A stretch of DNA of 64,000 nucleotides from a virus: IMG/VR virus record IMGVR_UViG_3300050011_000393, positions 1 through 64,000 of that record; one strand, 5' to 3'. Each line of letters begins with the position of its first letter. Positions within the stretch are counted from its first letter, which is position 1. The notes under the pieces were generated by a model, which worked only from the letters and a program-made list of their open reading frames with translations, was not told the origin of the DNA and searched no databases. Positions 1-64,000 of the stretch are shown here, in pieces. The translations under genes were made by a program, and so were the position numbers.

Positions 1-399
1 GCGGAAGATAAAGTTGCGGCGTTGCACACGGCCTACGCCGAAATGAAGCGCACGGGTTTGTATTTCCCGCAAGGAGATACAGCGCCAGTAGCGGCTGCGG
101 CGGCTGCGGCGGCTGCGACCGTCGCGGCTCCTGCCGCAGAGGTAACTGAAGCTGCGGTATTGGCCGCGCGTGTTGCTGCGGCAGCAAAAGTACAGTCCAT
201 GTCCTCTTCTGTGTTCGGAGCGAGCTCGGGTACAAGTGGCGCACCTGTCACTTCGCCTGCGGTTGCTGCTGCGAAAGCGATTGTTCCCGCCGATGCGACG
301 CCGCAAGAAATCATTCGTGCATATAACGAAGCGAATCTTGCAGCGGGCATCAACCCCGACGAGGCGTTTAAAAGTACCACTCGCGCCAACGTCCGCTAG
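1..399 (+). CDS. C-terminal part of an Ala-rich protein upstream of the capsid gene (scaffold-like), open at window edge
   Basis: Frame open from position 1; Ala/Pro-rich; position before major capsid gene. Confidence 0.55.
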   Translation, partial: AEDKVAALHTAYAEMKRTGLYFPQGDTAPVAAAAAAAAATVAAPAAEVTEAAVLAARVAAAAKVQSMSSSVFGASSGTSGAPVTSPAVAAAKAIVPADATPQEIIRAYNEANLAAGINPDEAFKSTTRANVR

Positions 400-406
400 T
401 ATTTGC

Positions 407-434
407 TTGACTCTTCTTCGCAAGGTAGTATAAT
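407..434 (+). promoter_or_regulatory. sigma70-like promoter
   Basis: TTGACT-N16-TATAAT upstream of the endonuclease gene. Confidence 0.55.
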
Positions 435-528
435 CGAGTTGTGAACCTCGACGGAGGTTCACGTTAGCCGGGTGCCGGGAGAAGCCTCGAACTTCTCCCA
501 ACCCAGGTCCCTTTCGAGGAAGGAAAAG

Positions 529-939
529 ATGCCAATTAAAGGTAGTCGAAAACCCCGAGTCTGTAAGTGCGGTGAAAACAACCCAAATAATTTTTATGCC
601 TCTCGTGCGTCGGAATGTAAGTTGTGTCTGCAAGCTAGAACCAGCAAATATCAAACAGGAAATAGCGCCTTCAACCGCAGGCGTCATTTAAAGCGAGAGT
701 ACGGGTGGACCCCTGAAAAATATAATGCCGAGCTAATTAAGCAGCATGGACTTTGCGCGTTATGTGGGAAACCACCTCTTCTGGATGAAGTTCTTCGCGT
801 CGACCACAATCACGATACCGGAGACACCCGAGGATTAATTCATCAGCATTGCAATTCCCTCCTCGGATTCGCCAAAGAGGACACCTCTATTTTGTTAGCC
901 GCTATCGCATACATCCTTCGATATAAAACCAAAAACTGA
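529..939 (+). CDS. Endonuclease VII-like (HNH) homing endonuclease
   Basis: CALCG...VDHNHDTGDTRGLIHQHCNSLLG motif; ATG 529 after GGAAGG. Confidence 0.85.
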   Translation: MPIKGSRKPRVCKCGENNPNNFYASRASECKLCLQARTSKYQTGNSAFNRRRHLKREYGWTPEKYNAELIKQHGLCALCGKPPLLDEVLRVDHNHDTGDTRGLIHQHCNSLLGFAKEDTSILLAAIAYILRYKTKN

Positions 940-956
940 CTTATCAAATCATAAGT
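938..956 (+). promoter_or_regulatory. GACT-N8-CATAAGT motif (putative late promoter)
   Basis: One of 7 exact copies; precedes capsid gene. Confidence 0.7.
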
Positions 957-1024
957 AGAAGGCACTCCTTGAGCAAGAGACTTCGCAAGATTCGCGCTGA
1001 TTACAGCGCCCAAGGAGCACTACC

Positions 1025-2020
1025 TTGATACTGCCGCCTGGAGTTCAGTCAACAACATTAGCTGGCTTTCCGCAAATTGCCTATGATCGAACTGCGATTA
1101 TGGAGTGGCAATTTAATACGCCTTTCTTAGAGGAATTGTGCGACTTCCGTCCTCTGGCCCGTCGGTCAGGTCGAACAATACAGTTTTACGGGCAGACCCC
1201 GTTTGCTGCTGCGACCTATGACTTGTCCGAAGGCGTTCCTGGTCCGTCGCTCCAACTGAACCAAGTGTTCAGCGATTCTTTCGCCGACGAATACGGCGAC
1301 TGGATTGGCGTGAGCAACGTGGCTCAGCAAATGTTCCTCGCGGACATCACGCTGGATGCAGCCCGCAACCTGTCTTATCGCGGCGCTCTGACCAGCAACC
1401 TGATTGCGATTAACGCTTTCGAAGCGTCCGCAACCAACAACACCTCGGCCCGCATTGACTTGCTCGACAACGAGTACATGCTGTCCAACACCATCCGCAA
1501 GTGCGAGTCCCAGTTGATGGGCAACGCAGTGCCAGGTCGCGATGGCGGAATGTACACCTCGGCCATGCACCCTTACGTTGTGTACGACTTCATGTCGGAC
1601 AACAGCGCAGGCTCGGCCGTCGACACACTGAAGCGTTCGGATTCCGGCGCGGGAGTTCTGAAGTCGGACATGACACGCGGCTACTCCGTTCTCGAATGGA
1701 GCGGCGTCCGCATCATCCGCACCCCGACCGTTCCGACGTACTCCAACTATCCTTCCGTCGGTAAGACGGGCTACGCGACATACGTTGTGGGTCGTGAAGC
1801 GGTCATCGCATCTGAACTGTTGGGCGTCAAAGTTCCACGCAGCCCCAGCTTCAAGGTGAACGTCAAGACCTTCGGCGATAGCGACATCGATCTTTCGAAC
1901 CCGATGTTGCAGACACGCGCGATTGTTTCTTATGACTGGTTTTTAGGGGTGGTCGCACGCCCAAATACGAACAATACAACAGGCTTTAGGCGCGTTCGCG
2001 GAGAAGTTTCCGCCGTCTAA
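1025..2020 (+). CDS. Major capsid protein (N4-gp56-like, HK97 fold)
   Basis: 331 aa; PLARRSGRTIQF...LSEGV...EYGDW and MHPYVVYDF segments typical of the family; AAGGAG SD before TTG. Confidence 0.8.
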   Translation: MILPPGVQSTTLAGFPQIAYDRTAIMEWQFNTPFLEELCDFRPLARRSGRTIQFYGQTPFAAATYDLSEGVPGPSLQLNQVFSDSFADEYGDWIGVSNVAQQMFLADITLDAARNLSYRGALTSNLIAINAFEASATNNTSARIDLLDNEYMLSNTIRKCESQLMGNAVPGRDGGMYTSAMHPYVVYDFMSDNSAGSAVDTLKRSDSGAGVLKSDMTRGYSVLEWSGVRIIRTPTVPTYSNYPSVGKTGYATYVVGREAVIASELLGVKVPRSPSFKVNVKTFGDSDIDLSNPMLQTRAIVSYDWFLGVVARPNTNNTTGFRRVRGEVSAV

Positions 2021-2071
2021 ACGCTTGACTCTGAAAGAGATTCGGGTTAGTATGGCATTGGAGAAACTCTG

Positions 2072-2521
2072 ATGCCATACAAAGACCCAAATAGTCCAGC
2101 AGCAAGAGCGAACCTCGCCAAACGCACCAAAAAATGGCGGGAAGCGCATCCGGAAAAATGGGCTGCGATTAGCAAAAGAACAAGCCGTACTCGGTACTAC
2201 AAGCATATGCACGGTATTACTGAAGCCGAGTTCGAATCGCAGATTGAAACGCAACATGGTCTTTGTCCGATAGGGAATCATCCCTTCGGGCCGCGAGGCA
2301 AAACAGCAGGCGCTCCGTGCCAAGACCACAACCACACAACAGGCGAGAACCGCTTGATTCTGTGCCGAGAACACAACGTGGGTCTCGGATGCTTCAAAGA
2401 TTCAGTGCCTGAACTTGAGGCAGCAATTTTGTACTTGAAATCTTTTGAGAAACAAACAGGAGAACTACCGTGCCAAACGCATCCACAATTCGTCGGCAAG
2501 TCGCAGGAACGCAGCAACTGA
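2072..2521 (+). CDS. Endonuclease VII-like homing endonuclease
   Basis: HGITEAEF...QHGLCPIG...QDHNHTTGENRLILCREHNVGLG. Confidence 0.8.
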   Translation: MPYKDPNSPAARANLAKRTKKWREAHPEKWAAISKRTSRTRYYKHMHGITEAEFESQIETQHGLCPIGNHPFGPRGKTAGAPCQDHNHTTGENRLILCREHNVGLGCFKDSVPELEAAILYLKSFEKQTGELPCQTHPQFVGKSQERSN

Positions 2522-3081
2522 CTATCGCTCCGTTGGTTGGCGCGACGGTCAGCACTACCGCGACCGCGTTTCAGCTCAACAACAACGGCCTGACTCTGAC
2601 TGGCGGGGGCGTTATTCCTCTGTCCGCAGGCGTCACGGGTTTGTATCAGGGAACTGGCCAGGTGCTCTGGATTCATTGTGCGGGCACGGTTACGGGGTTC
2701 ACCGCGAACTCAAGTACGCTGGCCCTGCAGTTGTATCAAGTGCCAGCATCTTTGCTGCCTATTGCTAACACACTGGCAGCGGCGCAGTCATTTACGAGCT
2801 GGAACAGCATCGGCTCGCAGTCGGCAGCTTCTTTTGGAACTACAGAAACCGCCGGGTCTTTCACGTTTGACGCATATGTCCAACTCGATGCTCAAGGGAA
2901 CCTGATGGGTTATTACGATGCTAACATCGGGGCAACGACCAAGGCTCAGACCGTCATTACGCCAATCACAGGTTTGGTCGGCGAACAGGATCTGAACTTT
3001 GTGCTTGTGGCTACCATCGGCACAGCGGCCCCTGCTGGCGCAATCGTTACACTCGACGAACTTTCTTTGAACTACGTCTAA
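2470..3081 (+). CDS. Virion structural protein (capsid decoration-like)
   Basis: Beta-rich Thr/Gly/Ala composition, follows capsid; AGGAG SD before GTG. Confidence 0.55.
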   Translation: MPNASTIRRQVAGTQQLTIAPLVGATVSTTATAFQLNNNGLTLTGGGVIPLSAGVTGLYQGTGQVLWIHCAGTVTGFTANSSTLALQLYQVPASLLPIANTLAAAQSFTSWNSIGSQSAASFGTTETAGSFTFDAYVQLDAQGNLMGYYDANIGATTKAQTVITPITGLVGEQDLNFVLVATIGTAAPAGAIVTLDELSLNYV

Positions 3082-3117
3082 AACGCTCGGCAATAGATTC
3101 GGGCGCAAGCCCAATTC

Positions 3118-3150
3118 ACCACCTTGGGACTTGTCTCAAGGTGGTTTTTT
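3118..3150 (+). terminator. Rho-independent terminator
   Basis: ACCACCTTGGGAC-TT-GTCTCAAGGTGGT hairpin followed by T-run. Confidence 0.75.
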
Positions 3151-3172
3151 ATTTATCTGAGGAGGAAATATC

Positions 3173-3547
3173 ATGCCATGCGCAGGAAATGTGCCAGTCA
3201 TTGTCGCAAGCGGGTCAATCAATCAACCTAGCGGCGGAGATATCAGCACTACTACCTTATTCACACCAGCGGCAGACGGGGTTTTTCGAGTTTCGCTCTA
3301 TTTTGATGGGGTTGTTGCATGGGCAGGCAACGCCACGAGTGTTATTTTCTCTTGGACGGACGATAGCGGAGCGCAACATATCACCATGCCAATGAGTAAT
3401 CTGCCCTACGGTTTTAGTAACAGTCCTCACTCTGCGGCAATTGCAATACCAATTCACGCGGCCGCTGCCGTCATCACTATTGCGACGAGCGGCAATACCG
3501 ATACCAACAACTACACACTATACTACATCGTCGAGCAATTAGCGTAA
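3173..3547 (+). CDS. Small beta-rich structural protein
   Basis: Strong GAGGAGG SD; resembles the C-terminal domain of ORF 40125..42191. Confidence 0.6.
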   Translation: MPCAGNVPVIVASGSINQPSGGDISTTTLFTPAADGVFRVSLYFDGVVAWAGNATSVIFSWTDDSGAQHITMPMSNLPYGFSNSPHSAAIAIPIHAAAAVITIATSGNTDTNNYTLYYIVEQLA

Positions 3548-3558
3548 GGAGAAAAATT

Positions 3559-3738
3559 ATATCAGGATTACTATTCAACCAGGGCGGCTTCCACGCCCAA
3601 GGAACTGAGATCAACGGTAAAGGCGTCAGCGAAGAGCAGGTGACTATTGGAAAAGTGGTGACCGTGAACAGTTTATCGCTTAGCCTTACTGAATTAGCCA
3701 CAGCCGTGACCAATAAACGCACGGCCGGGAAAGCCTAA
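3559..3738 (+). CDS. Possible 59-aa ORF with non-canonical ATA start
   Basis: AAGGAG at 3546-3551, open frame ISGLLFNQGGFHAQG...AGKA*. Confidence 0.35.
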   Translation: MSGLLFNQGGFHAQGTEINGKGVSEEQVTIGKVVTVNSLSLSLTELATAVTNKRTAGKA

Positions 3739-3744
3739 AAGTTT

Positions 3745-3820
3745 GGGCGTGTAGCTCAATCGGGAGAGCGCCGCATTTGCAATGCGGAGGCAGTCGGATC
3801 ATAACCGACCATGTCCACCA
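3745..3820 (+). tRNA. tRNA-Ala(TGC)
   Basis: GGGCGTG/CATGTCC acceptor with G3:U70, anticodon arm CCGCA-TTTGCAA-TGCGG, encoded CCA; atypical T-loop ATCATAA. Confidence 0.9.
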
Positions 3821-3822
3821 AT

Positions 3823-3900
3823 AGGGGAATAACGCAGTCTGGTCAGCGTGCTTGCTTTGGAAGCGAGAAGCCGCAGGTTCGAATCCTGCTTCCCCTACCA
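3823..3900 (+). tRNA. tRNA-Pro(TGG)
   Basis: AGGGGAA/TTCCCCT acceptor, CTTGC-TTTGGAA-GCGAG, GGTTCGAATCC, CCA. Confidence 0.92.
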
Positions 3901-3944
3901 ACTTTATGCTTGACGGCGCGCCCGAAGCGCAGTAAGATATTGAT

Positions 3945-4268
3945 ATGTATGATCGACCAGAATGGAAACATAAATACGAACAGTTTCTTGTTGATTGGCT
4001 GTCTGGTCGCAGAAAAGGGACTCGTGGTCAAACGAACATTTCACAATTCATCCGTTACTGGCTAGTTCAAACCCGAGGCGAAAAATGCGAGGGGTGTGGA
4101 TGGGCGGAACGCCACCCTACCACAGGGCGTATTCCAATCGAAATCCATCATATGGATGGACAATGGGATAATAATCGCCCAGAGAATTTGCAATTTTTAT
4201 GTCCTAACTGTCATTCGCTGACTGAGACATTTAGAAATCTCAACAGCAATTCTGGACGGGACCGTTAG
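3945..4268 (+). CDS. HNH endonuclease inside tRNA cluster
   Basis: CEGCG...IEIHHMDGQWDNNRPENLQFLCPNCH. Confidence 0.9.
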   Translation: MYDRPEWKHKYEQFLVDWLSGRRKGTRGQTNISQFIRYWLVQTRGEKCEGCGWAERHPTTGRIPIEIHHMDGQWDNNRPENLQFLCPNCHSLTETFRNLNSNSGRDR

Positions 4269-4341
4269 CCCGATTCGTTCAGTGGCAGGACGGGGAGCTT
4301 GTACCTCCCAGACCAGCGTTCGATTCGTTGATTGGGCTCCA
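4268..4341 (+). tRNA. tRNA-Thr(TGT)
   Basis: GCCCGAT/ATTGGGC acceptor, GGGAG-CTTGTAC-CTCCC, TTCGATT loop, CCA. Confidence 0.88.
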
Positions 4342-4361
4342 CATTAAAGAAACGAGCTGAC

Positions 4362-4976
4362 ATGTTTAACATGGACCCAAGCCGAGAGACAGTCGGATAC
4401 CTTATCAGACACGGCGAGTTAACCGACATGGGCGTATGGGACGGCTGGTCAGACCTCAGTCTCTCAGAAAAAGGCGAGGAGCAGGCCGCTACCGCCGCGC
4501 GCTGGCTTTCCTTCGAGCCTATCGGCCGTGTAATTTCCTCAGATGTCCCGCGCACAATGCATACCGCGCAATACCTTATGGACACTGGTTGTGTCTCCTG
4601 CCCGTTTATGGCCTGTGAGCCTAACCTCCGCCCCTGGTTTGTGGCGGGATTTACGGGCAAGGAAAAAACACCGGAGCGCATAAAGGAATTTCAAAAATAC
4701 CTCGATAACCCTGAACTAGTGATTCCGGATGGCGAAAGTCATAAGCAGTTCGAGACCCGCATCCAAGTTCTTTTTCAATATTTGGCCACCCCATACAACG
4801 CGCTTCCAACCGCGTTTTTTATTCACAATTCTGTGATTAAAGGTGTCATGGGGATTCCTGATGTGAAAGAGAGTGTTTTGCCTGGCGGCATTGTTCGCGT
4901 GTCAATGGACGAACGCGGCGAACTATATTTCGACGTGGTACTCGGCCATGTTGAACCTGAGATAGGAGTGAGCTAA
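4362..4976 (+). CDS. Histidine phosphatase family protein
   Basis: YLIRHGE motif, SSDVPRTMHTA, PDGES, C-terminal FIH. Confidence 0.85.
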   Translation: MFNMDPSRETVGYLIRHGELTDMGVWDGWSDLSLSEKGEEQAATAARWLSFEPIGRVISSDVPRTMHTAQYLMDTGCVSCPFMACEPNLRPWFVAGFTGKEKTPERIKEFQKYLDNPELVIPDGESHKQFETRIQVLFQYLATPYNALPTAFFIHNSVIKGVMGIPDVKESVLPGGIVRVSMDERGELYFDVVLGHVEPEIGVS

Positions 4977-5549
4977 ATGAGCACACCGCAATCGCCATTT
5001 CAAGACCACGCATCGCCGATTCTCCAGGGCGAGCCCACAATAAATGATCAGCAACGGTCAGAACTCTGGGATACCTTCCACCAATCCAAGGACCCGAACG
5101 AGTTGGTGCAGAAACTCACGCCGCTGGCTATTCCTGACGATTTGAAGCACAAACTGTTCCAGGCTAAGCAGACATCTATGCCCGCGCCGCCCCCCGTCGA
5201 CAAAGTGACCGAAGCTGTGCAAAAAATGGTCGCGCTGGACCCCAAAGTGTTGGACGTGGCCGAAGCGCATCCGAACCTTCTGAAGGCATTTACGACCGCT
5301 GCCACAACCGAGCCTAAAGCCCCCGCCGAGCCCGCTGCAGCATCCGCGCCAGCAGGGAAGGGTAAGACGGCATCCGCAGCGCCAAAGACGCCCCTGACCC
5401 CTAGGGCCGACGGACAGCCCCATTTCCCGCCTATCCCTGACGGTCACCACCGCGTTTTGAGCAGCAACGGCGGCGTTTATGACGTGCCGCAAGAAAATAT
5501 CGACAAGGCCCGCGAAGCGGACCCGAACCTGCACGTACTGAACCCGTAA
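4977..5549 (+). CDS. Hypothetical Pro-rich protein (possible internal virion protein)
   Basis: Abuts upstream gene; GGAG SD. Confidence 0.55.
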   Translation: MSTPQSPFQDHASPILQGEPTINDQQRSELWDTFHQSKDPNELVQKLTPLAIPDDLKHKLFQAKQTSMPAPPPVDKVTEAVQKMVALDPKVLDVAEAHPNLLKAFTTAATTEPKAPAEPAAASAPAGKGKTASAAPKTPLTPRADGQPHFPPIPDGHHRVLSSNGGVYDVPQENIDKAREADPNLHVLNP

Positions 5550-5562
5550 TTCGGAGACCCTT

Positions 5563-8500
5563 GTGGCTGACGAGACGACCCAGACCCCTGCGCCTGCACC
5601 AGTACCCGACTCGATTCCGATTGACTTGGAGCCGTCTGCTGCTCCTGCATCTATTCCTATCGACTTGAACCCAACATACGACCCGACTCAGGACAAGCGC
5701 GCGCCGTTCCTCAAGACGAATCTAAATCCAACGGGCCCAACCATCCAAGAGGCGCATAAACCTCTGACACAACGCGTCAAAGAAGCAGTCACAGAAAACA
5801 TTCCTGAATTTTCGCAGAGGACTGTCAACGACCCGAAGTACGGCACAAAATCTTTCCTGCCTGACTCAGATGTAATGACTCAGCAGGAACGGAAAGACCT
5901 GCCCGTTGTCGCGGGAGCCATGGACGTGGCCAGTGAGCTGGCTTCCCCTGGGACTATTGGCACCATCGCTGCGACGGCGGGCTTAGGGGAGGCTCCTGCG
6001 ATAGTTTCGAAGGTCGCGTCTGCGTTATTCGCTGGCCAAATTGCCAAATCCGTTTACGACCAGTACCCGGCGCTGCAGGCGGCCGTCGACAAGGCCCAGC
6101 ACGCGAAGTCTCAGCAAGAACACGATGATGCTTTTGCGGATGCGCAGAAAATCCTGACGCACATGGGCGTCGACACCGCGTTCGGGTTGCTGGCGGCGAA
6201 GCACGGCGCGGAGGGCGCGAAAGATTTGCTGGATGCAACCACGGGCAGCGGAGTGCCTGATGAAGCGTCTACCCTGAAAGCGAAGTATCAAGAGAACCAA
6301 ATTGCACCCCGCGCGCCAGAACCGGAAGAGAAACCCGCTGCGCCTGAAGACGTTCATCCCGAGATGAATCGGCAGACGGTCAAGGAACTGCAGCATCTGG
6401 GGTATTCAACGCAACACATTACCAATTTCAATATCACTGAAATTCGCGACATTCTCAAAAATCAAACACCTGCATCTGAATATAAATTTTCCACGACCGA
6501 CCGTCGGTGGAATCCTGATCTACCAAATCCGGCAACAGCCAAGCCCGCTCCTGAGCCAGATAAGTTCGCCGACCAAGGCGGCAAGCTAGTTGGGCCTCAA
6601 CCAGAAACTGAAGCAGCCGCCGAAAAGCCTTCTCAGACCGCCGAAAACGCCACGGAAACCGCAGACCCCGTCGAAGACCTTATCATGTCCGACAAGATTC
6701 AAGGTAAGAAAGTGAAGGGTGCGACACCTAAGGTTGAGCCGACCGAATTGGCGCGCAGCGCGGGGCCGACCCCGAGCGGATTGATTGAGCGTACAACAGG
6801 CGACCCGAAGTCTGACGCCGCCATCAAGGCGGGAGGTGCGGTTCCCGCAGGCACAATGCTTGGGCTAGTCCAGTTTCACGACCCGAAAACAGGCAGCACC
6901 TTGGCGCTAAAGCCCGAGGCGGTCACGCCCGAAGCGGTCCAGCAACATCTCGCCGCGTCCCGCAAAGCCTTTGGCCTGACTCCGGAGCCTGATGCGCTGG
7001 CGGGAGTCGGCGGTAAGTTTGTAGGCCAGCAGCCTGCTGCGGCACCAGCACCTTATCATCCTGACTTACAAAAGGTTATTGATGATAACGGCGGTACGCA
7101 CTCAAGCGCAGCCAAAGCGGTTTCGCCAGACGAAGGGTCTTTTATTACGCCTGACGGAAAATTTGTTAGCGTAAAAGGGACCCATGATATTGCTATTGGC
7201 CGCGCGAATCCAAAAGACCGACCAGAAGGCCGCATCGATAATCGCCCTAGTTTTTTAGATGATACTGGCGCGATACGTACCAGAATGCGTGTTACCAAGG
7301 CGGGTAGTTCATTAAGTGTGACTGTCCCTAAAAACGGGATTTCTCCTGAACAATTAGATGCGTTGCGGCGGTCAGTCCAAGCTATGGGGCCGTACGGGAA
7401 TTTGGTAATAGAACGTTCAGATATCAGCCGAAATAACAGGGACACCGCCAGCACAACGAAAGAGCAGGTAAAGCCCTACCAAGTTGAGGACGCCCTCCGC
7501 GAAATCGGCGCGCATCCCGAGCAGCAAGATATTCTATCCAAAGAACTCCATACTCCGCACAAACAAACATATGGGATGGAAGTCACAGACGCTGAAGGCA
7601 AAGTTCAGAATGTGCCAATCGAAGCGCATTCTGCCAAGCAGGCGCTCAACACCATCGTAAAGAAATTCCCAGACGCGCATCGCTGGCGTTTGGCGACCGC
7701 GCCTGAAGAAAAGGCACCCTCAACTGACTACTCTGTACCTGCAGGCAAGATACAGAAAATGAAAGAGTCGGCAGGACGGTCTGAGATTCACACTATCCGT
7801 CACGAATTAGGACATATATTCGCAGGGGCGGCTGTGGGCATGAAAACTAACGGGATGCTTAGTTCTTCGCACCCCGCTATGCCGAGCGATGCGCGCGCTG
7901 CGGTTGCTTGGAGTTCTGACGGTTTGTATGAGAAGGGGCGCATCAAACCCGACAAAAGACTGGCGGTAATTCAGGCGTCTCTGGGCGGCATCGCCGCCGA
8001 CAAAGTGTTCAATGATACCCCGCGTTCCGCGAATCATAATTTCGATATCCGCGCTGGCGGGGATGGAACAAAAGCCTACGAACTGTTGCGCGACGCAGGG
8101 TATAATCATGCGGACGCGATGGAAAAAATGCACGAGCTAATTGATACAGAAGTCGAACGTCTGAGTCATCCAGCAATCATGTCCGTTATACATGAGAACG
8201 CAGGTGTGCGCGAGCCAGGTTTGTCGCGGCAGTATCACTACAGTCCCGAGCGGCTAAATTCAATCGTGGCGGAAGCCAATAGGAGAATGACCGATGAAAA
8301 ATATACCGAAAAGCGTGACAACGGAGCAGCTAATGGGGCAGTTAACCAAGGACGTGAAGGCGATGTCGCCCGAACAGAAAGCGGAGTTTCGCCTGCAGTT
8401 GGAAGCGAGCCTAAAAAAGAAGGGGTAATCAATGACAACGGAGCAACTGGGTCAGGCGGTTCTGAAATCAGTCCAGCAGATGTCGCCAACGGAAAAAGCG

Positions 8501-11316
8501 GAAGTCCTCAAGGAACTGGAGAAGGCGTTCCAGAAAAAGAAGACCTAGGCCTCGCCAAAGGAGAAGAGGACGGCATAATCTCCGAAGAGAAGATCAAAAA
8601 GGCCAAGGATTCCGAAGAGCCGCCTGAAATTGAGCCGAACAAAAAACTTCAAGCATCTGCGCAGCGATACGCCAAAGCACAAGGCATGGCTCCCATTAAT
8701 CACGAGCCTGTTGAAGCGGACCCTGAGCACGCGCGAGAAATCGCCAAAATTTACGAAGAATCAAAACATGAACCAAATAACCCGCGCGTGAAGGCGGCGT
8801 ACGATGCGTTGAAAGCAGAGACGCTGGCTCAATTCCACCATCTCCGTGACGACCTCGGTTTGAAGTTCAAGCCGCAAGAGGAGGACCCTTACAACTCCGC
8901 AGAACAAATGATGGATGACATCCGCAAGAACAATACTTTGAAAGTTTTCACTGGCTCGAGCACGGGCGAGGATCATCCTCTGTCCGCTATCGCCCCAGGA
9001 ACTGGCGGCCAGTCATACAACACTGTCTTCCGTTGGGTTCATGACGCCATGGGCCATGCTGCTGGCGGAAACGACTTCAGTGAAAACGGCGAGAAGTCTG
9101 CGACCGAAGCGCACGCACAAATGTATAGTGACACCGCGCGCCCCGCGATGCGCAACGAGACCGAAGGCCAGACATCGTGGTTCTTCCACAACCCTGAAGT
9201 TGAATCTGGCGCGAAACAGCCCGGCGACTTTGCGGAACAAAAAGCCGCACTCATTCAAGATGTCTCTCACGACTGGCATGAAACAATTGGTAAGGCTGCA
9301 GCCGAAGACGAAGCGGGCGGCATTAATCCTCGGACAGGAAAATCCGACACGATGGGCATCGGAACCGAGATTTTGCCTGAGTTCCGGCAGCCACTTGGTC
9401 ATGCGCCGACGCCTGCGGATTTCCAGAAGTTTTATGACAGGCATAAAGATTTATTTGATCAGCACCCAGAATTGCGCGTTGGTTTTGATAACATGTCGGC
9501 CGTAGAAGGCGGGCACGAGATCAATATTGGAGCGGTAGGTCCGAACGCCGCGAAGGTCGCCGCGAAGTTAGATCAAAAATCCGCGTTCGATATCAAGAAG
9601 GGTGAAGTCATTCCGACGGGCGGCAGCGGTTTGAAAACTGACTTCAAAGATTATCCTTTGGAAGACCGCATCAAGGATTTGAAGAGCACTCCTACACGCG
9701 CGGATAAACTCGCAGTCCGAGCGCAGCGCACAATCGCGAAGTGGAGACAAAGCGCCGCGTTTGACCCATCGGATGGAGGCACCCCGCAGGCCCCTGCAGC
9801 GCCGCCAGCACCTAAGGGATCGGAGAATATTCCGACAGTCAGCACTCGTACGCCCAGCATCACCGCGAACAAACAAAGCATCGAGAACCACTCGGATAAC
9901 TCACTGACTTCGGATATGCAAGCGGCCGCTGCGGCCCCGGGCTTCCTGAAGAAATTGGCCGACCGTGTCAGCGACATTCCTGGCTTCATTGACCCAGGCG
10001 GAGATGATCACGAAGCGCGCACCAACGCATACATCCGCCATGTCGCGGACAATACGAAATTCGTTCAGAGCAAGGTCACGCCGGAAGAGCATGCGACTGA
10101 TAGTCAGTGGTATCCAGTCGGCGCGCACGAGCGCGGCATTGACGTCGCGAAGAAACACGGGCTAGATGTTCATCAAGCATATGCCATCACGGCGGCACTT
10201 TCACCTTTGACCGACTGGGACCAGAACACCGCCCAGGCGGAGCGCGCGGCGGAAATCTGGAAGAATCAACAAGACACCAAGTTCGATACGAAAATGCGGA
10301 AGGCGGCCGACGAGATTTTGACCGTCCCTGAGATGGAACATTTCCGAAAAATATTCAAGAGTCTCGAAGGAAAAAAACTGGGAGAACTGAAGACGGAAGG
10401 CGAGCAGGCATGGTGGTTACGCCTGTACGAAGAGGGCCACTACGACCGCTCGTTTCAAACATGGAATCCGGATGGCACCTCTGCAGGGCTGGCCATGAAC
10501 TCTGACGGGGTTACTCCGAAGGCAATGAGCTGGAGTTTCCAAAGTCTGATTGAGAACGCTATCAGTATTATGAAGGATGGGTCTCCCGAGAATATCAGCA
10601 AGTCTCTTGGAGAAGGGCACAAAGTTCGAAATTTCTATAACAACCAGTTGTCTCCTGATGACCCGCGTTTTTTAACAGTTGACACACACCAGGTCAATAT
10701 AGGACAATTGAGGCCGATGTCCGGTTCGTATCCCGATGTGGCTGATAACTTTGGTACGCCGACCAACGTGCCGCATGGCTTGAGCGGCACTTATGTGCTG
10801 CACGATGCAGGGACGCGCCTGGCCGCCAAGGAGCTCGGGATCGACATTCCTAGCCGCTTGCAGTCATCCGGCTGGGTGAAGATTCGCAAAGTATTCCCGA
10901 ACAAGTTTAAGACGGAAGAAAATCTCGCGGTCATAGATGCGATATGGAAGGAGCACACAGATGGAAAAATCACAGCCGACGACGCCAGAAACAGAATCTG
11001 GGACTTCGCCGAAGGATGGAACCGAGATGCTGCTCGAAAAGTTCGGAATCCCAGTAACTCGGGAGAATTATCTGAACCTGGCGTTCGCGGGGAAGCCTCC
11101 GCAGCCAATGGATGGGGAGATCGAGGCGATGCTGCCGAGGAAGTTTCGGAACCAGGAGTAGATGACACCTCTTTCGACTTCGGGGCGAACGAGAAGCCTG
11201 TAGTGGCGGCCTCGCGCAAGAGTAAAGGGTCCGAGAAATCATATGCCAAGAAGGCAGCCGAAGTGCAGGGCTTGATCGCAGCCCTACATGATCTCAAGAC
11301 CCCAGGTAAAAAATAA
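5563..11316 (+). CDS. Large polyvalent protein (1917 aa) with M41-like metallopeptidase, second HDxxGH zincin-like domain and C-terminal putative DNA-acting domain
   Basis: TIRHELGH...LGGIAAD...GGDG; FRWVHDAMGH...ETEGQTSW; AITAALSP...KVRNFYNN...LTVDTH; domains joined by disordered linkers. Confidence 0.75.
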   Translation: MADETTQTPAPAPVPDSIPIDLEPSAAPASIPIDLNPTYDPTQDKRAPFLKTNLNPTGPTIQEAHKPLTQRVKEAVTENIPEFSQRTVNDPKYGTKSFLPDSDVMTQQERKDLPVVAGAMDVASELASPGTIGTIAATAGLGEAPAIVSKVASALFAGQIAKSVYDQYPALQAAVDKAQHAKSQQEHDDAFADAQKILTHMGVDTAFGLLAAKHGAEGAKDLLDATTGSGVPDEASTLKAKYQENQIAPRAPEPEEKPAAPEDVHPEMNRQTVKELQHLGYSTQHITNFNITEIRDILKNQTPASEYKFSTTDRRWNPDLPNPATAKPAPEPDKFADQGGKLVGPQPETEAAAEKPSQTAENATETADPVEDLIMSDKIQGKKVKGATPKVEPTELARSAGPTPSGLIERTTGDPKSDAAIKAGGAVPAGTMLGLVQFHDPKTGSTLALKPEAVTPEAVQQHLAASRKAFGLTPEPDALAGVGGKFVGQQPAAAPAPYHPDLQKVIDDNGGTHSSAAKAVSPDEGSFITPDGKFVSVKGTHDIAIGRANPKDRPEGRIDNRPSFLDDTGAIRTRMRVTKAGSSLSVTVPKNGISPEQLDALRRSVQAMGPYGNLVIERSDISRNNRDTASTTKEQVKPYQVEDALREIGAHPEQQDILSKELHTPHKQTYGMEVTDAEGKVQNVPIEAHSAKQALNTIVKKFPDAHRWRLATAPEEKAPSTDYSVPAGKIQKMKESAGRSEIHTIRHELGHIFAGAAVGMKTNGMLSSSHPAMPSDARAAVAWSSDGLYEKGRIKPDKRLAVIQASLGGIAADKVFNDTPRSANHNFDIRAGGDGTKAYELLRDAGYNHADAMEKMHELIDTEVERLSHPAIMSVIHENAGVREPGLSRQYHYSPERLNSIVAEANRRMTDEKYTEKRDNGAANGAVNQGREGDVARTESGVSPAVGSEPKKEGVINDNGATGSGGSEISPADVANGKSGSPQGTGEGVPEKEDLGLAKGEEDGIISEEKIKKAKDSEEPPEIEPNKKLQASAQRYAKAQGMAPINHEPVEADPEHAREIAKIYEESKHEPNNPRVKAAYDALKAETLAQFHHLRDDLGLKFKPQEEDPYNSAEQMMDDIRKNNTLKVFTGSSTGEDHPLSAIAPGTGGQSYNTVFRWVHDAMGHAAGGNDFSENGEKSATEAHAQMYSDTARPAMRNETEGQTSWFFHNPEVESGAKQPGDFAEQKAALIQDVSHDWHETIGKAAAEDEAGGINPRTGKSDTMGIGTEILPEFRQPLGHAPTPADFQKFYDRHKDLFDQHPELRVGFDNMSAVEGGHEINIGAVGPNAAKVAAKLDQKSAFDIKKGEVIPTGGSGLKTDFKDYPLEDRIKDLKSTPTRADKLAVRAQRTIAKWRQSAAFDPSDGGTPQAPAAPPAPKGSENIPTVSTRTPSITANKQSIENHSDNSLTSDMQAAAAAPGFLKKLADRVSDIPGFIDPGGDDHEARTNAYIRHVADNTKFVQSKVTPEEHATDSQWYPVGAHERGIDVAKKHGLDVHQAYAITAALSPLTDWDQNTAQAERAAEIWKNQQDTKFDTKMRKAADEILTVPEMEHFRKIFKSLEGKKLGELKTEGEQAWWLRLYEEGHYDRSFQTWNPDGTSAGLAMNSDGVTPKAMSWSFQSLIENAISIMKDGSPENISKSLGEGHKVRNFYNNQLSPDDPRFLTVDTHQVNIGQLRPMSGSYPDVADNFGTPTNVPHGLSGTYVLHDAGTRLAAKELGIDIPSRLQSSGWVKIRKVFPNKFKTEENLAVIDAIWKEHTDGKITADDARNRIWDFAEGWNRDAARKVRNPSNSGELSEPGVRGEASAANGWGDRGDAAEEVSEPGVDDTSFDFGANEKPVVAASRKSKGSEKSYAKKAAEVQGLIAALHDLKTPGKK
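8294..8428 (+). CDS. Nested +1-frame micro-protein A (44 aa)
   Basis: AGGAG-N8-ATG; MKNIPKSVTTEQLMGQLTKDVKAMSPEQKAEFRLQLEASLKKKG; paralog of 8432..8548. Confidence 0.7.
   Translation: MKNIPKSVTTEQLMGQLTKDVKAMSPEQKAEFRLQLEASLKKKG
8432..8548 (+). CDS. Nested +1-frame micro-protein B (38 aa)
   Basis: AAGGGG-N6-ATG; MTTEQLGQAVLKSVQQMSPTEKAEVLKELEKAFQKKKT. Confidence 0.7.
   Translation: MTTEQLGQAVLKSVQQMSPTEKAEVLKELEKAFQKKKT
10961..11161 (+). CDS. Nested +1-frame small protein C (66 aa)
   Basis: AAGGAG-N7-ATG; globular-looking LLEKFGIPVTRENYLNLAFAGKPPQPMDGEIEAMLP while the main frame is low complexity. Confidence 0.65.
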   Translation: MEKSQPTTPETESGTSPKDGTEMLLEKFGIPVTRENYLNLAFAGKPPQPMDGEIEAMLPRKFRNQE

Positions 11317-11756
11317 TGACTCAGGCCCAAAAAGATCGAGCTAAAGATCTCAGTCTTCAGCGCAAGTACGGCATCACCCTTATCCGACAAAACGAAATCA
11401 GAGCAGAACAGAACAATCGATGCAAAACCTGCGGAGTAGAGTTCACCGCAGAGAATCCTGCCTGTACCGACCATTTTCACTTTCGCATTACGACACGAAA
11501 ACTTGGTAAAAAGAACTGGGAAGCTGTTAGCATGGACGAACGCGGGGTCGTGAGCGCAATCGTCATCTCAGGTCGTCTTACCCAGAAAGCGGCGCGGGCA
11601 GATATGCGTGGCGTTATGGTCCCTCGCTCGGTGCGCGGGCTCCTCTGCAGGAAATGTAATCGCGGACTCGGATATATCGAGCGATTCTTCGACGCCGCCC
11701 GCCATCCCGAAAATCTCCTCCCTGTCATCGAATATTTGAAATCCCGCTTGACATAG
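11316..11756 (+). CDS. Endonuclease VII-like homing endonuclease
   Basis: RKYGIT...QNNRCKTC...TDHFH...VRGLLCRKCNRGLG, with an insertion between motifs. Confidence 0.8.
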   Translation: MTQAQKDRAKDLSLQRKYGITLIRQNEIRAEQNNRCKTCGVEFTAENPACTDHFHFRITTRKLGKKNWEAVSMDERGVVSAIVISGRLTQKAARADMRGVMVPRSVRGLLCRKCNRGLGYIERFFDAARHPENLLPVIEYLKSRLT

Positions 11757-11792
11757 GCGCGGGGTTTTGATACCTTATTTTCTGGAGGACTT

Positions 11793-12560
11793 ATGTCTAC
11801 CACCCCTGCACCGACTCCCGCAGCAACAACAACTCTCGCAACAATAGAAAAGGATATCACCTGGATTCGTGGTCATATCATCATCGCGCTGTTGGCCGTC
11901 GCGATAATTGCAGGCAGCATTATCGGCGGGGTCTCGTTATTCGAGAGCTTGATCGAACGGCATGACGCGCGTGTCGCGGCCGCGCAACTCCAAAAAGAGG
12001 GCGTCGACACCGCTACACAGACCGCGTTCCTAGCCCAACTGGAGCAGGACCGAGCTGCTAATACTGCCCGCGACACTCAGCAGGCCGCGTTAATTCAAAC
12101 TTTGGTCTCTCAGATGGCCCAGCAACACGCCCAGACGGCGAAGCAGATTCAGACTGACGCCACCCTTGACGCAAAGACCGCAGCCGCGCGCCTAGTTTCG
12201 CAGATGAAAGCAAGCTCGAGTGACGTAACGGTCACTAATGACCTGGTCACGCTGACGTTACCGCTTACTCGAAACGTGGTCGCCAGCCTTGATTTATTGC
12301 CTCAAGCACAGAGCGATGTGGTCAACCTTCAAGGCCAACTTTCCGCGCAGCAAATCCTGACTTCTGATGCTAAAGTAGAGGCTTCTGACGCCCAGAAAGT
12401 CATAGCGGCGGACAAAGTTGAACTCATTGCAACCATTAAAGCTGATAATTCCGCGTGCGATGTCCGTATCGACAAGCAGGCCCGAAAAGACTTGAAGCGC
12501 GGGTTCTGGGCGTCGGTGGTCAGTATTGTCGGCGGAATCCTTATTCGTAGCGCGCTGTAA
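11793..12560 (+). CDS. Membrane-anchored coiled-coil protein (spanin-like)
   Basis: N-terminal TM, long Q/A-rich coiled coil, C-terminal hydrophobic helix. Confidence 0.5.
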   Translation: MSTTPAPTPAATTTLATIEKDITWIRGHIIIALLAVAIIAGSIIGGVSLFESLIERHDARVAAAQLQKEGVDTATQTAFLAQLEQDRAANTARDTQQAALIQTLVSQMAQQHAQTAKQIQTDATLDAKTAAARLVSQMKASSSDVTVTNDLVTLTLPLTRNVVASLDLLPQAQSDVVNLQGQLSAQQILTSDAKVEASDAQKVIAADKVELIATIKADNSACDVRIDKQARKDLKRGFWASVVSIVGGILIRSAL

Positions 12561-12582
12561 AAATCTAGCTTAGGGAGTAAGA

Positions 12583-12870
12583 ATGCCACTACCTGCAGGT
12601 TTTAAATTGAATGGTCATATTACTACCAAACAGACTCACGTATCGCCGCGCATCCGGAAGATCCTGTCGATTCTGGATAAGTTGCCTCTAAATGAAGTGA
12701 TGACCACAATGGAGCTCAGTATTCGGCTGGGAATGTCGGTTAGCGGCAATTTCACGAATCAGCCAGTGTTGGAGCCCTACCGAGAAAAAATAGACAATAA
12801 ATTGTTTTGGGGTAATCGCAAGACCGTAGAATCATTGCGGAAGCAGTTAGCTACCTGCGAGGCGCGCTAA
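12583..12870 (+). CDS. Hypothetical protein, possible winged HTH
   Basis: GGGAG SD; coupled to the next gene. Confidence 0.5.
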   Translation: MPLPAGFKLNGHITTKQTHVSPRIRKILSILDKLPLNEVMTTMELSIRLGMSVSGNFTNQPVLEPYREKIDNKLFWGNRKTVESLRKQLATCEAR

Positions 12871-14405
12871 TGTCGAAGATTAAAGACCTTCTCAAAAAGA
12901 AGAAAGTGACCGCAGCCCGAGCGAAACTGAAAAAGCCGACGAAGCCGTTCTCCAAAGGGACGATTCACGGCCTGGTGATGGAAACGCTGCCTCTTCCGCA
13001 AAAAGGGAATATTAAGCGGTACATTTTGACATCCGCGCAAAACAATACTCCCGTGCATGCAGGGACATGGAAAAATATCCTTGCTCTGGCGAAACACTAC
13101 GAAGCAGAAATTTTTGTTGGGACTTTTACTTACGATAAAAACTCTTATGGGCCGATGGCCGTAAAAAAGGATACATTCCAGGGCGGCGATACGATGCCGT
13201 GGTATGCCCCTGAAGTGATGCCTTATTTTAAAGACTCTAGAATTCAACTTGGCGCTGGATTAATCTGGTGTGGAGAAGCTAACATCATCCCTACTGCAAG
13301 CGATCCGCTATCAGGATCTGAAATCTACGAAGGGCGTCAATCAATCATCTTCCCGCACGCCAAAATCTCGATGCGGAGCATCGCCTCGACTGGCGGCAGC
13401 GGCGCTAAATTAGCATACACCACAGGCACCGTCACGCAGCGCAACTATATTCAAAAACGCGCGGGAATGAAGGCCGAGTTTCATCACACGTATGGCGGAC
13501 TGCTAGTGGAAGTTGACAGCACGGGAGTCTGGCGCGTGCGACAGTTAGATGCGGAAACCTCGACAGGTACAATTCATGACTTGACCTTGAAAGCGGAGAA
13601 CGGGGTAGTCACGGACGGCCATTCCGTCGAAGCGATTGTTTGGGGAGATATCCACGCGACGCGCATTGACCCGTCAGTATTGACCCTGGCCGCGACGGGC
13701 AAGGAAAATATGCTGGACGTGCTGAAGCCTAAATACCAGTTCATTCACGACTTGATTGAGGGGGCTTCGGTTAATCATCACGACGCTCGGAAACCACTCG
13801 AACGATTCAAGACGTCCCTTCGCGGCTTGACCGTTGTGCGAGATGAACTCCAAATCAGCGCGGATGTTCTCAAACTCTACCACCGCGACAACACGGAAAT
13901 GGTAGTAGTGAATTCCAATCATGACCGTTGGCTGGACCGCTGGTTGGACAACTTCAATCCCCAGTTCGATGACCCGCGCAACGCTGAAATATATTACGAC
14001 GGTAATGCCGCTCGCTATCGTTCTGCGCGGGACGGCGGCCACTTGAATGTGTTAGAGTACTTGCTGCAACGCCACACCGACTTCGCTATTCCTGCCCGTT
14101 TTTTGCAGATGGATGAATCTTTCTTGATATGCAATAAGCGCTTGGAGTGCGGCCAACACGGGGATCTTGGAGCCAACGGGTCGGCGGGATCTCCAAAACA
14201 GTTATCGAAAGTCGGACGGCGCGCTATCACCGCACACACGCACACCGCAGGCATTTATGACGGCCTTTATGTTGCGGGAACCAGTACAGCATTTCGCTGG
14301 GGATATAACCACGGCCCTAGTTCGTGGACCCATAGCCATGTCTTGGTATACCCGAACGGCAAGAGAGCCATTATCACCATGTTTGATGGTGCCTGGCGAG
14401 CCTAG
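12870..14405 (+). CDS. T5 A1-like calcineurin-type metallophosphoesterase/nuclease
   Basis: [13 protein letters not shown]-terminal motif; GDIH, FIHD, SNHD, QHGD, HTH metal ligands. Confidence 0.75.
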
Positions 14406-14422
14406 TTTTCAAGGAGCACCAC

Positions 14423-15418
14423 TTGAGCGATAAAGAAGAACCAAAAGGTTTAAGCGAAGTATTAGCCAGCATTGAAAAAACGCACGGCAAGGGATCTGTG
14501 ATGATGCTTGGCAGCAAGAAATTTGTGGCCATGGACGTGGTTCCTACTTCCTCCTTGGCGTTGGATAAGGCCCTTGGCGTTGGAGGCATCCCGCGCGGGC
14601 GCGTTGTCGAAATCTACGGTCCTGAATCTGGTGGCAAAACAACTCTGGCGCTCCACATCATCGCCGAAGCACAAAAACTCGGGGGCCAGGCTGCGTACAT
14701 CGACGCAGAGCACGCCATGGACCCTGTCTATGCCCGCCGTCTTCACGTAGATGTTGATCACATGATCATCTCGCAACCCGACAACGGCGAGCAAGCTCTG
14801 GAGATTACCAAGTCACTGGTGGAGTCGGGCAAGGTCGCTATTGTGGTGGTGGATTCTGTTGCCGCTTTAGTCCCGAAGGCGGAACTAGAGGGGGATATGG
14901 GCGATCCGCAGATGGGTCTCCAGGCGCGCCTGATGTCGCAAGCCCTTCGCAAACTGACGGGGATCACAAACCAGTCGAAGACGATTTTAATTTTCATTAA
15001 TCAGATTCGTGAAAAGATTGGCGTCATGTTCGGCAATCCTGAAACTACCACGGGCGGGCGCGCACTGAAGTTCTACTCCTCCATTCGCCTAGACATTCGT
15101 AAAACCGAGTTGATCAAAGACGGCGACAAGGTTATCGGAGCCAAGACTCGCATTAAAGTCGTCAAGAATAAAGTTGCTCCTCCGTTCACTGAAGCGGAAG
15201 TTCGCATTATGTATGGACATGGTATTTCCCACGAAGCGGATCTGATTGTTCTTGGTGAATCGCAGGGCGTGCTCGAAAAGACAGGCTCGTTTTTCTCATA
15301 TAAAGGCCAGAAAGTAGGCCAAGGATTCGAGCAAGTTCGCAATTTCTTGTTGCAAAACGCAGAAATTGCTGCTAAAATCGAAGCGGATTTGAGAGCCATC
15401 ATTTTCAAAAAGGAATAA
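14423..15418 (+). CDS. recA: RecA recombinase
   Basis: [52 protein letters not shown]. Confidence 0.97.
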
Positions 15419-15421
15419 ATC

Positions 15422-15772
15422 GTGACTCATCCCATTACCAATAAAACAAATGTTCTTCCGACCGATGCGGCCGAACGCAAGGGAATTCCTATCGCAACGG
15501 GAGTGCTGGATTATTTCCCCGCCGCACTGGCCGAAATCGCCAAGGTCTCGAAGGTCGGGAACGACCAGCATAATCCCGGCGAACCCTTGCACTGGGCGCG
15601 CGGCAAGTCCACTGATCAAGACGATACTATTATCCGCCATTTCTTGGAGCGTGGGACAATTGACCCGTGCGATGGACAGCGGCACACGGCGAAGTTAGCC
15701 TGGCGGGTTCTGGCGCTGCTGCAGCTCGAACTAGAGGATGCAGGCGCGCCAATAGCTCGGGGGGCAAAATGA
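15422..15772 (+). CDS. dATP/dGTP diphosphohydrolase domain protein (DUF5664-like)
   Basis: FPAALAEIAKVSKVGNDQH...W.RGKS...IRH...HTAKLAWR. Confidence 0.75.
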   Translation: MTHPITNKTNVLPTDAAERKGIPIATGVLDYFPAALAEIAKVSKVGNDQHNPGEPLHWARGKSTDQDDTIIRHFLERGTIDPCDGQRHTAKLAWRVLALLQLELEDAGAPIARGAK

Positions 15773-16119
15773 AAAACATCGACGATTACGGCCAGTTCAC
15801 CTCTGATATGTGGTTTTCTGGAAAGAGGCCAGAGGGAACTCCGCTATTTACTCCAGACCAAGAACGGGAGTTAGCCATCATGGCTCTCGGGCTCGCGGGA
15901 GAAAATGGAGAGGTCTTGGAGCATATCAAAAAAGTCATCCGCGATAATCATCTTGACCGAGACGAATTAAAAAAGGAACTCGGCGATGCGGTATTTTATT
16001 GGGCGCGGCTTTGCATATTTTTTGGTTTCGAACCATCAGAAGTTTTGTCCGCAAACAAAGAGAAGTTGGAGTCTCGTCGAGCGCGCGGAGTCTTGCGGGG
16101 CGACGGAGACAATCGATAA
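15769..16119 (+). CDS. MazG-like nucleotide pyrophosphohydrolase
   Basis: LGLAGENGEVLEHIKK...ELGDAVFY...N.EKLESR...GDGDNR. Confidence 0.88.
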   Translation: MKNIDDYGQFTSDMWFSGKRPEGTPLFTPDQERELAIMALGLAGENGEVLEHIKKVIRDNHLDRDELKKELGDAVFYWARLCIFFGFEPSEVLSANKEKLESRRARGVLRGDGDNR

Positions 16120-16164
16120 ACGTCAAGTTTATGCGCTTAAAAACTGGACACATGGAGGAGCACC

Positions 16165-16569
16165 ATGCGAGTATATCTGGCCGCGCCGTATGTAAAGAAA
16201 AACGAAATTAAGGCCTACGCCACTGAATTGCGAGCAGGCGGAGTTGAAGTGACTTCCTCTTGGCTAGATGAGCCACATGATCCGTCCATGGGTCCCAAAG
16301 ACCTGACCCCCAAACAGAATCAGAAATACGCGGTGACCGATGTGTTCGATGTGCGCCGCGCCCAAGTCTTTGTGCTGTTTACCGATAAGACCAAGGCGGT
16401 CATCCGCGCAGGGCGGCACGTCGAGTTTGGAGTTGCAGTCGAGCGCAGTATGCCTATTTATGTGGTCGGAGAAGAGCGCGAGAACATCTTTCACTACCTG
16501 CCGTTTGTTACGCACGTCGATTCATGGGAACGGCTGCGGGACTACCTGATCGCCATGGCGGCGCGTTGA
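16165..16569 (+). CDS. Nucleoside 2-deoxyribosyltransferase-like protein
   Basis: VYLAAPY...D..DV...GRHVEFGVA. Confidence 0.75.
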   Translation: MRVYLAAPYVKKNEIKAYATELRAGGVEVTSSWLDEPHDPSMGPKDLTPKQNQKYAVTDVFDVRRAQVFVLFTDKTKAVIRAGRHVEFGVAVERSMPIYVVGEERENIFHYLPFVTHVDSWERLRDYLIAMAAR

Positions 16570-18893
16570 ACTATACATATCTTTACGCAGATTACGAAAC
16601 CTTCTCCCTGGCCGATCTCTCGGAAGTGGGTATCGACAACTACGCCAAGCACCCTTCAACAGGCATCAGCATGTGCGGCTGGGCGCTGGATGACGAAGAC
16701 GTTGATGCGTGGCTGCCCCATAAGGGCGCGATGCCGTCAAAACTTCTCGACGCCTTTCTGAACCCTAAAATCACTATCATCTCTTGGAATGCCTCGTTTG
16801 AATACAACATCACAAATCGCGTTGCGTTCGGTACACGCTACACAGGTTGCGGCGAGATTTTGCCGATGTCTCGATTCCGTGATCCAATGGTCTTGGCGCA
16901 CAATCTATCACTGCCCGGGTCGCTTGAAAAAGTTGCCATCATTCTCAAAATGGCCGAACAAAAAGACCCACGCGGAGATGAACTCAAATTTATGTTCTGC
17001 GAACCCGTCAGCAAGGGCGGAGAAATGACGCTGTTCGGTATCGCGCCGCCCCTGTTCCGCGATCACGTCAGCCATCCCCGAGAGTTTGCCGAATACATCG
17101 AGTACTGCAAACAAGACGTCCGCGCCGAGCGCGCGCTGTGGCTGCGCATGCTAAAGATAGGATTTCCTGAACGCGACTGGCAAGGGTGGCTGCTCGATCA
17201 GAAAATTAATCAATACGGTATTCCTGTCCGCCGAGACCTTTGCGAAAAAGGTTTGCGTCTGGCGCTGCGCTACATCAAAGACCAGCGCGATCTATGCAAG
17301 AAACTTACTGGGTTGGAAAATCCTAACTCTGATGTGCAGATGAAAGCCTGGGCCAAGGAGCGAGGATATACGCTGAACTCCATGCGCGCGAATACGGTCG
17401 CGGCCGAAATCGCCAACCCCAACTCTACTTTGACTCCTGAATGCAAGATTGCGCTCAGAGCGCGGGCATTTGCTCGTAAGTCTTCGTATACTAAAATCGA
17501 GAAATGTTTAAACCTGATGTCTCTCGATGATGACCGCATTCGATATCAGCTTCGATACATGGGTGCAGCGCGCACGGGGCGATGGGCGAGCGGCGGCGGC
17601 GAAGACGCTTCCATGCAGGTGCAGAATTTGCCGCGCGGCATGAAAGCGGTCAAGAAAAAACTGGCGCTTGCCTTGCAGTTGCTCGAAGCCGAGGATTACG
17701 AGGGTATCATTAAAGAGTTTACTGACACCAAGGACCCTAAGGATTCGATTTCTGTTGTGGATTTCGTTATCACGCTGCTGCGCTCGCTCTTTCAGGCGAA
17801 ACCTGGCAAGAAGTTTCTCGTCGCCGACAAGAACGCTATTGAAAATCGCATGCTGGGATGGGCTGCGGGCTGCAAGGCGATCTTAGACGTATTTCGCACA
17901 TGTACTGACTGCGGATTTGTGGTTGATGACCTCGACGGACCATTTTTATGTCCGAAGTGCGGCGGCAAGAAAGCCCGCTGCCCGTATATTTCGTTCGGGA
18001 CTCACCTATACTCCAAACCCTACGCCGAACTTTGGAAGAATTACCTCGCAGGCCAGGAAGAGGAGCGCCAGAATTCGAAGCCCCCAGTGTTGGGCGGGGG
18101 CTATGGCCTTGGTGGCGGAGAACTATATATCAATGAGTATGGTGACGAGGTTCGCGGCGGGTTGTGGGGCTATGCATTAAGCGTATGCGGCGTAGATATG
18201 CCGAAAGAACTAGCCCATAAAGCCGTCGAGATTTTGCGTAAGGCGTGGCCTGAAGTAGTTCAATTTTGGACCGATTTGGAAGAGGCGTTCAAACAGGTCT
18301 TCAAACGCGGCGGCAGCATTAAAGTTGGCGAAGTGACTTGGGACAAGAACGAGCACGCCTGGGTCGAGCACCCGACAAAGGGCAAAGGCTGTGTCATCAC
18401 ATTCCGTCGCATCAAAATGGATGACGGCCGTTACACTATCCGCATGGAGCTTCCGTCTGGCCGTGCGCTGCACTACATGAACGTCACTATCGAAGAAGAA
18501 AATCGCATCAGCAAAAAGACAGGCAAGCCCTACACCACGCACACACTGTATTACGATGGTGTAGAGCACAGTGCGACCCAGGGCAAGGATGGTAAGACTG
18601 AGAAGAAACGCCATAAATGGGGACGCGTTAAAACTTACGGCGGAAAAATCTGCGAGAACGCGATTCAGGCTATGTCGCGCGACGACCTTTTGAATAGCAT
18701 GCTGCTGGCCGACGACATGGGTTTTCATCTGTGGGGTTTGTTCCATGACGAACTTGCCGCAGAAGAGGATGACACGTTTGATGGTCTGCAACTGGCAGAC
18801 TTGATCTGGTGCATGACGCAAGTTCCTGATTGGGCTCCTGGCCTACTACTTGGCGCTGAGGGATTCGAGTCGCAGGTATATAAAAAAGGATAG
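16566..18893 (+). CDS. Family A DNA polymerase (SPO2-like) with 3'-5' exonuclease
   Basis: ADYETFS, WNASFE, YCKQDV; ARTGRW; DKNAIENR (motif A), RQNSK...GYG (B), FHDE (C). Confidence 0.92.
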   Translation: MNYTYLYADYETFSLADLSEVGIDNYAKHPSTGISMCGWALDDEDVDAWLPHKGAMPSKLLDAFLNPKITIISWNASFEYNITNRVAFGTRYTGCGEILPMSRFRDPMVLAHNLSLPGSLEKVAIILKMAEQKDPRGDELKFMFCEPVSKGGEMTLFGIAPPLFRDHVSHPREFAEYIEYCKQDVRAERALWLRMLKIGFPERDWQGWLLDQKINQYGIPVRRDLCEKGLRLALRYIKDQRDLCKKLTGLENPNSDVQMKAWAKERGYTLNSMRANTVAAEIANPNSTLTPECKIALRARAFARKSSYTKIEKCLNLMSLDDDRIRYQLRYMGAARTGRWASGGGEDASMQVQNLPRGMKAVKKKLALALQLLEAEDYEGIIKEFTDTKDPKDSISVVDFVITLLRSLFQAKPGKKFLVADKNAIENRMLGWAAGCKAILDVFRTCTDCGFVVDDLDGPFLCPKCGGKKARCPYISFGTHLYSKPYAELWKNYLAGQEEERQNSKPPVLGGGYGLGGGELYINEYGDEVRGGLWGYALSVCGVDMPKELAHKAVEILRKAWPEVVQFWTDLEEAFKQVFKRGGSIKVGEVTWDKNEHAWVEHPTKGKGCVITFRRIKMDDGRYTIRMELPSGRALHYMNVTIEEENRISKKTGKPYTTHTLYYDGVEHSATQGKDGKTEKKRHKWGRVKTYGGKICENAIQAMSRDDLLNSMLLADDMGFHLWGLFHDELAAEEDDTFDGLQLADLIWCMTQVPDWAPGLLLGAEGFESQVYKKG

Positions 18894-18900
18894 AATAGTC

Positions 18901-18930
18901 TTGACACCCGTATTAGTACTTTGGTACTAT
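18901..18930 (+). promoter_or_regulatory. sigma70 promoter overlapped by GTAC-N4-GTAC operator
   Basis: TTGACA-N18-TACTAT; GTAC-TTTG-GTAC at 18916-18927. Confidence 0.75.
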
Positions 18931-18936
18931 GCCTGA

Positions 18937-20151
18937 GTGAGCGAACTTATCCTGCAAGACCAAACCATTGAGTTTGCAAAACTGGTCGTGGCTGCTGGAT
19001 GGGAGTGGTGCGGCCTGCAGGAAGCAATTCCACCCGCTCCGCCCGTTCTGATTATTCAGAAATGGGGCGTCATAAAACGAATTCCGGTTGACCCAGAAAA
19101 TTTTGATCCTGTAAAGACGGCAACTCTGTATATCCCCCCACTGGAGAAGAAAATGACCGACAAACCGAAATTGAATTTGCGCCAGAAGTTGGTTCAGATC
19201 TATAAGAACCTCGACCACGTCGCCAAGGCGGGAGAGAACAAGAAGCAAGGATATAATTTCGTCCGCGCGGCCGACGTTCTGCGCGCAATTCGCGACGAGT
19301 TTGCGACGCTGGGAATCTATGCCGAAACGAATTTTGAATACCTCGGCAGCTATGACATCAAGACCAACAGCGGCGGCAATATGCACACTGCAACGGTAAA
19401 AGCGACGCTTAAACTGTACGATTGCGATTCCGATGAAACTAAGGTGATAAGCGGACTGGGCGACGGAGCAGACGGCGGCGATAAAGGCATATACAAGGCC
19501 CAAACAGGCGCGGTGAAAAACGCGCTCCGCAACGGCACTCTCTTGCCCGACGAAGGGGACCCGAATGGCGGAGACCCTGAAGGCGACCAAAACGTCGACG
19601 AGCAAACGACGGGGAACTATTCCCACAACAGCAGCACAACCGCGATTCCTGACTTTCACGAGGCACAACACGCTTCTCCGAAGCCGAACCCAGCCCCGAA
19701 GGCTCAGAAGCCTACAGAGGCTCCCAAAACGGCTCCTGTGAAGCCAGAACCAGTGCCCTTGCCGCAGACGTCTATGACCCCGGCCGTTGCGCAGGCGTCT
19801 ATCGCGGCTCCTGAGAATGTCCCTGGGAAGGGTGATGCATACGAAGGGCCAGAAGACACCACCCTGCCGACGGAAGCTGAACTGGTCGAATACCGCGCAC
19901 GGTTCAAAACCCTAGCTGATGATCTCTCAACTGCAGGTAAACTAAAAACCAGTCGCGGTCTACCTATCAACCGCAAGCTGCTGGTGTTCTTGATTAGCAT
20001 TACCAAAGCGGCCGATGCGAAGAACATTTCCAAATCGCAATGGGATAATTTTTTTAGTCGAGTCGATGCTGCGAAATCCAATGAAGCGGTCGGCCTAATC
20101 GGCCTCGCTAAGTTGGTAAACAAAGCAAACGGTCTCGACGAAAAGAAGTAG
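18937..20151 (+). CDS. ERF-family ssDNA annealing protein (internal SD-led start likely at 19153)
   Basis: LRQKLVQI...KAGENKKQGYNF...GADGGDKGIYKAQTGAVK. Confidence 0.8.
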   Translation: MSELILQDQTIEFAKLVVAAGWEWCGLQEAIPPAPPVLIIQKWGVIKRIPVDPENFDPVKTATLYIPPLEKKMTDKPKLNLRQKLVQIYKNLDHVAKAGENKKQGYNFVRAADVLRAIRDEFATLGIYAETNFEYLGSYDIKTNSGGNMHTATVKATLKLYDCDSDETKVISGLGDGADGGDKGIYKAQTGAVKNALRNGTLLPDEGDPNGGDPEGDQNVDEQTTGNYSHNSSTTAIPDFHEAQHASPKPNPAPKAQKPTEAPKTAPVKPEPVPLPQTSMTPAVAQASIAAPENVPGKGDAYEGPEDTTLPTEAELVEYRARFKTLADDLSTAGKLKTSRGLPINRKLLVFLISITKAADAKNISKSQWDNFFSRVDAAKSNEAVGLIGLAKLVNKANGLDEKK

Positions 20152-20194
20152 TCATACGCCCCTTCGGGGGAAACTCAAATAAAGGTGGTGTAGA

Positions 20195-20656
20195 ATGGCT
20201 TCATCAGTGAACAAAGTGATCTTGGTCGGACGCCTGGGCAAAGACCCCGAAGTCCGATTCACGCAAGGAGGCAAGGCAGTCGCAAACTTCAGTATCGCAA
20301 CCGACGAATCCTTCAAGGATGCCAGCGGCGAGAAGCAGAAGAAAACCGAATGGCACAACATCGTTGTATGGGGCAACTCCGTCGAGGCTTTCGTACAAAA
20401 GTATTTGCATAAGGGGGATATGGTGTACATCGAAGGCAAGCTGCAGACGCGGTCATGGGAAAAAGACGGCGTGAAGAAATACACGACCGAAGTTAACGTG
20501 ACCGACATCAAGGGCCTGGTCCTGGGCGATAGCGAGAGTCAGCCCGCAGCGCAGCAGCAACAGCGTCCTGCGGCCACCCAGTCCCGTTCAGCGGTTGTCC
20601 GACGAGATACTGCGCCTATGGCGGCGCAAGTGGACGACGAAGACATGCCGTTCTAA
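20195..20656 (+). CDS. ssb: Single-stranded DNA-binding protein
   Basis: SVNKVILVGRLGKDPE...TEWH...IEGKLQTRSW; acidic DDEDMPF tail. Confidence 0.97.
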   Translation: MASSVNKVILVGRLGKDPEVRFTQGGKAVANFSIATDESFKDASGEKQKKTEWHNIVVWGNSVEAFVQKYLHKGDMVYIEGKLQTRSWEKDGVKKYTTEVNVTDIKGLVLGDSESQPAAQQQQRPAATQSRSAVVRRDTAPMAAQVDDEDMPF

Positions 20657-20721
20657 CGATACGAACGGGGCGGCCTCGGTAAAAGGGCCCGATTTTACCA
20701 GTCAGCATCTACGGGGCCGAG

Positions 20722-20919
20722 ATGCTGACATTTTTTTTTGAGGAAAATATGCTGCATCGCATCTATGACCGAATTTCTTCTGGCTTTTGGCAAGGACTTG
20801 GGCTAGAGTTATCCTTCCTGATGCTCTGGTTCGGGTCATGGCTCCTGCACTCGCGGGTAGGCCATCGACTCGAACCCGGGCATTGGTTTCATAAAATCCA
20901 CGACTATTTCACCAAGTGA
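20722..20919 (+). CDS. Small membrane protein
   Basis: Hydrophobic segment; GAGG SD before an internal ATG. Confidence 0.45.
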   Translation: MLTFFFEENMLHRIYDRISSGFWQGLGLELSFLMLWFGSWLLHSRVGHRLEPGHWFHKIHDYFTK

Positions 20920-20926
20920 GGCTGCT

Positions 20927-23293
20927 TTGTTCCAACGAAACCCAGACCAGCACCAAGTTATCTGCGACCACTTGGGGCCGCGTTCAGTTGTGGCTGGGCC
21001 AGGTAGCGGCAAGAGCAGTACGATGGTTGAATTTATTAAAGATTTGATCTACAAACATGGCGTATCTCCTTCCGAAATTCGGGCCGTCACCTTCTCGAAA
21101 GAGATGGCCACGGTACTGGAAAAGAAAATCAAAATCCCAGGCATTGCGTCCACGTTCCACAGTTTGGGCTACCTGATCTGTTCCGAGACAGAACGCAAGC
21201 CCGTTGAGCCTGAGCTGCGGTATCGGTTGATGTGCCAGCTATGCAAGAAGTGGGGACTGGATTACAAAGAACTGGATCACTTCATCGCCAAAATGCGCCG
21301 CAGTAACATCACCCCGACCGAATGCATTGAAAGTGGCGAGTATGATTATGGATATGCCAGCGCGTATGTGACATACGAAAATTCCCGCGCCGAACAAGGC
21401 TGGATGGACTTTGATTGTCAGCCCCCTGAAACGCAAGTTACCATGGCGAATGGTGAAACAAAGCGGATGGACGCTCTGCAAGTTGGAGACTCCGTGCTTT
21501 CGTGGAATCGAAGAAATCAGGCGTTTAGGAGTCGCCGTGTTTCTGGTATTTCTAGACACGCACACTATGGAAAACTCGTTACGGTGCGGTGCGGAAACAA
21601 AAAGACCCGAGCCACCCGCAATCACTGGTTCTGGGTAAAATTCAACGAAGCTGCTAAAAATCAGTACGCAGTTTACCTGATGTGGCGAGAGGGCTTTGGA
21701 TTTCGCGTCGGGCAGTGTAAATTCTTTTCTCGCGGATACTCAAACTGGACTACTCGGATGAAACATCAAGTTGCCGACAAAATGTGGGTCTTGAGTGTTA
21801 CTACAGATTATTACGAGGCGTTGACCCGCGAAGCGGAGGTCTCAGTTAAATATGGCATCCCTCAGACGGTATTTGTGGGGGCGCGCGGGTACCCGACGTC
21901 TGAGGCTATTAATCGCATATTTCTGGCAGCCGATACACAAAACGGAATACGCTGTCTCGCGGACTATGCCTTGCAGTGGGACCGACCGCTTATAGCGAAG
22001 CAAGCAAAAATGCAGCAATGGACTCGCAAAAAAGGCGGGTTTATAAAGGTCTCTGCGTGCAATCTTCTCCCGCATATTATGTCCCTGCCGGACGACGGAG
22101 CCATTACTGAGATTCAACGAGTTCCGTACACGGGCGATGTATACGGACTAAGCGTTGATATTGACCACACCTATGTGGCCGATGGACTTATTACAGGGAA
22201 CTCAATGCTGGCCGACGCCGTCCAGCTACTGGAAAAGCCCGATGTGCGCGCTAGATGGCAGCCCAAGTTCCTAGTCGTCGACGAAGCCCAGGATACTGAC
22301 GACTGCCAATGGCGTATGATGCAGTTAATGGCGGCGCAACACAACAACATCACGGTTGTCGGCGATCCCAACCAAGCTATCTACGGTTTCCGTGGCGCGA
22401 AGCCCGAAAACATCACCAACTTCAATCAGTGGTTTCCTGGCGGCCGAAAATACTACCTCGGCAAGAACTACCGCTCGACGCAGACCATCGTGAAGTTCGT
22501 GCGAGAGAACGCGCCTGAGGATACCCCAAAGGAATTGTTAGACCGCATGGTCGCGGCGCGTGCAGAGAAGGGCGCACCTATCGGATTGAAAATGTACTGG
22601 ACCGACGACGCGGAAGCTGAGTCCGCCCTGGCGCTGGCGAAGAAAGACCCGCTCAATTCAATTATTCTTGCCCGCACAAACCGCATGGTGGGGCTCTTAG
22701 AGCGGCTGTGCAATCGCCATAAGGTCCGTTACCATCTGATGGGTAAAACTGGGTTCTGGAAACAAAATGAAATCCGTAAAGCTATTGAAGCGATGAAAGA
22801 TTACCCGAACCTGTCGACCGAAGCGGCGTTCAACCTGGCGTTGCCTGACCTCGAAGCCAAGTATGCTGTCGCAGATCGGACAGAGCGAGACAACGACGCT
22901 CTGGATAATTTGAAAGTGATTCGCCTAATCGGGAAAGACTTTCGAACTGCGCGGGAATTTACGATCTATGGCAACAAGATGATGCATCGGCGCAATGACC
23001 CGAAGGGTGTGACTATCTCAACCGTGCATCAATCCAAGGGCGGTGAGTGGAAGAACGTGTTCATCATCGGCGCGAACGCCAAGGGGTTCCCGCACACGAA
23101 GGGCGACCCTAAAGAAGAGAAGCGCATATACTTCGTGGCCATCAGCAGGGCCATTGATAATCTGCGCATCTCTTTCTCCGGTACTCCTAGTCCGTACTTG
23201 CGAAAATATCTCACAGATGAAGTGCTCGATAAATTACGCGAGCACGCCGAAGAGGTGGACCACCTGCAGGAACAGCATAAACTTTTCGTTTAA
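20927..23293 (+). CDS. UvrD/PcrA-type SF1 helicase containing an intein
   Basis: AGPGSGKS, STFHS, VDEAQD, VGDPNQAIYGFRGA, NYRS, STVHQSKGGEW, YFVAISRA. Confidence 0.92.
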   Translation: MFQRNPDQHQVICDHLGPRSVVAGPGSGKSSTMVEFIKDLIYKHGVSPSEIRAVTFSKEMATVLEKKIKIPGIASTFHSLGYLICSETERKPVEPELRYRLMCQLCKKWGLDYKELDHFIAKMRRSNITPTECIESGEYDYGYASAYVTYENSRAEQGWMDFDCQPPETQVTMANGETKRMDALQVGDSVLSWNRRNQAFRSRRVSGISRHAHYGKLVTVRCGNKKTRATRNHWFWVKFNEAAKNQYAVYLMWREGFGFRVGQCKFFSRGYSNWTTRMKHQVADKMWVLSVTTDYYEALTREAEVSVKYGIPQTVFVGARGYPTSEAINRIFLAADTQNGIRCLADYALQWDRPLIAKQAKMQQWTRKKGGFIKVSACNLLPHIMSLPDDGAITEIQRVPYTGDVYGLSVDIDHTYVADGLITGNSMLADAVQLLEKPDVRARWQPKFLVVDEAQDTDDCQWRMMQLMAAQHNNITVVGDPNQAIYGFRGAKPENITNFNQWFPGGRKYYLGKNYRSTQTIVKFVRENAPEDTPKELLDRMVAARAEKGAPIGLKMYWTDDAEAESALALAKKDPLNSIILARTNRMVGLLERLCNRHKVRYHLMGKTGFWKQNEIRKAIEAMKDYPNLSTEAAFNLALPDLEAKYAVADRTERDNDALDNLKVIRLIGKDFRTAREFTIYGNKMMHRRNDPKGVTISTVHQSKGGEWKNVFIIGANAKGFPHTKGDPKEEKRIYFVAISRAIDNLRISFSGTPSPYLRKYLTDEVLDKLREHAEEVDHLQEQHKLFV
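21416..22201 (+). mobile_element. Intein (262 aa) in the UvrD helicase
   Basis: Starts CQPPETQVTMANG, block B RATRNHWF, ends VYGLSVDIDHTYVADGLITGN followed by +1 Ser; removal restores DFD-SML. Confidence 0.9.
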
Positions 23294-23315
23294 TTTATTT
23301 TGGGACATACTTCTT

Positions 23316-23334
23316 GACTTTTCATATCATAAGT
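23316..23334 (+). promoter_or_regulatory. GACT-N8-CATAAGT motif
   Basis: Exact copy upstream of the endonuclease gene. Confidence 0.65.
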
Positions 23335-23348
23335 AGTAGAGTAAAAAT

Positions 23349-23825
23349 ATGAAGATATGTTCGAAATGCAAAACTCCTAAACCTGCGGTACATTTCCGCA
23401 AAGACCCTCGGTATAGGGGGGGACGATTCTGCTGGTGTTACGACTGCACAAAAGCGTACGGCAGTAGCCCAGAAAAACTCGCAAAAGACCGCGCTAGGCG
23501 CAGAGAGAGATTTTCCGACCCTATGATTCGAGAAGTCCACAACGCGGATTGTAGGGCAAGGTATGCAACACCCGCAGGAAAGCGGAGACATAAAGATGAG
23601 ATGTACCAGCGGAAATATGGAATTACCCTTGATTTTTTCGAATCGGAAGTAAAAAACCAAAATAAATGTTGCAAACTATGCGGGAAACGACGTAGACTCG
23701 TGGCAGACCATAACCACAAAACCGGGAAATACCGAGGCGCAATCTGCGGCATATGTAATGTGGCGGTTGGGCGAATCGAAGCGGTTCCAGATTTTATTCC
23801 AAAAGTTCAGGAGTATATTCAATGA
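23349..23825 (+). CDS. Endonuclease VII-like homing endonuclease
   Basis: CSKC...RKYGIT...CKLCG...DHNHKTGKYRGAICGICN. Confidence 0.85.
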   Translation: MKICSKCKTPKPAVHFRKDPRYRGGRFCWCYDCTKAYGSSPEKLAKDRARRRERFSDPMIREVHNADCRARYATPAGKRRHKDEMYQRKYGITLDFFESEVKNQNKCCKLCGKRRRLVADHNHKTGKYRGAICGICNVAVGRIEAVPDFIPKVQEYIQ

Positions 23826-24943
23826 GCCTAATGAAACCCCATCTCTACATAAATAGTCGCGGTTTTTTTGTAACCCGTCACAGCTACAGCGGGTCCGAAT
23901 CATTTGGTTTTTGTCCCCGCAAATATTATCTGGAGCGCGTGCAAGGCTGGTCCGAAAAAGTCGACCGCGCCGCGCGCTACTTCGGTATTGCGCTCGAAGC
24001 GGGTGTGACTTTCTGGCATCAGCATCGCCAGGACGGCCCTGCGGCCGTGACGGAATTTGTGCGCCTGTGGGCGGAGCACAAAGACAAGCCCTACGTATAC
24101 TCCAAACCAGAGCGTGACTGGGACTGTCTGAACCTGACTGGTCAGGAACTCCTTCGCCTTTACTTTGTCCGCTACCCGACTTTCCCATACATTGTGAATA
24201 ATCCGCAGGATTTCCAGGTCCAAACCAACTTCGAAGTTTTTCCTGGCACAAAGCTGGCAGGCCTTGAATTCACTTCGTACATCGACTTGATTGCCCAATT
24301 GAAAACATCCTTCCGAGACCTGATTATTGATATCAAAACCTCGGGCAAGGATGTTCCTGAACTGACAGTTCTCGATCCGCAGTTGCGCAGTTACTCATGG
24401 GTCAAGAATATTCCTGACGTAGCGTTCTTGTGGTTCCGAAAAATGGGTCGTGAAATCTCGAAGGGCGACCGAGCGACGATTCTGGAGTCTTATGCCGGAT
24501 TTGAGCCTGGTGCCGATGTAATCGTACTATCCACGGATGACTTCGGAGCGTGGGTCACGGCGGACCCCGCTATTGAAGAGGCCATGGGTGCTCTGTTCAC
24601 TGATAAGAAAAAAGCGACTGAGCTCGCCAAGCAGGCGTACATCGAAGCCAACGGAAAGCACGTCGTCGAGACGGCGCTCACCAAGCAGCGGGTTCAATTC
24701 AAGATGGCTACCATCTCGAAAGAGAGCGCGGAGGACGTCGGCCGCTCGATCAAACGGGATGTGATCAACATTGCGGCATCTAACGAGAAGGATTTCTGGC
24801 CCCTTCAAAGCGGGGTGAGATTCCCAAATGAAAAATGCCCAAATTGCTGCATGCGGGGTATTTGTGCTGAAAAACCGGAACTTAGGGATCTACTCGTGGA
24901 ACGAAAGCAGGTAGATGAGTTTCGAGATTTTGACCATGAGTAG
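23822..24943 (+). CDS. PD-(D/E)XK exonuclease (Cas4/AddB-like, Fe-S Cys cage)
   Basis: SYS...CPRKY; YIDL...IIDIKTS...QLRSY; C-terminal CPNCCMRGIC. Confidence 0.82.
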   Translation: MSLMKPHLYINSRGFFVTRHSYSGSESFGFCPRKYYLERVQGWSEKVDRAARYFGIALEAGVTFWHQHRQDGPAAVTEFVRLWAEHKDKPYVYSKPERDWDCLNLTGQELLRLYFVRYPTFPYIVNNPQDFQVQTNFEVFPGTKLAGLEFTSYIDLIAQLKTSFRDLIIDIKTSGKDVPELTVLDPQLRSYSWVKNIPDVAFLWFRKMGREISKGDRATILESYAGFEPGADVIVLSTDDFGAWVTADPAIEEAMGALFTDKKKATELAKQAYIEANGKHVVETALTKQRVQFKMATISKESAEDVGRSIKRDVINIAASNEKDFWPLQSGVRFPNEKCPNCCMRGICAEKPELRDLLVERKQVDEFRDFDHE

Positions 24944-25487
24944 GCCCACCATGGTCATAGAGAACGGGACCCGTTTCGGAAAACTGGTCGTGCGCAGTCG
25001 AGTTACCGAAGGGAGAAACCGAGATTCAAAATATCTGTGTGATTGTGATTGCGGAAGATCATCCACTCCCACAGGTACAAGTCTAAAAACCGGGAATTCC
25101 AAAGGGTGTGGGATTTGCTATAAACTCAACTATTGTGTGCCAGACTCCGCATTGAGTCGGGCCTACCGCACGTATAAACGCGGGGCTAATAAAAAAGAAG
25201 TATCGTTTCAATTAACCTTTCCTGAATTTGTTTTTCTAACTAAACAGTCTTGCAGTTATTGCGGCGCGGCACCTAGTGTAAACTCATATTCCGAAGATGC
25301 GAAAGTTAAAGTACCAATGAACGGAGTAGACCGAGTCGACTCCGCGCAAGGGTATTCTCTAATCAACTGCGTTCCGTGCTGCACGACTTGTAATTTAGCG
25401 AAATTGGATACCAACGTCGTAGAGTTTATGGCATGGATTCAAAGGGTTCATGCACACCTGTTTGACTTTGGCAAGGAATCAGAGTAG
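24936..25487 (+). CDS. HNH-type homing endonuclease
   Basis: GTRFGKLVV...CDCG; CSYCG...GVDRVDS..GY...NCVPCC..CN. Confidence 0.85.
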   Translation: MSRPTMVIENGTRFGKLVVRSRVTEGRNRDSKYLCDCDCGRSSTPTGTSLKTGNSKGCGICYKLNYCVPDSALSRAYRTYKRGANKKEVSFQLTFPEFVFLTKQSCSYCGAAPSVNSYSEDAKVKVPMNGVDRVDSAQGYSLINCVPCCTTCNLAKLDTNVVEFMAWIQRVHAHLFDFGKESE

Positions 25488-25513
25488 AGTCAGTAAGCCT
25501 GCAGAGACAACCT

Positions 25514-27766
25514 ATGCCAAAAGATAAATTTTCTGATGAAGATTTATCGCGGTGGAAGCGTGAAATAAATCCTGCTCCCATTATCAGCTCGCGTGTAAAG
25601 CTGAGCCGCGATAACTCGGAATGGCTGGGCCTATGCCCATTTCATCCCGAAAAAACTCCGTCGTTCAAAGTGTGGAAACTCGACGACGGCGTATGGGGAT
25701 TCAAGTGCTTTGGGTGTCCGACGGGGGACCCCAAGAAGCCGTCCTCGGGGAACGTATTTCAATTCGTGCAGAGGTTCGACAAGATCCCATTCTCCGCAGC
25801 CGTGGAGAAGGTACTATTCGAAGCGGGCGTTGCTGGCTGGGCGGACGGGACCCCCCAGTCCGATCCATCCATGCCCGAAAAAGTGCATCGAGAGATGGTC
25901 ACGTTTCCGATTGCACAATATACTCCCACTGAAAAAGCCCTCGCTGAATCTGCGGCCGGAAAAGCGTGGCTCGCGGCGCGCGGCATCAGCATGGAGACCG
26001 CGCGGGCGTTCCATATCGGGTTCGTTCAAGACGCTACGGTCACGTGCGGCACAAGCAACCCTTGGGCGAAACTGGGATGGGTCTTGTTTCCAACCCTGTC
26101 TGCAGACGGTCACTCTGTAATTTCTGTAAAGTACCGCAGCATTGCAGGAAAGAAAAAGAAAATAGACGGCAAAAACATCGGCGGAATCTACCGCGCGCAA
26201 GACACAGTCACCGTGCTGTTTAATCTGCAGGAAATCAAAGCCGCCGACGATATCTGGGTAGTCGAAGGTGAACCCGACACCCTAGTGCTGGCGCAGGCGG
26301 GCTGCCTGGCCGTCGGATATCCTATGGCGGGATACCAGCCCACCGAGGAAGAATGCGATGCACTGTCTACCGCCAAGCGTCGATTCCTTGCGGGAGATAG
26401 CGATGCCCCGGGCGTCAAGGCGATGGCCCAACTGAAAGACAGGGTGCGCGGCGCGACGTTCCTCATCAAGTGGCCGAACAATCGCAAAGACGCGAACGAC
26501 GTACTGACCAACGAATGCGGCAACGACACGGGCAAGTTTAAGGTCCTGCTCGAAGAACTGAAAGAGCGCGCGACCCAGACAGAAAGTATTTCCATTGTCC
26601 GCCGAGCCTGCGATATCGTTCCTAAACAGATTCGGTGGCTGTGGCAGGAAAAAATCCCTTACGGTAAGATCACACTGTTCGCGGGGAATCCAGACAACGG
26701 AAAATCGCTGGCGAGCACGAAAGTCGCAGCAGCCACAAGCACGGGGGACCCTTTCGGGGAAGAGAACTTCGTCCGCAAACCTGCCGACGTCTTGATGCTT
26801 ATCGGGGAAGACGACGCGGAGGACACTGCAGTGCCGCGTCTCATGGCGGCGCAAGCGGATTTGAGTCGCATTCATTTTCTGGAATCAGTGCGCCCTATTG
26901 CATCTGAAGACCGCGAAGTCCGCTTGGATATGGATATCGCCGCGATTGAGCGCAAGCTGGAAGAGATCCCTGATGCGCGTCTGTTGATTATCGACCCTAT
27001 CAGCAATTACCTAGGCGATGTCAGCATGGTGGCGGAACAAGAGGTGCGCTCGATTCTAATTCCTTTGAAGCGCCTGGCTGAAAAATTCAACATCGCCATC
27101 GTGATCGTCATGCACTTAAACAAGAAAAATGATATGGATGCGATCTCCCGTGTTGGCGGCGCGATGGCTTTTATCGGCGTGGCTCGATGTTCGTGGCTTT
27201 TCGCGCGCAACGTGCAAGAAGAGAAACCGGAAGGGGAAGACGTTACCGCCCCTGTCGAAAAAAAGCCCGATACCTTCTCCATGCTTCGAATTAAGAACAA
27301 CCTGGTCTCCTCCAGCCGCGCAGGCATGGCCTACAGTGTCTTGGTCAGGCCGATTGAAATCGAGGGGGATAAAATCATGACCCCTTATGTCGTGTTCGGG
27401 AAAACTATCGAAGGGAACGCTGACGATGCGCTAAACCGCAACAGTCGCGGACAGAAGAATGACCCTTCTGCTCCTCCGCGCGCCGTGGGACGCCCGAACG
27501 ATAAGCTGCAGGCCGCAGTACGATGGCTGGAAAACGCGCTACAAGACAACCAGCCGCAACGCACTAAAGTTTTAAGGGAGAATGCCAAGGGGGAGGCGAA
27601 CATCGCATCAGATACCTTGGATCGCGCCTTTACGACCATTGGCGCGAAGTCGTTGAAGATTGCAGGTCATTGGAACTGGAAGTGGACTCCTCTGAGTGAA
27701 CCTGATGAGAACGACGGTGAAACAGCCCAGCAAAGTATGTTGATTCAGGTCGAGGGGGCGGAATGA
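25514..27766 (+). CDS. Primase-helicase (CHC2 zinc finger, TOPRIM, RecA-like AAA helicase)
   Basis: CPFH.EKTPSF...CFGC; VVEGEPD, GDSD..G, KDAND; GNPDNGKS, LLIIDP, VMHLNK. Confidence 0.9.
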   Translation: MPKDKFSDEDLSRWKREINPAPIISSRVKLSRDNSEWLGLCPFHPEKTPSFKVWKLDDGVWGFKCFGCPTGDPKKPSSGNVFQFVQRFDKIPFSAAVEKVLFEAGVAGWADGTPQSDPSMPEKVHREMVTFPIAQYTPTEKALAESAAGKAWLAARGISMETARAFHIGFVQDATVTCGTSNPWAKLGWVLFPTLSADGHSVISVKYRSIAGKKKKIDGKNIGGIYRAQDTVTVLFNLQEIKAADDIWVVEGEPDTLVLAQAGCLAVGYPMAGYQPTEEECDALSTAKRRFLAGDSDAPGVKAMAQLKDRVRGATFLIKWPNNRKDANDVLTNECGNDTGKFKVLLEELKERATQTESISIVRRACDIVPKQIRWLWQEKIPYGKITLFAGNPDNGKSLASTKVAAATSTGDPFGEENFVRKPADVLMLIGEDDAEDTAVPRLMAAQADLSRIHFLESVRPIASEDREVRLDMDIAAIERKLEEIPDARLLIIDPISNYLGDVSMVAEQEVRSILIPLKRLAEKFNIAIVIVMHLNKKNDMDAISRVGGAMAFIGVARCSWLFARNVQEEKPEGEDVTAPVEKKPDTFSMLRIKNNLVSSSRAGMAYSVLVRPIEIEGDKIMTPYVVFGKTIEGNADDALNRNSRGQKNDPSAPPRAVGRPNDKLQAAVRWLENALQDNQPQRTKVLRENAKGEANIASDTLDRAFTTIGAKSLKIAGHWNWKWTPLSEPDENDGETAQQSMLIQVEGAE

Positions 27767-27798
27767 CCACCCCCACGAGTGAGAATTATACACTTGAT

Positions 27799-27997
27799 CC
27801 CGAGATGGCATCACGGGTAAAATTAGTATCTCGGGTAGAAGTAGGGAATATATCCCGAGATGAAGATGCAGAAGGACTTAGAGGGAAAGAGTTAAAAAAA
27901 CTTTCAGGAAGGTCTTTAGAATCAGTGACTGATTTCATCTCGGGTATATTTACCGAGATCTCACACTTGGCTGGAGTCAGGGGATTTTCCCCGAGAT
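27799..27997. repeat. Cluster of CCGAGAT/ATCTCGG repeats (iteron-like, putative origin)
   Basis: Copies at 27799, 27828(rc), 27854, 27937(rc), 27953, 27990 and a variant at 27810. Confidence 0.65.
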
Positions 27998-28021
27998 GAC
28001 TTTGTTGAAGTCCATGGGCCA

Positions 28022-28555
28022 ATGGAACTGGATTTTGAATCCGAAACCGACGGAGGACAGATGAACCTGATGAAAGAGTTGCCCAGAATCGCCGCCCGCG
28101 TACTCAAGAACACCCGAGGCGTCTATCCCGAGCTGAAAGCGCGCCTAGGTCTGGTTTCAGAAGCGTATGGAGCCAACCGCGTAGTTAGAGATTTTGAAGA
28201 ATGGTGCGCCACAGTGCTTGAGACGCCGCGCTACCCTATTTCCGAATATCTGAAGGTGGTCGACTCCCGTCTAGGTTCCGCCCCCGAGGAGCCGAAACTG
28301 GATATCAAGAATCCCGTGGTTGGGGAACTGGTCTCTCTCACTTATGAGATGACCGGGGTCCTTCCATCCGCCCTGTCGGTCGCGGACTTGCTGAACCAAT
28401 ACCCCGCCGAGGAAGTGCGCGCGGCTCTGGTTGAATTCGCCGAGGGGTTGACGGAGCGCGAACTGAAAACTTCGATCAAGATGTTTTTCGCAAACGGGGG
28501 AAGCGGAGCCTCGGCGGTTATTCTTGCCCGCAGACGGAGATCAAATGCCAAATAA
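28022..28555 (+). CDS. Hypothetical protein
   Basis: ORF in operon; GGAGG before an internal ATG. Confidence 0.55.
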   Translation: MELDFESETDGGQMNLMKELPRIAARVLKNTRGVYPELKARLGLVSEAYGANRVVRDFEEWCATVLETPRYPISEYLKVVDSRLGSAPEEPKLDIKNPVVGELVSLTYEMTGVLPSALSVADLLNQYPAEEVRAALVEFAEGLTERELKTSIKMFFANGGSGASAVILARRRRSNAK

Positions 28556-28826
28556 ACTCGAACCTGCATTGGAGTATACGTTCCCGGGAGCCAGAGGAAT
28601 TTGTGGATTCTGTGGTCAAGAAGAAAATGGCTATGCCAAGCGCGATGCCGAGGGAGCATGGCAAGCGGCGTGTTGGGTATGTGTGCGCCCGGCAGTTCGC
28701 GCGAAGCAGGAGAAGCGCGCATTTGTCGGCACGGTCTACACTGAAGTTGATGCAGAAGAATTCGAGAAACCAAAGAAGAAAAATCCCGGTTTGGCCCCGA
28801 GCGGCCACCGCCCGAAGGTGAACTAA
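28545..28826 (+). CDS. Small zinc-finger protein
   Basis: CGFC...CWVC; GGAG SD. Confidence 0.55.
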   Translation: MPNKLEPALEYTFPGARGICGFCGQEENGYAKRDAEGAWQAACWVCVRPAVRAKQEKRAFVGTVYTEVDAEEFEKPKKKNPGLAPSGHRPKVN

Positions 28827-29458
28827 TGGAAGAACCAAAAACAAGTGAGTACATCCTGAATCAAGTGAAGCACCAGGCCATCACCATGGCGGAAACTGAA
28901 GATGAGTGCGAGCGCGGTTATGCGCACCTCGGATGGATGCTGCTGGAAGTCGCCGATATGCAGTACTGGCGGGTCCAGCACGAAACTTTCCGCGACTACC
29001 TGCGCGCCGTCGCCATGGTCTCGAAGAAAACGCCAGAAACTCTCCATCGATATTTTCTTACGGTTCGAGATTTAAGCGACACATTTTCCGCCGCGCAGCT
29101 TGAGTCCATGGGAATCTCGAAAGCGATGAAATTAAGACAAGCTAAGGACTATGCAATCGTCATTCCTTCAGTTATTATTAACGCGGCGCTCGATTCAACA
29201 GTGACGATTAAAGAATTGAAAAAACTGATATCTACAACCCTTCGCATGCCTGAAGATGAGGGAGATTGGTTCGACCTCGGTGCGGAGTTTTATGTGTCTC
29301 CTGAGGAGCGAGCAACCATCGAAGACGCCATGAAAGCTGCTGAACATTGTGATCCAATAACTAAAAAAACCATAAGTATATCTATGCAAAGGAAGGATAT
29401 AGTGTTAAAATGGTGCATGAATTTTTTGGCGGACTATTCTCCCGAAGGTGGGTCGTGA
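28826..29458 (+). CDS. Hypothetical helical DNA-binding-type phage protein
   Basis: LGWMLLEV...YW...TFRDYL motif; coupled TAATG. Confidence 0.55.
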   Translation: MEEPKTSEYILNQVKHQAITMAETEDECERGYAHLGWMLLEVADMQYWRVQHETFRDYLRAVAMVSKKTPETLHRYFLTVRDLSDTFSAAQLESMGISKAMKLRQAKDYAIVIPSVIINAALDSTVTIKELKKLISTTLRMPEDEGDWFDLGAEFYVSPEERATIEDAMKAAEHCDPITKKTISISMQRKDIVLKWCMNFLADYSPEGGS

Positions 29459-29949
29459 TGCAGAAATACTGTCCGAAATGCAAACGAAATCGAGATACAA
29501 AACATTTCTTTGGTTCTCCGGCGCGAGGGGATAACCTTTCTTCTTATTGTAAACCATGCAACACTCAGAAGGGTAGAGAATGGTGCGCAGTGAACAGAAA
29601 ACGCAAAAACGAGAACGAACTGAACTATAGGCTTAAATTTCCACTTCGTCATATGTTGTATCGGGTGAGAACTACCGCTAAGCGGCGAGGATGGAAATGC
29701 AATTTAACGGAAAAAGACATCCAAGATTTATTTGTGGAGTTTTGTCCAATTTTGGGAATTCGATTAAATTACGACGGGCATCAAGGTCGTTCGGGACGTA
29801 ACTCCGCGTCTCTAGATAGAGTAGACAGTACGAAAGGGTACCTACGCGGCAATGTGGCGATTATCTCCGATAGAGCCAACTCTTTGAAAAATGACGGCAC
29901 TGCGGATGAGCATAGACGAGTCGCGGCGTATATGGAGGCACATCAATGA
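29458..29949 (+). CDS. HNH-like homing endonuclease
   Basis: CPKC...CKPC; CPILG...SLDRVDSTKGYLRGNVAIISDRAN. Confidence 0.85.
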   Translation: MQKYCPKCKRNRDTKHFFGSPARGDNLSSYCKPCNTQKGREWCAVNRKRKNENELNYRLKFPLRHMLYRVRTTAKRRGWKCNLTEKDIQDLFVEFCPILGIRLNYDGHQGRSGRNSASLDRVDSTKGYLRGNVAIISDRANSLKNDGTADEHRRVAAYMEAHQ

Positions 29950-30296
29950 ATAACATGGTTTGGGTTGAGTTGAATGACGTGAACGCAACAGTGCGAATTT
30001 TCCGGAACCGCCGCGCAGCACATGCGTTTGGGAAAGAGTGGATTGCCGAGCAGAATCGTTCTGAAGCAGTGGCCGAAATTCGACATCAACTCTGGTGGCG
30101 ATGCAAAGGGGAATGTGAACTCTGTGCATCGCCAGTGACTGAACAGAGCGGCCACATGCATGAACAGGTGCATCGCGGCAAAGGCGGCGAAATATCCCTA
30201 ACGAACTCGGTGTTCATCTGTCCGAAATGCCATGGCCGCGCGCATGCAGATAGAAACCCCAGATTCACGAAGAAAACCCTTGACATTCCTGAGTGA
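29946..30296 (+). CDS. HNH endonuclease
   Basis: CELC...HMHEQVHRGKGG...NSVFICPKCH. Confidence 0.8.
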   Translation: MNNMVWVELNDVNATVRIFRNRRAAHAFGKEWIAEQNRSEAVAEIRHQLWWRCKGECELCASPVTEQSGHMHEQVHRGKGGEISLTNSVFICPKCHGRAHADRNPRFTKKTLDIPE

Positions 30297-30390
30297 TTCA
30301 GGCACATTAGAAATTGTCAAGGGCGTGTCCAGCGGGCTCCTTGAGCAAGAGCCCGCTTAACTCAAAAAAATCCTTGGCTCGGAGAATACA

Positions 30391-30603
30391 ATGGCGCATT
30401 CCGTCGGGCAGCAAGCAGCACGAGCAGTAGCGAATAGTCAAAAAGTTGTGGTGGAGAAGCGTACTCCAGAAGAAATCCTGAAAGGTATCCGCTCAAACCG
30501 AGCAGCGAAACTTTTTGTCACGCCAACCGACGTGGATTTTCTACTGAGTCAATACGACGAAGCGATGGTGCGAATTCGCGAGTTGCATGGAGATGAGGCA
30601 TAA
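30391..30603 (+). CDS. Hypothetical protein
   Basis: GGAG SD after a TTGACA promoter and structured leader. Confidence 0.55.
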   Translation: MAHSVGQQAARAVANSQKVVVEKRTPEEILKGIRSNRAAKLFVTPTDVDFLLSQYDEAMVRIRELHGDEA

Positions 30604-30854
30604 TGGGGGCCAGTTACGATAGCGCGAATCCGACCTGCGATGATTGTCAGTCCCAGGTCGGCTGTTGCACCGAATGCGGCGGATGTTTCAGCGAGCACTG
30701 CGAGTGCGATCCCTGCCAACACGGCAAGGCGCGGTCAGAAGAATGCGGGTTCTGTGTTCGAGGGTTGAAGCCGCTAGTAGAAGTGATGGTGAAACACGAC
30801 GGCATGGAAGATGACCTTGCATGGTTGCTAGGTCCAGACCAGGAGATGGCGTAA
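30603..30854 (+). CDS. Small Cys-rich protein
   Basis: 11 Cys in CxxC clusters; coupled starts and stops. Confidence 0.5.
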   Translation: MGASYDSANPTCDDCQSQVGCCTECGGCFSEHCECDPCQHGKARSEECGFCVRGLKPLVEVMVKHDGMEDDLAWLLGPDQEMA

Positions 30855-31288
30855 TGTCGCAAAAGAAAGGCACGCCCAAAGAGAGGCGACATCGCGCATA
30901 TCAAAAACGGGTGCAGAAAGACCCAGATTTTATTCCAGGTATTATTCGGCACATGAAGATTTGGAAGGCGGCAAATCCAGAGCGGTATATTCTCAATAAG
31001 GCGCGGTGCCGTGCCAAACGATTGCGGAGACCTTTTACGATTACCCTCGCTGATATTCGGATACCTGCAATCTGCCCTGTGTTGGGGATTCCGTTGTTTT
31101 GGGGCGACGAGCAGAAGTCAGACAACTCACCATCCCTTGATTGTTTGCTTCCGCACCTCGGTTATACTCAAGGGAATGTGTTTGTGATTTCGATGCGCGC
31201 AAATAGACTGAAAGGCGACGGCTCCTGGGTTGAACTGGAAAAAATTGCAAATTGGGTTCGAGAAAAGGTGATTCATGCTGCGCGATAA
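30854..31288 (+). CDS. HNH-like homing endonuclease
   Basis: CPVLGIPL...SPSLD...GYTQGNVFVISMRANRLK. Confidence 0.85.
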   Translation: MSQKKGTPKERRHRAYQKRVQKDPDFIPGIIRHMKIWKAANPERYILNKARCRAKRLRRPFTITLADIRIPAICPVLGIPLFWGDEQKSDNSPSLDCLLPHLGYTQGNVFVISMRANRLKGDGSWVELEKIANWVREKVIHAAR

Positions 31289-31628
31289 AACAGGAAATCA
31301 ACTATTTCGGAGGGTCGAAGTCAAAATCATTTTCCCTAACGCGATTTTTCCCGATAAGAGGTTTGTGCAGCGCGCAGGCCCCCGCCAAGGATTTAACGCG
31401 ACGGGAATTGATGAAATTTTGATGAATATCGCAGACCAGCTTGATACTCTATACCCGTGGTGGAATTTTGCCGCCACGGAATTGACGCCAGTCGGGCGCA
31501 CCATTCGTTTCGTTTTTACGTTCGCAGGCAACCGCGCTGTTGCGCCCACTGCGCCCGTCGAAATTCATGAAAAACCAGTTCAAATACTTTCACCATCCGA
31601 CCCCCGCGCACTCGCGGCAGGAGAATAA
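31275..31628 (+). CDS. Hypothetical protein
   Basis: ORF in operon. Confidence 0.5.
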   Translation: MLRDKTGNQLFRRVEVKIIFPNAIFPDKRFVQRAGPRQGFNATGIDEILMNIADQLDTLYPWWNFAATELTPVGRTIRFVFTFAGNRAVAPTAPVEIHEKPVQILSPSDPRALAAGE

Positions 31629-31630
31629 TC

Positions 31631-31840
31631 ATGACCGACTTTTTAGCCATGCCGAAGATTCCGCGCCTCTCCCGTCTCTGCACTATCACTGAAAAAATTG
31701 ACGGGACGAATGCCAGCATCTTCATCAGTGAAGACGGCTCCGAGTTTTTGGTCGGCAGCCGCACGCGCTGGATTACACCACAGGACGACAACTACGGATT
31801 CGCGCGCTGTTTGAGATTTGGGAGAACCCTATGCGCGTAA
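31631..31840 (+). pseudogene. Truncated RNA ligase (nucleotidyltransferase N-terminus only)
   Basis: PKIPRL...TEKIDGTN...GSRTRWITP.DDNYGFA then ends at 69 aa. Confidence 0.7.
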
Positions 31841-31954
31841 CATTCCGCTGGCATGCGCAGATGGTGAGTTACGTCGCGCATTTCAACACCAAGGATGAGG
31901 CCGAACGATTTGTAGAGGCCGTGAAGATCTCTCGGGCAGCGGAGAAGCGTGCAG

Positions 31955-32100
31955 TTAAGTGATTTTGCCGCAGTCGCACAAGCAGGCCCAGAGATAATAT
32001 TTTCCGACTCTGGAGTGACCTACCCAGGATTGAACTAGTAATCTATGGAATCGGCGTCCCGTCAGATTCCATTTCGAAGGTATATTGTGACTGCCCCAGA
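31955..32100 (-). pseudogene. Remnant of an HNH homing endonuclease N-terminus
   Basis: NLTGRRFHRLLV...WACLCDCGK then stop; same module as the N-terminus of ORF 24936. Confidence 0.5.
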
Positions 32101-32275
32101 AAACAGGCAGGCAGGCCGCACGGACATTTTTCGCAGACGGCTTCATAGGGCTCCCAGCACATCGTGATGATGCAAGACCACCGAGCATGACAGGTGGGGC
32201 ACTCATGCTCTTGGCTCCAACCAGGTTCTTCGGGGTTGATTTTTTTGGTCACTCCAAAATAATACCAGAAACCTC

Positions 32276-32305
32276 TTGACAAGGCAACTGGTACTTTCGT
32301 ACTAT
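32276..32305 (+). promoter_or_regulatory. sigma70 promoter with GTAC-N4-GTAC operator
   Basis: TTGACA-N18-TACTAT; GTAC-TTTC-GTAC at 32291-32302. Confidence 0.75.
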
Positions 32306-32323
32306 TGACCTAGGAGAATTTAA

Positions 32324-32800
32324 ATGGCGGACTTTAATCCGGCGGTAGAGACCACCCTGCAGCATGAGGGTGGGTATGTAAACAATCCCAACGATAGCGG
32401 CGGGGAAACAAAATATGGAATCACCGCAAAGGATTTGCCCGGCGTGAATATCTCCGATCTCTCGGTCAGCGTTGCGACGAATTATTATCGCACACATTAC
32501 TGGAAACCGTTTTATGGTGAACTCACTTCCCAGGACGTCGCGAATAAACTTTTTGACATGGGCGTGCTGTTCGGTATCGGCGAAGCGGCCTATTTGTTAC
32601 AGAGGGCGTTGAATTTCGTGTCTTGGCAGTGGACAAAAACTTTCGATGACTCTACTCTCACGGCCGCGAACGAAGCCAACCCCGATACGCTTTTGACGTC
32701 TTATAGAAATCATTTGCGGACGCATGCCTTGAATTTAGCAAACGCAAATCCGAATGATCGAGAGTTTTTGACCGGATGGCTCTCGCGGATCAATTCATAA
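32324..32800 (+). CDS. Endolysin, glycosyl hydrolase family 108
   Basis: HEGGYVNNPNDSGGETKYGIT; LFDMGV; C-terminal FLTGWLSR. Confidence 0.9.
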   Translation: MADFNPAVETTLQHEGGYVNNPNDSGGETKYGITAKDLPGVNISDLSVSVATNYYRTHYWKPFYGELTSQDVANKLFDMGVLFGIGEAAYLLQRALNFVSWQWTKTFDDSTLTAANEANPDTLLTSYRNHLRTHALNLANANPNDREFLTGWLSRINS

Positions 32801-32803
32801 GGA

Positions 32804-32822
32804 GACTAAACCATCCATAAGT
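32804..32822 (+). promoter_or_regulatory. GACT-N8-CATAAGT motif
   Basis: Exact copy. Confidence 0.65.
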
Positions 32823-32928
32823 GTAAAAACAATTTGGGCGAGCGACGGCGCTACAAGGCTCTTCAGAAATTGGGGCCAGTCAAAGAAATACCGTCGCCCT
32901 TTTTTCGCATAGGACAGGTGGTGGGGCC

Positions 32929-33114
32929 ATGGGAGCAACACGAAGACTTCTGACGTATAAATGCGAAAAAGGGCACGTAATGCAAAAAACATATCCTCTC
33001 GGGGTTCGGTTTGACGACGTAGACGAAACAACTTGTTCGGAGTGCTTGGCTGTGAGCGAAGTTAAAAAAGCCTTCCTGATGTTCGCGGAGGCCGTCTCAG
33101 CAGTCCGCAAATAA
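32929..33114 (+). CDS. Small zinc-ribbon protein
   Basis: YKCEKGH...CSEC. Confidence 0.5.
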   Translation: MGATRRLLTYKCEKGHVMQKTYPLGVRFDDVDETTCSECLAVSEVKKAFLMFAEAVSAVRK

Positions 33115-33117
33115 AAA

Positions 33118-33417
33118 ATGACATCTGACTCACATCGGTACTATTGCCAGAGATGCGACCGTTTCCTCTACGGAGCATTGTTGGCGGACCTTATTTCAGC
33201 GGTGAATATCCACGCGAGTTGTTTTCATCCGTCGGATTTTTCGGCCTGGACCGAAAAAGGAATTATCTTGTCCGCTCAATACACTTATTTGGAGGGGGCG
33301 GTGCCGCCTTATTTACTATCGCAGGGAATTGTCGCCCCTCCTGCCGTTATCACTCTTCCGGAAATCACCGAGAACGACAGAAAAATGCTGGCCAAGGGGC
33401 ATGTGAAATGGGACTAA
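33118..33417 (+). CDS. Hypothetical protein (C2H2-like)
   Basis: CQRC...H...H. Confidence 0.45.
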   Translation: MTSDSHRYYCQRCDRFLYGALLADLISAVNIHASCFHPSDFSAWTEKGIILSAQYTYLEGAVPPYLLSQGIVAPPAVITLPEITENDRKMLAKGHVKWD

Positions 33418-33496
33418 AACTCTTTTTGGTTTTTGTTTTTGTGTCGCTTCTTGGCGGGCTCTGCGACCGCTGGTACGCTGTTTGGAGGCATCGCAA

Positions 33497-33682
33497 ATGA
33501 CGGCTACCGAAGAAAAACTTCTTGAACTCGGAAATGCCTTGGCGCGCGCAACAGGCCATCATATTGCCCGAGGATGTCCGAAGATTTCTCCTGCGGTTCC
33601 GTGTACGTGTGGAGCAGGTCTAGAGCAAGCGAAGGCCCTAGACGCCTGGCAAAGATTTCTTGACCAAGTAAAGGAGCAGTGA
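33497..33682 (+). CDS. Hypothetical protein
   Basis: GGAGG SD. Confidence 0.5.
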   Translation: MTATEEKLLELGNALARATGHHIARGCPKISPAVPCTCGAGLEQAKALDAWQRFLDQVKEQ

Positions 33683-34272
33683 TGCCGCTCGACTTATGGA
33701 GCCAGGACTACTATAATCAAAAATCGTGGAAACGTGTGCATGACGCGCGTCCTGATGATTTTTTGCCATATGACGAAGCAAAAGAAAAGTATATTGCAGA
33801 AAGTATTGAACCGACTCTCCAAAAGTATCGCCAGTCTGACCACGCCTGGTTCGCGGATTTTTCCCGCCGCAAAGGCGAAGTAATTCACTCCAGCGATTTA
33901 ATTTATCGTCTTCAGCAACTGAATCCACACATCTTCGTGCAGCAACAGTATAACTTTCCGTCGGACTGGGGGCTGTACACCTCGGCTCTTGGCCGCATTC
34001 AGTTTTTGACCGGGTTGCCTAAGGGGTGGTTGACAGAATTTTCTTACGCGATCACAGATGACCGAGATTTGCCGACAGAAGAGCGGCGGGGTTGGCGGAC
34101 AGTTTTGGTCTACGCTTTGATGAAAGGTGCGATTACCTGGGAGCAGGTGATTGCTGAATTCGGCGAGCCGCAGGACGGGTTTAACGAGCAACGGTGGTGT
34201 GAGGCCACCGCCGCATTTCGCCATGGCGGAGACCAGATATCGCAGCGAAATATCGCGAACGTCCTCGACTAA
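33679..34272 (+). CDS. Hypothetical phage protein
   Basis: AAGGAG SD; RGWRTVL motif. Confidence 0.6.
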   Translation: MMPLDLWSQDYYNQKSWKRVHDARPDDFLPYDEAKEKYIAESIEPTLQKYRQSDHAWFADFSRRKGEVIHSSDLIYRLQQLNPHIFVQQQYNFPSDWGLYTSALGRIQFLTGLPKGWLTEFSYAITDDRDLPTEERRGWRTVLVYALMKGAITWEQVIAEFGEPQDGFNEQRWCEATAAFRHGGDQISQRNIANVLD

Positions 34273-34297
34273 CTTCTTACAACTTATTACAGAAACT

Positions 34298-34316
34298 GAC
34301 TAATCAAACCATAAGT
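34298..34316 (+). promoter_or_regulatory. GACT-N8-CATAAGT motif
   Basis: Exact copy. Confidence 0.65.
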
Positions 34317-34355
34317 GAAGAGCAATCCAGTTGAGCAATTTCAAAGGCTATTTCA

Positions 34356-34526
34356 ATGGGCACGGACAATCAAAACAATCGGTCTACGGCCATCACTCCC
34401 GAAATCGCAGGAAAAATCAACACAGACCTGCTCGCCGCCGTCAAGGAAGCATTCGAGGCAGGCGTAATCGCAGGACAGCAACAAATCTTGACCGCCATAC
34501 AAGAACGCATCGCCCGAGGAGAATAG
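34356..34526 (+). CDS. Small helical protein (56 aa, not in ORF track)
   Basis: MGTDNQNN...IARGE*; stop abuts the next ATG. Confidence 0.5.
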   Translation: MGTDNQNNRSTAITPEIAGKINTDLLAAVKEAFEAGVIAGQQQILTAIQERIARGE

Positions 34527-34527
34527 C

Positions 34528-35055
34528 ATGTCGAACGAACAGAACAAACCGAACCCCGCAGTACCGCCCGAATTGATGACTCCCGCCGCGCAGGCGTATA
34601 TGAACTCGCAGTTGAAGGAAACCGTCGCCGCGATGTTTCGTGAATTTGCCCCTATGCTTCAGAGTATCGCTCTGACGCCCGATAAAATTCAGGCCATGGA
34701 AGAGGCTCGTCGTGCGCCCTCCGAGGAAGTGGTGAAACGCAAAGCCCGCGAGCTCCGAGAAAGAAAGATGCAGCAAGCGGACCTCGAAGAAGCCCGCCAG
34801 CGCCAGCAAGCACTGCAAGATTCTTGCCCGCATAAATATTCTAACGGCCAGTTGTCTCTGGCTGTGATCTCGAACCGTCCAGACCGCCAGCGCCTGCTGA
34901 TTTGTTTGAAAAATCATTGCATGATTGTGCCAGGCATGTGGGTTGTCGGACCCCCGACCGAAGACCATCCGCGCGGCCGGGTTTATTTCGAAAAACCGCA
35001 CCCCGACTATCGCCGTCTGATTCAGGAATACGATACGGTCCATCAAGAAGGATAA
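34528..35055 (+). CDS. Hypothetical coiled-coil protein with Cys/His cluster
   Basis: GAGGAG SD; CPH...CLKNHC. Confidence 0.6.
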   Translation: MSNEQNKPNPAVPPELMTPAAQAYMNSQLKETVAAMFREFAPMLQSIALTPDKIQAMEEARRAPSEEVVKRKARELRERKMQQADLEEARQRQQALQDSCPHKYSNGQLSLAVISNRPDRQRLLICLKNHCMIVPGMWVVGPPTEDHPRGRVYFEKPHPDYRRLIQEYDTVHQEG

Positions 35056-35061
35056 AATCTC

Positions 35062-35095
35062 TTGACATTTAGAGAAGTCAATAGTACTTTAGTAC
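35062..35095 (+). promoter_or_regulatory. sigma70 promoter with GTAC-N4-GTAC operator
   Basis: TTGACA at 35062; GTAC-TTTA-GTAC at 35084-35095. Confidence 0.65.
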
Positions 35096-35113
35096 TGCGG
35101 AGGGTTTAGGTTC

Positions 35114-35890
35114 ATGAGCGCACCAAAACCGAACGGTATCGTGCTGTTGATTCCGTCCAATGGGCGGAATACTTGTATTGAATGGGCGGCGGCCTTAGCG
35201 TCGTTCAGCTATCCAGTGGGAATGAACCACTTTCTGTACATGAGCAAGGCCGACCCGGACGGCGGCCACACGCGCGCAGAACAGCGTGAAATGCTGGCCG
35301 ATATGGCGGTCAAGATCAATTCCGAATACATGATGTGGATTGATGACGACACAGTCTGCCCCGCCACCACGATTCAAGAACTGTTCTACATCCTGGCACA
35401 AAACCCCAAGGCCGCTATCGCAGGCGGTATCTACTGCACGAAATCACACCCCTCCGAACCGATTGTGTTTTTGGAACTCGGCGGCGGTCCTCACTGGCTA
35501 TGGACCATGGGTGACGTATTTCCATGCAAGGGCCTCGGCACTGGGTGCATGATGGTTCGCACCAGCGTTTTGAAGGACCTCCCCAAACCGTGGTTTCAAG
35601 ACACGTCGAAATCGATTGCGGGGGAGACCGAAGTGCGCGGCGGAGAAACGATTAACGTCGCCGCCCGAACCGGAACCGATGACTTGTACTTCTGCAAGAA
35701 AGTTTCTGAAGCGGGATATGACATCATCGCGCACGGGGGCATTTTACCTGTTCACGTTGATTATTCAGTGAATCCCAACGTCCCCTATAAACTCCCGAAG
35801 AACAGCCATCCAGTGACCTCATATCAAGAGCGCCTAGACGCCTTGAACGCCACGCTGCCACCTGACCAGCAGAAAGTGTTGCTGCCATGA
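35114..35890 (+). CDS. GT-A fold glycosyltransferase
   Basis: WIDDD (DxD), GLGTGCMMV, PWF, TDDLYFC. Confidence 0.82.
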   Translation: MSAPKPNGIVLLIPSNGRNTCIEWAAALASFSYPVGMNHFLYMSKADPDGGHTRAEQREMLADMAVKINSEYMMWIDDDTVCPATTIQELFYILAQNPKAAIAGGIYCTKSHPSEPIVFLELGGGPHWLWTMGDVFPCKGLGTGCMMVRTSVLKDLPKPWFQDTSKSIAGETEVRGGETINVAARTGTDDLYFCKKVSEAGYDIIAHGGILPVHVDYSVNPNVPYKLPKNSHPVTSYQERLDALNATLPPDQQKVLLP

Positions 35891-36771
35891 CGGACCTGGT
35901 GATCGGCTTCGCCGCAAATTTCACCTGGAAAGACCTCGAACCCTTCGCTGTTTCTCTTGCCCGATCAGGGTATACAGGAAAAAAAGTTTTGTTCGCGCAA
36001 CGGTTGACTCAAGAGGCATGCGACTTTTTGACGTCTTTCGGCTTTGAATTACTTCCTCTTCCCGTGCTTGAGTACTCCGACCCTGAAATTACGAAGGGCG
36101 GGTACTTCGCTTACGTGGCGCGCTTCCTCTTGATTCATCGCTACCTGTACGACAACCCCGATTATAGATTTGTGGTGTGCGCCGATACGCGTGACGTCAT
36201 ATTCCAGCACGACCCGATGGCATGGATCGAGAAAAATATCGGCGACAAAGGTATCGTCGCGGCGTCCGAACATATTTATCACTGGGCCCAAAAAGGAAAC
36301 ACTGACTGGGTCATGAAGAATTTCAAGGAAGTCGACTCTTGGATGATGTCTCAGCCCGTGTATTGTTCTGGTCTGATCTCGGGGCGCGCAGACTACATCC
36401 GAGACTTGGCCATGAGCATTTATTTGATGGGCCGCGCACTAAGCGGAAATACCTGGGGAGCAGACCAGCCATCATATAACTCAATCATACACCAGAAAGC
36501 GTACGCGGACGCAACTCTGGTTCCATCCATGTCCGATGCGTACTGCCTACACTTGGTAGTGGTGGCTTTTGAAGAATATCGCAAAATGATGACCGATGCT
36601 CCCCCTCCAGTTCAGTTTGGGACCTGCTCGTCTGATGGCATCAACCCGCCTAATATGTGGGACTACGACCTTCGGGACCTGTCTAATTTCTCGGTCATTC
36701 ACCAATACGACAGAATGCCGAAGCTGGCCGAACAGATTCGCGCGAAATATAAGATGGGTTCGGAAAAGTGA
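35887..36771 (+). CDS. GT-A fold glycosyltransferase-like protein
   Basis: ADTRDVIFQHDP, CSG, ADQ..YN, IHQYDR. Confidence 0.78.
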   Translation: MTDLVIGFAANFTWKDLEPFAVSLARSGYTGKKVLFAQRLTQEACDFLTSFGFELLPLPVLEYSDPEITKGGYFAYVARFLLIHRYLYDNPDYRFVVCADTRDVIFQHDPMAWIEKNIGDKGIVAASEHIYHWAQKGNTDWVMKNFKEVDSWMMSQPVYCSGLISGRADYIRDLAMSIYLMGRALSGNTWGADQPSYNSIIHQKAYADATLVPSMSDAYCLHLVVVAFEEYRKMMTDAPPPVQFGTCSSDGINPPNMWDYDLRDLSNFSVIHQYDRMPKLAEQIRAKYKMGSEK

Positions 36772-36788
36772 CTTGTTCCTCCATAAGT
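36770..36788 (+). promoter_or_regulatory. GACT-N8-CATAAGT motif
   Basis: Exact copy at the head of the tail gene block. Confidence 0.7.
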
Positions 36789-36840
36789 AGAGAGCCACTA
36801 AGGTCTCCTGCAGGTTCCCTGTAGACAAGAGGAAAAGACA

Positions 36841-37812
36841 ATGGCAAATATCGTTAGCTCGCGCGGGCATAATTCATCCTTTCGAGGCGCATCTGCCCCG
36901 AGCGCATTTTATCAAATTTTGACGTCCGATTTCGGTGAACCAGTCCCAGCCGCTCCTGCGCTGACTGTTCGCACTGCTTCGGGCACGATTACCTCCACCA
37001 CTTCCAACATTCAGTTGACTTGGATCACAGCAGAAGGCGTTTCGCTTCCATCAACGAGCACAGGCGTCCTAGTGAACTCGGCCGACGGCGGTGTTTCTAT
37101 CGTACAGCCGACGGTGCCAACAAACGGCCAGACCGTCATCGGGTGGCAGATTTATTCGCAGGGTTCGACGGGCGCTCCGCTGTTGAATACGGCGGGCATT
37201 GTTCCTGCTCCTCAGAATTTTACGACTACGCAAGGCGTTGTGGTCGGGTTCCCTGTGAACACGACAACGGTTTTCCAGAACAGCCTTGGTACAGGCGCAG
37301 TGGTTCCTGCAATCGACCGCTCAGGTATTCAGCCCGCTCTGCCTTCGGTTGTAGCTGCGACTGGCAGCACGCAAGGCAATGTCGCAACTGCTACTTTCAT
37401 CGTGCCGAACAACGGCTCGCAATGGAAGACTTACAAATCTGTCGGTGTGATGCGCCCTGACTCGACTCCCGAAAACTTTGGGATCAGTTCCAATTATCCT
37501 TGGGATTGTCAAGCCCCTCTTTATCCTGGCGCAACACCCGGAGCCACCACTTACACGCAAGTGGCGGTGACCCCAGGAACTTATATGACGATGAACGGCA
37601 CGCTGTTTGTCTCCACTCTGGCAACCAACAGCACAGCCGCAACATTCGTCGGTGCAGCCGCATTTAACGTCGCCAAGGGGTCAACTGTAACAGATGGTTC
37701 CGTGACGTGGCTCTGCCTCGGAAAAGCGACGGTGATTAAGGCCGTCTTTGAGAACGCAGGCACAACCACTACCCAACCCGTGGCGCAGGAGTACGATTTG
37801 TACCAGAACTAA
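36841..37812 (+). CDS. Virion structural protein
   Basis: Beta-rich Thr/Gly; TVTDGSVTWLCLG module. Confidence 0.6.
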   Translation: MANIVSSRGHNSSFRGASAPSAFYQILTSDFGEPVPAAPALTVRTASGTITSTTSNIQLTWITAEGVSLPSTSTGVLVNSADGGVSIVQPTVPTNGQTVIGWQIYSQGSTGAPLLNTAGIVPAPQNFTTTQGVVVGFPVNTTTVFQNSLGTGAVVPAIDRSGIQPALPSVVAATGSTQGNVATATFIVPNNGSQWKTYKSVGVMRPDSTPENFGISSNYPWDCQAPLYPGATPGATTYTQVAVTPGTYMTMNGTLFVSTLATNSTAATFVGAAAFNVAKGSTVTDGSVTWLCLGKATVIKAVFENAGTTTTQPVAQEYDLYQN

Positions 37813-37907
37813 AATTTCGGCACGGGCTCGCAGACGTTATCTGAGACTCTGTGGGCCCCTCGCCTTAAAATGCAGTAGAACTAAAAATTAAAACGGAGGC
37901 ACCATCA

Positions 37908-38258
37908 ATGAGCGAAACACAAGCCGTACCTGTTGCGGGGACACCCGCTCCAGTAGCAACACCGAAGCCGAACGCGATTCAACTTATCGAAGCCGAACTC
38001 GCAAATTTCATCAAGCAGGCAGAAGTAGCGGCCAAGAATACGGAACAGGCTGTCGCCAATGTTCACGCTATTCAGGGCGCGATTCAAGGCACCAAGCACC
38101 TGTTGGCCAAGCTGCAAGGTGCAGCCATTGCCGCCGAAGCTGAAGTGAAGAAGGTCCTCGGCGAAGCGAAGCCTGAAGCCGTGAAGATTGTGACGGAAGT
38201 CGAGACCGAAGAGAAAACGGTCGTCGCGGATATCGAAGCCGAAGCGAAGAAACTGTAG
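37908..38258 (+). CDS. Coiled-coil hypothetical protein
   Basis: GGAGG SD; Ala/Glu/Lys rich. Confidence 0.6.
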   Translation: MSETQAVPVAGTPAPVATPKPNAIQLIEAELANFIKQAEVAAKNTEQAVANVHAIQGAIQGTKHLLAKLQGAAIAAEAEVKKVLGEAKPEAVKIVTEVETEEKTVVADIEAEAKKL

Positions 38259-38362
38259 TTATACCGATCTTCCAGAGACCTGCTGCTCACAGGACTGGAT
38301 TGCTCCGAACGCCCTGCTTCGCTAAAAACGGAGCAGGGCGTCTTTATTTCAGGAGAAAAAGA

Positions 38363-39760
38363 ATGAATTCGAACGGTGTACCAAACGTCAATCAGACCAC
38401 CACTCTCCAGGCGATGGCGGATCAATTACGCATCCATACAAAGCTCCAGAACTACTTTAATGTGGGCGGGGTCGACAGCCAACCGATGCTACGTTTGGCC
38501 GACAACGTGATGCAGATGTTGCTCACCAAGCGAATGCCGTGGAAATTTAACCGCGTTCAGATGGGGTCCAATAACCCTGCCGTCAATCCTGATTTTTTCG
38601 TCACGCAAATGGGTTTCCAAGATTTTAAACATGCGGGAGCTTCTTGTTTCGCTCTGATCAACAGCGTAACTCCTGGCGGCCAGCTTCCTGCAGGCGGCGC
38701 GGGCGTGGATTTAGCGCCAGGCGTGTACCAGAACGGCAACGCACGCATTACGTATGGGCCGTTCAACGGGGGTAATTCCTATGGGCCGACGGGAAATTGG
38801 CAAACCGCCGGAATAATATTCAACCCTACAACTGGTAATTTTACAGTTCAGTTTCTTGATCCCCACCCGTTTCAAGCCGGAAATATAGGGACGTCTCAAA
38901 TTCTTATATCGGGCGTCGTTAATCCGGCGTTCAACAGCACATTCACGTACAACCAATTAGCCCAGACCAGCCAATGGATCGGCAGCTATACCCTGGTCTC
39001 GATTCCCGACAATTTTCATATCGTACTGCAGGGCAACTCCAATCACAGCGGCGCAATCTCGAATATATCCGCTTCGGGCAGTATCACAACGGTCTCGGTC
39101 GCTCAGACCATGACGCCTGGCGACATCATGACGTTCACTGGCGTCACGACCAACAGCGCACTGAATGGGCTGACAGTCACGCTCCTGACCGCTACAGGCA
39201 ACGCAGTGACGTTTCTGACCCCATCAGGCGTAACGATCACGAACGGAGTTGATACGGGCACCATGTACGCGGCCCCGTCTGGCGCGCCCGGCATCTGGAA
39301 TCTGGGATGGGTCGAGTCGGCTGCAGTAATCGATATCAACAATCCAAGTTTTCCTCTACCTATATCTCCGATTGATGCGGTGCATCGTCTTGCTCCCGAG
39401 TATTCCAGTCGCGGAGAAGACATGAACCTGTCGTGCGAAATCGATTTCGGTAATGGAGTCGTGAAATTTAGATTGTCCGAGCCTGTCAGCACGTATCCAT
39501 TCGCTTTCAGCGTCAACTACCAAGCGAAGGCTCCGAAATTTACATCTGGCCAATCAATTTTTCAATGGCCTGATGATTTATCCTACGTGTTGTTTGAGAT
39601 GCTGCTTTGGCAGGGCATGCGCTTCGCGTACGGGATTACTTCGGCTGAGACCCAAGCACAGGCGCAGTCAGCGCAGATGGCGCTTATGGCGGCTCTGGCT
39701 TCCGAAGACCGCGAAGATAATGTTCAGGCGATTACGCCGAATCGTTCGCTGATGATGTAA
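38363..39760 (+). CDS. Head-tail adaptor-like protein with beta-domain insertions
   Basis: Helical ends (PWKFN; WPDDLSYVLFE) around a beta-rich insert. Confidence 0.5.
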   Translation: MNSNGVPNVNQTTTLQAMADQLRIHTKLQNYFNVGGVDSQPMLRLADNVMQMLLTKRMPWKFNRVQMGSNNPAVNPDFFVTQMGFQDFKHAGASCFALINSVTPGGQLPAGGAGVDLAPGVYQNGNARITYGPFNGGNSYGPTGNWQTAGIIFNPTTGNFTVQFLDPHPFQAGNIGTSQILISGVVNPAFNSTFTYNQLAQTSQWIGSYTLVSIPDNFHIVLQGNSNHSGAISNISASGSITTVSVAQTMTPGDIMTFTGVTTNSALNGLTVTLLTATGNAVTFLTPSGVTITNGVDTGTMYAAPSGAPGIWNLGWVESAAVIDINNPSFPLPISPIDAVHRLAPEYSSRGEDMNLSCEIDFGNGVVKFRLSEPVSTYPFAFSVNYQAKAPKFTSGQSIFQWPDDLSYVLFEMLLWQGMRFAYGITSAETQAQAQSAQMALMAALASEDREDNVQAITPNRSLMM

Positions 39761-39770
39761 TCGAGGATTT

Positions 39771-40115
39771 GTGATCACACTTACGGGCGGAAATATTGGA
39801 GTGCCGAACGGGTCCATCCGATTTCAGTTGAACCAGGATGCGCGGGTTGTCGCTGCACCATACGGCCAGGTTCCCGCAACTCTTGTGGTCACGTACCAGT
39901 TCGACGCCACGGGCAATCTGATTCAACCTTGTCCGCTATGGTCGAACGCAGAACTGACGCCACAGCTTTCGAATGTCTTGCTAGGGACTTTTTATCTTGT
40001 TGCAGTTTATTCGCAAAGCGGGGCGCTAGTATCGGGTCCGATGCGCTGGATTTTTCCGAACCCGAGCGGTTCAACTGTTGACATCGGAACGATGGTTGCG
40101 CTGGAAGTTGAATAG
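39771..40115 (+). CDS. Tail fibre attachment-domain protein
   Basis: Paralog of the N-terminus of 42191..44167 (VPNGSIRFQLN.DA...AAPYG). Confidence 0.65.
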   Translation: MITLTGGNIGVPNGSIRFQLNQDARVVAAPYGQVPATLVVTYQFDATGNLIQPCPLWSNAELTPQLSNVLLGTFYLVAVYSQSGALVSGPMRWIFPNPSGSTVDIGTMVALEVE

Positions 40116-40124
40116 GAGTTTTAT

Positions 40125-42191
40125 ATGGGTCAAATTTATTATCCATCGCCGTTCACCTTCATACCTGAGCCGCCTAATGTTGTTCTGGCGGGTCCTGCTT
40201 CTGGGAGCTCGGCTTTGCCGACATTTCGCGCGCTCGTGGCGGCGGACTTACCCGCAGTCGCATCGGCGTCCGTTCAGTCGCTTGATGTGTCGACTTTCGC
40301 TGGCGCAGACTTGGGTGCGAAGTTACTTGCAGCCCAGGCAGTCGCTCCCGCTGCGGGATGTGTTCTCGACTGTCGCAACCTCACATCACCCCAGACTCTG
40401 TCCACTGCGGTCAACATTACTGGCCCTCACCGAATCTTGGCGACGGGCTTAGTTGTCACCCAGACGGCAACGATCACGTTGACAGGGAATAACTCGGGCG
40501 TCCTCGGCACGCCTGGCCGCGCGTTCATTTTCAACAAAGGCGCGAACCTTGCCCAGCAGATTATCATCACTGGTAATGACGTGGTTGTGGATAACGTAAC
40601 GCTGAACGGTGCAATAGGGTCTGGGTATACAGGCAACGGCATTCAGGTCACGCTAGGCGCGCTCCGTCCTATCATTTCTAACTCGACAATCACAGGTCAG
40701 TTCACCGACGCGATTCATGACTTGGGCTCAACGGACTTGGATCTTAGTTTTTGTGATCTCACCGCCTTCGGCGTGAATGGTTTCAACGCGACCTCGGCAA
40801 ATACCTTGTATGCACGCATCGTCGGCACCACAATTGTGGACTCTGCCACCTCGACAGGGAACGCGGTCGTGGTGCGCGGCGGTATATTCCTCACCGATTG
40901 TCGCATCCTCACCAGCAGCAATAATGTCTGCGTGAACAATATTGGGTCTGTCACAATCGTAAGCTGCTTCATCAGTAACACAGGCGGCAACAGTTGTTAT
41001 ACTGCTTCGGCGCACGTAGGAAACATCTCATCTTCTACCCTTAGCGGCGGTGGAACTGTATCGGCAGTTGTTCAACCTTGCGTCTATGCAACACAAGGGA
41101 CCCTGACCCTGACGGGGAACACGATCCAAGGTGCAGGTGTTGGCTACGCAGTCCATGCCGACAGTTTACAAAATGGAAACCTGATCATCGCCCATAACCA
41201 GCTCGGTCAGTCTTTTACTTCGCAGGGGTATGCCATCATTTGGTTATCCGGCGACTCGATTGGTATGGTCGTTCACCACAACTCCATTATATTTGCTGAT
41301 AACTCGCCTACGGGTGTTAACTACGGTATCTGGCTGCAAACACCTAACGGCGCTCACTGCATTCAACACCGTATTGAAGACAACATTTTCCGTGCTGGTG
41401 GCGGCGGTAGCCTCGACGATATCGGAATCTTGCTAGACAATACGACTAGCAACGGGGTAAGCAGCGGACACATCATCAGCAGAAACTCTTTTGTGGATAT
41501 GACGGTAGGCATTGCGCGGAACGATCCGCCGTCGTATATGACATGCCTTTTCGAGGAAAATACTACCAACACCGGACCTATTTTCCAGACTCCAGTCGCA
41601 GGTGGCACCCTAGACGTCATTATCTCGCACTATGTGCCTTTCACTGTCGCGACTCTTCCGGTTTGCGGTGCTGGCTCGGAAATCCTTGTATCTGACGGGT
41701 TGCCAACAAGTCCGGTTAGAGCAGGTGCGGGATACTATCCACAGACTACGATTGCGACCCCGACATCTGCCGGATGGGCTGCAATGACTTCGCCTGTTGT
41801 GGCTCAGGTCAACCTAACTGCGCAAACAGCTACGTTGGCTAACCAGTATATTCCGGCCTCCGCACCGTTTTATGCGTCCGGACAGTACTTACTGACGTGG
41901 AATGCCAAACTAACGACGGTCGGGTCGGTCTCATCCACGCTCGGTCAAATGTACATCATGTACACCGATCCAGATGGCACCGCTATAACTTTGAGCGCCA
42001 CGGCTATGATTCCCGCCGGGACCTTTGCTCTGACAAGCGCGGCCAACACGGTTGCAGGGGCGGTTCTAATCGGCATGCCGCTGCTGTTGAATGTTAAACA
42101 GGGCGCGCGAATTTTATACAGCTTTGTTTTCGCACAAAGCGGCTCTCCGGCCGCTCAGTATAATCTCAACATTTGTTTGGAGATTCGATAA
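40125..42191 (+). CDS. Tailspike/receptor-binding protein with parallel beta-helix
   Basis: Repeated I..N.I / G.GI.. turns typical of pectin-lyase-like folds. Confidence 0.7.
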   Translation: MGQIYYPSPFTFIPEPPNVVLAGPASGSSALPTFRALVAADLPAVASASVQSLDVSTFAGADLGAKLLAAQAVAPAAGCVLDCRNLTSPQTLSTAVNITGPHRILATGLVVTQTATITLTGNNSGVLGTPGRAFIFNKGANLAQQIIITGNDVVVDNVTLNGAIGSGYTGNGIQVTLGALRPIISNSTITGQFTDAIHDLGSTDLDLSFCDLTAFGVNGFNATSANTLYARIVGTTIVDSATSTGNAVVVRGGIFLTDCRILTSSNNVCVNNIGSVTIVSCFISNTGGNSCYTASAHVGNISSSTLSGGGTVSAVVQPCVYATQGTLTLTGNTIQGAGVGYAVHADSLQNGNLIIAHNQLGQSFTSQGYAIIWLSGDSIGMVVHHNSIIFADNSPTGVNYGIWLQTPNGAHCIQHRIEDNIFRAGGGGSLDDIGILLDNTTSNGVSSGHIISRNSFVDMTVGIARNDPPSYMTCLFEENTTNTGPIFQTPVAGGTLDVIISHYVPFTVATLPVCGAGSEILVSDGLPTSPVRAGAGYYPQTTIATPTSAGWAAMTSPVVAQVNLTAQTATLANQYIPASAPFYASGQYLLTWNAKLTTVGSVSSTLGQMYIMYTDPDGTAITLSATAMIPAGTFALTSAANTVAGAVLIGMPLLLNVKQGARILYSFVFAQSGSPAAQYNLNICLEIR

Positions 42192-44167
42192 TGATAATCT
42201 TACAGAACGGATTTCCGCAATCACCAAACGGGCTGATTGTCCCGAACGGGTCGATCAGGTTCCAGCTCAATACCGACGCGACGATTATCGCCGCGCCGTA
42301 CGGATTTGTGTTCGCAGCGAATCCAGTCACTTTTCAATTCAACTCTGCAGGGCAGATCCAGCCGAACACTGGCGCATTCGCACAGATATGGTCCAATCAG
42401 GAGTTGAATCCTCAAAACACCTTCGGCCTCGGCACATATTACTTGGTGACGTTCTATGACCAGAATGGCGCTTTGCTGAACACGACTCCGCTCTGGTGGC
42501 AGTTTCCTGAAACAATCGGAACCACTGTTGACATCAGCAACATGACGGCCATCGCCACAATCGGCGGGAACATTATTTTTTACCCTACGAATTTTCTCGG
42601 CGGGACAGGAACCGTAACCAGCGTCGCGTTTGTCGGGGACGGCACAATCTTGTCCGCGACCCCATCGACGGCCGTGACTACTGCAGGAAATATTTCTGCG
42701 ACGCTGTTGACGCAGAGCGCCAATTTAGTGCTTGCGGGGCCTACGACAGGTATCGCGGCCTTACCAACATTCCGCGCGATTACTCTCGCGGATCTTCCCG
42801 CAGGCATAAATATTTGGAATGATCTGGGCGCACCAACCGGAAACCTAGTCCTAGCGACCACGACTTTTAACACGACATTCACGTCGACGACTCCGACGAT
42901 TTGGGCGTGGGCGAATATTACGGCCGCAACCAGCGGCGCGAATCAAAATTCTCCGGTTATTTCTTTTGCCGGAACGTATTGGACAGGCGCTACTAGTGCA
43001 AGCGATGCTTATTCCTTTCAAAATATAATTCCGCCGGGAATTAATCCAGCTACAATTTTTATTCTTGCCCATACAGGTTCAGGTGTTGGAAATTTCACCT
43101 TTAATGGGCAAGTAAATTTTGGATCCATCAATTCCGCGGCTAATATCACAGCCTCTACGAACATACGTGTTTCACCTACTACAGGCATAGCTACTAATAT
43201 AGCTAATGTTAATTCCAGTGTGCTTTCCATAAGCGGGGCCTATTGGACAGGTTCTGTATCTGCTGCAGATACATGGACGTTTAATGATATATTGGGGACC
43301 GGAACGAATCCAACTTCGACTCTCACAATAACCCAAACCGGGTCTTCAGGCGTTGCCTTGGTTCAAGTAAATAGCAGTATTAACATTCCTACAGGAAGCA
43401 CCTATCAAATTAACGGCGTACCTCTGAGTACTTCTAGTGCATTCAGTAGTTTAACGGGGGGTACGAATTCCGCAGCATCTATGATTGTGGGAACAGGGGC
43501 CAGTTTAGGGATATCTGGGTCAGGAACAATCACAGCTACAGGATTGACGGGAACTCCCGCTATTACCGTTGGCGCGATCACTAACACCGCGATTACAGCG
43601 AGCGGTCTCATCACTGGGAAAGCAAACATCCAATTAGGTGTTTCAGGAACTACTTCGGGAGTGATTACTCTAGAAGGATCTACTTCGGGGGCTTCTACTA
43701 TCACGGGACCTGCGGTTGCGGGAACGATAACAAATCCCATTGCTTTTAGTAATGCTATTTCTATAGCTGAAACCCTGATGTTTAATAACACCTCTGGTAC
43801 GCTAGGTCAAATTGTATTTGTGCCGAGTGGCGGCACTTACTTCGACTATTTGAACACTCTAAGTTTTCGATCTATTACAGATGGCCTAGCTTCACTTCTT
43901 GTTCTTGGAACGACAGCCGCAGCCGCTGTGACTGTCGCCGGAACAACAACGTCTTCGACTGTTGTGTTAACGGCAGCGACTCCAACTTCAACTACAGGGC
44001 AAGTCGGGCTAGGCACCACCGCGGGATTTGGAAACGGCACGCCAGCAACGCCGATGACAACTACAACAAAGAGTACGGGGACGGGCCCAACTACACCGCA
44101 GACCATTGTGAACTATCTTGAAATTGATATCGCGGGCACGAAATATTGGATTCCGCTTGTTCAATAA
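42191..44167 (+). CDS. Tail fibre protein
   Basis: Gly/Thr/Ser rich, internal duplicated YWTG module, terminal YWIPL. Confidence 0.7.
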   Translation: MIILQNGFPQSPNGLIVPNGSIRFQLNTDATIIAAPYGFVFAANPVTFQFNSAGQIQPNTGAFAQIWSNQELNPQNTFGLGTYYLVTFYDQNGALLNTTPLWWQFPETIGTTVDISNMTAIATIGGNIIFYPTNFLGGTGTVTSVAFVGDGTILSATPSTAVTTAGNISATLLTQSANLVLAGPTTGIAALPTFRAITLADLPAGINIWNDLGAPTGNLVLATTTFNTTFTSTTPTIWAWANITAATSGANQNSPVISFAGTYWTGATSASDAYSFQNIIPPGINPATIFILAHTGSGVGNFTFNGQVNFGSINSAANITASTNIRVSPTTGIATNIANVNSSVLSISGAYWTGSVSAADTWTFNDILGTGTNPTSTLTITQTGSSGVALVQVNSSINIPTGSTYQINGVPLSTSSAFSSLTGGTNSAASMIVGTGASLGISGSGTITATGLTGTPAITVGAITNTAITASGLITGKANIQLGVSGTTSGVITLEGSTSGASTITGPAVAGTITNPIAFSNAISIAETLMFNNTSGTLGQIVFVPSGGTYFDYLNTLSFRSITDGLASLLVLGTTAAAAVTVAGTTTSSTVVLTAATPTSTTGQVGLGTTAGFGNGTPATPMTTTTKSTGTGPTTPQTIVNYLEIDIAGTKYWIPLVQ

Positions 44168-44171
44168 TTAA

Positions 44172-44190
44172 GACTTCTTTCCCCATAAGT
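44172..44190 (+). promoter_or_regulatory. GACT-N8-CATAAGT motif
   Basis: Exact copy. Confidence 0.7.
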
Positions 44191-44218
44191 AGAGGGGTCA
44201 TTCCCTCATCCAAAATTT

Positions 44219-44890
44219 ATGGCAACTGCTCCCATTTTCGGAGAAATCTACGTTCATATGAATGTATCGAATGGGAAGAGCTACGTCGGTCAGACAACTG
44301 TCGGCATGGCGAAGCGGTGGGCTGGCCACATAAAAGAGCGGCGAAATCGAGTTTTTTCACATGCTATTAGAAAGTATGGGGTTGAGTTTTTTGCCCATCA
44401 AGTTTTGTCTGTGGCGTCTTCCCAAGAGCAATTAGATAATTTGGAAAAACTCTGGATTATTCTTCTTCAAACCAAAACTCCAAACGGATATAACCTAACA
44501 AACGGAGGAGAGGCAGGAACTTTAGGGTATCGACATACTCCGGAATCTTTGGCTCTTATTACGGCAGCGTCAGCGGGGAGAAAAGCGTCTCCGGTCACTC
44601 GGGAAAAACTTTCCAAAATTCATATAGGTAAGAAAATGCCTCGCAGCGGGGTTGAAAAAATGGCGGCCAGCAAGCGCGGAAAAAAGCAGTCTTCCGAGAC
44701 TATTGCTAAACGTTCAGCCGCGATGTCTAAAGTGATGCTAGGAAAAAAGAAATCCGATTCTCATCGTCGAAATATCGGATTAGCCCAAAAAGGTAAAAAG
44801 CAAACCGCAGAGCGTAAAGCAAATACATCAAAGGTTATGCAGGCGTGGTGGGATGCGAGAAAGAAGGTATCGCCATGGCCCGCCGCATAA
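44219..44890 (+). CDS. GIY-YIG homing endonuclease with NUMOD3 repeats
   Basis: EIY...NGKSYVGQT..R...H, GYNLTNGG, repeated GKK.S.E motifs. Confidence 0.9.
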   Translation: MATAPIFGEIYVHMNVSNGKSYVGQTTVGMAKRWAGHIKERRNRVFSHAIRKYGVEFFAHQVLSVASSQEQLDNLEKLWIILLQTKTPNGYNLTNGGEAGTLGYRHTPESLALITAASAGRKASPVTREKLSKIHIGKKMPRSGVEKMAASKRGKKQSSETIAKRSAAMSKVMLGKKKSDSHRRNIGLAQKGKKQTAERKANTSKVMQAWWDARKKVSPWPAA

Positions 44891-47800
44891 GCCAATCTGA
44901 TCCGGCGCTAGAAATTCCGTTCTTTTTATCGGGATTTTACACGTTTAGATCTCAATTGTTCGCCCCGTACAAAGCAATTGGGGTGTCAATTGTGTCATAT
45001 CACGACCCCGTGCTAGACGGCGCAAATTTTGAGAATACGGATCTTTTTGAATGGCAGCGCCGCCCCGGGTTCTCTCGATACTGTCCGACATTGTTGCCCT
45101 CCAATGAAGTGATCAACCAGTTTATGTTCTTTCGAAATTTGAAAGGACAGGTCGTAGATTATTTCGATTCGACTGCCCGCTTGGCCACGTTCACATCAAC
45201 TGGCGTGAACACCATTGTTGCGAAAACCACCACCGCACAGGGGTATATTTCCACGCTGGGAAACATGACGTACTTTGCGGATGGAGCGGCCGCCGATTAT
45301 TCCAAATCGGACGGCACTAATACTTCTGCGTGGGGCATCGCCGCGCCAACAATTGTCCCTACATCCACAGGCATGGGGTTCTGGCAGCCAGAGGCTAAGT
45401 TCGTTCTTGGCGAGCCGATTCAAGATCCGAACGGTAATATCGAAGCAGTCTCCGCGATTCTGATTCCAAACGGCAGCGTGGAATCTCCTACTGCGTATAC
45501 TGAACTGGCACTTGCTGGCGGCATCGGGGCCTGGGGGTCGGGTTCGATTACGGCAGGCAGCAACATCTCCCAAACCATTGTGACGGTAGGTCACACCAAA
45601 TATTTGTTTTTATACGACTTCAATCTTTCCATTCCGGCAGGCGCAACCATTATAGGGATTTCGGCTAGCGTGCCTAAACAGATAATCGGCGGGACAGCGG
45701 TGGACCAATCCGTGAAATTGGTGGTTGGCGGTTCGGTGGTCGGGGCGGATCTCGCATCGGGCGCGCCATGGAGCACCTCGGCTTTCGTAACTTCGATATA
45801 CGGCGGCCCTACCAACACCTGGTCTTCATCCTTGACCGCAACGCAAGCGAGTACACAAGGCCCGAGTGGATTTGGTTTGGCGATTGCGGCCAATGTGACC
45901 AGCACGACGAACTATAATTTGGTGCAGAGCGGCACAAGCAATTCCTTCGTGTCCGCCAGCACGGTCTATACCTTCCCGAATCCTGTGACGGTCGGAAACA
46001 CCATTGTGATTGGTCTTTTGATGTTTCATGAGGGATTCGTTTCAATTTCCGATAACCATGGAAACGTGTATACTCAAGCCGTTTCAACGGTCAACGGTGA
46101 AGAGTATGTGGCAGTTTTTGTGGCCCCGGTTCTTACGACAGGCGCAACGACAATCACGGTTGTGACTAGCGGGCTGAATTTTAATACCATTACTGGTATT
46201 AACGCTCATGAATTTCATGGGGTTCTATCTGCTTCCGCGATAGCGACGACTGGAGCTAACAACACTCCCGCGTCACCATTTAATTCTGGGACGGTTACGG
46301 TTTCAAACGCGGACGATCTAATTTTCTCGTTTCTGTGGCAAAGCCCAGGAGCCACCATCCCAGTCGGATATACCCGTGCGACAGTTCAAGATATCTACGA
46401 TTCCCCGGGGGGCGCTCCTTTTACCGCGCAAGCCGCCGCAGCCTTCTACGCGCCTGGATCCACAGGGTCTTTTTCGCCAACTTGGAGTCAAGGTAGTATT
46501 GGCGTGACGGCGGTCCTCAAATCTGCGGAGAGCGCGACGGTTTCAGTCGGCGGCGGCGCTCCGAATTCCCCCATTATTACTATATATTACCAACTCCCGA
46601 CGGGTGTCGGCCCCGGGTTCTCTGGCCCTACTGAACCGATTTGGTCTACTACGACTGGCGGCACGGTTAATGACGCAGGATTGGCCTGGACGAACTATGG
46701 TCCAGTCGAAATCTGGTTTCCGCTGACGAACTATCCTGTGCCTGTAGTCGTGCTCGATTCGAACGGGAATTTGCAATTAGCGACGACAACCACTAATCCT
46801 GTCGCGCCATGGGATTCCGGCACAGGGTATGCCGTGAATGCCGTGGTGTCTTATGGTGGCGGGTATTGGATCAACGTTCTGGGGGCAACGAATACAGGAA
46901 ATCCCCCGAATAGTTTGGCCAGCACTGCAACTACGAGCGGCAGCACAACGATCACCACGGCATACTGGGCCGTGGCGTCTAATCCTGTTGTGACAGGCTT
47001 GATAGCTCCTGTCTGGCAAACAACTCTGGGTGCGCTTACCGTCGACGGAAATTATACATGGAAAAATCTGGGACCAGGCTCTCCGCTGGCCAGTTTCGGG
47101 CATGCCTACGTCTATGGATATCGAACAGTATACGGGCATCTCTCGACCTGCAGTCCGTTCAGCAATAATACGGGAGCCATTCTCGGGCCACTGAATGGCA
47201 GCATTTCATCCTACGCGATTTCATCGAACGTGGTCACATTCCAAGGAAGCAACAACTTTCAGATCGGTGATATTTTTACGGTCACTGGGCTGACCGTCGG
47301 CACGTATTTAAACGAGCAAGTTTTCACCGTAACGTCCGCTGTGCCGTCCGCGATCTTTCCGCTCACCTCAGTCGCGGTCAGCGGCAGCAACGTTCTGACG
47401 ATTTTAGCGATAAACAATCTGGTTGTCGGTCAAACGGTCACGTTCAGCAACGTCGCGAACGCCACATTTTTAAACGGGGTTACGGTCACCGTTCTCGCGA
47501 GCGGATTGAGCGCCACCCAATTCGAAGCTAACTTCACTCACGCATCCTACGGCGCAACGGCAGATACAGGCAGCGTTTTGATTAACGGAAGCTGGACGGC
47601 TAATTTTGTTTTCGCGGACACAAGTTCCACGTCGGACTCAGGGACGGCCGCCCCACTTCTCTCGACTATAGCCGGAGTCGGAACAGGCTCACCCCTCTGC
47701 AATTCTATCGCGGCCATCACCGCGTTCTCGGTCACGGCGAATATCATTACCCTGACCGCGAGTAATAATTTTCAGCCCGGTCTGTGGGTCACGCTTACTG

Positions 47801-49239
47801 GACTGTCGGTTGCAACCTTCTTAAACGGGCAACAAGTGCAGGTTATAGCCGTCGATCAGCCTGTAGGAATTCAGAATACGTGGTTCCAGGTTTATTTCCA
47901 GACGCCGAATTCAGTACAAACGCCGGATGCAGGCACTGCGACATTTAACGCGGTGGAGATCTACCGCACGTCCGACGGCGGCGGCACTTATTTGTTCGAC
48001 GGCGCGGTCACAAACCCGGGCTTGAATTTGCCGTGGGTATTCGATGATTTTGTGATTGATGCTAACTTGGATATTTTGTTGATTGCTCCGCTGTACCACC
48101 AGAATGACCCGCCGCCGGGCGCACCAGGATCCTCGATCAATACGGTCGGGGCTCTGTCGGTTTATTGGCAAGGTCGGATTTGGTTGGTCGTCGGCAACTA
48201 TGTATACTACACTTCAGGACCTGATTGCACGAACGGCATTCCGGAAGAGGCGTGGGCACCTGGAAATCGGTTCCAGTTTTCAGGTCCTGTGATGAATTTG
48301 CAGCCGACCGCAGACGGTGTCGCCCTGCTTGTTTTCTTGGCCGACAGTGTTAACGCGATTCTGGGCGGTCCTGAGACGATTAGCTTCTATGCTTCGGATT
48401 TCCTGAGTAACTTTGGGATCTCCAGCTCTAACGCAATTTTCCGTGATGGGTCCACCATCGGTTTGTTCACGACACAGAAGCAATATTTTGAACTTCTCGG
48501 CGCGCAAAAAGACGATGTTGGCAAAAACATTTCGAATTACTTGGCGGCGAATTTCGCGGCGGCAAAATCTTATGTTACTATGCATCGCAACGGTACGGAT
48601 GTAGGGCTGTTCATTAGCAATGGAGTAGACCGCATCCTGCGTTTTGGGCCAGATGTTCCGTCCTGGAGCGTTCCTGCATTTCCTTCCTTCGGCGCAGGTG
48701 CGATCCGCTCGGTCGAGACTTCGGTCGGAGAGTACAGCCTGCTGTTGGCGACACCGAACGGCGGCCCGAATAATTATATTTATGCGCGCGATTTGAATTC
48801 ATGGGGCGACAATAATACGACCCTTGGCGCAAATGACGGCGCGTCTTACCCCTCCTGCTATATCACGGTCGGCAGCATCACGTTGTCGCCTCTGGGAGGA
48901 CGCGGATTCCCTCTGCAGCATGTATCAGGGTATTTCGACGCGGTCGGAACTCTCGCGAATGGCGGCCCATCGCAGCCCAACATTTGGATTCTGCCGAACG
49001 AAGTCAGCGGCACTTCAGGCATCGGATTTATTCAACTGCCCGAGGTTGTTCAAGAACCGCCACAAGGGCAAAATTATCCGTCGACTACGCTCTTGGCTTT
49101 ACGGTGGAACGTTAATATGATGAACAGTAGTCTGGCATCGCAGTTCATGCATCATATCCAGGTGAAGATCCAATTTGAGAGCGAAAACGCCCCTAACACT
49201 ATCAAGGCGATTTCGTTCGGAGAGGATCAGTCCACATAA
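44875..49239 (+). CDS. Large tail protein (nozzle/stabilisation-like) with repeated beta modules
   Basis: N-terminal RRPG, VEIYRT, WQGRIW segments; repeated T.D....W.N.G and FLNG..V.V modules. Confidence 0.6.
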   Translation: MARRISQSDPALEIPFFLSGFYTFRSQLFAPYKAIGVSIVSYHDPVLDGANFENTDLFEWQRRPGFSRYCPTLLPSNEVINQFMFFRNLKGQVVDYFDSTARLATFTSTGVNTIVAKTTTAQGYISTLGNMTYFADGAAADYSKSDGTNTSAWGIAAPTIVPTSTGMGFWQPEAKFVLGEPIQDPNGNIEAVSAILIPNGSVESPTAYTELALAGGIGAWGSGSITAGSNISQTIVTVGHTKYLFLYDFNLSIPAGATIIGISASVPKQIIGGTAVDQSVKLVVGGSVVGADLASGAPWSTSAFVTSIYGGPTNTWSSSLTATQASTQGPSGFGLAIAANVTSTTNYNLVQSGTSNSFVSASTVYTFPNPVTVGNTIVIGLLMFHEGFVSISDNHGNVYTQAVSTVNGEEYVAVFVAPVLTTGATTITVVTSGLNFNTITGINAHEFHGVLSASAIATTGANNTPASPFNSGTVTVSNADDLIFSFLWQSPGATIPVGYTRATVQDIYDSPGGAPFTAQAAAAFYAPGSTGSFSPTWSQGSIGVTAVLKSAESATVSVGGGAPNSPIITIYYQLPTGVGPGFSGPTEPIWSTTTGGTVNDAGLAWTNYGPVEIWFPLTNYPVPVVVLDSNGNLQLATTTTNPVAPWDSGTGYAVNAVVSYGGGYWINVLGATNTGNPPNSLASTATTSGSTTITTAYWAVASNPVVTGLIAPVWQTTLGALTVDGNYTWKNLGPGSPLASFGHAYVYGYRTVYGHLSTCSPFSNNTGAILGPLNGSISSYAISSNVVTFQGSNNFQIGDIFTVTGLTVGTYLNEQVFTVTSAVPSAIFPLTSVAVSGSNVLTILAINNLVVGQTVTFSNVANATFLNGVTVTVLASGLSATQFEANFTHASYGATADTGSVLINGSWTANFVFADTSSTSDSGTAAPLLSTIAGVGTGSPLCNSIAAITAFSVTANIITLTASNNFQPGLWVTLTGLSVATFLNGQQVQVIAVDQPVGIQNTWFQVYFQTPNSVQTPDAGTATFNAVEIYRTSDGGGTYLFDGAVTNPGLNLPWVFDDFVIDANLDILLIAPLYHQNDPPPGAPGSSINTVGALSVYWQGRIWLVVGNYVYYTSGPDCTNGIPEEAWAPGNRFQFSGPVMNLQPTADGVALLVFLADSVNAILGGPETISFYASDFLSNFGISSSNAIFRDGSTIGLFTTQKQYFELLGAQKDDVGKNISNYLAANFAAAKSYVTMHRNGTDVGLFISNGVDRILRFGPDVPSWSVPAFPSFGAGAIRSVETSVGEYSLLLATPNGGPNNYIYARDLNSWGDNNTTLGANDGASYPSCYITVGSITLSPLGGRGFPLQHVSGYFDAVGTLANGGPSQPNIWILPNEVSGTSGIGFIQLPEVVQEPPQGQNYPSTTLLALRWNVNMMNSSLASQFMHHIQVKIQFESENAPNTIKAISFGEDQST

Positions 49240-49718
49240 TGAAAACTACAGCAGATGACGCGCGGACCTCTCAGCCAGGAGCAGTTCCTACAACTCCACT
49301 TGTATGGCCTGCGGACAGACAAAAATCTAATCAAATCCAACAAATTAAAGGGTCAGCCAAGCCGCAGGCCACTTTTGTGCTGCCGTCTACGCAACCGAAT
49401 ACGTCATATGTGCCCCCGCGCACCACGCCGCAGCATGTTTCGAATGTGCGGGTGATTTCCTCGAAGGCCGTTGCGGGAAATAAAACCGTAACGGTGCAAT
49501 TCAACCACCCATCAAATGACCCTTATTTTTCAGGGGCGAACGTGTATCTCAGGCGCGCGGGACAGCAGCCGACTTTAGTTGCTTCGGGCGCGAAATCTCC
49601 CCTGACGTTCACCGTTCCGGTTCACTCCGCTGCGCACGTCATTCATGTCAGCTCGGTCGGGAATTGGGGAGAGACCAGTGTGGCGACCAGCCCTGCCCAT
49701 CCAGTTCGTCTCGTTTAA
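49239..49718 (+). CDS. Virion protein with FN3-like domain
   Basis: FSGANVY...VSSVGNWGE pattern. Confidence 0.5.
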   Translation: MKTTADDARTSQPGAVPTTPLVWPADRQKSNQIQQIKGSAKPQATFVLPSTQPNTSYVPPRTTPQHVSNVRVISSKAVAGNKTVTVQFNHPSNDPYFSGANVYLRRAGQQPTLVASGAKSPLTFTVPVHSAAHVIHVSSVGNWGETSVATSPAHPVRLV

Positions 49719-49737
49719 GACTTATTCAACCATAAGT
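49719..49737 (+). promoter_or_regulatory. GACT-N8-CATAAGT motif
   Basis: Exact copy. Confidence 0.7.
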
Positions 49738-49749
49738 AAGGGGCATCTT

Positions 49750-50226
49750 ATGAGCGCAACAGATGGTTGGAAGTTTCGGTTGGCGGGCCCAGAGGACGCT
49801 GAAGCGTTCACTCAGTGGACTTTAGCCAATCCGCAGATCGACCCGAAAGATATTGAAGCGGCTAAAAAAGACAACAACCCGACGGTGTTGTTTTTTGCTA
49901 TTGAAAACGCGGATGGAAAAGTTATATCTTTTGCGCCCGTATATATTCAATCAGTTCTCGCACATTTAGTTTTTAACCCTGAAGCCAGCGGGAAAGAGCG
50001 GCTGAACGCTTTGCAGATGACGCTGAATGGTGTCGCATCTTTTTCGGTCGGGCTCGGGATTCGGGAAATCACGACCCTGAGCAAACCAGAATACGGTGTT
50101 GCAAAGTGGGCAATGAAACACGGCTTTGAATTAGAGCCCAGGCAAGTTTTCAAGTTTGATATCAATAAGGTGCTCGCCGTAGCAAAGGAAGAAAAAGATG
50201 GCGTCGGTTTATCTACATACGAATAA
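49750..50226 (+). CDS. GNAT-fold-like protein (internal virion protein A type)
   Basis: FRLA.PED start, AMKHGF end; position before ejection-like genes. Confidence 0.45.
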   Translation: MSATDGWKFRLAGPEDAEAFTQWTLANPQIDPKDIEAAKKDNNPTVLFFAIENADGKVISFAPVYIQSVLAHLVFNPEASGKERLNALQMTLNGVASFSVGLGIREITTLSKPEYGVAKWAMKHGFELEPRQVFKFDINKVLAVAKEEKDGVGLSTYE

Positions 50227-50442
50227 AGATAACGGCGCAGTCTATATAACGCGGGACGCTTTCGAGCGGGGGTTCCGCCCTTGGTGCACTACTTGAAGGG
50301 GCATAAACCCTGGAATGCGGGATTGTCGATGAGGCATGGCGGGTCTTTTGGGGTAGGTCACACTCCATATTGTAATCATCTAGGCGGATTTAATACTGGG
50401 ACGGTTTGCAGTCGATGCGGAAAAGAAAAACCATGCGAATAA
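50198..50442 (+). pseudogene. Decayed GIY-YIG/NUMOD3 endonuclease
   Basis: MASVYLHTNKDNGAVYI then frame break; KGHKPWNAG in another frame. Confidence 0.55.
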
Positions 50443-51158
50443 CGATTAATCCTGTGCTGGACATGGAGACTCTCTGCTGGGTATCTAATGGGGGGGTCTA
50501 CGATTACGACGGCCCTTTAATGTTGGCTTGTTCTTCCGGCGGAAAAGTAGCGGCGAATGACCAAGCCCTGCAAGACGCAAATCTTGCAGCGAATACGAAT
50601 TTCTTGAATGACGCGAAGACCTCTTTCGCGGAGCAGCAACAGATTCAAGCGAAGCAGACGGCTTTTGCGAATAACCTAATCGCGAATCCATTGGGATATA
50701 CCGCGCCACAATTGGCGAACGCGAATACCGCTATCAACGAGAATTTTGCGAACGCGGCCAAGGGCGCGCTCGGGTCTGCGGCAGCTTTCGCGGCTGCGCA
50801 TGGCAGTTCCGATATCGGCGGCGGCGCAACTGGACAAATAGCAGGACAAATTGGCGGACAAGCGGCAACGGGGGCGGCCGCAGCACGCGCCTCACTCTCG
50901 CAACAGAATGAAGCCTTGAAGCGAGAAAGCATGTTGACAGGTTTACAGGAATTGAACACCGCAGGTACAGGCGCGCAAGGCGCAGTCGGCGGATCAGTTA
51001 GTGGTGCGGGAACGACAGGCGAGACGACCACGAACGCAGGCACAGGTGTCACCGCCGCGCAACAAGCAGGATGGGGAGATGTTACAGGAGTTTTGAGCGG
51101 GATTAGTGGACTTGCAACCGCCGGGCTTTCGCCATTCAAAGCCAGCAAAACGATATAA
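50433..51158 (+). CDS. DNA ejection/pilot-like protein
   Basis: YDYDGPLMLAC start; Gly/Ala/Gln rich. Confidence 0.55.
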   Translation: MRITINPVLDMETLCWVSNGGVYDYDGPLMLACSSGGKVAANDQALQDANLAANTNFLNDAKTSFAEQQQIQAKQTAFANNLIANPLGYTAPQLANANTAINENFANAAKGALGSAAAFAAAHGSSDIGGGATGQIAGQIGGQAATGAAAARASLSQQNEALKRESMLTGLQELNTAGTGAQGAVGGSVSGAGTTGETTTNAGTGVTAAQQAGWGDVTGVLSGISGLATAGLSPFKASKTI

Positions 51159-51171
51159 AAGGATTTTTATC

Positions 51172-51849
51172 ATGGCCGAAACAGTAAATCTTAAAAAATC
51201 ATATTCTGCTCTAAACGAGAGCCTTGCGAAATTGTTTGATGAAAGCGGCGTTCGCCGAAGTTTTACGGTGCCCTATGTTTTGGGGCAGGAAATGAAGGAC
51301 CACATCAACGCAGTTGGCACTGCTGCTTCGCAAAGCGGAGGACTGGCTACGAATTTTATCACGTCCGCGCATCATGCCGCAGGCAAAGGACACGGATCTG
51401 GTGACGGTCATACTCTCGGGCACCCTTCCGAGAAATTGCGCCAGACCATTATTCCGAAGGACGACGAGCGCGCCAAAGCCACCATCGAGGCGGCGCAAAA
51501 GTGCGTTAGCAATTTCAAATTTTTGCTCGGGGATGACGACCCGACAGTGAAGGAAGCACAAAGTCAATTGGACTTGGTTAAGCCAACGTTTGGGGCAGGT
51601 ATGAGCCTTTTTGACTTTGGTGTTTTGGTAATTAATATTTTGCATAAACCCACTCAAGCGGCGGCTCGAGCGCATAACGGCACCAAAGAAGGCGGCCACC
51701 AGCCGAGCCTTCGCGCGCCAGCCCAGCAGGAATCGCAACCAGAGGCGCAAGGCGAGGAGCAAGGGGACGGTGGGGCATCAACAGACCAATCAGAGGCTCC
51801 CGCGTCTCAGGGGGCTTCGGACGCCGCGCCACAACAGGCGCAAGGATAG
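51172..51849 (+). CDS. Hypothetical protein
   Basis: AAGGA SD; acidic disordered tail. Confidence 0.55.
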   Translation: MAETVNLKKSYSALNESLAKLFDESGVRRSFTVPYVLGQEMKDHINAVGTAASQSGGLATNFITSAHHAAGKGHGSGDGHTLGHPSEKLRQTIIPKDDERAKATIEAAQKCVSNFKFLLGDDDPTVKEAQSQLDLVKPTFGAGMSLFDFGVLVINILHKPTQAAARAHNGTKEGGHQPSLRAPAQQESQPEAQGEEQGDGGASTDQSEAPASQGASDAAPQQAQG

Positions 51850-51852
51850 ATC

Positions 51853-53670
51853 ATGGCTGAAAATACACCGCAGACCGCACCTGTCATCGACGGAATGAAT
51901 GCACCTGCCCCTTCTGTTATGGAATCGGTATCGCCTCCGAACCTGACGCAAGGCAACTTGCCCGCTTATGGTGAGCCTGGAGCCGCGTCTGAACCTTCAA
52001 CTGTTGTGTCTCCGAACACGCCAGCAGCCCAGCCAGCGGCCGCCCCTCCGAAGCACGCACATCTGCTCGCCATGGTTCAGGGTCTCGCTGATGGGCTTTC
52101 TGGTTTTTCTGCAGGTCTGGCCAGCAAAGGGAAAGTCTCGGGCGCTGAAGTTGTTCAAAACCTCGAAGCGCAGCGTCAGCAAGCAGCGCAGTCTAAGCAA
52201 GCCGCAGCAACGGCCCAGACAGCGGCGGACACAGAAAATCGACTGAAACAAGCTACGACGAACCAGATCAATTCCAGCACGATTCATAGCAACCAGACTT
52301 TTAAAAACGAAATGGCTCTGAGCGACATGAGCGTGCAAGAAAAAGCTACAAAAATAGCGTCTGACCAGTTCAATTTATTTGCAGGTACTGGAATGAATCC
52401 CGATCAAATCAACCAGCTAGTGAAGGGCGGCGCGGTCGACGCTAAAACTTCGAACATGCTGCAAGTGAATGCTCAGCAACAATACCGCATCGCTTCTCAA
52501 TTACTGCCCGAGGATAATCCGACGGTAGTGGCAATGAAGGGCGCACTAGCTGATCCAACCACGTCCCCTGCCACTCTGGTCCAACTGAACAATCGATTGC
52601 AAGCGGAACTGAAGGGTCAAGAAGGCGTAAACGACGCGAAGATCAAAGCCGCAACTGTTGCCGCGACCGCTCCGTTTGGCGATAAGGCCGCTGACTTAAA
52701 TAAAGCGCTGCTCGACCGCTACAAAATATCAAATCCAGGCGCAACTGAATTGCCGCAAGGATATGCGCTCGACGAGAAATCCACGCCGAAAGATTTTGAC
52801 CGCGTTGATAAAATAATGCAGCAGACTGAGTCCGCATTGGCGACAAAAGCCAATCGCGATATCGTCAATGGCATGCGCGAACAAATGCTGGACCTAGCCA
52901 AGGGAGTGAAGATTCCAGGCGACGAAACAAAAAGCGGAGCGGAATATCTTGCGTCTTTGCCTGTAGGATTACAGGGACCAGTGAAAGAAATCGGAGAAGG
53001 GCGCGCCGCGCCACCGCCGTCCGGTTCGCGCAGTCCTGCCGCTCAGACTCTTAATGCCGCGTTGAACCGCGCATACCCTGATTATGACGCGACAAAGTAT
53101 CCTGCCTATCTCGACGCGCGAAAGAAATTTACTTCGGGTCCTGAATCGAAGGGCATCAACTCTCTCAATACGGTTGAGACGCATTTGGGCCGCATGCTCG
53201 ACCACTTAAATGCACCGAACACATCGGGCGGTATTACTGGCCGCGTGACGGGGTTCTTCGGTGATAAGGACGTTCAGGCTCTGGATATTGATCGCACTGC
53301 GGTCTCTACCGAACTTTCGAAGGCGTATGCTGCAGGCCAGATTTCCGAAGGCGAAGTTCGAGACTGGGAAGCGAAACTTGATATTAGGCAGCCGGGTATG
53401 ACGACAGGCAAGATGGCGACTAACATCAAAGAAATTGATGGCCTGCTCGAAGGAAAACAGAAAGCATACCAGACGCAGTGGGCGACTGCAGCTCCCTCTG
53501 CCAGTATTGTGTCCCCTGTACCGATTATTAGTTCCGACGCCTCCGCCGCGCGCGCAAACATTCGTGGCGAAAAAGCCTCCGCGCACAACGTTGGTGATTC
53601 GGTCACATTAAAGAATGGCCAGACAGTCACTATCAAGACCATGAACCCAGACGGCACCTTCACTTACTAA
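51853..53670 (+). CDS. Internal virion/ejection protein
   Basis: Helical Q/A-rich, 605 aa. Confidence 0.55.
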   Translation: MAENTPQTAPVIDGMNAPAPSVMESVSPPNLTQGNLPAYGEPGAASEPSTVVSPNTPAAQPAAAPPKHAHLLAMVQGLADGLSGFSAGLASKGKVSGAEVVQNLEAQRQQAAQSKQAAATAQTAADTENRLKQATTNQINSSTIHSNQTFKNEMALSDMSVQEKATKIASDQFNLFAGTGMNPDQINQLVKGGAVDAKTSNMLQVNAQQQYRIASQLLPEDNPTVVAMKGALADPTTSPATLVQLNNRLQAELKGQEGVNDAKIKAATVAATAPFGDKAADLNKALLDRYKISNPGATELPQGYALDEKSTPKDFDRVDKIMQQTESALATKANRDIVNGMREQMLDLAKGVKIPGDETKSGAEYLASLPVGLQGPVKEIGEGRAAPPPSGSRSPAAQTLNAALNRAYPDYDATKYPAYLDARKKFTSGPESKGINSLNTVETHLGRMLDHLNAPNTSGGITGRVTGFFGDKDVQALDIDRTAVSTELSKAYAAGQISEGEVRDWEAKLDIRQPGMTTGKMATNIKEIDGLLEGKQKAYQTQWATAAPSASIVSPVPIISSDASAARANIRGEKASAHNVGDSVTLKNGQTVTIKTMNPDGTFTY

Positions 53671-53680
53671 AGAAAAAATT

Positions 53681-54979
53681 ATGGGACAAGCCAGTATCGA
53701 CGACATCGTTTCGAATCAGGGCCCGGCTGTTGCGCCTCCAACAGCGGCTGCTGCCGCCGCGCCCGTGAGCGGGACTGCGCATGTCGATGACATTGTTTCG
53801 AATCAAGGTCCTGCGCCCGGGTCTATTACCGAAGCGAATCAGAAATATAATCAACCCTTTCAGCCCGTGCCAAAAGATCCCGTCGCTCCTCCGCAGGACC
53901 ACAAGGAAGAATTGGTTAAAAGCGTCGGCGGGGATCATGGGTTAGCTGCTTATCGTGCTGCCCGAAAAGCCGTAGATGGCGTGGAGTTAATGATTAAGGC
54001 TCCTGCTGCATCATATGACGCAGCTAAAGAATTAGTTCGAAATCTCGGTACGGACATGTTGTCTAACGTCAAAGCGAATCTGACGGAAACAGACCCAAAT
54101 CACGGACAGATGTACGCAGCGCCGATTTTTCCTGCGCCGGGAGTAGGCACGGCTACACAAGCCTTTGCCGATACAGCTCCTGCGGTAAGTACGACAGCTC
54201 CTATCGCCGCTGCTACCACCGCACCCGCAGGCGATAGTCTTATGACTCGACTGACAAATCCGTTTAAGAAATGGTTGGCAACGCCGAAAGACGCAGGTGC
54301 TGCAGCAACTCAGGAGCCTACTGCCGCAGCCGTGCGAGACGTGACTGGATCTCCCGCAAGCGCGCCGATTGTTTCTCGCGAAGCAGGTACAACCGCCGCT
54401 GACGATATGTTGAACAACCTCGGAGTTCAAAAAGACGCCGCATATAAAAAGATTGATGATATTGCGGAATTTGATTTGAAGGCGGAGAAACAAAAACTCT
54501 CCGATACGAAGTACGCCATCAAGCAGCCAGGCGCAGACGTCAAGGGGCTACAGGAAGAAATGGATCTAAGCAATCAAAAAATCGCCGATGCCAATAAAAA
54601 ATTGGTCAAGGCAGGAATCAATCCCAAAGACGCCGACGAACTCAACAAGGCGTGGGAAGCGACGAAATTATTTAAGCAGGATCTCGTCAGGGCTACAAAG
54701 GCTGACGGGACTCTGGACGTGAATGTCTTGTTGAAGCGCGCAAATAGCCGCTTCAATCCTCGGTATGGCGACCGCCTCGCCCAGGCGTTTGGTAAAGGTG
54801 ACGCGCAAGCGGGCAAAGCAATCGCCTCGAAATACATTCAAGGACTCGAAGCGGCCCAGGCCGCAGGTCAGCACGCGCTCAGCACCCAGCGATTCAAACT
54901 GTGGCTGACGGGGCTTGGCGCGACTGCTGGAATCGGGAGCGCAGGATATAAAACGCTCGAGACTTTACTTGCTCCCTAA
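53681..54979 (+). CDS. Internal virion/ejection protein
   Basis: Duplicated DDIVSNQGPA at N-terminus; hydrophobic Gly-rich C-terminus. Confidence 0.55.
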   Translation: MGQASIDDIVSNQGPAVAPPTAAAAAAPVSGTAHVDDIVSNQGPAPGSITEANQKYNQPFQPVPKDPVAPPQDHKEELVKSVGGDHGLAAYRAARKAVDGVELMIKAPAASYDAAKELVRNLGTDMLSNVKANLTETDPNHGQMYAAPIFPAPGVGTATQAFADTAPAVSTTAPIAAATTAPAGDSLMTRLTNPFKKWLATPKDAGAAATQEPTAAAVRDVTGSPASAPIVSREAGTTAADDMLNNLGVQKDAAYKKIDDIAEFDLKAEKQKLSDTKYAIKQPGADVKGLQEEMDLSNQKIADANKKLVKAGINPKDADELNKAWEATKLFKQDLVRATKADGTLDVNVLLKRANSRFNPRYGDRLAQAFGKGDAQAGKAIASKYIQGLEAAQAAGQHALSTQRFKLWLTGLGATAGIGSAGYKTLETLLAP

Positions 54980-55037
54980 TCGCCGAAGCAATATAAAGTC
55001 CAGAACCCGCCAAGAATCGCACAGATAAATAGTAAAA

Positions 55038-55196
55038 TCATGATTGCCTCTCTGCGTTGAGAATGGCGACTTCGGGTCCGTCGTTTGCAGGGTCTTGTTG
55101 CTCGATTTGATCCACCAAATCATTATAGCCCCCGAACCGCAGCGTCCGCTTGATTAAGATGTAATCATCTGAACTCACTTCTATTTTGAATTTCAC
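55038..55196 (-). CDS. Small hypothetical protein
   Basis: GGAGG SD before GTG. Confidence 0.45.
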   Translation of the reverse strand: MKFKIEVSSDDYILIKRTLRFGGYNDLVDQIEQQDPANDGPEVAILNAERQS

Positions 55197-55242
55197 AGTG
55201 TTGCCTCCAATTCCTACAGTGTACAGATGTTTCAAATCCTTG

Positions 55243-55298
55243 GCAATAGTACTTTAGTACCAAGAGTTTGGCGCTTTAAGACTTTTCATTACATAGTT
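55243..55298. promoter_or_regulatory. Divergent control region: GTAC-N4-GTAC box and GACT-N8-CATAGTT variant
   Basis: GCAATAGTACTTTAGTAC at 55243-55260; motif variant at 55280-55298. Confidence 0.6.
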
Positions 55299-55314
55299 AG
55301 TATAGGAGCGTGAC

Positions 55315-55512
55315 ATGGAGCGGTCACCAATCTGCCCGAACTGTCTCTCGAAGTTTAATGATATTCGAGGGTGCATTTACGTCGACGGCAAAGTGACAGG
55401 CCGCCGATGCGAAGATGATTGGCATCGAGGAATAGGGTACGATCCCAACAAATGGGACCTAAGCGAGTTCGATACTGAATTTTTATCTGAGCAGAAAGTT
55501 TCTTCAAGGTGA
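55315..55512 (+). CDS. Small Cys/His protein
   Basis: AGGAG SD; CPNC...C.D.WH. Confidence 0.5.
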   Translation: MERSPICPNCLSKFNDIRGCIYVDGKVTGRRCEDDWHRGIGYDPNKWDLSEFDTEFLSEQKVSSR

Positions 55513-55515
55513 CTT

Positions 55516-55788
55516 GTGACAGATTTCGAGACGCTGGTAATAAAAGAACTTGGCGACATTCGGGCAATCGGCACGGCCACCGCGCAAAGAGTCGAGTCAC
55601 TGGAGAATCGGCTATTCGATGGAAATTCCAGCGTAGTGAGCACTCTGCAGGCCGACATTCAAGAAATTAAAGACGACCGCAAGTCCGATGCACGCTGGAG
55701 TCGAATACACAACGTGGCACATTACAGCTTGACGCCTATCGTAGTTGCTCTCCACGCCATTGCTCGTCATTTTGGAATCGAAATTTAA
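55516..55788 (+). CDS. Coiled-coil protein with C-terminal hydrophobic helix (holin-like)
   Basis: Heptads followed by LTPIVVALHAIA. Confidence 0.45.
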   Translation: MTDFETLVIKELGDIRAIGTATAQRVESLENRLFDGNSSVVSTLQADIQEIKDDRKSDARWSRIHNVAHYSLTPIVVALHAIARHFGIEI

Positions 55789-57146
55789 TTCAAAATTCCC
55801 CAGAATTTGCGCTCGGCGGCAGGCGTTTTAGGCAAACGCTTAACGCTGGTTATATCCGCGCGCACCAAGAAATATCGGCCAGTAGGAAAATTCACCCGGA
55901 CGATTACGCCTTGTCGATCAATCTTCGTCACTGTGCCACAATATTTCGCCGCGTCTCCCGCTAGGATTTCGACAAAATCTCCGCCATGAACCCCCAATAA
56001 AGTTGGGGGATTGTGCCCACCCATCATTTGGAGCACGTCTGCATGTGGAACCTCGACGGCATGCATGAATGTGCCCTCGTCGTCGCAGACTGTAGCCATT
56101 TCTGCAATTCCTCGAATCCGAGTCAATTTGCGCGTCAGAGCGGCCGAGGAACTCCGCGCGAAGATATATCCAAATGCCAGTTCGCCATCGGCGTTCAGCG
56201 GCGCGAAAATTTGCGCGGGCTTCTTGCCGAAAATGCGTTTTCCTTGTTCGCGGAGCGTCGGCATAATTTGCGCCATGCGGTGCTCCGACGAGATCTCCAA
56301 CATGCACCACGGCGTGTCCTCGAGGCTATCGATGCGGCCGAACGACACGAGCGGAGAAGTCTCCAGCGGCGGCGCGGCAAAGCGCATAAATTTGACGCGC
56401 CGGTTTCGTGCCTGGCACCGTTTGCTGAGTCCTGCGCCAGTCAGAGAAGCCTGGTGAGTCAAACTGCGGAGATATGCGCCGACGGCAACGGCCTGTACAT
56501 TCTTGTCCGCAAGAAGTTTCTCGATCACGGGTCGAAAGATTTTACGGACGGCAGGGGTCGGCATAAGGAAATATCGGGCCACGTCCGAATAGTTCTGGGT
56601 CTCGGCATAGGCGACGATCATGTCCGTCAAGGACCCATGTTCCGTGGATTCTACGCCAGCTTTGCGGAGAATAGGTCGCAGAATCTCCGCATCCGGTTTC
56701 ACGCCCAACAAGATCAAGGACCCAATGGACTGTTCGATGATGCGCAAATTTTGCCATACCCTTGTTTGTATAAAGCCGTGAACCTGGCCGATGAAACTCT
56801 GCGATTTGCCCAAGAGCCAATATTCGGCGAACAGCTCCTGAAACTCAGGCCGCAGGCGTTCGAGCAACGGAATTAATTTGTCAGGATAATCACGCGCGAA
56901 CGATTTGAAGTCGATGATGCTGCTACTCTCAGGGAGAGTCTCGGCGGACAGCAGAGGATTCTCTTCATTGCGATTAAAGGCTTCGTAACTCGCAGCGTCA
57001 GAGACGTGGTCCATGTAGGATTGCACGCCCTGGGTACCATCCCCCTTCATGCGCGCTTTGCCGCGTAACCACTTGCCGCCCCAAGCGCCGTAACTTCTCC
57101 GGCCTAACCCCCGAGGTGCCCGCCACCCGCACGAATATGTCTTCAT
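55785..57146 (-). CDS. Sigma-region-4-like/HTH fused to a NusG-like (NGN+KOW) transcription factor
   Basis: LERLRPEFQELF...GKSQSFIGQVHG..QTRV; WCMLEI...FGYIFA...IRGI; GDFVEILAG.AAKYCGTV. Confidence 0.65.
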   Translation of the reverse strand: MKTYSCGWRAPRGLGRRSYGAWGGKWLRGKARMKGDGTQGVQSYMDHVSDAASYEAFNRNEENPLLSAETLPESSSIIDFKSFARDYPDKLIPLLERLRPEFQELFAEYWLLGKSQSFIGQVHGFIQTRVWQNLRIIEQSIGSLILLGVKPDAEILRPILRKAGVESTEHGSLTDMIVAYAETQNYSDVARYFLMPTPAVRKIFRPVIEKLLADKNVQAVAVGAYLRSLTHQASLTGAGLSKRCQARNRRVKFMRFAAPPLETSPLVSFGRIDSLEDTPWCMLEISSEHRMAQIMPTLREQGKRIFGKKPAQIFAPLNADGELAFGYIFARSSSAALTRKLTRIRGIAEMATVCDDEGTFMHAVEVPHADVLQMMGGHNPPTLLGVHGGDFVEILAGDAAKYCGTVTKIDRQGVIVRVNFPTGRYFLVRADITSVKRLPKTPAAERKFWGILN

Positions 57147-57451
57147 AGATTTCTCAGCCCCTTGATTTTCTTCTGTGCGATTTTCCAGTATCGATTTACC
57201 ATTGTTTCAAAAACCGCGCCGTGTTCCAGCAGAGGCTCGGCCACATGTAACATCTCGTGGACCATGGTCTTTCCCCAGCGTTTGTGGCCCGCGTTTATAA
57301 AAATCACGGGGAGCATGAAGTCGTTGTCGAACAAGGTGACACCATTGCAGCGGGGAATCCAGGGGTCGTCAATGACGATGACGACCGCTGACGGGAGATT
57401 ATTCTTCCAAATGATTTTATTGAGTTGCTTGTATGCGGTTTCTGGCCTCAT
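57143..57451 (-). CDS. SprT-like zinc metallopeptidase
   Basis: YKQLN..IW...LP; TMVHEMLH...HGAVF. Confidence 0.75.
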   Translation of the reverse strand: MRPETAYKQLNKIIWKNNLPSAVVIVIDDPWIPRCNGVTLFDNDFMLPVIFINAGHKRWGKTMVHEMLHVAEPLLEHGAVFETMVNRYWKIAQKKIKGLRNL

Positions 57452-57472
57452 GAAAACAAGGGTACTAAAGCA

Positions 57473-57655
57473 CTAGTACCCTGTCAAGTCTTTTTCTTCT
57501 TCGGTAAAATACCGCTCGATGCCGTCGCGATAGCGGCGTTTTACATTGCCCGCCCAGCCTTGTTCTGGGTGCTCGACCACAGCACGCTCTTCCCAGTCGC
57601 GCACTTTACCAGGAAGAGCGGGCGGGAATAGCCAAGATAGGATACGTGCAATCAT
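57473..57655 (-). CDS. Small hypothetical protein
   Basis: Coupled TAATG with the upstream gene. Confidence 0.45.
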   Translation of the reverse strand: MIARILSWLFPPALPGKVRDWEERAVVEHPEQGWAGNVKRRYRDGIERYFTEEEKDLTGY

Positions 57656-58053
57656 TATCGCTTCACAATCGGCTCACGCAGAGAGCCATCTTGCGCGTTA
57701 TCGAAGCGGCCATAACGGAAGCGGTCGCGGACCAGAACTGCGCCGTCGAAGCTCGGGTCGTAAATGTTGCCGCTGACTTTTTTCTTGTCGACCTTGCCGT
57801 AACCCATGATGCCATAGATGATACCAGTGGCGATGTCGACCATGAACGCGCCCGAGCTGCCGATGTCTAGGCGCGCATATTTCTTGCCGAAAAACCCATG
57901 GACCTGGTCGTTGGCGTGGGTGAACCCATGACGGTTGTAGTGATCACAGTTCGCGGCTATCTGCCACGCGGCTAGAATTTCGTTAAACCTATCGCGCTTC
58001 GCTGCAGGAATCCCTGTTGTGATGTTGCTGCTCATTGTGCCCGCTTCGGTCAT
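57655..58053 (-). CDS. Hypothetical early protein
   Basis: GGAGG SD; GKKYARL...FMVD..TG.IY. Confidence 0.6.
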   Translation of the reverse strand: MTEAGTMSSNITTGIPAAKRDRFNEILAAWQIAANCDHYNRHGFTHANDQVHGFFGKKYARLDIGSSGAFMVDIATGIIYGIMGYGKVDKKKVSGNIYDPSFDGAVLVRDRFRYGRFDNAQDGSLREPIVKR

Positions 58054-58100
58054 TGTGATTGCCTCCGTGCGTACAACAATACGAAATTGTACAAAAACAT

Positions 58101-58119
58101 GCAATAGTACGAAAGTACT
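58101..58119. promoter_or_regulatory. GTAC-N4-GTAC operator in a divergent intergenic region
   Basis: GCAATAGTACGAAAGTACT, identical to 61901-61919. Confidence 0.7.
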
Positions 58120-58168
58120 AGTTGACAGATGGTACTCGATGTGGCACCCTGATTGCAGGGGATACCTC

Positions 58169-58513
58169 ATGCGTCTGTTTTGGATTTTATTGTTGGCTCT
58201 TTGTTTGATTGGCTGTGCCCAGTCCAGTCCATCACCGATACCGACTACCCTGACGGTCACCCCGGCTAGTTTGCCCGTGGCGCGCGCTGGGGAGGTCTAT
58301 GCCGTGCAATTAACCGCCATAGGGGGTTCCGCACCATATTCTTGGTCCGTCGCCTCTGGCGGGCTCCCAGTAGGGGTTACGTTAAGTCCTGCAGGGGTCT
58401 TGGCAGGGGTTCCCCAGCAGTCAGGCTCGTTCAATTTCGTCATTCAAGTAACAGATTCGGCTACATCCGTGGCTAAAATTCAAATCAGGGGGAAGAAAGA
58501 TGCAAATTCGTAG
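58169..58513 (+). CDS. Lipoprotein with putative Ig domain
   Basis: Signal ...LIG-C; GGSAPYSW...GLP.G.TLS..G.L.G.P. Confidence 0.75.
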   Translation: MRLFWILLLALCLIGCAQSSPSPIPTTLTVTPASLPVARAGEVYAVQLTAIGGSAPYSWSVASGGLPVGVTLSPAGVLAGVPQQSGSFNFVIQVTDSATSVAKIQIRGKKDANS

Positions 58514-59174
58514 ATGGTTATTCGCGTTTTTTATGCTGGTGTCGTTCGCACTGCCATGGCAGGCGAAGGCCCAGGACAAAGCAACTAAATCGCTGACGCT
58601 GACCGTCAATTCCGGCACAGTGGCAATTTCGACGGCCACGATTCCCGGGGGCATGGTCGGGTTGGCGTATTCCACAACGATTGCCGCGACTGGTGGCCTT
58701 TCGCCATATAATTTCACAGTGACTGCGGGAGCTCTTCCGGCAGGATTGACTCTCGCATCCACCACGGGAATTTTATCCGGAACGCCGACAACCGCAGGGT
58801 CCAGTACATTCACGGTTCAGGTGGTCGACGCCGAAACACCGACCGTCACTGCTACCCAGGCATACACTCTCGTCATTGTGCCTACACTCACGATCACGAC
58901 TTCAACCTTGCCCGCGGCTAACATCGGCGTCAATTACTCGACGACCATCGTGGCCACAGGCGGAGTGAGTCCGTACACATTCGCAGTCACGACAGGCGCG
59001 CTGCCTTCTGGCTTGACACTCTCATCGACGGGTGTAATTTCAGGGACGCCTACTTCTGCGGGATCCTTCTCGTTTACCATCACGGTCACCGACAGCGGGT
59101 CTAACATTGTCCGCTTGGAGATCAAAACAAACATCGAAATCGCGGCGGTCATTACGAAGGGCGACCGCTCGTGA
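58500..59174 (+). CDS. Secreted protein with two putative Ig domains
   Basis: Signal peptide AKA-Q; tandem ATGG.SPY.F.VT.GALP.GLTL...G..SGTPT.AG. Confidence 0.8.
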   Translation: MQIRRWLFAFFMLVSFALPWQAKAQDKATKSLTLTVNSGTVAISTATIPGGMVGLAYSTTIAATGGLSPYNFTVTAGALPAGLTLASTTGILSGTPTTAGSSTFTVQVVDAETPTVTATQAYTLVIVPTLTITTSTLPAANIGVNYSTTIVATGGVSPYTFAVTTGALPSGLTLSSTGVISGTPTSAGSFSFTITVTDSGSNIVRLEIKTNIEIAAVITKGDRS

Positions 59175-59512
59175 AATTGATTCGCACAGGGGTTTTGGCT
59201 CTCGCGTTGCTGGCTTCGGCCAGCGGCGCGGGGGCGCAGGACAAAACAACGCACTCGTATGCAGTCACTGTCGGGCATGTGGTGACCTTATCCTGGACTG
59301 CGTCAACGACCACGGACGTGACCGCCTATAATATTTATGTCAGCGGGACTTCAGGTGGGCCATACACTCGTATTGGGACCACGCCATTGCCGCAGTTTAT
59401 GGATTTAGGTGGAATCGCAGGCACAAAATACTTTTATGTTGTGACGGCGGTTGACGGCAACGGGGAGAGCGCATTTTCGAGCGAAGTCTCGGTCACACTT
59501 CCCACGCCATAA
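59171..59512 (+). CDS. Secreted fibronectin type III-like protein
   Basis: Signal peptide; VTLSWTAS...YNIY...YFYVVTAVD..GES.FS.EV. Confidence 0.8.
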   Translation: MKLIRTGVLALALLASASGAGAQDKTTHSYAVTVGHVVTLSWTASTTTDVTAYNIYVSGTSGGPYTRIGTTPLPQFMDLGGIAGTKYFYVVTAVDGNGESAFSSEVSVTLPTP

Positions 59513-59518
59513 TAGTTC

Positions 59519-59546
59519 TTGACATTGTCCGAGAGTTTGATACCAT
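59519..59546 (+). promoter_or_regulatory. sigma70 promoter for the tmRNA locus
   Basis: TTGACA...TGATACCAT (extended -10). Confidence 0.6.
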
Positions 59547-59552
59547 CAGATT

Positions 59553-60055
59553 TGCCGTTTAAGCGGCTGGTGGAAGGAAATGGTTCCACAAAGAGACTCG
59601 GATTGATGGGACGGTCCTAAAACCATAGGGACGAACAAAGGGATTGATGGTAGGCATCACTCCTAAATCCAACATCACCAGAGTCTCTTTGTGGGGCCGT
59701 TTCGCCCCAAAAGTATAATCGTAGAAAGGCTATTGCTTATCATTCGGACGGGGCTTCGATGCCCCCGGGTCCACCCGAACGCTAGGAAACCGCAAGGAAG
59801 GTCGCCGCAGTGCGGTGGACTCTGAGCACCGTGCCTAGCGTTTCGGTGGGCCCGAATCGGTTTCGACGGATGCATGAGAGGTAGTGCTTATTCGGTTCGT
59901 CACGGACACGACGTTAAACTGTACCAAACAAACAACAGTCAAGCCCACAAAGCTGGCTAAGGTCCTGATGTTTGCGCGTCCTGCGGCATTCGTGCCACAG
60001 GCACTCGCAGCCTAAAGGGCTGGGCGGGAGAGCCCGAAAGGTTCTCCCGTTTTTT
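59553..60055 (+). ncRNA. ssrA: Circularly permuted two-piece tmRNA (5' boundary approximate)
   Basis: 3' tRNA-like end GGACGGGGCTTCGATGCCCCCGGGTCCACC (to 59775) precedes 5' end GGGCCCGAATCGGTTTCGAC (59848); G3:U70; tag ends ALAA* at 60015. Confidence 0.85.
60025..60055 (+). terminator. Rho-independent terminator
   Basis: CGGGAGAGCC-CGAAA-GGTTCTCCCG followed by T6. Confidence 0.8.
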
Positions 60056-60072
60056 AATTTACGGAGGGCTAA

Positions 60073-60303
60073 ATGAGTTCACACAGATTCGACGGATTCA
60101 CCAAAATTAATTCCGGCCATATCGATGGGGCGCAGTACAACGCTATCGACCATAAGATGCGCGTTCGCTATCAAAACGGGTATGTCTACGAGGTTCACGG
60201 AATTTCTTCGGAAGCCTATCAGGATTTTATGGGCGCGCCATCGCAAGGGGAACACTGGCATGCCCACATCAAGGACAATTACCATGTCGTGCGCGTGAGG
60301 TAG
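60073..60303 (+). CDS. KTSC domain protein
   Basis: SGHI...YN......V.YQNG.VYE..G......F..APSQGE......K. Confidence 0.8.
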   Translation: MSSHRFDGFTKINSGHIDGAQYNAIDHKMRVRYQNGYVYEVHGISSEAYQDFMGAPSQGEHWHAHIKDNYHVVRVR

Positions 60304-60460
60304 CGGATTTTTTAGTTATCATCGAGCATTGCGAGTCGCAGAAATGTGCTTCGTTGTCGCAGTTGCAGTGCCACGCCCAGCCGTAGATGCCATCCCACCA
60401 AAAAGGCTGACAACCATCCGCAATCGCCAGTTGGAAAATTTCGTCGTGTATCGTCATCAA
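60269..60460 (-). CDS. Small Cys-rich protein
   Basis: Coupled to the upstream gene; WHCNC...H.CDSQC. Confidence 0.45.
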   Translation of the reverse strand: MMTIHDEIFQLAIADGCQPFWWDGIYGWAWHCNCDNEAHFCDSQCSMITKKSATSRARHGNCP

Positions 60461-60729
60461 TCGTTCTCCGGCCGCGCAAGTTCCCCATAAACCGCAGCGG
60501 GCTGTTCTTCCCGCAAATCTGAAATCACCGCCCGCGCGTGCCGGGTCGTCGGGGAGTCCGGAATTTTGAAGACTCTCGCGGGACGATACTCCGCTATCTC
60601 TACCCGAAAATCGAAAGAGACTTCGGCTCCGCCATCAAGATGCGATATTGCTTTTGCCAATCGAATCCGCATTTCGCTGACGGTGGTCGGGACGCCTCGA
60701 CTGCCTATATTTATGTGCAATTTACTCAT
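60457..60729 (-). CDS. Hypothetical protein
   Basis: ATGA overlaps at both ends; GGAGG SD. Confidence 0.55.
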   Translation of the reverse strand: MSKLHINIGSRGVPTTVSEMRIRLAKAISHLDGGAEVSFDFRVEIAEYRPARVFKIPDSPTTRHARAVISDLREEQPAAVYGELARPEND

Positions 60730-61283
60730 ACGGCCTCCTCGGCGTCACGTTGCGCAGATTCTTTTCGGTTCTTCGGGGCCACGGCTAGGCGAGCTTCGCA
60801 CCGCGCGATGGCCTCTTTTGCGCGGCGAATCTCTCCGCGCCAGTATGAGACGTTCCACGCCCAAGTTCTGTGCTGCTTTTCTTTATACCCAAGGCGTCGC
60901 TTCTCTTCTGCTTCGTGTTCGGCCACGAGGGCTTCCGCCCGGCTAGCTGCCTCATCCGGAAACTGGAACAACTCCGCTTCTTTGGTGTAGCAACTCCCGC
61001 TGCCGATGGCGTAGGTTACTTCGGGGATATATTCAGGCCCTCGCACTTGCACCCCCGTAATGAGGTATGGAACAGCCTCCCCGACGTATTGATACGTCTG
61101 GATACGCCCTGGAGAGCCTTCGTAGCCTCTCTCGCAGCATACGCAGGCGATTGAGACTTCGGAGTCATCCCCGAGGATAACGCGCAGCCTGCCGCTTCCT
61201 AGGCACTCTGGACAGGTAATCCAGACCTGCTTCGAACCTACTCGGGCACAGTAAACCACATCACCGATCTGAAATTTAGTCAT
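60726..61283 (-). CDS. Hypothetical protein with DnaJ-like CxxCxGxG zinc finger
   Basis: MTKFQIGD; CPECLGSG...CVCC; AGGAG SD. Confidence 0.6.
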   Translation of the reverse strand: MTKFQIGDVVYCARVGSKQVWITCPECLGSGRLRVILGDDSEVSIACVCCERGYEGSPGRIQTYQYVGEAVPYLITGVQVRGPEYIPEVTYAIGSGSCYTKEAELFQFPDEAASRAEALVAEHEAEEKRRLGYKEKQHRTWAWNVSYWRGEIRRAKEAIARCEARLAVAPKNRKESAQRDAEEAV

Positions 61284-61291
61284 TTTCGCTC

Positions 61292-61849
61292 CTATGCGAG
61301 TACGAGATTGTCCATGGCATCTTGGGCCATAACACCATCATTTTCTTGTAGATAGACGAAAGCCGAACTCGGAGACTTGTGTCCCAAGAATTCACTGACC
61401 GCGCCGATGCGCTTCGTCACGGCATATACTGCCATGGCGGCACTGTGGCGGAAGACGTGCGAGTGAGCATAGCTGCTGTGAACGCCAGCAACGGCAAAAT
61501 ACCGAACCAGCGTTTCGTTGTAGTACTGGCGGCTGAGTCCGCCGAAGATCTTGGACAGACCCTTGGTCGCCGCCAGGGCGATCAGGGGAGTCATGTCGAC
61601 CGTCGGGTCCTCCGAGATGTGAAGGTTGCGCACGACAACTTTACCGCGCTTGGCTGCGCCGACCCGAACGACCCACTTGCCGTCGCGCTGGAAGATATCT
61701 TCCCCGCGCAGGTCCAGCATCTGGGAGACGCGCGTGCCAGTGTAGAACATCACCAGCATGGCCATGTGGTGCAGGTGGCTCTTCTCGGTCTTGGCTTCTT
61801 GCGCCGCTCGGAAGACTTTTGCCAGGTCGCTCTCGGGTAAGTAATTCAT
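61292..61849 (-). CDS. Minimal tyrosine recombinase (catalytic domain only)
   Basis: TGTRVSQ (R), K, HVFRH (HxxR), LGH, AFVY; AGGAGG SD. Confidence 0.85.
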   Translation of the reverse strand: MNYLPESDLAKVFRAAQEAKTEKSHLHHMAMLVMFYTGTRVSQMLDLRGEDIFQRDGKWVVRVGAAKRGKVVVRNLHISEDPTVDMTPLIALAATKGLSKIFGGLSRQYYNETLVRYFAVAGVHSSYAHSHVFRHSAAMAVYAVTKRIGAVSEFLGHKSPSSAFVYLQENDGVMAQDAMDNLVLA

Positions 61850-61900
61850 GTCAGTTGCCTCCTGAACTGAACCCATTATGGGGGAATGACCTGGCCTAGC

Positions 61901-61919
61901 GCAATAGTACGAAAGTACT
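61901..61919. promoter_or_regulatory. GTAC-N4-GTAC operator upstream of the recombinase
   Basis: GCAATAGTACGAAAGTACT. Confidence 0.7.
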
Positions 61920-61944
61920 GTTTTTCGACTAGTACTAGGGGTGG

Positions 61945-62361
61945 TTACTCTGCCCCTTTTGTCTTGATGAAGTGCTCGATTCTGTTTACGCCTGCGCGCG
62001 CCCTGCCTGCTTGGGATCTGGCTCGAACATACGCCGTTGCGTATTTGGCGGGCCACTCCGAACGAAAGAATAACCGAAGTCTTTGGTTTGCGGTTAGCCC
62101 AAGCGCGCGTGTTGCGAAGATCTCCACGGAATGGCCTGAAGGGAGATCGTCAAAGCTGCTGGGTTTCTTCAAATCGAGTTTGTGCTCGAGGACGTAAGCC
62201 GCTCCAGCCAGACAGCAGGCGGTTCCGCAGAGGGCTTTTTCATCCCCGAGAACAGAAGAGGACTTGGTTGGCTGCAGCCAGTCGGACATGTCAAATCGAC
62301 CTTTTTCTTGCAGGATGAATTTCTGAATCTTTCTCAGCAGCTTTGTATTAATTCCGCTCAT
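61945..62361 (-). CDS. Hypothetical phage protein
   Basis: FDMSDW...CGTACCLAGAA motif; AAGGAG SD. Confidence 0.6.
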   Translation of the reverse strand: MSGINTKLLRKIQKFILQEKGRFDMSDWLQPTKSSSVLGDEKALCGTACCLAGAAYVLEHKLDLKKPSSFDDLPSGHSVEIFATRALGLTANQRLRLFFRSEWPAKYATAYVRARSQAGRARAGVNRIEHFIKTKGAE

Positions 62362-62443
62362 CGTCGTTTCTCCTTTGGTGTGCAAATGACAGCAGTCAAC
62401 AATAACACATGAAAAAAGCAAAGACCATACATTATCAGCATGA

Positions 62444-62857
62444 TTACCGTCTCCCGGCCAACGCTAGAATGCGTGTCGCGTTTTCTCGCTCGATGTAATC
62501 AATAACGATTTTAAGTTCAGCGAGCGTGGCATCACCCTTCACTTCATTGCAGCGGTAACAGATGACGCGGGTGTTTTCCAATGTATATCCTTCTGTGTTT
62601 TCCAGACGGTCGAGCGAGGGAGAACTTCTGCGTCCCTCGATACCTCGCCTCGTTGTGTACACCAGAGGGCGGTGACAACAGGCGCAGTCGAGCAGAGGAG
62701 ACTCTTTAAGGCGATATATTCTATCGTCGAATGGTATATTTTTTGCCCGCGCCCGCATTCTGGCCTGCCCAATCATATTTTGAAGGCGACCTGCGGGCGT
62801 AGCGTGATACCTGTCGCATCGGATGGCGGCTTTCGCCTTGTCTCTCGGGGACCTCAT
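62444..62857 (-). CDS. HNH-like homing endonuclease
   Basis: CACC...SPSLDRLENTEGYTLENTRVICYRCN. Confidence 0.85.
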   Translation of the reverse strand: MRSPRDKAKAAIRCDRYHATPAGRLQNMIGQARMRARAKNIPFDDRIYRLKESPLLDCACCHRPLVYTTRRGIEGRRSSPSLDRLENTEGYTLENTRVICYRCNEVKGDATLAELKIVIDYIERENATRILALAGRR

Positions 62858-63447
62858 GGTTTGTGCGCCAAAGAGAGAATTCGTGAAGCATAACCACCAT
62901 CACATGAATCGCAGCCCACCCCAACGCCGTTGTACCTCTGAATGCCTGCCTGGGTGCCATAACGGTTGATAGAATCAGCCAAAATAGTTGCCCCCGTGCG
63001 CAGGCTGTCATATTTATTGAACAAGTTTACATCATGTCCGAAATCGAACTTCGAGGACCAAATTCGAAGCATGATCTGGGTGAGCCCGACTGCGCCACGA
63101 CTCGACACTGCGTATGGATTGCAGGCGGATTCTGTCGCTACAGTGGCAGCCAGGATTGACGGGTCCAGATTTGTGTCAATTGCGGCTTTCGCAGTCGCCT
63201 CGATCAAATCACTGTCCGCATCTGCGCAGCCCGGGGAACGGCCGAACACTTTTGCGACATCCAGCGGCGCGCTGCGCCAAATGGAATAGGTCAGCAAGGA
63301 TTCCTTCGGGTGCGGCATGTTTCGTAGCAAGATTGGCCGAATGTCTGCAGGCGATGGAAGCAGGTAGTGCCCAGCCACCGCTGGAATGGTGAAAGCCAGC
63401 AAGGGGGCCAACAGAACCAAGATGAGCATCATTTGTTTTGTGCGCAT
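62854..63447 (-). CDS. Lytic transglycosylase (SLT domain) with N-terminal signal/TM
   Basis: ATESACNPYAVSSRGAVGLTQI...RYNG. Confidence 0.85.
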   Translation of the reverse strand: MRTKQMMLILVLLAPLLAFTIPAVAGHYLLPSPADIRPILLRNMPHPKESLLTYSIWRSAPLDVAKVFGRSPGCADADSDLIEATAKAAIDTNLDPSILAATVATESACNPYAVSSRGAVGLTQIMLRIWSSKFDFGHDVNLFNKYDSLRTGATILADSINRYGTQAGIQRYNGVGVGCDSCDGGYASRILSLAHKP

Positions 63448-63521
63448 AGAATTATTCTCCTATGAGGTGAGTGTCCCTCTTTGAAGGCCCGATTGCTCGG
63501 GCCCTCTTAGAGAAGCACTAA

Positions 63522-64000
63522 CTAAAATACGTCATTCTCCTTTCCGCGATGGCGCGGGAATTCGAGTAAGACGGATACGTTGACGCCACCGCCAAGCGCA
63601 GGCCCGCGCTGGCACGTTACGGGTCCGCCGTTCGCGCCGTCGCAGAGAGGGTTGCCCTGGGTTAGCACTCGCCCGAAGACGAAGTCTTCCGAGTTGCGAA
63701 TACAGACCGCGCCAATACAGCCGAAGCGCACGGTGAATCCGAAGTCACCTCCCTGAAGTTGTGGAGTCTCCAGCCCTGTCGGGGACACGCCGTTGTTGAA
63801 TTCGCGGATATACGAAAGCGCAAATCGAGCAGGGAGCCCGCCCACAATGCCTCGATAGATGATGCCACCGAAAGCGTAGTCACCATCTTTTGAAATTTTG
63901 GTCACGTTGTATGACGAATCCTCGACGCGGCCAGTAAGACCCAAGGACGGAGTAAACCAGATATTTCCGCCCACGGATGCCAGGTTCGCGCGCCCGCCAC
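63522..64000 (-). CDS. Partial ORF, possible beta-barrel membrane protein
   Basis: Open to window edge; alternating hydrophobic beta strands. Confidence 0.4.
   Translation of the reverse strand, partial: GGRANLASVGGNIWFTPSLGLTGRVEDSSYNVTKISKDGDYAFGGIIYRGIVGGLPARFALSYIREFNNGVSPTGLETPQLQGGDFGFTVRFGCIGAVCIRNSEDFVFGRVLTQGNPLCDGANGGPVTCQRGPALGGGVNVSVLLEFPRHRGKENDVF

What the first reader, a model, noticed from the sequence alone, without database searches (positions are those of the whole stretch)
938..55298. Bipartite motif GACT-N8-CATAAGT at the head of structural operons
Exact copies with fixed 8-nt spacing occur at 938, 23316, 32804, 34298, 36770, 44172 and 49719, with variants at 29359 (AACT) and 55280 (CATAGTT). 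All are on the + strand and nearly all sit at gene boundaries before capsid, tail and ejection genes or homing endonucleases. It does not match a sigma70 consensus, and the compact spacing suggests a phage-specific late promoter.
Basis: partly seen in the sequence, partly recalled or inferred. Interest (0 to 1): 0.72.

Follow-up and report, generated by a model that had tools for sequence, protein, structure and literature searches.

The report
Phage-specific late promoter motif
A two-part 19-base DNA signal, repeated 13 times on one strand of a 97-kb soil phage genome and kept in all its uncultured relatives, is most likely the phage's own promoter for virion and homing-endonuclease genes, and it does not fit the rules of the ordinary bacterial sigma factor.

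Summary
GACT-N8-CATAAGT occurs 7 times in the window (0.03 expected) and 13 times in the whole 96.7-kb phage record. Every copy is on the + strand and lies between + strand genes. The element is clade-wide: over 11 related records a loosened form is found 106 times on the gene strand and 8 on the other, and only with the 8-nt spacer. Orthologous sites are kept in a relative of about 70% nucleotide identity. The full element spans about 30 nt (WWnnW-GACT-N8-CATAAGT-R-purine-rich). It has no -35 element, and no register satisfies the sigma70 -10 rule. A separate class of canonical TTGACA-N18-TACTAT promoters with GTAC-N4-GTAC operators drives other genes. The motif heads the major head, portal and large virion genes, several small unknown genes, and free-standing homing endonucleases that bring their own copy. 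So "structural operons" is only partly right. Best reading: a phage-specific late promoter whose start lies at the purine right after CATAAGT. This is inferred; no transcript data exist. No phage RNA polymerase was found. The best candidate reader is a phage protein that fuses a sigma-region-4 fold to a NusG module (55785-57146, minus strand). It is present in every motif-bearing complete genome and absent, with the motif, from the outgroup.

The parts
938..956 (+). Exact motif copy. It overlaps the stop codon of ORF 472-939. A conserved leader of about 68 nt follows, then the major head protein gene 1025-2020. Predicted start near 957.
   Evidence: major head protein phrog_1357 E 1.6e-15; orthologous copies with a conserved leader in 9 relatives
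3119..3150 (+). Strong intrinsic-terminator-like hairpin plus T6 that closes the head-protein cassette opened by the 938 motif.
   Evidence: -16.5 kcal/mol, TTTTTT
23316..23334 (+). Exact copy 14 nt before an endonuclease VII/HNH-type free-standing endonuclease gene (23349-23825). Motif and gene form one 546-bp insertion that G001 lacks.
29359..29377 (+). One-mismatch variant (AACT) inside the 3' end of ORF 28826-29458, 32 nt before another endonuclease gene (29410-29949).
32804..32822 (+). Exact copy right after the GH108 endolysin gene (32324-32800). The next conserved gene is 32929-33114 (61 aa, unknown).
34298..34316 (+). Exact copy with an extra conserved upstream block (TTATTACAG, 5-6 nt before GACT) that it shares with 75702 and 95704. 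Small unknown genes follow. The orthologous site in G001 reads CATAGGT.
36770..36788 (+). Exact copy overlapping the TGA stop codon of the glycosyltransferase-like gene 35887-36771. A 52-nt leader with a conserved hairpin follows, then gene 36841-37812 (323 aa, all-beta, probably a virion protein). In G001 the 3' half reads TATAGTA.
44172..44190 (+). Exact copy followed at once by a GAGGGG...CCCTC hairpin. In this genome a GIY-YIG endonuclease gene (44219-44890) sits between the leader and the 1464-aa gene (44845-49239). In G001 the same motif and hairpin directly precede the orthologous 1412-aa gene.
49719..49737 (+). Exact copy abutting the TAA stop codon of ORF 49239-49718. AAGGGG follows directly and the ATG of gene 49750-50226 lies 12 nt after the motif.
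55280..55298 (+). Two-mismatch variant (CATAGTT) before gene 55315-55512. The orthologous site in G001 is a perfect copy.
55785..57146 (-). Candidate reader of the motif (inferred link): a 453-aa protein with a sigma-region-4-fold helix-turn-helix domain (about residues 85-148), a second helical domain, then NusG-type NGN (277-382) and KOW (383-440) domains.
   Evidence: AF2 pLDDT 76.6; Foldseek NusG/Spt5/RfaH prob 1.0; VIA Z about 8 for NGN and KOW, Z 6.2 with rmsd 1.1-2.1 A for sigma region 4; ESM atlas Sigma70_r4 0.90; gene present in G001, G002, G004, G007-G010, absent in Tunturi_3

Best explanation
The motif is the core of a phage-specific promoter class, about 30 nt long: WWnnW-GACT-N8-CATAAGT-R followed by a purine-rich stretch. 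It drives the late genes of this roughly 97-kb phage and its uncultured relatives. These genes include the head protein, the portal, large virion proteins and several small unknown genes, plus free-standing homing endonucleases. The class is distinct from the phage's canonical sigma70-type promoters, which carry operators. Those presumably fire first and produce the factor that the motif needs. Transcription is predicted to start at or next to the purine that follows CATAAGT (window 957, 23335, 32823, 34317, 36789, 44191, 49738). On that reading the AT-rich CATAAGT is the melted segment and GACT is a duplex contact about 1.2 helical turns upstream. No phage RNA polymerase is detectable. The host core enzyme is therefore probably redirected by a phage protein, and the best candidate is the sigma-region-4/NusG fusion encoded at 55785-57146 (minus strand). 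What is shown: the motif's statistics, placement, conservation and misfit to sigma70 rules; the second promoter class; and the fold of the candidate factor. What is inferred: that the motif starts transcription, where the start lies, the timing, and which protein reads it.
For: (1) There are 7 copies against 0.03 expected in the window and 13 of 13 on + in the genome. All lie at + strand gene boundaries.
(2) The motif is clade-wide with a fixed spacer. In 264 kb of portal-anchored loci, spacer 8 gives 79 on the gene strand against 6 on the other, spacer 7 gives 17 against 4, and spacer 9 gives 4 against 11. Pooled over 11 records the count is 106 against 8, and the reversed-pattern control gives 37 on both strands together.
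(3) Orthologous intergenic sites are kept in G001 while the flanks diverge. The site before the portal gene is kept in about 25 loci.
(4) Mobile genes bring or use their own copy. The 546-bp insertion of motif plus endonuclease gene at 23275-23820 is absent in G001. GIY-YIG/NUMOD3 genes inserted next to the portal gene in relatives each have a perfect copy, giving two copies within 0.8 kb.
(5) The density is that of promoters: 13-16 per genome, and three within 2 kb in G004.
(6) The head-protein cassette reads motif, leader, gene, then a strong terminator.
(7) The start is placed by three observations. The start codon lies only 9-14 nt after the motif in about 22 of 69 instances, and there the purine-rich stretch serves as the only Shine-Dalgarno sequence. 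Stable hairpins begin 0-3 nt after the motif in about 10 instances. Conservation continues 5-6 nt past CATAAGT.
(8) Canonical TTGACA-N18-TACTAT promoters with GTAC-N4-GTAC operators exist in the same genome, so the host uses ordinary sigma70 signals and the motif is a second class.
(9) The replication block at 11.3-32.3 kb has the motif only in front of endonuclease genes.
(10) The candidate factor's fold is given. It co-occurs with the motif, and both are absent from Tunturi_3.
Against: No transcript 5' ends are available, and the phage and its host are uncultured. A start immediately after the conserved element is unusual for a bacterial multisubunit polymerase, which normally starts 6-8 nt past its -10 element. 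No intrinsic terminators precede the sites, so read-through from upstream genes could express all of these genes without internal promoters. The link to the sigma4-NusG protein rests on co-occurrence within one clade plus one outgroup, which is phylogenetically non-independent. NusG-family proteins are known as elongation factors, not initiation factors. Some clearly late functions sit behind sigma70-type promoters instead: the endolysin and another endonuclease gene at 2072.
Confidence: 0.55

Rival explanations
1. The motif is a loading site, not a start site. It recruits the phage NusG-type protein onto RNA polymerase that is already transcribing from upstream promoters, in the way ops recruits RfaH or the Q-binding element recruits lambda Q. 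The polymerase then becomes termination-resistant through the late genes.
For: The phage encodes a NusG-type NGN-KOW module fused to a DNA-reading sigma4/Q-like domain. Stand-alone homologues of the N-terminal module give sub-threshold Phage_antitermQ hits. The motif lies on the non-template strand at operon heads, as ops does. A loading site need not leave room for a leader, which would explain motifs only 9-14 nt from start codons. Sigma70-type promoters exist 0.5-2 kb upstream of several sites: 407, 32276, 35069 and 74855.
Against: One loading site per transcription unit should be enough, yet there are 13-16 per genome, sometimes 0.8 kb apart. Inserted endonuclease genes carry their own copy. 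Few terminators exist for an antiterminator to overcome. No conserved promoter or pause signal flanks the motif: information content upstream of -8 is zero, and there is no G(-10)/Y(-1)/G(+1) pattern. The sequence is unlike ops.
Confidence: 0.2
2. The motif is a promoter for an unrecognised phage-encoded RNA polymerase, either single-subunit or of a cryptic double-psi-barrel type, in the manner of T7, N4 or crAss-like phages.
For: The architecture resembles that of T7-type promoters: a compact conserved block of about 30 nt in short intergenic gaps, an AT-rich patch upstream, a purine-rich initial sequence, and a start apparently flush with the element. Several large proteins have no family match: 1464, 688, 664 and 605 aa, and parts of the 1917-aa protein.
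Against: No PF00940 match was found in six frames, although the control genomes gave nothing either. No RNA-polymerase family matched any ORF of 600 aa or more. No DxDGD-type catalytic motif occurs in any long frame. The unannotated large genes lie in the late region behind the motif itself, so they could not be made first. The unconserved 8-nt spacer is unlike the contiguous contacts of T7-type enzymes.
Confidence: 0.08
3. The motif acts at the RNA level. It would be a processing site that cuts long late transcripts into gene-sized messages, or a binding site for a translational regulator just upstream of ribosome-binding sites.
For: The motif occurs only on the sense strand, between genes, and often directly before a Shine-Dalgarno-like stretch. 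There are no terminators between late genes, so long polycistronic RNAs are expected.
Against: The distance to the start codon ranges from 9 to about 140 nt, which argues against a translational role. There is no conserved secondary structure. The ACTTAT/ATAAGT self-complementarity of some copies is not kept in others or in G001. A bipartite element with an unconserved spacer of fixed length and an AT-rich upstream patch is typical of duplex-DNA recognition. The self-contained cassettes with mobile endonuclease genes fit an expression signal better.
Confidence: 0.07
4. The motif is an ordinary host sigma70 promoter with a weak -10 element (CATAAG). An activator bound at GACT in the spacer region compensates for the missing -35 element.
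For: The 3' half looks like a -10 element and drifts towards TATAAT/TATAGT in relatives G001 and G008. Three sites and their orthologues carry a TTACA block 17-18 bp upstream of CATAAG, where a -35 element would sit.
Against: No register gives A(-11) together with T(-7) in more than 10 of 54 instances. The invariant T falls at -6 and the usual base at -7 is G. There is no -35 information across 69 instances. A start 6-8 nt after the hexamer would remove the only Shine-Dalgarno sequence from about a third of the genes and cut the 5' hairpins.
Confidence: 0.1

Closest known systems
T4 late promoters (TATAAATA, read by gp55/gp33 with the gp45 clamp on host core polymerase)
   Same: Both are compact AT-rich elements without a -35 element. 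Both occur in many copies on the gene strand before virion genes and before free-standing homing endonuclease genes. Both depend on phage-made factors that replace sigma70 on the host enzyme. The factor dependence is inferred here.
   Different: The sequence differs, and this motif has a second fixed element (GACT) 8 nt upstream. The start appears flush with the element rather than 6-7 nt downstream. I did not search for gp55 or gp33 homologues, so their absence is not tested. The candidate factor has a different architecture.
T7-type promoters of single-subunit phage RNA polymerases
   Same: Both are conserved blocks of about 23-30 nt in tight intergenic gaps. Both have an AT-rich upstream part and a melted AT-rich segment directly before a purine-rich start. 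There are 13-16 copies per genome, all in one orientation.
   Different: No T7-like polymerase gene was found. The middle 8 nt are not conserved, whereas T7-type enzymes read a contiguous sequence.
RfaH/ops and lambda Q/QBE: site-specific loading of a NusG-like or Q antiterminator
   Same: The phage encodes an NGN-KOW module of the RfaH/NusG fold, joined to a sigma4/Q-like DNA-binding domain. The motif lies on the non-template strand at operon heads.
   Different: The sequence is unrelated to ops (GGCGGTAGnnTG). There are many copies per genome, and no adjacent sigma70 promoter or pause signal. Mobile genes carry their own copy. Known NusG paralogues have no DNA-duplex-reading domain.
Sigma54 -24/-12 promoters
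   Same: Both have two short elements about 12 bp apart and no -35 element.
   Different: There are no GG/GC dinucleotides. No sigma54 or enhancer-binding protein is evident. The predicted start is closer to the downstream element.

Membership tests
Sigma70-type (-35/-10) promoter | -35 hexamer related to TTGACA, 16-18 bp upstream of the -10 hexamer | tested here: not met
   Information content is about 0 at every position from -50 to -8 in 69 unique instances. Only three orthologous groups carry a TTACA block there.
Sigma70-type (-35/-10) promoter | -10 hexamer with A at -11 and T at -7 | tested here: not met
   The best register gives both bases in 10 of 54 instances. With CATAAG taken as the hexamer, position -7 is T in only 4 of 54.
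T7-type single-subunit RNA polymerase promoter | A cognate T7-like RNA polymerase gene (Pfam PF00940) in the same genome | tested here: inconclusive
   There is no six-frame match at E <= 1, but the family also rang in none of the control genomes. No ORF of 600 aa or more matches an RNA polymerase family.
T7-type single-subunit RNA polymerase promoter | Contiguous conserved recognition sequence from about -17 to -5 | tested here: not met
   The 8 nt between GACT and CATAAGT carry little information.
RfaH ops element | 12-nt GGCGGTAGnnTG in a transcribed leader downstream of a promoter, about one per operon | tested here: not met
   The sequence differs. There are 13-16 copies per genome, some 0.8 kb apart. 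No flanking promoter signal was found.
Lambda-type Q-binding element | A site embedded in or next to a sigma70 late promoter, with a promoter-proximal sigma-dependent pause element | tested here: not met
   No conserved -35/-10 pair flanks the motif. Pausing is not testable here.
Phage late promoter (functional class) | Primary transcription starts at the element, late in infection and dependent on phage gene products | not testable with these tools
   There are no transcript data. Placement, conservation and gene content are consistent with this class.
NusG/RfaH family (candidate factor at 55785-57146) | NGN domain followed by a KOW domain | tested here: met
   Foldseek gives prob 1.0 to NusG, Spt5 and RfaH chains. 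VIA gives Z 8.1-8.7 for NGN at 277-382 and KOW at 383-440. The profile search against PDB sequences gives only weak KOW hits.
Sigma-70 region 4 fold (candidate factor, residues 85-148) | Helix-turn-helix domain superposable on region 4 of sigma factors | tested here: inconclusive
   VIA gives Z 6.1-6.2 with rmsd 1.1-2.1 A over 57-64 residues to region 4 of SigF, BldN, SigD, SigB and SigW. This Z is below the level the tool calls safe. The ESM atlas nearest clusters are Sigma70_r4 at 0.90. One stand-alone homologue passes the Pfam Sigma70_r4_2 cut-off. The protein itself has no Pfam hit.

The most novel reading that the evidence does not exclude
The sigma4-NusG fusion protein is itself the promoter-specificity subunit. 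Its sigma-region-4-type domain(s) would read GACT as duplex DNA while docked on the beta flap. Its NGN domain, sitting on the beta-prime clamp helices where sigma region 2 normally binds, would capture the CATAAGT segment of the non-template strand, much as RfaH captures ops. Host core polymerase would then start without any sigma factor, a few bases downstream. The same protein would stay on as a built-in antiterminator through the late genes. This would be a sigma-independent route of promoter recognition in bacteria, with initiation and elongation control joined in one polypeptide.
Probability: 0.2. Interest if true: 0.9.

Novelty: new variant of a known kind. Interest (0 to 1): 0.6.

Why it matters
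Phage-specific promoter classes have repeatedly revealed new ways of steering bacterial RNA polymerase; T4 gp55/gp33, N4, phiEco32 and P23-45 are examples. This one defines the transcription programme of a whole clade of about 97-kb soil and peat phages. No close cultured relative or prophage of this clade is known. The motif has an unusual geometry: two short elements 8 nt apart, no -35 element, no valid -10 register, and a start apparently flush with the element. It is paired in every complete genome with an undescribed protein that joins a sigma-region-4 fold to NusG. If the two are linked, the pair is a compact system that can be tested in vitro for sigma-free or sigma-mimicking initiation. 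Even if they are not linked, the motif gives an immediate operon map for annotating these genomes and a portable expression signal for study.

Tried and rejected
1. Megablast of 8 kb against 50,697 phage records found no match. tblastn with the 323-aa protein found none. With the portal protein the only hit was Tunturiibacter phage Tunturi_3 at 22% identity.
2. A search for a phage RNA polymerase found nothing: PF00940 in six frames, catalytic-motif patterns, and Pfam/PHROGs on all large ORFs.
3. Hairpin or palindrome reading: ACTTAT-N6-ATAAGT is self-complementary in copies 938 and 75702. Positions 4-6 are only 35-61% conserved against near-invariance of the 3' half, and G001 copies do not keep the pairing. 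I rejected this as the basis of the motif.
4. A terminator-then-promoter arrangement is not seen. Only three convincing + strand terminators exist, and none lies just upstream of a site.
5. An exact 15-base pattern scan of IMG/VR gave 38 stretches. Single hits cannot be told from chance; only multi-hit contigs are relatives.
6. Host identification through prophages failed. Neither the fusion protein profile nor the portal protein found a relative in 185,579 species genomes.
8. Fold search of the 323-aa protein behind site 36770 gave no PDB match at E <= 0.001 and only weak phage tail, decoration or capsid-like matches in BFVD. "Structural" is therefore only probable.
9. A hydropathy scan of the small genes behind 32804 and 34298 showed no clear holin.
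10. Two literature searches (one for the Tunturi phages, one for phage-encoded NusG and late promoters) returned no paper describing a sigma4-NusG fusion; they did not query the motif sequence itself.

Full report
**What the window is.** The window is the first 64 kb of a 96,667-bp linear IMG/VR phage record, estimated 97% complete. One gene runs across the record's ends (95749-96667 plus 1-399), so the record is a permuted representation. Gene content is as follows:
- Major head protein at 1025-2020.
- A 1917-aa polyvalent protein at 5563-11316.
- A replication and recombination block at 11.3-27.8 kb: endonuclease VII, A1-like DNA transfer protein, RecA, PolA, Erf, SSB, helicase, PD-(D/E)XK nuclease and primase.
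- GH108 endolysin at 32324-32800.
- Two glycosyltransferase-like genes at 35114-36771.
- A run of large unannotated genes at 36.8-55 kb.
- A minus-strand block from 55.8 to about 73.7 kb with an integrase, an SLT domain protein and many small genes.
- Beyond the window: GroEL, large terminase (90542-92449) and portal (92484-94709).

Nothing similar is among 50,697 deposited phage genomes, apart from a 22%-identity portal match to Tunturiibacter phage Tunturi_3, an Acidobacteriota phage.

**The observation.** GACT-N8-CATAAGT occurs exactly at the seven stated positions, all on the + strand. Shuffles give 0.03 expected. One further match has a single mismatch, at 29359. The whole record has 13 exact copies, all on +, and none lies in the minus-strand block. 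Aligning the 13 copies shows a longer element. It has two A/T positions and one more A/T just upstream of GACT, a pyrimidine-leaning spacer, a C before CATAAGT, and then R-n-A-R-R-G. On the + strand every copy lies between genes, often abutting or overlapping the preceding stop codon. The minus-strand ORFs that a crude caller laid over four sites are not conserved in the nearest relative, whereas the + strand ORFs downstream are.

**Conservation in relatives.** A syntenic relative of about 70% nucleotide identity (G001, 97,240 bp) and 34 portal-anchored IMG/VR loci were fetched.
- In 264 kb of those loci, GACT-N8-nnTAnnT occurs 79 times on the gene strand and 6 on the other. With a 7-nt spacer the counts are 17 and 4, and with a 9-nt spacer 4 and 11.
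- Over eleven records the pooled count for GACT-N10-TA-NN-T-R is 106 on the gene strand and 8 on the other. The reversed-pattern control gives 37 on both strands together.
- Orthologous sites persist in G001 while the surrounding intergenic DNA diverges. GACT and the spacing are kept, and the 3' half drifts: CATAGGT, TATAGTA, GTATGTA, CATAGAT.
- The site between terminase and portal is present in about 25 loci.
- A logo of 69 unique instances has no information anywhere from -50 to -8 relative to GACT, so there is no -35 element.

**Misfit to sigma70 rules.** The 3' half looks like a -10 hexamer. However, no register puts A at -11 and T at -7 in more than 10 of 54 instances. The invariant T falls at -6 and the usual -7 base is G. 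The same genome carries canonical TTGACA-N18-TACTAT promoters with a GTAC-N4-GTAC operator over the spacer and -10 region. They lie before Erf (18901), the endolysin (32276) and the glycosyltransferases (35069), and at several places in the minus-strand block. The host polymerase therefore reads ordinary sigma70 signals, and the motif is a second, separate class. The replication block has the motif only in front of inserted endonuclease genes.

**What follows the motif.** The genes downstream of each site are:
- 938: major head protein (phrog_1357), behind a conserved leader. A strong terminator at 3119-3150 closes this cassette.
- 92455: portal.
- 44172: in G001 it directly precedes the orthologous large (1412-aa) gene. 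In this genome a GIY-YIG endonuclease gene has been inserted after the leader hairpin.
- 23316: this copy and an endonuclease VII-type gene form a 546-bp insertion that G001 lacks.
- 29359 and 86556: both precede further endonuclease genes.
- 36770: a 323-aa all-beta protein, with only weak phage tail, decoration or capsid-like fold matches.
- 32804, 34298, 49719 and 55280: small or unknown proteins.

In relatives, GIY-YIG/NUMOD3 genes inserted beside the portal gene each have a perfect copy of the motif, so two copies can lie within 0.8 kb.

**Why a promoter, and where the start lies.** The arguments for a promoter are these:
- The motif keeps a single orientation that follows gene direction.
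- It sits only at gene boundaries.
- Its density is 13-16 per genome.
- Mobile genes form self-contained cassettes with it.
- The head gene shows a promoter-leader-gene-terminator layout.
- A separate early class of promoters exists in the same genome.

Three observations place the start at or next to the purine after CATAAGT. First, in about 22 of 69 instances the start codon is only 9-14 nt after the motif, and the conserved purine-rich stretch (AGAGA, GAGGG, AGGAG) is the only possible Shine-Dalgarno sequence. Second, in about 10 instances a stable hairpin begins 0-3 nt after the motif and would sit at the very 5' end of the RNA. Third, conservation extends 5-6 nt beyond CATAAGT. A start 6-8 nt further on, as sigma70 geometry would require, would delete these features. 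All of this is inference, because no 5'-end data exist.

**Who reads it.** No T7-like polymerase, catalytic DxDGD motif or polymerase family hit was found in any large ORF. The PF00940 six-frame search has a weak control. The best candidate is the 453-aa product of 55785-57146 on the minus strand.
- An AF2 model (pLDDT 76.6) has a C-terminal NGN plus KOW pair. It matches NusG, Spt5 and RfaH with Foldseek probability 1.0 and VIA Z of about 8.
- Residues 85-148 superpose on sigma region 4 of SigF, BldN, SigD and SigB, with rmsd 1.1-2.1 A and Z 6.2. That Z is below the level the tool regards as safe.
- Language-model neighbours are Sigma70_r4 clusters at 0.90, which is only a lead.
- A profile search shows about ten clusters of full-length fusions. 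It also finds many stand-alone proteins of about 250 aa that are homologous to residues 42-250. These give weak Sigma70_r4_2 and Phage_antitermQ hits. Stand-alone NGN-KOW relatives appear as well.
- The gene is present in every motif-bearing record that is complete or covers that region (G001, G002, G004, G007-G010). Tunturi_3 has neither the gene nor the motif.

This co-occurrence lies within one clade plus one outgroup, so it is weak evidence.

**Rivals.**
- A loading site for the NusG-type protein on polymerase that is already transcribing is the main rival (0.2). It fits the protein's family and tolerates the short distance to start codons. It does not explain the high copy number, the copies carried by mobile genes, the scarcity of terminators, or the lack of a flanking promoter or pause signal.
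- A sigma70 promoter helped by a spacer-bound activator (0.1) conflicts with the -10 register test and with the Shine-Dalgarno and hairpin positions.
- A cryptic phage polymerase (0.08) lacks a gene.
- An RNA-level signal (0.07) lacks structure and shows variable distance to start codons.

**Verdict.** The interpretation as a phage-specific late promoter is the best reading (0.55) but is unproven, and "structural operons" is too narrow. As a promoter class it is a new variant of a known kind. Its geometry and its possible pairing with a sigma4-NusG fusion make it more interesting than a routine consensus. An earlier first-stage note on the overlapping window of this same genome listed the same motif (e1-6005713). 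Another follow-up described the fusion protein (e1-6005712). I re-tested both here.

Noticed in passing
window 957-1030 (leader of the major head gene) and orthologous leaders in L013, L016-L019, L023-L025, L032: The leader after motif 938 is conserved at the nucleotide level (AGAAGGCACTCCTTGAGCAAGA...). It contains a short upstream ORF that starts at the conserved TTG. In this genome the upstream ORF ends in TTGA, overlapping the head gene's TTG start. The CTCCTT segment is complementary to the head gene's AAGGAG ribosome-binding site. At the aligned start-codon position of the head gene, relatives carry TTG, ATG, ATC or ACG. This suggests non-canonical initiation or termination-reinitiation coupling.
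   Followed up: partly
window 2025-2071 and 2072-2521: A further endonuclease VII-type gene lies directly after the head gene. It is preceded by a sigma70-like TTGACT-N17-TAGTAT promoter, not by the motif. Mobile endonuclease genes in this phage therefore use either promoter class.
   Followed up: partly
window 18901-18947, 32276-32322, 35069-35100, 55249-55260, 58107, 61907; genome 65589, 68406: Canonical TTGACA-N18-TACTAT promoters carry a GTAC-N4-GTAC palindrome over the spacer and -10 region. This looks like a repressor-controlled early class. It includes the promoters of Erf, the GH108 endolysin and the glycosyltransferases. Together with the integrase at 61292-62056 it suggests a temperate lifestyle.
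   Followed up: partly
window 34276-34297; genome 75680-75701 and 95682-95703: Three motif copies share an extra conserved block, (C)TTATTACAG, 5-6 nt upstream of GACT. It is kept at the orthologous sites of G001 and of the portal-anchored loci. It sits where a -35 element would lie relative to CATAAG. Its role is unexplained; these sites may form a sub-class with different timing.
   Followed up: partly
proteins P0144-P0267: Residues 42-250 of the fusion protein have many stand-alone homologues of about 250 aa in metagenomes. These give weak Sigma70_r4_2 and Phage_antitermQ Pfam hits. They may be an uncharacterised family of phage late regulators from which the fusion arose.
   Followed up: partly
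window 36841-37812: This is a well-predicted (pLDDT 85) all-beta protein of 323 aa. It has about 100 metagenomic homologues, no Pfam or PHROG family, and no solved-structure match at E <= 0.001. It is expressed from a motif site with a structured leader and is probably an abundant virion protein of unknown type.
   Followed up: partly
window 44191-44208; G001 54731-54745; L026, L028, L037, L046 upstream of the portal gene: GAGGG(G)-loop-CCCTC hairpins start immediately after the motif in several genomes. The loops differ but the stems are kept. They are candidate 5'-terminal stabilising stem-loops of late messages.
   Followed up: partly
window 14423-15418: The phage encodes a full-length RecA (PF00154, E 8e-131) next to an A1-like DNA transfer protein, Erf, SSB and PolA.
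   Followed up: no

Follow-up and report, generated by a model that had tools for sequence, protein, structure and literature searches.

Small genes nested in the +1 frame of a phage polyvalent-protein gene, behind two enzyme-like domains that are their candidate partners

The lambda-type Rz/Rz1 spanins occur in embedded, overlapped and separated layouts, and their products form a complex (Kongari et al. 2018, PMC6139136). The locus described here is part of a 64,000-nucleotide stretch of viral DNA (IMG/VR record IMGVR_UViG_3300050011_000393, positions 1 to 64,000; hereafter the window) and is similar in that small genes lie in another frame of a larger gene; one small-gene family, o3, adopts the same three layouts relative to its upstream domain, DUF7178. 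However, neither o1 nor o3 has a sequence, fold or functional relation to the spanins, and lipobox and membrane segments are missing from both; over the overlap, the host frame here encodes a disordered linker between domains of a very large protein, and there are two small-gene families, which are tied to different enzyme-like domains.

Polyvalent proteins have been described from phages and from conjugative elements (Iyer, Burroughs, Anand, de Souza and Aravind 2017, PMC5512222), and the larger gene of this locus likewise encodes a very large phage protein in which several enzyme-like modules are joined, among them an HExxH metallopeptidase module. In a search by terms, PMC5512222 does not mention 'overlap' or 'frameshift' and uses 'nested' in a structural sense only; it describes neither an HhH-GPD assignment for DUF7178 nor nested genes; in the literature searched there was no description of nested genes in this polyvalent gene and no mention of DUF7178.

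Polymorphic toxin and immunity gene pairs (Zhang et al. 2012, as cited in PMC5512222) are a further point of comparison. The likeness lies in a small gene immediately 3' of an enzymatic module, co-varying with the presence of that module, and in enzyme-free arrays and fusions of o1 and o3 that resemble orphan or poly-immunity loci; the immunity gene of such toxins lies downstream, whereas the small gene here lies within the long ORF and out of frame with it, and the long protein would enter with the phage DNA and not by secretion. Ugi, p56 and SAUGI are small (56-112 aa) acidic DNA-mimic inhibitors from phages and mobile elements (PMC3711442, PMC2018632, PMC3902945); the o3 family is also small, acidic and paired with a glycosylase-like domain. 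Searches by PDB profile, Foldseek and VIA-align found no sequence or fold match between o3 and these inhibitors; their target is the host family-1 UDG, and that of o3 would be an HhH-GPD-type domain of the phage itself.

The host gene, its two enzyme-like modules and the nested genes

The features of the gene, given in window coordinates, are as follows:

5563-11316, + strand: polyvalent protein gene, host frame of the nested genes; 1917-aa ORF with a GTG start
7513-8290 (aa 651-909), + strand: HExxH peptidase-like module, ending in a conserved ...AEAxRR helix; HELGH at nt 7801-7815
8281-8286, + strand: SD site of o1, AGGAGA, formed by the main-frame Arg-Arg codons AGG AGA; 7-nt spacer to the ATG
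8294-8428, + strand: o1, nested +1-frame gene with ATG and SD; 44 aa, basic (pI 9.8), core TTEQL...MSPEQKAEF
8420-8425, + strand: SD site of o2, AAGGGG; 6-nt spacer
8432-8548, + strand: o2, tandem paralog of o1 with ATG and SD; 38 aa, pI 9.2
9832-11007 (aa 1424-1815), + strand: DUF7178 module (Pfam DUF7178), HhH-GPD DNA-glycosylase-like fold; AlphaFold model pLDDT 91.6
10946-10953, + strand: SD site of o3, GGAAGGAG, formed by main-frame W-K-E codons; 7-nt spacer
10961-11161, + strand: o3, nested +1-frame gene with ATG and SD; 66 aa, acidic (pI 4.9), core GIPVTRENYL.LAF.G.PP...E.EA.LP
11167-11190, + strand: main-frame motif TSFDFGAN, directly after the o3 overlap; T1869, F1871, F1873, G1874 and N1876 near-invariant (alignment A1)

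Several unrelated domains and variable architectures identify the 1917-aa ORF, at the level of sequence, as a phage polyvalent protein. Its 86 homologs range from 1050 to 3350 aa, and many contain ART-PolyVal, LPD22, InPase, Radical SAM or GNAT domains (Pfam identifiers among the homologs are PF18760, PF18834, PF18823, PF04055 and PF00583) in shuffled module order. The protein would be packaged in the virion and delivered with the phage DNA. Compared by blastn with 50,697 phage records, the gene matched none of them, and a single-protein scan of viral contigs found nothing; alignment A4 was too diverse to serve as a seed for a scan. At this locus the best ESM Atlas score was 0.77, to an unnamed viral cluster. 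The gene is flanked by a major head protein gene (1025-2020) on one side and by endonuclease VII / DNA transfer protein genes on the other.

Within the peptidase-like module H97, E98, G100 and H101 are invariant (alignment A8). The module has no Pfam or NCBIfam match at E values up to 0.01-0.1, and its PDB profile search returned no peptidase; a lysozyme entry gave the sole match below E 0.001, through a short repeat (33 residues, E 3.5e-05), and the remaining matches were at chance level. An earlier reading of the locus, made from the letters alone (the sequence-only reading), had labelled the module 'M41-like', a label that Pfam, NCBIfam and PDB profiles do not support; at the sequence level an M41 (FtsH-like) identity was rejected, as no M41 model matched and the HExxH motif alone is present.

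The predicted structure of DUF7178 resembles the HhH-GPD DNA glycosylases and has the two-lobed helical fold of that superfamily. The top 21 VIA-align matches of the model are all HhH-GPD glycosylases or a related queuine salvage enzyme, with Z values from 9.3 to 4.8 (best row: rmsd 3.8, 178 aligned) against at most 4.2 for unrelated rows, helical folds as a class giving middling Z values; EndoIII/Nth, OGG, AGOG, MagIII and MutY, together with QNG1/DUF2419, align with the model over about 170-230 residues. The HhH-GPD signature consists of a helix-hairpin-helix with conserved Gly, after which come a loop rich in Gly and Pro and, some 20 residues on, a catalytic Asp, with a Lys in bifunctional enzymes. 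In DUF7178 G260, K264, P275 and D284 are invariant and the hairpin is flanked by helices 252-259 and 263-273; the helix-hairpin-helix carries an invariant Gly and Lys, and about 20 residues beyond it a TxDTH motif contains the invariant Asp, an arrangement that may correspond to the Nth pattern. DUF7178 differs from the glycosylases in its extra N-terminal helices and in lacking an Fe-S cluster motif. Its sequence did not match Pfam glycosylase families or PDB chain profiles, and Foldseek with the model found nothing.

The sequence-only reading had placed three SD-led ORFs in the +1 frame where the main frame turns G/S/E/R-rich, directly behind the HELGH module and the KVRNFYNN/TVDTH (DUF7178) module; both the frame (starts at 2 mod 3, main frame at 1 mod 3) and the positions were borne out. 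At o1 the AGG-AGA pair of the SD site is present in 11 of 12 loci, in genes where AGG and AGA account for 5.5% and 9.9% of Arg codons. A +1-frame stop, TGA at 8288-8290, stands one codon ahead of the o1 ATG, and in the window and several loci such a stop lies one to two codons upstream of this ATG. Homologs of o1 in the +1 frame, each with ATG and SD, lie behind the peptidase module in all related loci, and the family has 95 relatives among called genes. In its sequence o2 is a local duplicate of o1: read in the +1 frame the two agree at 17 of 36 positions, nine of them through synonymous codons, versus 10 of 36 in the main frame. Elsewhere o1 is mostly single-copy, with a double unit at one locus (L011); Tandem Repeats Finder reported nothing on the gene, o1 and o2 being too diverged. 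A sub-threshold resemblance of o1 to Spy/CpxP, DUF3106 and BESS was weak and judged compositional.

The SD layout of o3, tggaagga-N7-ATG, is repeated in related loci. The longest possible o3 would start at 10937; the conserved start at 10961 was adopted, since in one homolog (L014) a stop codon separates the two ATGs, and an ATG start is found in 52 of 55 distinct o3 homologs. The family comprises at least 1500 representative clusters, most of those listed being small proteins, and is acidic (median pI 4.3-4.7); it includes free-standing genes of 66-77 aa in six loci (L015-L020) and in bacterial MAGs. In the predicted model of o3 the N-terminus is disordered and residues 20-57 form three short helices, with a confident small fold for the core. 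Pfam, PHROGs and NCBIfam gave no match for o1, o2, o3 or 50 relatives of o3; the o3 profile had no match in the PDB, and with the o3 model Foldseek found nothing and VIA-align reached a best Z of 2.4, so that none of the three (PDB profile, Foldseek, VIA-align) revealed a sequence or fold likeness to any known inhibitor or chaperone.

Selection in two frames

Variability by codon position was scanned along the whole gene against nine homologous loci. The main-frame pattern is lost only at nt 8293-8410 (o1) and 10993-11110 (o3), bar one marginal window of low coverage at nt 8563, where p2 ties p3 (0.57 each). Main-frame third-position variability falls to 0.17-0.30 at o1 compared with 0.55-0.73 elsewhere, and the codon-phase flip at o3 spans nt ~10945-11150; this flip was replicated in 16 single-domain loci of an independent clade. 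Variability retains a three-base period in the +1 phase, where position 3 is the most variable and position 2 the least. The comparison of o1 with its paralog o2 agrees with this. Each of o1, o2 and o3 is under purifying selection in its own frame, and the main-frame product over the overlaps is a weakly constrained linker. The claim that the +1 ORFs are conserved in homologs is upheld by the flip: they are kept and separately startable. The companion claim of a nested gene for each effector module fails, as no flip is seen in the N-terminal 650 aa or in the covered parts of aa 1220-1420.

The long frame is maintained across the overlap as well. Forty-nine nested o3 genes have no main-frame stop at 968 at-risk sites; non-nested o3 genes have 3.6-4.3 such stops per gene, with T at 15-19% of at-risk sites. 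The long frame is thus actively kept open and the DNA codes in two frames. TSFDFGAN, kept 3' of the o3 overlap, shows that the main frame is read through it; 13 of the 86 homologs have the motif, each a single time and close to the C-terminus, and for that reason a general role of FNFGAN as a linker or cleavage site was rejected. Two further ORFs were considered and set aside: a 154-aa +1 ORF at 9041-9505, as a fourth nested gene, has a normal main-frame pattern from nt 9223 (9041-9220 being poorly covered), and for a 229-aa antisense ORF at 10791-11480 the third positions coincide with those of the main frame, the observed flip being in the phase of o3. From these patterns o1, o2 and o3 are almost certainly real nested genes with separate initiation, and not by-products of the long frame.

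Pairing with the upstream domains

The o3 gene and DUF7178, which occurs at 529 or more loci, predict one another. Among loci found by DUF7178 alone 64 of 69 carry o3, plus one with a divergent copy; among those found by o3 alone 76 of 80 have a DUF7178 match directly upstream, which in one case is degraded to a fragment. Where distinct o3 peptides have such an upstream match, 49 of 52 are in frame +1, and frame +2 is used at five to six loci; by layout, 49 are nested, 15 overlap the start and one is separate. The peptidase-module ends are followed by o1 in 17 of 20 cases, always in frame +1, and the distance from the domain end to the start of the +1 segment is at most about 40 nt. The co-occurrence with the upstream domain proposed in the sequence-only reading therefore holds (o1 with the HExxH module, o3 with DUF7178); the same domain and small gene travel together through very different domain architectures.

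A possible but less favored explanation is that the small genes are real and their products independent of the neighbors, for example early or host-directed proteins or regulators, the adjacency reflecting ancestry and linkage; the tight pairing could in part be due to inheritance of domain and linker as one recombination unit. Consistent with independence, o1->o3->o3 arrays in Acidobacteriota MAG contigs and one o3 gene adjoining an integrase fragment have no DUF7178 or peptidase within 4 kb; o1 and o3 are also fused to each other, to other small modules and to zinc ribbons (bacterial MAGs, metagenomes), and no partner is detectable at three to five of the DUF7178 loci or behind three of the peptidase modules. 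Such enzyme-free copies imply that o1 and o3 can work without the adjacent domain or else act as orphan antidotes, and the arrays and fusions fit orphan immunity genes and independent function equally well. Against independence, co-occurrence of o3 and DUF7178 stands at 93-95% in both directions across modules that are mutually only 30-40% identical, where linkage alone would erode; every duplicated peptidase module keeps its own o1 behind it, and the frame relation and spacing are conserved. A partner role is made more plausible by the glycosylase-like fold of DUF7178 with its invariant Lys and Asp, by the acidity that o3 shares with the DNA-mimic glycosylase inhibitors, and by the spanin precedent for such layouts. 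It is considered on balance probable that o1 and o3 are functional or physical partners of the adjacent domain.

The +1 segments might instead serve as alternative C-terminal ends, with programmed +1 frameshifting of the ribosome yielding a truncated peptidase-o1 or DUF7178-o3 product. SD-like sequences are able to stimulate frameshifting, as in prfB; the nearly constant +1 frame and the start of the segment so close to the domain end would also suit this mechanism. It is nevertheless very improbable and was rejected: a conserved ATG is preceded, across a spacer of 6-8 nt, by an SD, the stop at 8288-8290 and its equivalents at several loci stand just ahead of the o1 ATG, free-standing homologs begin at the same Met, and some o3 genes are in frame +2. 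Furthermore, the best 150 of the at least 1500 o3 relatives are all of 206 aa or less, with no in-frame DUF7178-o3 fusion among them. Least credible of all is the absence of any +1 protein, with nucleotide-level constraint (recombination linkers, RNA structure) or chance open frames in its place; the region is indeed a linker between shuffled modules, but the three-base periodicity in the +1 phase contradicts this explanation, as do the identical o1/o2 residues kept via synonymous codons, the hundreds to thousands of free-standing called homologs and the confident small fold predicted for the o3 core.

Proposed origin, role and significance

The best explanation overall, to be held with moderate confidence, is that of real nested genes, each encoding the partner of the domain encoded just upstream. 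The ancestral arrangement would have been an operon with an enzyme gene followed by a small partner gene; loss of the enzyme stop codon would have created one long ORF reading on through the small gene in another frame, and this read-through may have fused modules while the small gene survived. The small genes had previously been viewed as overprinted on the linker, and the direction is probably the reverse: the main frame is kept free of stops across o3, and o3 is free-standing in distant phages and bacterial MAGs, so that the small gene is probably the older and the linker was overprinted on it.

Under this proposal the basic helical o1 and o2 would be cognate partners of the HExxH peptidase-like module, and the acidic three-helix o3 that of the HhH-GPD glycosylase-like DUF7178, with the same mRNA in the producing cell yielding both enzyme and partner. 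The likeliest role for the partner would be antidote-like, in which the enzyme is held inactive until packaged or delivered; a second option would be an assembly or ejection chaperone. That the small partner is specifically an inhibitor is a tentative suggestion. A fuller version, somewhat more doubtful, would have o1 and o3 as antidotes to a virion-delivered metallopeptidase and HhH-GPD-type glycosylase, each encoded in the linker behind its enzyme and shuffled with it as a one-mRNA cassette; the free-standing arrays and fusions in Acidobacteriota and other genomes would be orphan antidotes guarding a resident prophage or host against effectors injected by superinfecting phages.

Gene callers report one giant ORF at this locus and miss three genes; the o3 family is hidden in the +1 frame behind most DUF7178 modules sampled in viral metagenomes, which leaves a large block of phage coding unannotated. 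The locus also suggests a route to giant polyvalent proteins, in which neighbors are fused by out-of-frame reading through a small gene and a disordered linker is the product. DUF7178 gains a testable assignment as an HhH-GPD DNA-glycosylase-like domain with invariant Lys and Asp, and specific candidate partners can be named, a small acidic one for DUF7178 and another for the polyvalent-protein metallopeptidase. Should these partners prove to be inhibitors, base-excision enzymes could be controlled with them as new tools, and it would become clear how phages protect the producing cell from the effectors that they deliver; the antidote reading, if true, would make o3 the first family of protein inhibitors acting on HhH-GPD glycosylases, and the system a phage counterpart of polymorphic toxin-immunity systems.

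Architecture of the polyvalent gene and its nested frames

The source record is 96.7 kb long and judged 97% complete, the window being its first 64 kb. The 1917-aa protein is a polyvalent protein as defined by Iyer et al. 2017 (PMC5512222), since its 86 large homologs (1050-3350 aa) carry domains that include ART-PolyVal, LPD22, InPase, GNAT, Radical SAM and DUF7178, and their module order is shuffled. Radical SAM, GNAT and DUF3293 domains of the close homologs at L003:7383-13871 and L011:7191-15527 are absent from the window's protein, so module content is highly variable. Other neighbours of the gene encode a DNA transfer protein, a UvsX-like recombinase and DNA polymerase; a TAATG at 11314-11318, in which the long gene's stop and the ATG of an endonuclease VII-like gene overlap by one base, suggests translational coupling of the two. 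The sequence-only reading had placed three Shine-Dalgarno (SD)-led ORFs in the +1 frame of the long gene; all three (o1, o2 and o3, also the names of their families) were found there, with an SD 6-7 nt 5' of each ATG.

Features of the polyvalent locus
1025-2020: major head protein gene, a neighbour of the polyvalent gene
5563-11316, + strand: polyvalent protein gene, GTG start, 1917 aa, ORF confirmed
8281-8286, + strand: SD of o1, AGGAGA
8294-8428, + strand: o1, 44 aa, +1 frame, ATG start
8420-8425, + strand: SD of o2, AAGGGG
8432-8548, + strand: o2, 38 aa, +1 frame, ATG start
10946-10953, + strand: SD of o3, GGAAGGAG
10961-11161, + strand: o3, 66 aa, +1 frame, ATG start
11316-11756: endonuclease VII-like gene (PHROG 2914, E 1.6e-17), starting on the polyvalent gene's stop
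Residues 1424-1815 of the polyvalent protein: DUF7178 module, model pLDDT 91.6

The longest o3 reading frame begins at 10937; 10961 is taken as the conserved start because in one homolog a stop separates the two ATGs. The o1 SD is at the same time the main-frame Arg-Arg that closes a conserved ...AEAxRR helix. In 11 of the 12 loci this pair is spelled AGG-AGA, although in these genes AGG accounts for just 5.5% and AGA for 9.9% of Arg codons.

Codon-position variability and dual coding

Alignment of the long protein yielded 20 related viral loci. By tblastn and profile searches L002 to L014 all have an o1-type peptide, and an o3-type peptide is present wherever the 3' side of the locus is intact, even in distant loci with a main-frame match of 27-29% identity; the o1 and o3 frames are conserved in homologs. 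Pairwise nucleotide variability was followed per main-frame codon position in sliding windows, main-frame position 1 serving as position 3 of the +1 frame. Variability over the C-terminal module peaks at main-frame position 3 (0.43-0.71); at nt ~10945-11150, about o3, this position drops to 0.15-0.24 and position 1 becomes highest at 0.36-0.45, and past the o3 stop the main-frame pattern returns. The drop in position 3 at o1 is from 0.55-0.73 to 0.17-0.30. A scan over all 1917 codons gives clear flips at nt 8293-8410 and 10993-11110 only, with a tie of positions 2 and 3 at nt 8563 under low coverage; purifying selection acts in the +1 phase at o1 and o3. Sixteen single-domain DUF7178 genes show the flip again, with main-frame position 3 down to 0.05 over the TRENYL core of o3. 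The o2 frame, restricted to the lineage of the window's phage, agrees with o1 at 17 of 36 residues when read in the +1 frame, and nine of these are encoded by different codons; in the main frame the agreement is 10 of 36. The three nested genes are almost certainly real.

Two further frames were considered. A +1-frame ATG ORF at 9041-9505 (+ strand, 154 aa) is probably not a gene, the main-frame pattern holding from nt 9223 on (nt 9041-9220 has too few homologs). An antisense ORF at 10791-11480 (- strand, 229 aa), which reaches from the end of the long gene through the whole of o3 into the beginning of the endonuclease VII gene, is rejected, the flip at o3 being out of its phase; its third positions are main-frame third positions, the usual cause of such open antisense frames.

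When T ends an o3 codon and the next codon begins with AA, AG or GA, the main frame acquires a stop within o3. T occupies 15-19% of such sites in free-standing or start-overlapping o3 genes (3.6-4.3 stops per gene) and 0 of 968 in 49 nested o3 genes, where it makes up 15.6% of other third positions. Main-frame residues show free variation across the overlap; strings that recur there, GELPGAG for example, are reflections of the o3 core. Directly after the overlap (window 11167-11190, + strand), about 40 residues before the C-terminus, stands a main-frame TSF[DN]FGAN, conserved in 13 of the 86 homologs in one copy each, which may serve in docking or processing. Given the missing stops, the free variation and this motif beyond the overlap, the long frame is read through as a weakly constrained linker, and the DNA of nested o3 appears to code in both frames. 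The small genes had been proposed to be overprinted on the linker; since o3 also exists alone, the reverse is most likely, the linker having been written over an older small gene.

Enzyme-like modules and the small-protein families

The o3 profile, searched against 1.84 billion proteins, matches at least 1500 representative clusters at E <= 0.001 and 233 at E <= 1e-10; the best 150 members listed are 44-206 aa long. Its core consensus is D..L..MK..GIP.TRENYL.LAY.G.PP..L..E.EAELP, with no Pfam, PHROG, NCBIfam or PDB match. The o3 pI is 4.9 in the window (family median 4.3-4.7); the model is disordered at the N-terminus, over the part shared with the conserved end of DUF7178, and has a confident three-helix core at residues 20-57, for which Foldseek and VIA-align found no structural neighbours.

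A scan for o3 only gave 80 viral loci, 76 with a DUF7178 match directly upstream (one fragmentary); of the other four, one domain is cut by the contig start, one locus is without upstream sequence and two are without a match. Complete DUF7178 modules stop ~40 nt ahead of the o3 core. The 55 distinct o3 peptides fall into 43 that sit inside the 3' tail of the DUF7178 ORF, 8 that overlap no more than its end, 1 encoded separately and 3 lacking an upstream DUF7178 match; frame +1 is used by 49 of the 52 that have one. L015-L020 carry the o3 homolog as a gene of its own, 66-77 aa long, whose ATG lies ~20 nt ahead of the stop of a 650-690-aa DUF7178 gene. Conversely, a scan for DUF7178 only found o3 in 64 of 69 non-redundant loci with room downstream (49 nested +1, 10 start-overlapping +1, 5 in +2); the remainder comprise one divergent o3 copy and three or four loci without o3. 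L141, L171 and L157 have DUF7178 and no o3-type ORF, the +1 frame being stop-filled in the first two; these natural domain-without-partner cases would be useful for testing dependence. Two o3-type viral genes (L022:3986-4189, L023:3986-4153) are without detectable upstream DUF7178; L022 has a 750-aa ORF of no known family that stops at 3836, and its o3 is overlapped by a 135-aa ORF.

The DUF7178 model has no Foldseek match; in a full structural scan the top 21 ranks are all HhH-GPD glycosylases or the related queuine salvage enzyme, led by Tm1821 Ogg (Z 9.3, rmsd 3.8, 178 aligned) and followed by QNG1, MagIII, EndoIII, AGOG, OGG1, Mag1, MutY and AlkA down to Z 4.8, with unrelated chains from Z 4.2. 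In the family alignment G260 and K264 are invariant and H263 nearly so within the helix-hairpin-helix, with an invariant Pro...TxDTH ~20 residues further on; this Lys/Asp arrangement is presumably that of bifunctional Nth-type enzymes.

The HELGH module before o1 had been called M41-like, a label left unsupported: its HExxH is invariant, with no family match in Pfam, NCBIfam and PDB profile searches. In all fetched DNA an o1-type ORF lies within 150 nt of 17 of 20 distinct 3' ends of this peptidase module, always in frame +1, and the loci with two such modules (L003, L024, L114) have an o1-type gene behind each. The o1 family counts 95 gene-called relatives, 41-122 aa long; o1 and o2 are basic (pI 9.8 and 9.2), and their TTEQL...MSPEEKAE pattern is read as two putative helices.

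Role of the nested products

Judged from sequence, these are two unannotated small-protein families whose module-specific pairing is kept across deep divergence. The small proteins may act with the enzyme domain encoded just upstream, and partnership with the adjacent domain is somewhat favoured; the most likely role would be that of restraining partners made off the same mRNA, with assembly or ejection chaperones as the alternative, and inhibition specifically is a tentative reading.

A function independent of the adjacent domain is possible, if less likely. The o3 and o1 cores are fused in free-standing proteins P0092, P0233, P0264 and P0326, and MAG contigs (Acidobacteriota, Terriglobia, Pseudolabrys, a proteobacterium) carry o3/o1 genes with DUF7178 absent within 4 kb; these fusions and MAG copies fit orphan antidotes of residents and small proteins with their own function equally well. 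At L121:3622-4446 and L117:164-1042, an Acidobacteriota contig has an o1->o3->o3 array and another contig has o3 beside an integrase fragment. In the array three small genes in a row, the first with an o1-type C-terminus and the next two o3-type, overlap stop to start, and neither DUF7178 nor a peptidase is nearby; the integrase fragment, 5' of its o3-type gene, is a tyrosine recombinase. In other free-standing proteins the fusion partners of o3 are zinc-ribbon-like segments and a recurring D(R/K)xFL..xGI motif; in P0187, P0194, P0210, P0216, P0264 and P0276 this third short motif, D(R/K)xFL(R/K)xxGI, stands at either end, along with repeated Cys/His-rich segments, CRGCGARTFEQH..CRH, which suggests a wider kit of small modules combining with o1 and o3.

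Programmed frameshifting into the +1 segments is very improbable, given an ATG 7-8 nt past AGGAGA or GGAGAG in all o1-type ORFs, an ATG start in 52 of 55 distinct o3 homologs, a +1-frame stop at 8288-8290, one codon ahead of the window's o1 ATG, free-standing relatives that start at the same Met, a few loci with o3 in the +2 frame of the upstream gene, and no in-frame DUF7178-o3 fusion among the best 150 o3-family members, all <= 206 aa.

DUF7178 has no mention in the literature searched, and a search of the polyvalent-protein paper (PMC5512222) by term turned up no overlapping genes or frameshifts. Small acidic phage proteins that block UDG, a DNA glycosylase, are known (PMC3711442, PMC2018632, PMC3902945), but no match in sequence or fold links o3 to them. 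The nearest known parallel is the Rz/Rz1 spanin pair, found in embedded, overlapped and separated layouts and with products that bind each other (PMC6139136); this variety of layout is common to spanins and DUF7178/o3. The case is one of embedded phage genes, here in the linkers of polyvalent proteins.

Follow-up and report, generated by a model that had tools for sequence, protein, structure and literature searches.

An ORF of 1917 amino acids, coding for a multidomain protein of the polyvalent type, was found in the window, the stretch of 64,000 nucleotides which was analysed. The window was taken from the IMG/VR record of a 96,667-bp virus with an estimated completeness of 97%. The giant ORF follows the gene for the major head protein and precedes an endonuclease VII-like gene and genes for a DNA transfer protein, a recombinase and a DNA polymerase. 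A peptidase, a phrog_3170-type domain and DUF7178, which are unrelated to one another, are joined in this single phage polypeptide, a composition typical of a polyvalent protein. In 2017 Iyer, Burroughs, Anand, de Souza and Aravind described such proteins from phages and conjugative elements, in which zincin-like metallopeptidase domains occur, and proposed that the zincin-type peptidases are their processing agents (PMC5512222). The protein in the window resembles them in being a giant multidomain phage protein with a HExxH peptidase, but differs from the zincin-like domains in that its peptidase is FtsH-like by fold.

Two small ORFs, A and B, lie behind the peptidase domain and inside the giant ORF. 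Both are complete, have a start codon of their own and are read in the +1 frame, and the TAA stop codon of A (8426-8428) is separated from the ATG of B by 3 nt. Two tandem ORFs in the +1 frame, 3 nt apart and aligning without gaps, had been noticed in the original prediction, together with a Shine-Dalgarno sequence before each of them and a low-complexity main frame, and each of these features was confirmed. The main-frame translation across A and B is a linker rich in G, E, S, A and N. A second type of nested small gene was located behind DUF7178. The features are listed in Table 1.

Table 1. Features of the giant gene and of the small genes nested in it
Feature	Position	Strand	Remarks
Host gene, 1917-aa multidomain (polyvalent-type) ORF	5563..11316	+	Main frame read across the whole A/B overlap
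HExxH (HELGH) zinc-peptidase domain, FtsH/M41-like fold	7708..8292	+	Ends in a conserved Arg-Arg
Shine-Dalgarno sequence of A, AGGAGA	8281..8286	+	Main-frame codons AGG AGA (Arg-Arg); 7 nt before ATG
Nested gene A, 44 aa	8294..8428	+	+1 frame; TTEQL and MSPE-KAE motifs, basic tail; 75.6 bits to family profile
Shine-Dalgarno-like sequence of B, GAAGGGG	8419..8425	+	6 nt before ATG
Nested gene B, 38 aa	8432..8548	+	+1 frame; second copy of the A-type domain; 64.9 bits to family profile
Giant ORF domain, phrog_3170-type	aa 1023-1246		PHROGs match; common to many phage proteins
Giant ORF domain, DUF7178	aa 1491-1588		Pfam match
Second nested small gene, VTRENYL-type	10961..11161 (start 10937/10961)	+	+1 frame; after DUF7178

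Conservation of the peptidase and the small ORFs

The HELGH motif of the upstream domain was invariant across the alignment of peptidase domains. An AlphaFold2 model of the domain had a pLDDT of 91.6, and the best Foldseek matches to this model were all FtsH or related m-AAA/i-AAA proteases (probability about 1.0, E-value 1.6e-3, TM-score about 0.5). A HExxH zinc site is thus carried on a helical fold like that of the C-terminal part of FtsH. No match was found in Pfam, including Peptidase_M41, or among the sequences of the PDB, and a fused AAA+ module is absent from the giant ORF. The domain should therefore be regarded as FtsH-like in fold and not as a member of the M41 family. The earlier description of the peptidase as M41-like holds at the level of the fold, but not for membership by sequence profile.

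Relatives were collected by peptidase-only searches, which are blind to the small ORF and gave 10 distinct viral loci and 16 metagenome loci. Further viral contigs were added by searches with the small peptides, and 19 distinct versions were left after removal of duplicates. A homologous +1 ORF with ribosome-binding site and ATG was present in 19 of the 19 distinct loci, and in the 15 evaluable ones from the peptidase-only searches. The small ORFs of the relatives have 39-55 codons and start just after the Arg-Arg which closes the peptidase domain, and the TTEQL and MSPEEKAE-type motifs and the basic tail are common to all 19 versions. Stop codons in the +1 frame, or loss of the Shine-Dalgarno sequence or the ATG, had been named as observations that would speak against the original prediction; they were seen in none of the 19 loci. 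Conservation of the arrangement extends to relatives with 36% identity in the peptidase domain (L023 and L024). A remote relative of the peptidase, in L030 (hhalign probability 94.7%), has about 200 residues between the peptidase and the junction. As every related phage keeps at least one small ORF, the DNA of this region very probably encodes two proteins at once.

The domains downstream of the small ORF vary between the loci. In L001 and L003, which are closely related to the giant gene, the peptidase block is missing from this place, and so is the small ORF. Both observations indicate that the peptidase and the small ORF travel as one module. Within the IMG/VR contigs, every A/B domain that was found was nested and directly behind the peptidase module. 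When GenBank phages were searched with blastn and tblastn, neither the overlap region nor A nor the second nested gene had a relative among them.

Two copies of the small ORF occur in the window only; the other loci carry one. A and B align without gaps at an offset of 117 nt, and the alignment was examined in all three frames, as the original prediction had proposed. The +1 translations share 17 of 36 residues (BLOSUM62 score 73), of which nine are encoded by different codons. The main frame has 10 identical residues of 36 (score 36), all with identical codons, and the third frame contains stops. The two copies are identical in about 52-53% of their DNA and in 47% of their amino acids. Tandem Repeats Finder reported no repeat at A/B, which can be ascribed to this divergence (about 52% DNA identity). 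The nearest relative of A is the copy in L007 (66% amino acid and 71% nucleotide identity), and that of B is the single copy in contig L009 (72% and 71%). Since each copy is nearer to a sequence from another contig than the two are to each other, they do not stem from a recent tandem duplication. The predicted paralogy of A and B therefore stands, but not as the result of a recent duplication, and from these identities A and B are judged to be either old paralogues or variants joined by recombination between linkers.

The ATG of B is aligned with a GTG (Val) codon in A.

Selection and probable initiation in the nested frame

Substitution rates were pooled over all pairs for the gap-free core of 32 codons. 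pN/pS was 0.50 in the +1 frame (49% amino acid identity), compared to 0.86 in the third frame and 1.76 in the main frame, where the amino acid identity was 32%. Pairwise values for the +1 frame ranged from 0.31 to 0.52. When each copy was compared to its nearest orthologue, +1-frame values of 0.40 for A and 0.35 for B were obtained, and the main frame exceeded 1.5. The selection which the original prediction had read from the two copies in the +1 frame was thus found in the whole set of relatives and in A and B separately. These ratios point to purifying selection on the nested frame.

The main frame is open throughout the small ORF in 19 of 19 loci. When the small proteins were recoded at random with local codon usage, the main frame stayed open with a probability of 0.014-0.28 per locus; the product over the loci is 10^-24.5, a value which ignores shared ancestry and so overstates the independence of the loci, although synonymous sites are near saturation (pS 0.55-0.88). 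A frame that is open everywhere, despite closure in 72-99% of the recoding trials, is thus also under selection to be read. The reverse test, for openness of the +1 frame, gave probabilities between 0.16 and 0.83 for the single loci (product 10^-6.2), which is weak by itself.

These figures bear on the reading that the 1917-aa ORF is not one gene and that the main frame at 8290-8550 is an untranslated spacer, open by accident. The low complexity of the main frame, its poor conservation and its high pN/pS would agree with such a spacer. However, the recoding trials speak against accidental openness, no conserved start or ribosome-binding site for a downstream gene was found, and in L001 and L003 this junction is uninterrupted. 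A split gene is hardly credible on this evidence and was rejected. It is rather proposed that the bases of A and B are also translated in the main frame, as a flexible linker rich in G, E, S and A, and that both frames would be in use.

A GGAG-type motif was found 5-9 nt upstream of the ATG at all loci. In the main frame this motif coincides with the conserved Arg-Arg, which is encoded by AGR-AGR in 16 of 18 loci and by CGG-AGA in the remaining two. AGR makes up 20% of the nearby Arg codons, so that AGR-AGR would be expected at 4% per locus (binomial P about 1e-20). The excess shows a selection which acts on the ribosome-binding site as a nucleotide sequence and goes beyond the protein sequence and, judging by this codon choice, it is the nested ORFs' own ribosome-binding sites that are under selection. 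A scan of 7600-8900 for promoters and terminators resulted in two weak promoter-like sites and no terminator, and a separate transcript is thus unsupported. A and B would each be translated from their own Shine-Dalgarno sequence and ATG on the mRNA of the giant gene. Translation of B is possibly coupled to the termination of A, as the spacing of 3 nt may allow termination-reinitiation.

Tandem rare AGR codons promote +1 shifts in E. coli. The AGG-AGA at the end of the peptidase domain could accordingly be taken for a site of programmed +1 frameshifting, at which the small domain would be fused to the peptidase with no initiation of its own, and seven loci do lack a +1 stop in the 13 codons upstream of the ATG. 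The shifted frame is, however, not open from such a site in 12 of the 19 ORFs (A and B of the window counted separately), where a +1 stop lies at most 13 codons before the ATG; seven of these 12 stops are only one or two codons before it. The ATG and the GGAG spacing are moreover kept in all loci, and B sits behind the stop codon of A. Frameshifting is for these reasons very improbable and was rejected as an explanation. A and B are most likely real genes which are separately initiated.

The small-protein family and the second nested gene

Neither A nor B had a match above threshold in Pfam or PHROGs, the small domain had no sequence match in the PDB, and the ESM Atlas gave no usable match. 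A family profile was built from 13 nested peptides and searched against 1.84 billion representative proteins. This resulted in 280 representatives at E<=1e-3, 59 of them at E<=1e-10, with E-values down to 1e-17. Those members which carry a name are all called "hypothetical protein". Half of the best 150 of the 280 matches are 67 aa or shorter, and some of the short matches are nested copies themselves, such as P0002, which is the ORF of L030. The domain was also found at the N-terminus of proteins of 389 and 548 aa, as the C-terminal part of others with about 100-180 aa and in two or three copies per chain. It can stand by itself or be joined to zinc ribbons or to the VTRENYL-type domain, in these cases without the peptidase, and an action on the peptidase may therefore be lacking altogether. 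The hidden micro-proteins of the original prediction are thus nested genes as supposed, but they are not private to this locus, since they belong to a large family of small domains which also occurs un-nested. As the family is widespread and its members also occur outside other genes, the reading as a small domain probably came first, and the linker would have been overlaid on it when neighbouring genes fused into the giant ORF.

The helix hairpin which had been predicted for the two peptides was borne out by an AlphaFold2 model of a fused family member (mean pLDDT 83). In the model the A/B domain consists of two helices, starting at TTEQL and SPEEK, and these two motifs look like helix N-caps. 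The product of each nested gene would be a two-helix hairpin of about 40 aa with a lysine-rich tail. Fold searches with the model of P0033, a fusion of the two small domains, gave no meaningful match to a solved structure, with Foldseek E-values of 1.5 or higher and VIA-align Z-scores of 3.8 or lower.

It could be argued that A and B are chance ORFs of a purine-rich linker, or parts of a translational device in which the peptide is irrelevant. The chance of an open +1 frame is high at some loci (up to 0.83), and further +1 ORFs of 38-154 aa are present in the same giant gene. Amino acids that are conserved while their codons change synonymously are not expected from this reading, nor are hundreds of profile homologues in other contexts. 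It has next to no probability and was rejected.

The second nested protein, like A and B, had no match above threshold in Pfam or PHROGs. Its ORF is kept in L002, L007, L011, L012 and L013, so that both small domains are nested in one giant gene in the window and in these five loci. In viral contigs 116 relatives of the VTRENYL-type gene were found, nearly all without the A/B domain. Of the 80 viral loci that were kept, 59 have the gene within an ORF of at least 250 aa, in its +1 frame and usually at its 3' end, and 21 lack an overlapping frame of this kind. The host ORF carried DUF7178 in seven of seven diverse loci tested. DUF7178 with its trailing VTRENYL-type gene is thus a second type of domain with a small gene of its own, independent of the first.

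Outside the giant genes the two small domains are found together. Either order of fusion occurs, with at least 11 fusions among the best 150 matches of the family profile. In a metagenome-assembled genome (MAG) of the Acidobacteriota the two domains are in adjacent genes, of which stop and start overlap in TGATG. The A/B domain is there the C-terminus of a 197-aa protein with no giant ORF overlapping it, and the genes beside it had no Pfam family. The domain was found in one of 201 genomes of this bacterial class, in agreement with a mobile origin. Fusion and adjacency suggest joint action of the two small proteins, or that free copies serve as orphan antidotes. A and B could on these grounds be real but not directed at the peptidase, each pairing with the VTRENYL-type protein as a two-part module. 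Such a module might act as adaptor or chaperone, as a factor directed at the host or as a set of antidotes for the domains of the giant protein, and orphan fused copies could then protect against incoming phages. The joint nesting in six giant genes and the sporadic bacterial occurrence would be in line with a module of this kind. Against it stand the strict position of the A/B domain behind the peptidase in IMG/VR and the model of the fusion, which had a pTM of only 0.49. The VTRENYL-type gene is furthermore so often without the A/B domain that the two are not obligate partners. A role apart from the peptidase is on balance rather doubtful.

Possible function and relation to known systems

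The strict pairing of the small ORF with the peptidase, mirrored by the pairing of DUF7178 with the second small gene, suggests that the small protein is a cognate partner of the peptidase module. It would be made in the producing cell, where its tentative role would be to inhibit or regulate the peptidase, the presumed processing agent of polyvalent proteins, or to help in folding or packaging. A pairing of small protein and protease could explain how the activity of polyvalent proteins is restrained when they are packaged or injected.

In polymorphic toxin systems an effector domain is directly followed by the gene for a small cognate immunity protein. The present arrangement is similar in that a given small gene always comes directly after a given enzymatic domain, with orphan or fused copies elsewhere. 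It differs in that A and B are overprinted on the host ORF and do not follow a stop codon, and the likeness rests on adjacency. A more far-reaching, and improbable, extension would be that the giant proteins are built of cassettes of a domain and its cognate small gene, one with the FtsH-like peptidase and one with DUF7178, in which the antidote or regulator was overprinted as a linker upon fusion. Free and fused copies would then be orphan antidotes which neutralise the effector domains injected by incoming phages and so provide superinfection immunity.

The spanin genes Rz and Rz1 of phage lambda are a known case of embedded genes (PMC5295617, PMC6139136). A and B have in common with this pair that the small gene is fully enclosed in a longer phage gene, runs in the same direction, uses the +1 frame and has a separate ribosome-binding site; the products of Rz and Rz1 work together. 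Unlike Rz/Rz1, A and B are outside a lysis cassette, are two tandem copies and have a 1917-aa multidomain protein as their host, and they cover an interdomain linker rather than a functional domain. A and B were also considered as o-spanins of the Rz1 type. Neither has a cysteine, and hence a lipobox, nor a lipoprotein or hydrophobic signal, and they are therefore not spanins.

A hidden out-of-frame gene for an HNH endonuclease, a homing element, is carried by the ShiLan insertion in phage DNA methylase genes (PMC11855218). There, too, the host gene reads through the stretch without a stop while the hidden gene uses another frame. A and B differ from it in coding for a 40-aa helical hairpin and not for a nuclease, and in moving with the peptidase domain.

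In the paper on polyvalent proteins (PMC5512222) a term search gave nothing on overlapping genes or linkers, and the sole mention of a reading frame was unrelated. No paper was found in the literature in which the linkers of polyvalent proteins are described as containing nested small genes. As far as genomic comparison can tell, the existence of A and B as a real, conserved and unannotated pair of nested genes is well supported. Gene callers skip such ORFs, and a family of at least 280 clusters is consequently largely invisible in the annotation of phages. The floppy linkers of giant phage proteins can evidently be dual-coding, with the hidden frame as the more constrained of the two, which alters the way in which these linkers are to be interpreted and engineered. 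The same layout recurs in many uncultivated phages, where the second small gene lies behind DUF7178.

A second nested gene and its link to the A/B genes

The giant ORF that holds A and B, the two small +1-frame genes with the TTEQL motif, contains a second kind of nested gene, located 3' of DUF7178. The related loci L002, L007, L011, L012 and L013 keep this gene. Viral contigs yielded 116 relatives; 80 loci were kept, and in 59 of these the gene lay inside a large ORF or overlapped the 3' end of one. DUF7178 was present on the large host ORF in seven out of seven tested. No family match for the product was obtained in Pfam or PHROG searches.

Both small domains, the A/B domain and the VTRENYL-type domain encoded by the second nested gene, occur together in an Acidobacteriota MAG (locus L056, 3614-4392) and among the database matches to the A/B profile (P0016, P0023, P0033, P0040, P0069 and P0120). 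They are arranged either as neighbouring genes with the stop/start overlap TGATG or as fusions in either order. By Rosetta-stone style reasoning, this adjacency and fusion connect the window's two kinds of nested gene.

Coordinates of further features in and beside the giant gene
Feature	Position	Strand	Remarks
Second-kind +1-frame nested gene in the giant ORF	10937-11161	+	ATG at 10961, preceded by AAGGAG
154-aa +1-frame ORF within the giant gene, where that gene is most conserved	9041-9505	+	
Endonuclease VII-like gene	11316-11756	+	Start is the last base of the giant ORF stop codon

Peptidases with and without the small gene

A different FtsH-like peptidase (HEAGH) forms the extreme C-terminus of a related giant ORF in L001 (about 5350-5931). 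No nested TTEQL-type ORF was found behind it, and the small gene therefore accompanies one peptidase subfamily and not every HExxH domain. In L030 (3-1520), which represents a group of five identical viral loci, the peptidase (HEDGH) is a remote relative (hhalign probability 94.7%), with about 200 additional residues between the peptidase and the conserved junction helix and nested ORF.

C-terminal motifs of the A/B family

Among the 150 best A/B family members (P0001-P0150), 58 end in [V/I/L][N/Q/H] and 53 have asparagine as the last residue. An MPVS-W-like motif often precedes the [V/I/L][N/Q/H] ending, and the two suggest a conserved C-terminal signal. Neither A nor B of the window has this type of ending. 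An extra short motif, D..FL...GI, was found repeatedly, in nine members.

Other ORFs of the giant gene and its 3' neighbour

The 154-aa ORF has open counterparts of 187 aa in L001 and 193 aa in L002, and the one in L003 is shortened to 79 aa. The window's ORF is rich in R, S, T and P and looks like off-frame noise. The endonuclease VII-like gene may be a homing-type endonuclease beside a shuffled giant gene; the matching position in L001 is occupied by a Cys/His-rich ORF.

Follow-up and report, generated by a model that had tools for sequence, protein, structure and literature searches.

The window analysed here is a stretch of 64,000 nucleotides from a virus (IMG/VR record IMGVR_UViG_3300050011_000393, positions 1 to 64,000), and it contains a long gene for a phage polyvalent protein with a second, much shorter reading frame close to its 3' end. 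Besides the features below, the large protein carries a match to phrog_3170 at residues 1054-1212.

5563..11316, + strand: main ORF, phage polyvalent protein of 1917 residues, with an HExxH peptidase-like stretch and a DUF7178 domain near the C-terminus
9901..10960, + strand: DUF7178 domain (Pfam PF23802), residues 1447-1799 of the main protein
10948..10953, + strand: Shine-Dalgarno sequence AAGGAG, with a 7-nt spacer before the nested ATG at 10961-10963
10961..11161, + strand: predicted nested gene (66 codons and a TAG stop), +1 frame relative to 5563-11316
10961..11014, + strand: leader of the nested protein (residues 1-18), predicted disordered, AlphaFold2 pLDDT 55-62
11015..11158, + strand: folded core of the nested protein (residues 19-66), predicted as three short helices, AlphaFold2 pLDDT 87-93
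11162..11316, + strand: C-terminal tail in the main frame, with a T-S-F-D-F-G-A-N motif (pattern FDFGANEK) conserved in the close clade

A first-pass annotation had pointed to the internal start AAGGAG-N7-ATG and the 66-residue ORF that it opens, and both coordinates and sequence proved exact: the ORF ends with the TAG at 11159-11161, and its product includes GIPVTRENYLNLAFAGKPP...EIEAMLP as quoted there. A second in-frame ATG, at 10937, lacks a Shine-Dalgarno sequence, and it is not the start that relatives conserve. In most related loci the aligned ATG follows an SD-like motif, and the aligned start methionine is present in at least 90% of the aligned small-protein sequences. About 150 bases are thus read twice, the +1 frame giving the folded core and the main frame a low-complexity linker rich in Gly, Pro, Ser and Arg, whose text over these bases was also quoted correctly. 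A recurring G-E-L-x-G in the main frame, seen in the window and across loci, is imposed by the codons of the nested R-E-N-Y-L. The linker would be tolerant, and it joins the DUF7178 domain to the conserved C-terminal tail or, in other phages, to further domains. At 11316 the TGA of the main ORF shares ATGA with the start codon of an endonuclease VII gene, which was considered as a further member of the arrangement and rejected, being syntenic in the close clade only.

Is the nested ORF a gene? Four more +1-frame ORFs, of 53-154 residues, lie within the 1917-residue gene, so that neither the length nor the presence of the ORF exceeds what chance provides. The comparative evidence does exceed it: in tblastn searches with the window peptide alone, 66 of the 80 related loci are recovered at E<=1e-3, whereas the four control ORFs recover 0, 0, 1 and 5 loci (of 80). 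A profile built solely from 10 homologues that are free of any overlapping gene, several of them with strong SD sites, matches the nested ORF at E=2.5e-13, with no other significant match in the six frames of the window (the next has E=2.6), and it matches 80 of 81 related viral loci, most of which have an SD and ATG of their own. Entropy by codon position over the core is 0.96/0.78/1.29 in the nested frame (position 3 > position 1 > position 2), compared with 0.97/0.65/1.47 in free-standing copies and 0.92/0.75/1.55 in ordinary coding sequence, while position 3 of the main frame has an entropy of 0.78 over the core vs 1.55 in the DUF7178 domain. Purifying selection, as judged from these entropy patterns, therefore acts in the nested frame across the core. 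The leader shows the opposite pattern, with entropy peaking at position 2 of the nested frame, equivalent to position 3 of the main frame; selection here tracks the main frame, in which the end of the domain is encoded, so that the constrained frame alternates between the two. The main-equivalent frame contains a mean of 3.7 stops in free-standing copies and 0.02 in nested ones, a pattern that points to a main frame held open by selection wherever it overlaps the small gene. We conclude that 10961-11161 is almost certainly a real gene whose translation starts independently at the internal SD and ATG, and the nested gene claimed by the first-pass annotation thus stands as a conserved and genuine one (by profile, codon entropy, 80 of 81 loci and a family of at least 2168 representatives).

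Two alternatives bear on this conclusion. It is conceivable that the ORF is not a gene and that what conservation it shows is a by-product of selection acting on the main frame, or on the DNA or RNA itself, since alternative-frame ORFs of such size are common in 5563-11316 and, in any overlap, one frame takes on part of the conservation of the other. However, free-standing copies retain the same motifs as nested ones in places where no gene overlaps them, variability tracks the nested codon positions, the control ORFs of the same gene are not conserved, and the AlphaFold2 fold is confident. The chance that the ORF is no gene is close to negligible, and this null model was rejected by the non-overlapped profile, the codon-position entropy and the control ORFs. 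Only marginally less improbable is that ribosomes reach the nested frame by a programmed +1 frameshift, so that a shorter polyvalent protein with the small domain at its end would be made instead of a separate protein. Most loci show a relative frame of +1, and an internal SD-like sequence can stimulate +1 shifting, as one within the gene does in prfB. Yet the start methionine is retained, usually together with its SD-like motif, copies that are free-standing, inverted or in another frame have starts of their own for this protein, the available 25-codon window has neither a main-frame stop nor a known shift site, and no long fused product was found among the 150 representatives listed or in one search for longer forms.

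The product of the nested gene belongs to a large family, now defined here and absent from Pfam and PHROGs, that counts at least 2168 cluster representatives at E<=1e-3 and 636 at E<=1e-10 (clusters at 50% identity). Nearly all are 53-190 residues long (53-189 in all 150 listed); the only longer form found has 220 residues, and tandem duplications of the small domain occur. The protein-like core noted in the first-pass annotation corresponds to a three-helix mini-domain predicted with confidence by AlphaFold2 (pLDDT 87-93 for residues 20-60), and its near-invariant residues are D19, P31, T33, R34, Y37, P47, E55 and P59. The family is mostly acidic: the cores of 63 sequences (about 48 residues each) have a median pI of 4.4 and a median net charge of -4, and the pI lies below 5.5 in 79% of the 150 representatives listed. 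The core of the window itself is mildly acidic (pI 5.3, net charge -1). Profile searches of Pfam, PHROG and PDB with the small protein gave no match, nor did Foldseek with its structure, and the best VIA-align row reached a Z of 2.5; neither a known chaperone or adaptor (Foldseek, VIA-align) nor an inhibitor of the Ugi/p56 type (PDB profile search, Foldseek, VIA-align) was matched. The ESM Atlas yields just one viral cluster (0.77). No hit was obtained by tblastn against GenBank phages with the window peptide and one free-standing copy, or by blastn with the region.

The domain that precedes the small gene is assigned to DUF7178 by a PF23802 match of 57.4 bits (curated cut-off 27), and the same Pfam model matches all 57 aligned relatives. 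Its AlphaFold2 model (pLDDT 93.3) points to a fold resembling that of HhH-GPD DNA glycosylases. The top 25 VIA-align rows all belong to this superfamily (Z 9.7 to 3.9), led by Tm1821 Ogg (Z 9.7, rmsd 3.8, 184 aligned) and including Qng1/DUF2419 (8.6 and 8.3), AGOG (7.3), OGG1 (7.1), MagIII (7.1) and Endo III (6.9); rows outside the superfamily start at Z 3.7. The relatives share an invariant G-x-x-H-K-V-R-N-F-Y-N-N from domain residue 237 and an invariant T-x-D-T-H, the invariant residues being G237, H240, K241 and D261-T262-H263. Lys241 is residue 1687 of the main protein (nt 10621-10623) and Asp261 is residue 1707 (nt 10681-10683). In the model, G237, H240 and K241 lie on a helix-hairpin-helix and D261-T262-H263 at the start of a helix. 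Aligned by eye, these motifs resemble G-V-G-R-K ... V-D-T-H of E. coli Endo III (Nth), with 20 residues from Lys to Asp in DUF7178 vs 18 in Endo III. In HhH-GPD enzymes the catalytic Asp lies some 20 residues beyond the helix-hairpin-helix, and bifunctional members carry a Lys in addition. The glycosylase-like assignment, which the first-pass annotation had suggested from the motif pattern, is thus supported at the level of the modelled fold, and it rests on this fold together with the by-eye motif match. Sequence profiles did not recover it: the HhH-GPD model PF00730 has no match in the genome (E<=10) or in the 57 relatives (E<=1), hhalign of DUF7178 against E. coli Nth gives a probability of 0.2, a PDB profile search with the domain returned nothing significant, and Foldseek with the model returned nothing significant, with weak OGG1 rows only. 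A literature search found no prior description of DUF7178, for which the predicted glycosylase-like fold of the HhH-GPD type, with a Lys and an Asp where they would be expected, would be a first structural assignment. DUF7178 shares the overall helical two-lobe fold of Endo III/Nth, OGG1, AGOG, MagIII, MutY and Qng1/DUF2419, and by eye its motifs resemble the G-x-G-x-K hairpin and V-D-T-H of Endo III, at similar spacing. Unlike Endo III it is larger (about 350 residues) and has no Fe-S cluster cysteines, and unlike HhH-GPD enzymes generally it is embedded in phage polyvalent proteins, with no detectable sequence-profile relationship.

How tightly is the small gene tied to this domain? A check set beforehand was whether the small protein has homologues and whether these lie beside the domain; many were found, and in loci retrieved with the small motif alone DUF7178 adjoins the small gene in all 78 that were testable. 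In 77 of these the domain lies 56-207 nt upstream of the small gene, and in the remaining one it is convergent on the other strand. The layouts comprise nested, short-overlap and free-standing downstream genes and the one inversion, and of 80 loci retrieved with the small motif 50 have the fully nested layout; domain identities across the linked loci are 32-40%. The small gene was not found apart from DUF7178 in the loci examined. Since it nearly always follows this domain directly, the small protein is probably DUF7178's dedicated partner. The reverse dependency is looser. Among 27 DUF7178 loci in genome assemblies, retrieved with the domain alignment, 18 have the small gene and nine have no detectable small ORF, so the small partner is not universally needed. 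Nested copies occur, for instance, in the assemblies of the cultured strains Jannaschia seohaensis DSM 25227 and Pseudofulvimonas gallinarii DSM 21944. A CRP-738-like clade (30 loci) keeps H-K-V-R-N-F and V-D-T-H without the small gene, and its +1 frame is full of stops. The main-frame tail of this clade (P-S-W-K-N-Y) was considered as an in-frame copy of the small domain and rejected, as profile scores were negative. Non-homologous replacement may have occurred in DUF7178 loci that lack the small gene.

Out-of-frame nested genes are familiar from phages, as exemplified by Rz1 within Rz of lambda and by E within D and B within A of phiX174. As in these pairs, a whole small gene with its own SD and start occupies another frame of a larger gene, both frames appear to be kept open by selection, and the two products would form one functional unit. 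The case described here differs in that the larger gene is an approximately 5.8-kb multi-domain polyvalent protein gene, in that the nested gene sits in an inter-domain or C-terminal linker, and in that relatives show every stage from free-standing to fully nested. Because all these stages exist, the small gene was not invented by overprinting; it was instead either engulfed as the upstream ORF was extended or freed from that ORF.

The arrangement also recalls the effector-immunity cassettes of polymorphic toxin systems, such as CdiA-CT/CdiI, Rhs and similar. Here too, a small fast-diverging gene comes right after a putative nucleic-acid-acting enzyme domain that ends a giant protein, and domain and small gene move together. 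Unlike in those systems, the small gene is in many cases not placed downstream but tucked into the alternative frame, some DUF7178 clades have no small gene, and the large protein is a phage protein rather than a secreted bacterial toxin; the likeness is one of gene arrangement, with neutralisation as a candidate function. Small acidic proteins of phages and mobile elements that block a DNA glycosylase are known as well, namely Ugi (PBS1/PBS2), p56 (phi29) and SAUGI. Their targets are host uracil-DNA glycosylases of family 1, and none of the three is linked to a glycosylase gene of its own. The family described here is likewise small, acidic and tied to a glycosylase-like fold, but it is linked to DUF7178, and no similarity to Ugi, p56 or SAUGI in sequence or fold was found. 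To our knowledge no protein that inhibits an HhH-GPD enzyme has been described.

The small gene and the DUF7178 domain constitute one two-part cassette, together in every arrangement seen, and it is appealing to propose that the small protein binds the domain. Its most likely mode of action would be that of a stoichiometric inhibitor, an "immunity" partner and possibly a DNA mimic, which would silence a DNA-damaging glycosylase- or lyase-like effector in the virion-producing cell. The parts of this proposal differ in strength. That the small protein is a functional partner of DUF7178 is quite likely; that it is specifically an inhibitor, as the first-pass annotation had put forward, is a tentative suggestion to which we give somewhat less than an even chance. 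The full account, with a real gene, a two-part cassette and binding and inhibition of the domain, falls only a little short of an even chance. The acidity of the family hints at inhibition, as does the lack of any in-frame fusion to the domain among the representatives listed and in the search for longer forms. Pointing the other way are the intact motifs of the CRP-738-like clade and the pI of 5.3 of the window's own core. The rule for an antidote, that its effector never occurs without it, does not hold here, given this clade and the nine of 27 genome loci.

It is also possible, though rather unlikely, that the small protein acts positively, as an accessory subunit, a folding chaperone or an adaptor through which the domain, or the polyvalent protein as a whole, would enter the capsid or reach its substrate. 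Strict linkage and independent translation would be expected in the same way, and DUF7178 clades with intact motifs but no small gene suit a dispensable helper better than the antidote of a lethal enzyme. However, obligate subunits often fuse, and an in-frame fusion of domain and small protein was found neither among the 150 representatives listed nor in the search for longer forms; an acidic 48-residue mini-domain beside a DNA-acting fold is more typical of inhibitors and DNA mimics, and the structural searches returned no known chaperone or adaptor. A more remote scenario is that the small protein hits a host target by itself, for example as a DNA mimic in anti-defence, and is linked to DUF7178 merely through joint capture as a cassette. 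The acidity of the family and the tandem duplications of the small domain would fit, and polyvalent proteins have been described as counter-defence arsenals (PMC5512222). It is difficult to see, though, how linkage in every testable locus could persist without functional coupling at such low domain identity and through nesting, separation and inversion, and the small gene was never encountered on its own in these loci. We therefore regard this scenario as improbable, and retain the reading of the small protein as the dedicated, perhaps inhibitory, partner of DUF7178.

The large protein itself conforms to the phage polyvalent proteins surveyed previously, which are giant and combine a peptidase-like domain with several more, either enzymatic or of unknown function (Iyer et al., 2017, PMC5512222). 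A relative in the genome of Roseobacter phage CRP-738 sits between the portal and coat genes. A term search of that survey found no mention of glycosylases, immunity proteins or overlapping genes, and literature searches for nested or immunity genes in polyvalent proteins found no prior description. The locus provides strongly supported dual coding in double-stranded DNA phages and, because living relatives represent each step from free-standing to nested, a good system in which to study how overlaps originate and persist. It also predicts, from gene neighbourhood, a dedicated protein partner for DUF7178. Should that partner be an inhibitor, it would open a new class among glycosylase inhibitors and point to a new logic by which effectors delivered by phages are kept harmless while virions are being made. 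The boldest version, which we consider unlikely, is that it is the first protein known to inhibit a glycosylase of the HhH-GPD type, and that DUF7178 and the small gene form an effector-antidote cassette inserted into giant virion-delivered polyvalent proteins, the antidote gene surviving by using the linker's alternative frame. Were this true, then together with two other conserved mini-genes, which lie in the +1 frame beyond the peptidase-like domain of the same protein, it would mean that a second layer of regulatory genes, missed by annotation, is routinely concealed within polyvalent-protein genes. Gene callers overlook the small gene wherever it is nested, even inside an annotated phage gene in GenBank.

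The 66-aa reading frame opened by AAGGAG-N7-ATG that the first-pass annotation had picked out is borne out to the nucleotide, within the gene for the giant polyvalent protein:

5563-11316 (+), giant gene, encoding a multi-domain protein of 1917 aa in the main frame
10948-10953 (+), Shine-Dalgarno (SD) sequence AAGGAG, 7 nt before the ATG at 10961
10961-11161 (+), nested ORF of 66 codons in the +1 frame of the giant gene, with its stop codon TAG at 11159-11161

By itself this ORF is unremarkable, since the giant gene contains four others of 53-154 aa in the +1 frame. It is a gene on five lines of evidence: homologues, recurrence beside the same domain, free-standing copies, controls and fold. 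Among 5.8 billion proteins searched, five small homologues emerged, all sharing an invariant P-V-T-R-E-N-Y-L. In 77 of 80 viral loci fetched via the giant protein's C-terminal domain, tblastn finds the small protein at the domain end, and in about ten a homologue stands free directly after the giant-gene stop, often with a strong SD. A profile built solely from the ten free-standing copies recovers the nested ORF from the six frames of the window at E=2.5e-13 (runner-up E=2.6) and matches 80 of 81 loci; in most of them an SD-like motif precedes the aligned ATG. With the window peptide alone as query, 66 of 80 loci show conservation of the nested ORF, against 0, 0, 1 and 5 for the four other +1 ORFs, taken as controls. 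AlphaFold2 (63 sequences) predicts a disordered leader (aa 1-19) followed by a three-helix core (pLDDT 87-93). Together these data demonstrate dual coding with independent start signals and a small product with a confidently predicted fold. Neither a chance, non-genic ORF nor a frameshift product is a tenable account of the small protein, both being effectively excluded.

The small gene is strictly linked to DUF7178, but it is not universal, as some clades lack it. Among 80 viral loci fetched via the small-protein motif alone, 78 have enough upstream sequence, and in 77 of these DUF7178 ends 56-207 nt before the small core (50 fully nested, 16 partly overlapping, 11 free-standing; relative frame +1 in most). 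The remaining locus, L094, is the only one with gene and domain on opposite strands, with an inverted small gene running convergently into the 3' end of a gene for a 1533-aa DUF7178 protein:

L094:5968-6135 (+), small gene
L094:6124-10725 (-), DUF7178 gene, overlapping the small gene tail-to-tail by about 12 nt

The concern that homologues might never adjoin the domain can thus be set aside. In genome assemblies the small ORF accompanies 18 of 27 DUF7178 loci, including fully nested copies in the cultured isolates Jannaschia seohaensis DSM 25227 (L200) and Pseudofulvimonas gallinarii DSM 21944 (L203); these two loci may be prophages and could be usable for experiments. A degenerate nested copy (Y-T-Q-E-N-Y-L, E=5.6e-5) lies unannotated in Rhodobacteraceae phage LS06-2018-MD07 (L083:3429-3671, OP947163.1), in the +1 frame of a gene of about 9 kb labelled 'methyltransferase'. 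Many stop codons interrupt the +1 frame in Roseobacter phage CRP-738 and in 30 contigs related to it, which have no small-gene homologue nearby, yet H-K-V-R-N-F and V-D-T-H are intact in CRP-738 gp40 (L082, MZ892992.1) and in L165-L194. The main-frame tail of this clade is about 70 aa long with a hydrophobic Gly/Ala-rich stretch, and gp40 sits between the portal and coat genes.

Nested position 3 corresponds to main-frame position 1, and nested position 2 to main-frame position 3. Over the core, entropy at nested positions 1/2/3 is 0.96/0.78/1.29, the usual coding pattern, as in free-standing copies (0.97/0.65/1.47) and in the DUF7178 domain read in its own frame (0.92/0.75/1.55); the 'synonymous' sites of the main frame are therefore the least variable over the core (0.78 versus 1.55 in the domain). 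In the leader the pattern is reversed (0.54/1.16/0.75), and so it is the main frame, encoding the domain end, that is constrained there. A recurrent main-frame G-E-L-x-G is simply the R-E-N-Y-L codons read one base earlier. The main frame is kept open on purpose across the nested gene: its equivalent averages 3.7 stops in free-standing copies and 0.02 in nested ones. In other phages it runs on for kilobases past the overlap into further domains. In the window it continues (11162-11316, +) through T-S-F-D-F-G-A-N into a Lys-rich stretch; the motif is kept in a close clade (L002, L003, L005, L010 and L011), with a similar one in L073, and this tail may be why the giant gene reads through the small one.

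Pfam DUF7178 matches the giant protein at aa 1491-1588, and the AlphaFold2 model of the domain (57 sequences) has a pLDDT of 93.3. Foldseek with this model gave nothing significant, and an exhaustive VIA-align comparison gave 25 consecutive rows of the HhH-GPD glycosylase superfamily, led by Tm1821 Ogg (Z 9.7) and Qng1/DUF2419 (8.6 and 8.3) and including AGOG, OGG1, MagIII, Endo III, Mag1, MutY, ROS1, AlkA, MBD4 and TAG, before the first unrelated row at Z 3.7. The fold is assigned because the list is uniform, the Z values themselves being moderate for a helical protein. Invariant in the domain are G237, H240-K241-V-R-N-F-Y-N-N, T259 and D261-T262-H263, which map in the model onto a helix-hairpin-helix and the start of the next helix and resemble G-V-G-R-K-T-A-N ... 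A-V-D-T-H of E. coli Endo III, with a Lys-to-Asp spacing of 20 residues versus 18. OGG1 has a similar motif, G-V-G-T-K-V ... V-D-V-H. Sequence profiles give no link between DUF7178 and HhH-GPD families. The earlier suggestion that the upstream domain may be HhH-glycosylase-like is supported by the fold and by the motif comparison made by eye, and we do not file DUF7178 as a sequence member of the superfamily. Its predicted mode of action is that of an HhH-GPD glycosylase, perhaps a bifunctional one with both glycosylase and lyase activity. A literature search gave no paper that mentions DUF7178, and the reference survey of polyvalent proteins (PMC5512222), searched by term, is silent on glycosylases, immunity proteins and overlapping genes.

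We infer that the small protein binds the DUF7178 domain. Most likely it would act as an inhibitor that spares the DNA of phage and host during synthesis of the effector, as hinted by its position, which is like that of immunity genes after toxin domains, by its acidity (family cores have a median pI of 4.4 and a median net charge of -4; the window's copy has a milder pI of 5.3) and by the absence of fusions among the 150 family matches listed and in one search for longer forms. The existence of clades without the small gene counts against this role, and the main rival is that the small protein is a positive accessory partner of DUF7178.

Searched with the family profile, 1.84 billion cluster representatives yielded 2168 matches at E<=1e-3, of which 636 reach E<=1e-10, with sizes of 53-189 aa among the 150 matches listed. 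In a few members (P0008, P0009 and P0010, of 135-189 aa) the small domain occurs twice in tandem, and one search for longer forms gave a single 220-aa protein. Neither Pfam, PHROGs nor the PDB has a relative of this family, and structure comparisons gave it no neighbour.

The IMG/VR virus record is 96.7 kb long (estimated completeness 97%), and the window covers its first 64 kb. The giant gene, whose product also matches three PHROGs of unknown function, lies downstream of a major head protein gene and upstream of genes for endonuclease VII, a 'DNA transfer protein', a UvsX-like recombinase and DNA polymerase. A 154-aa ORF in its +1 frame (9041-9505, +) has one fairly strong tblastn match among related loci, in L003 (40% identity, 81 bits), and none outside it; this match is probably inherited DNA similarity. 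Past an HExxH peptidase-like region lie two tandem, paralogous, SD-led mini-ORFs:

8294-8428 (+), mini-ORF of 44 aa, +1 frame of the giant gene
8432-8548 (+), mini-ORF of 38 aa, +1 frame of the giant gene

They are conserved in the +1 frame across 11 of the 80 related loci, even in L014 and L016, which are distant, and are probably further hidden genes.
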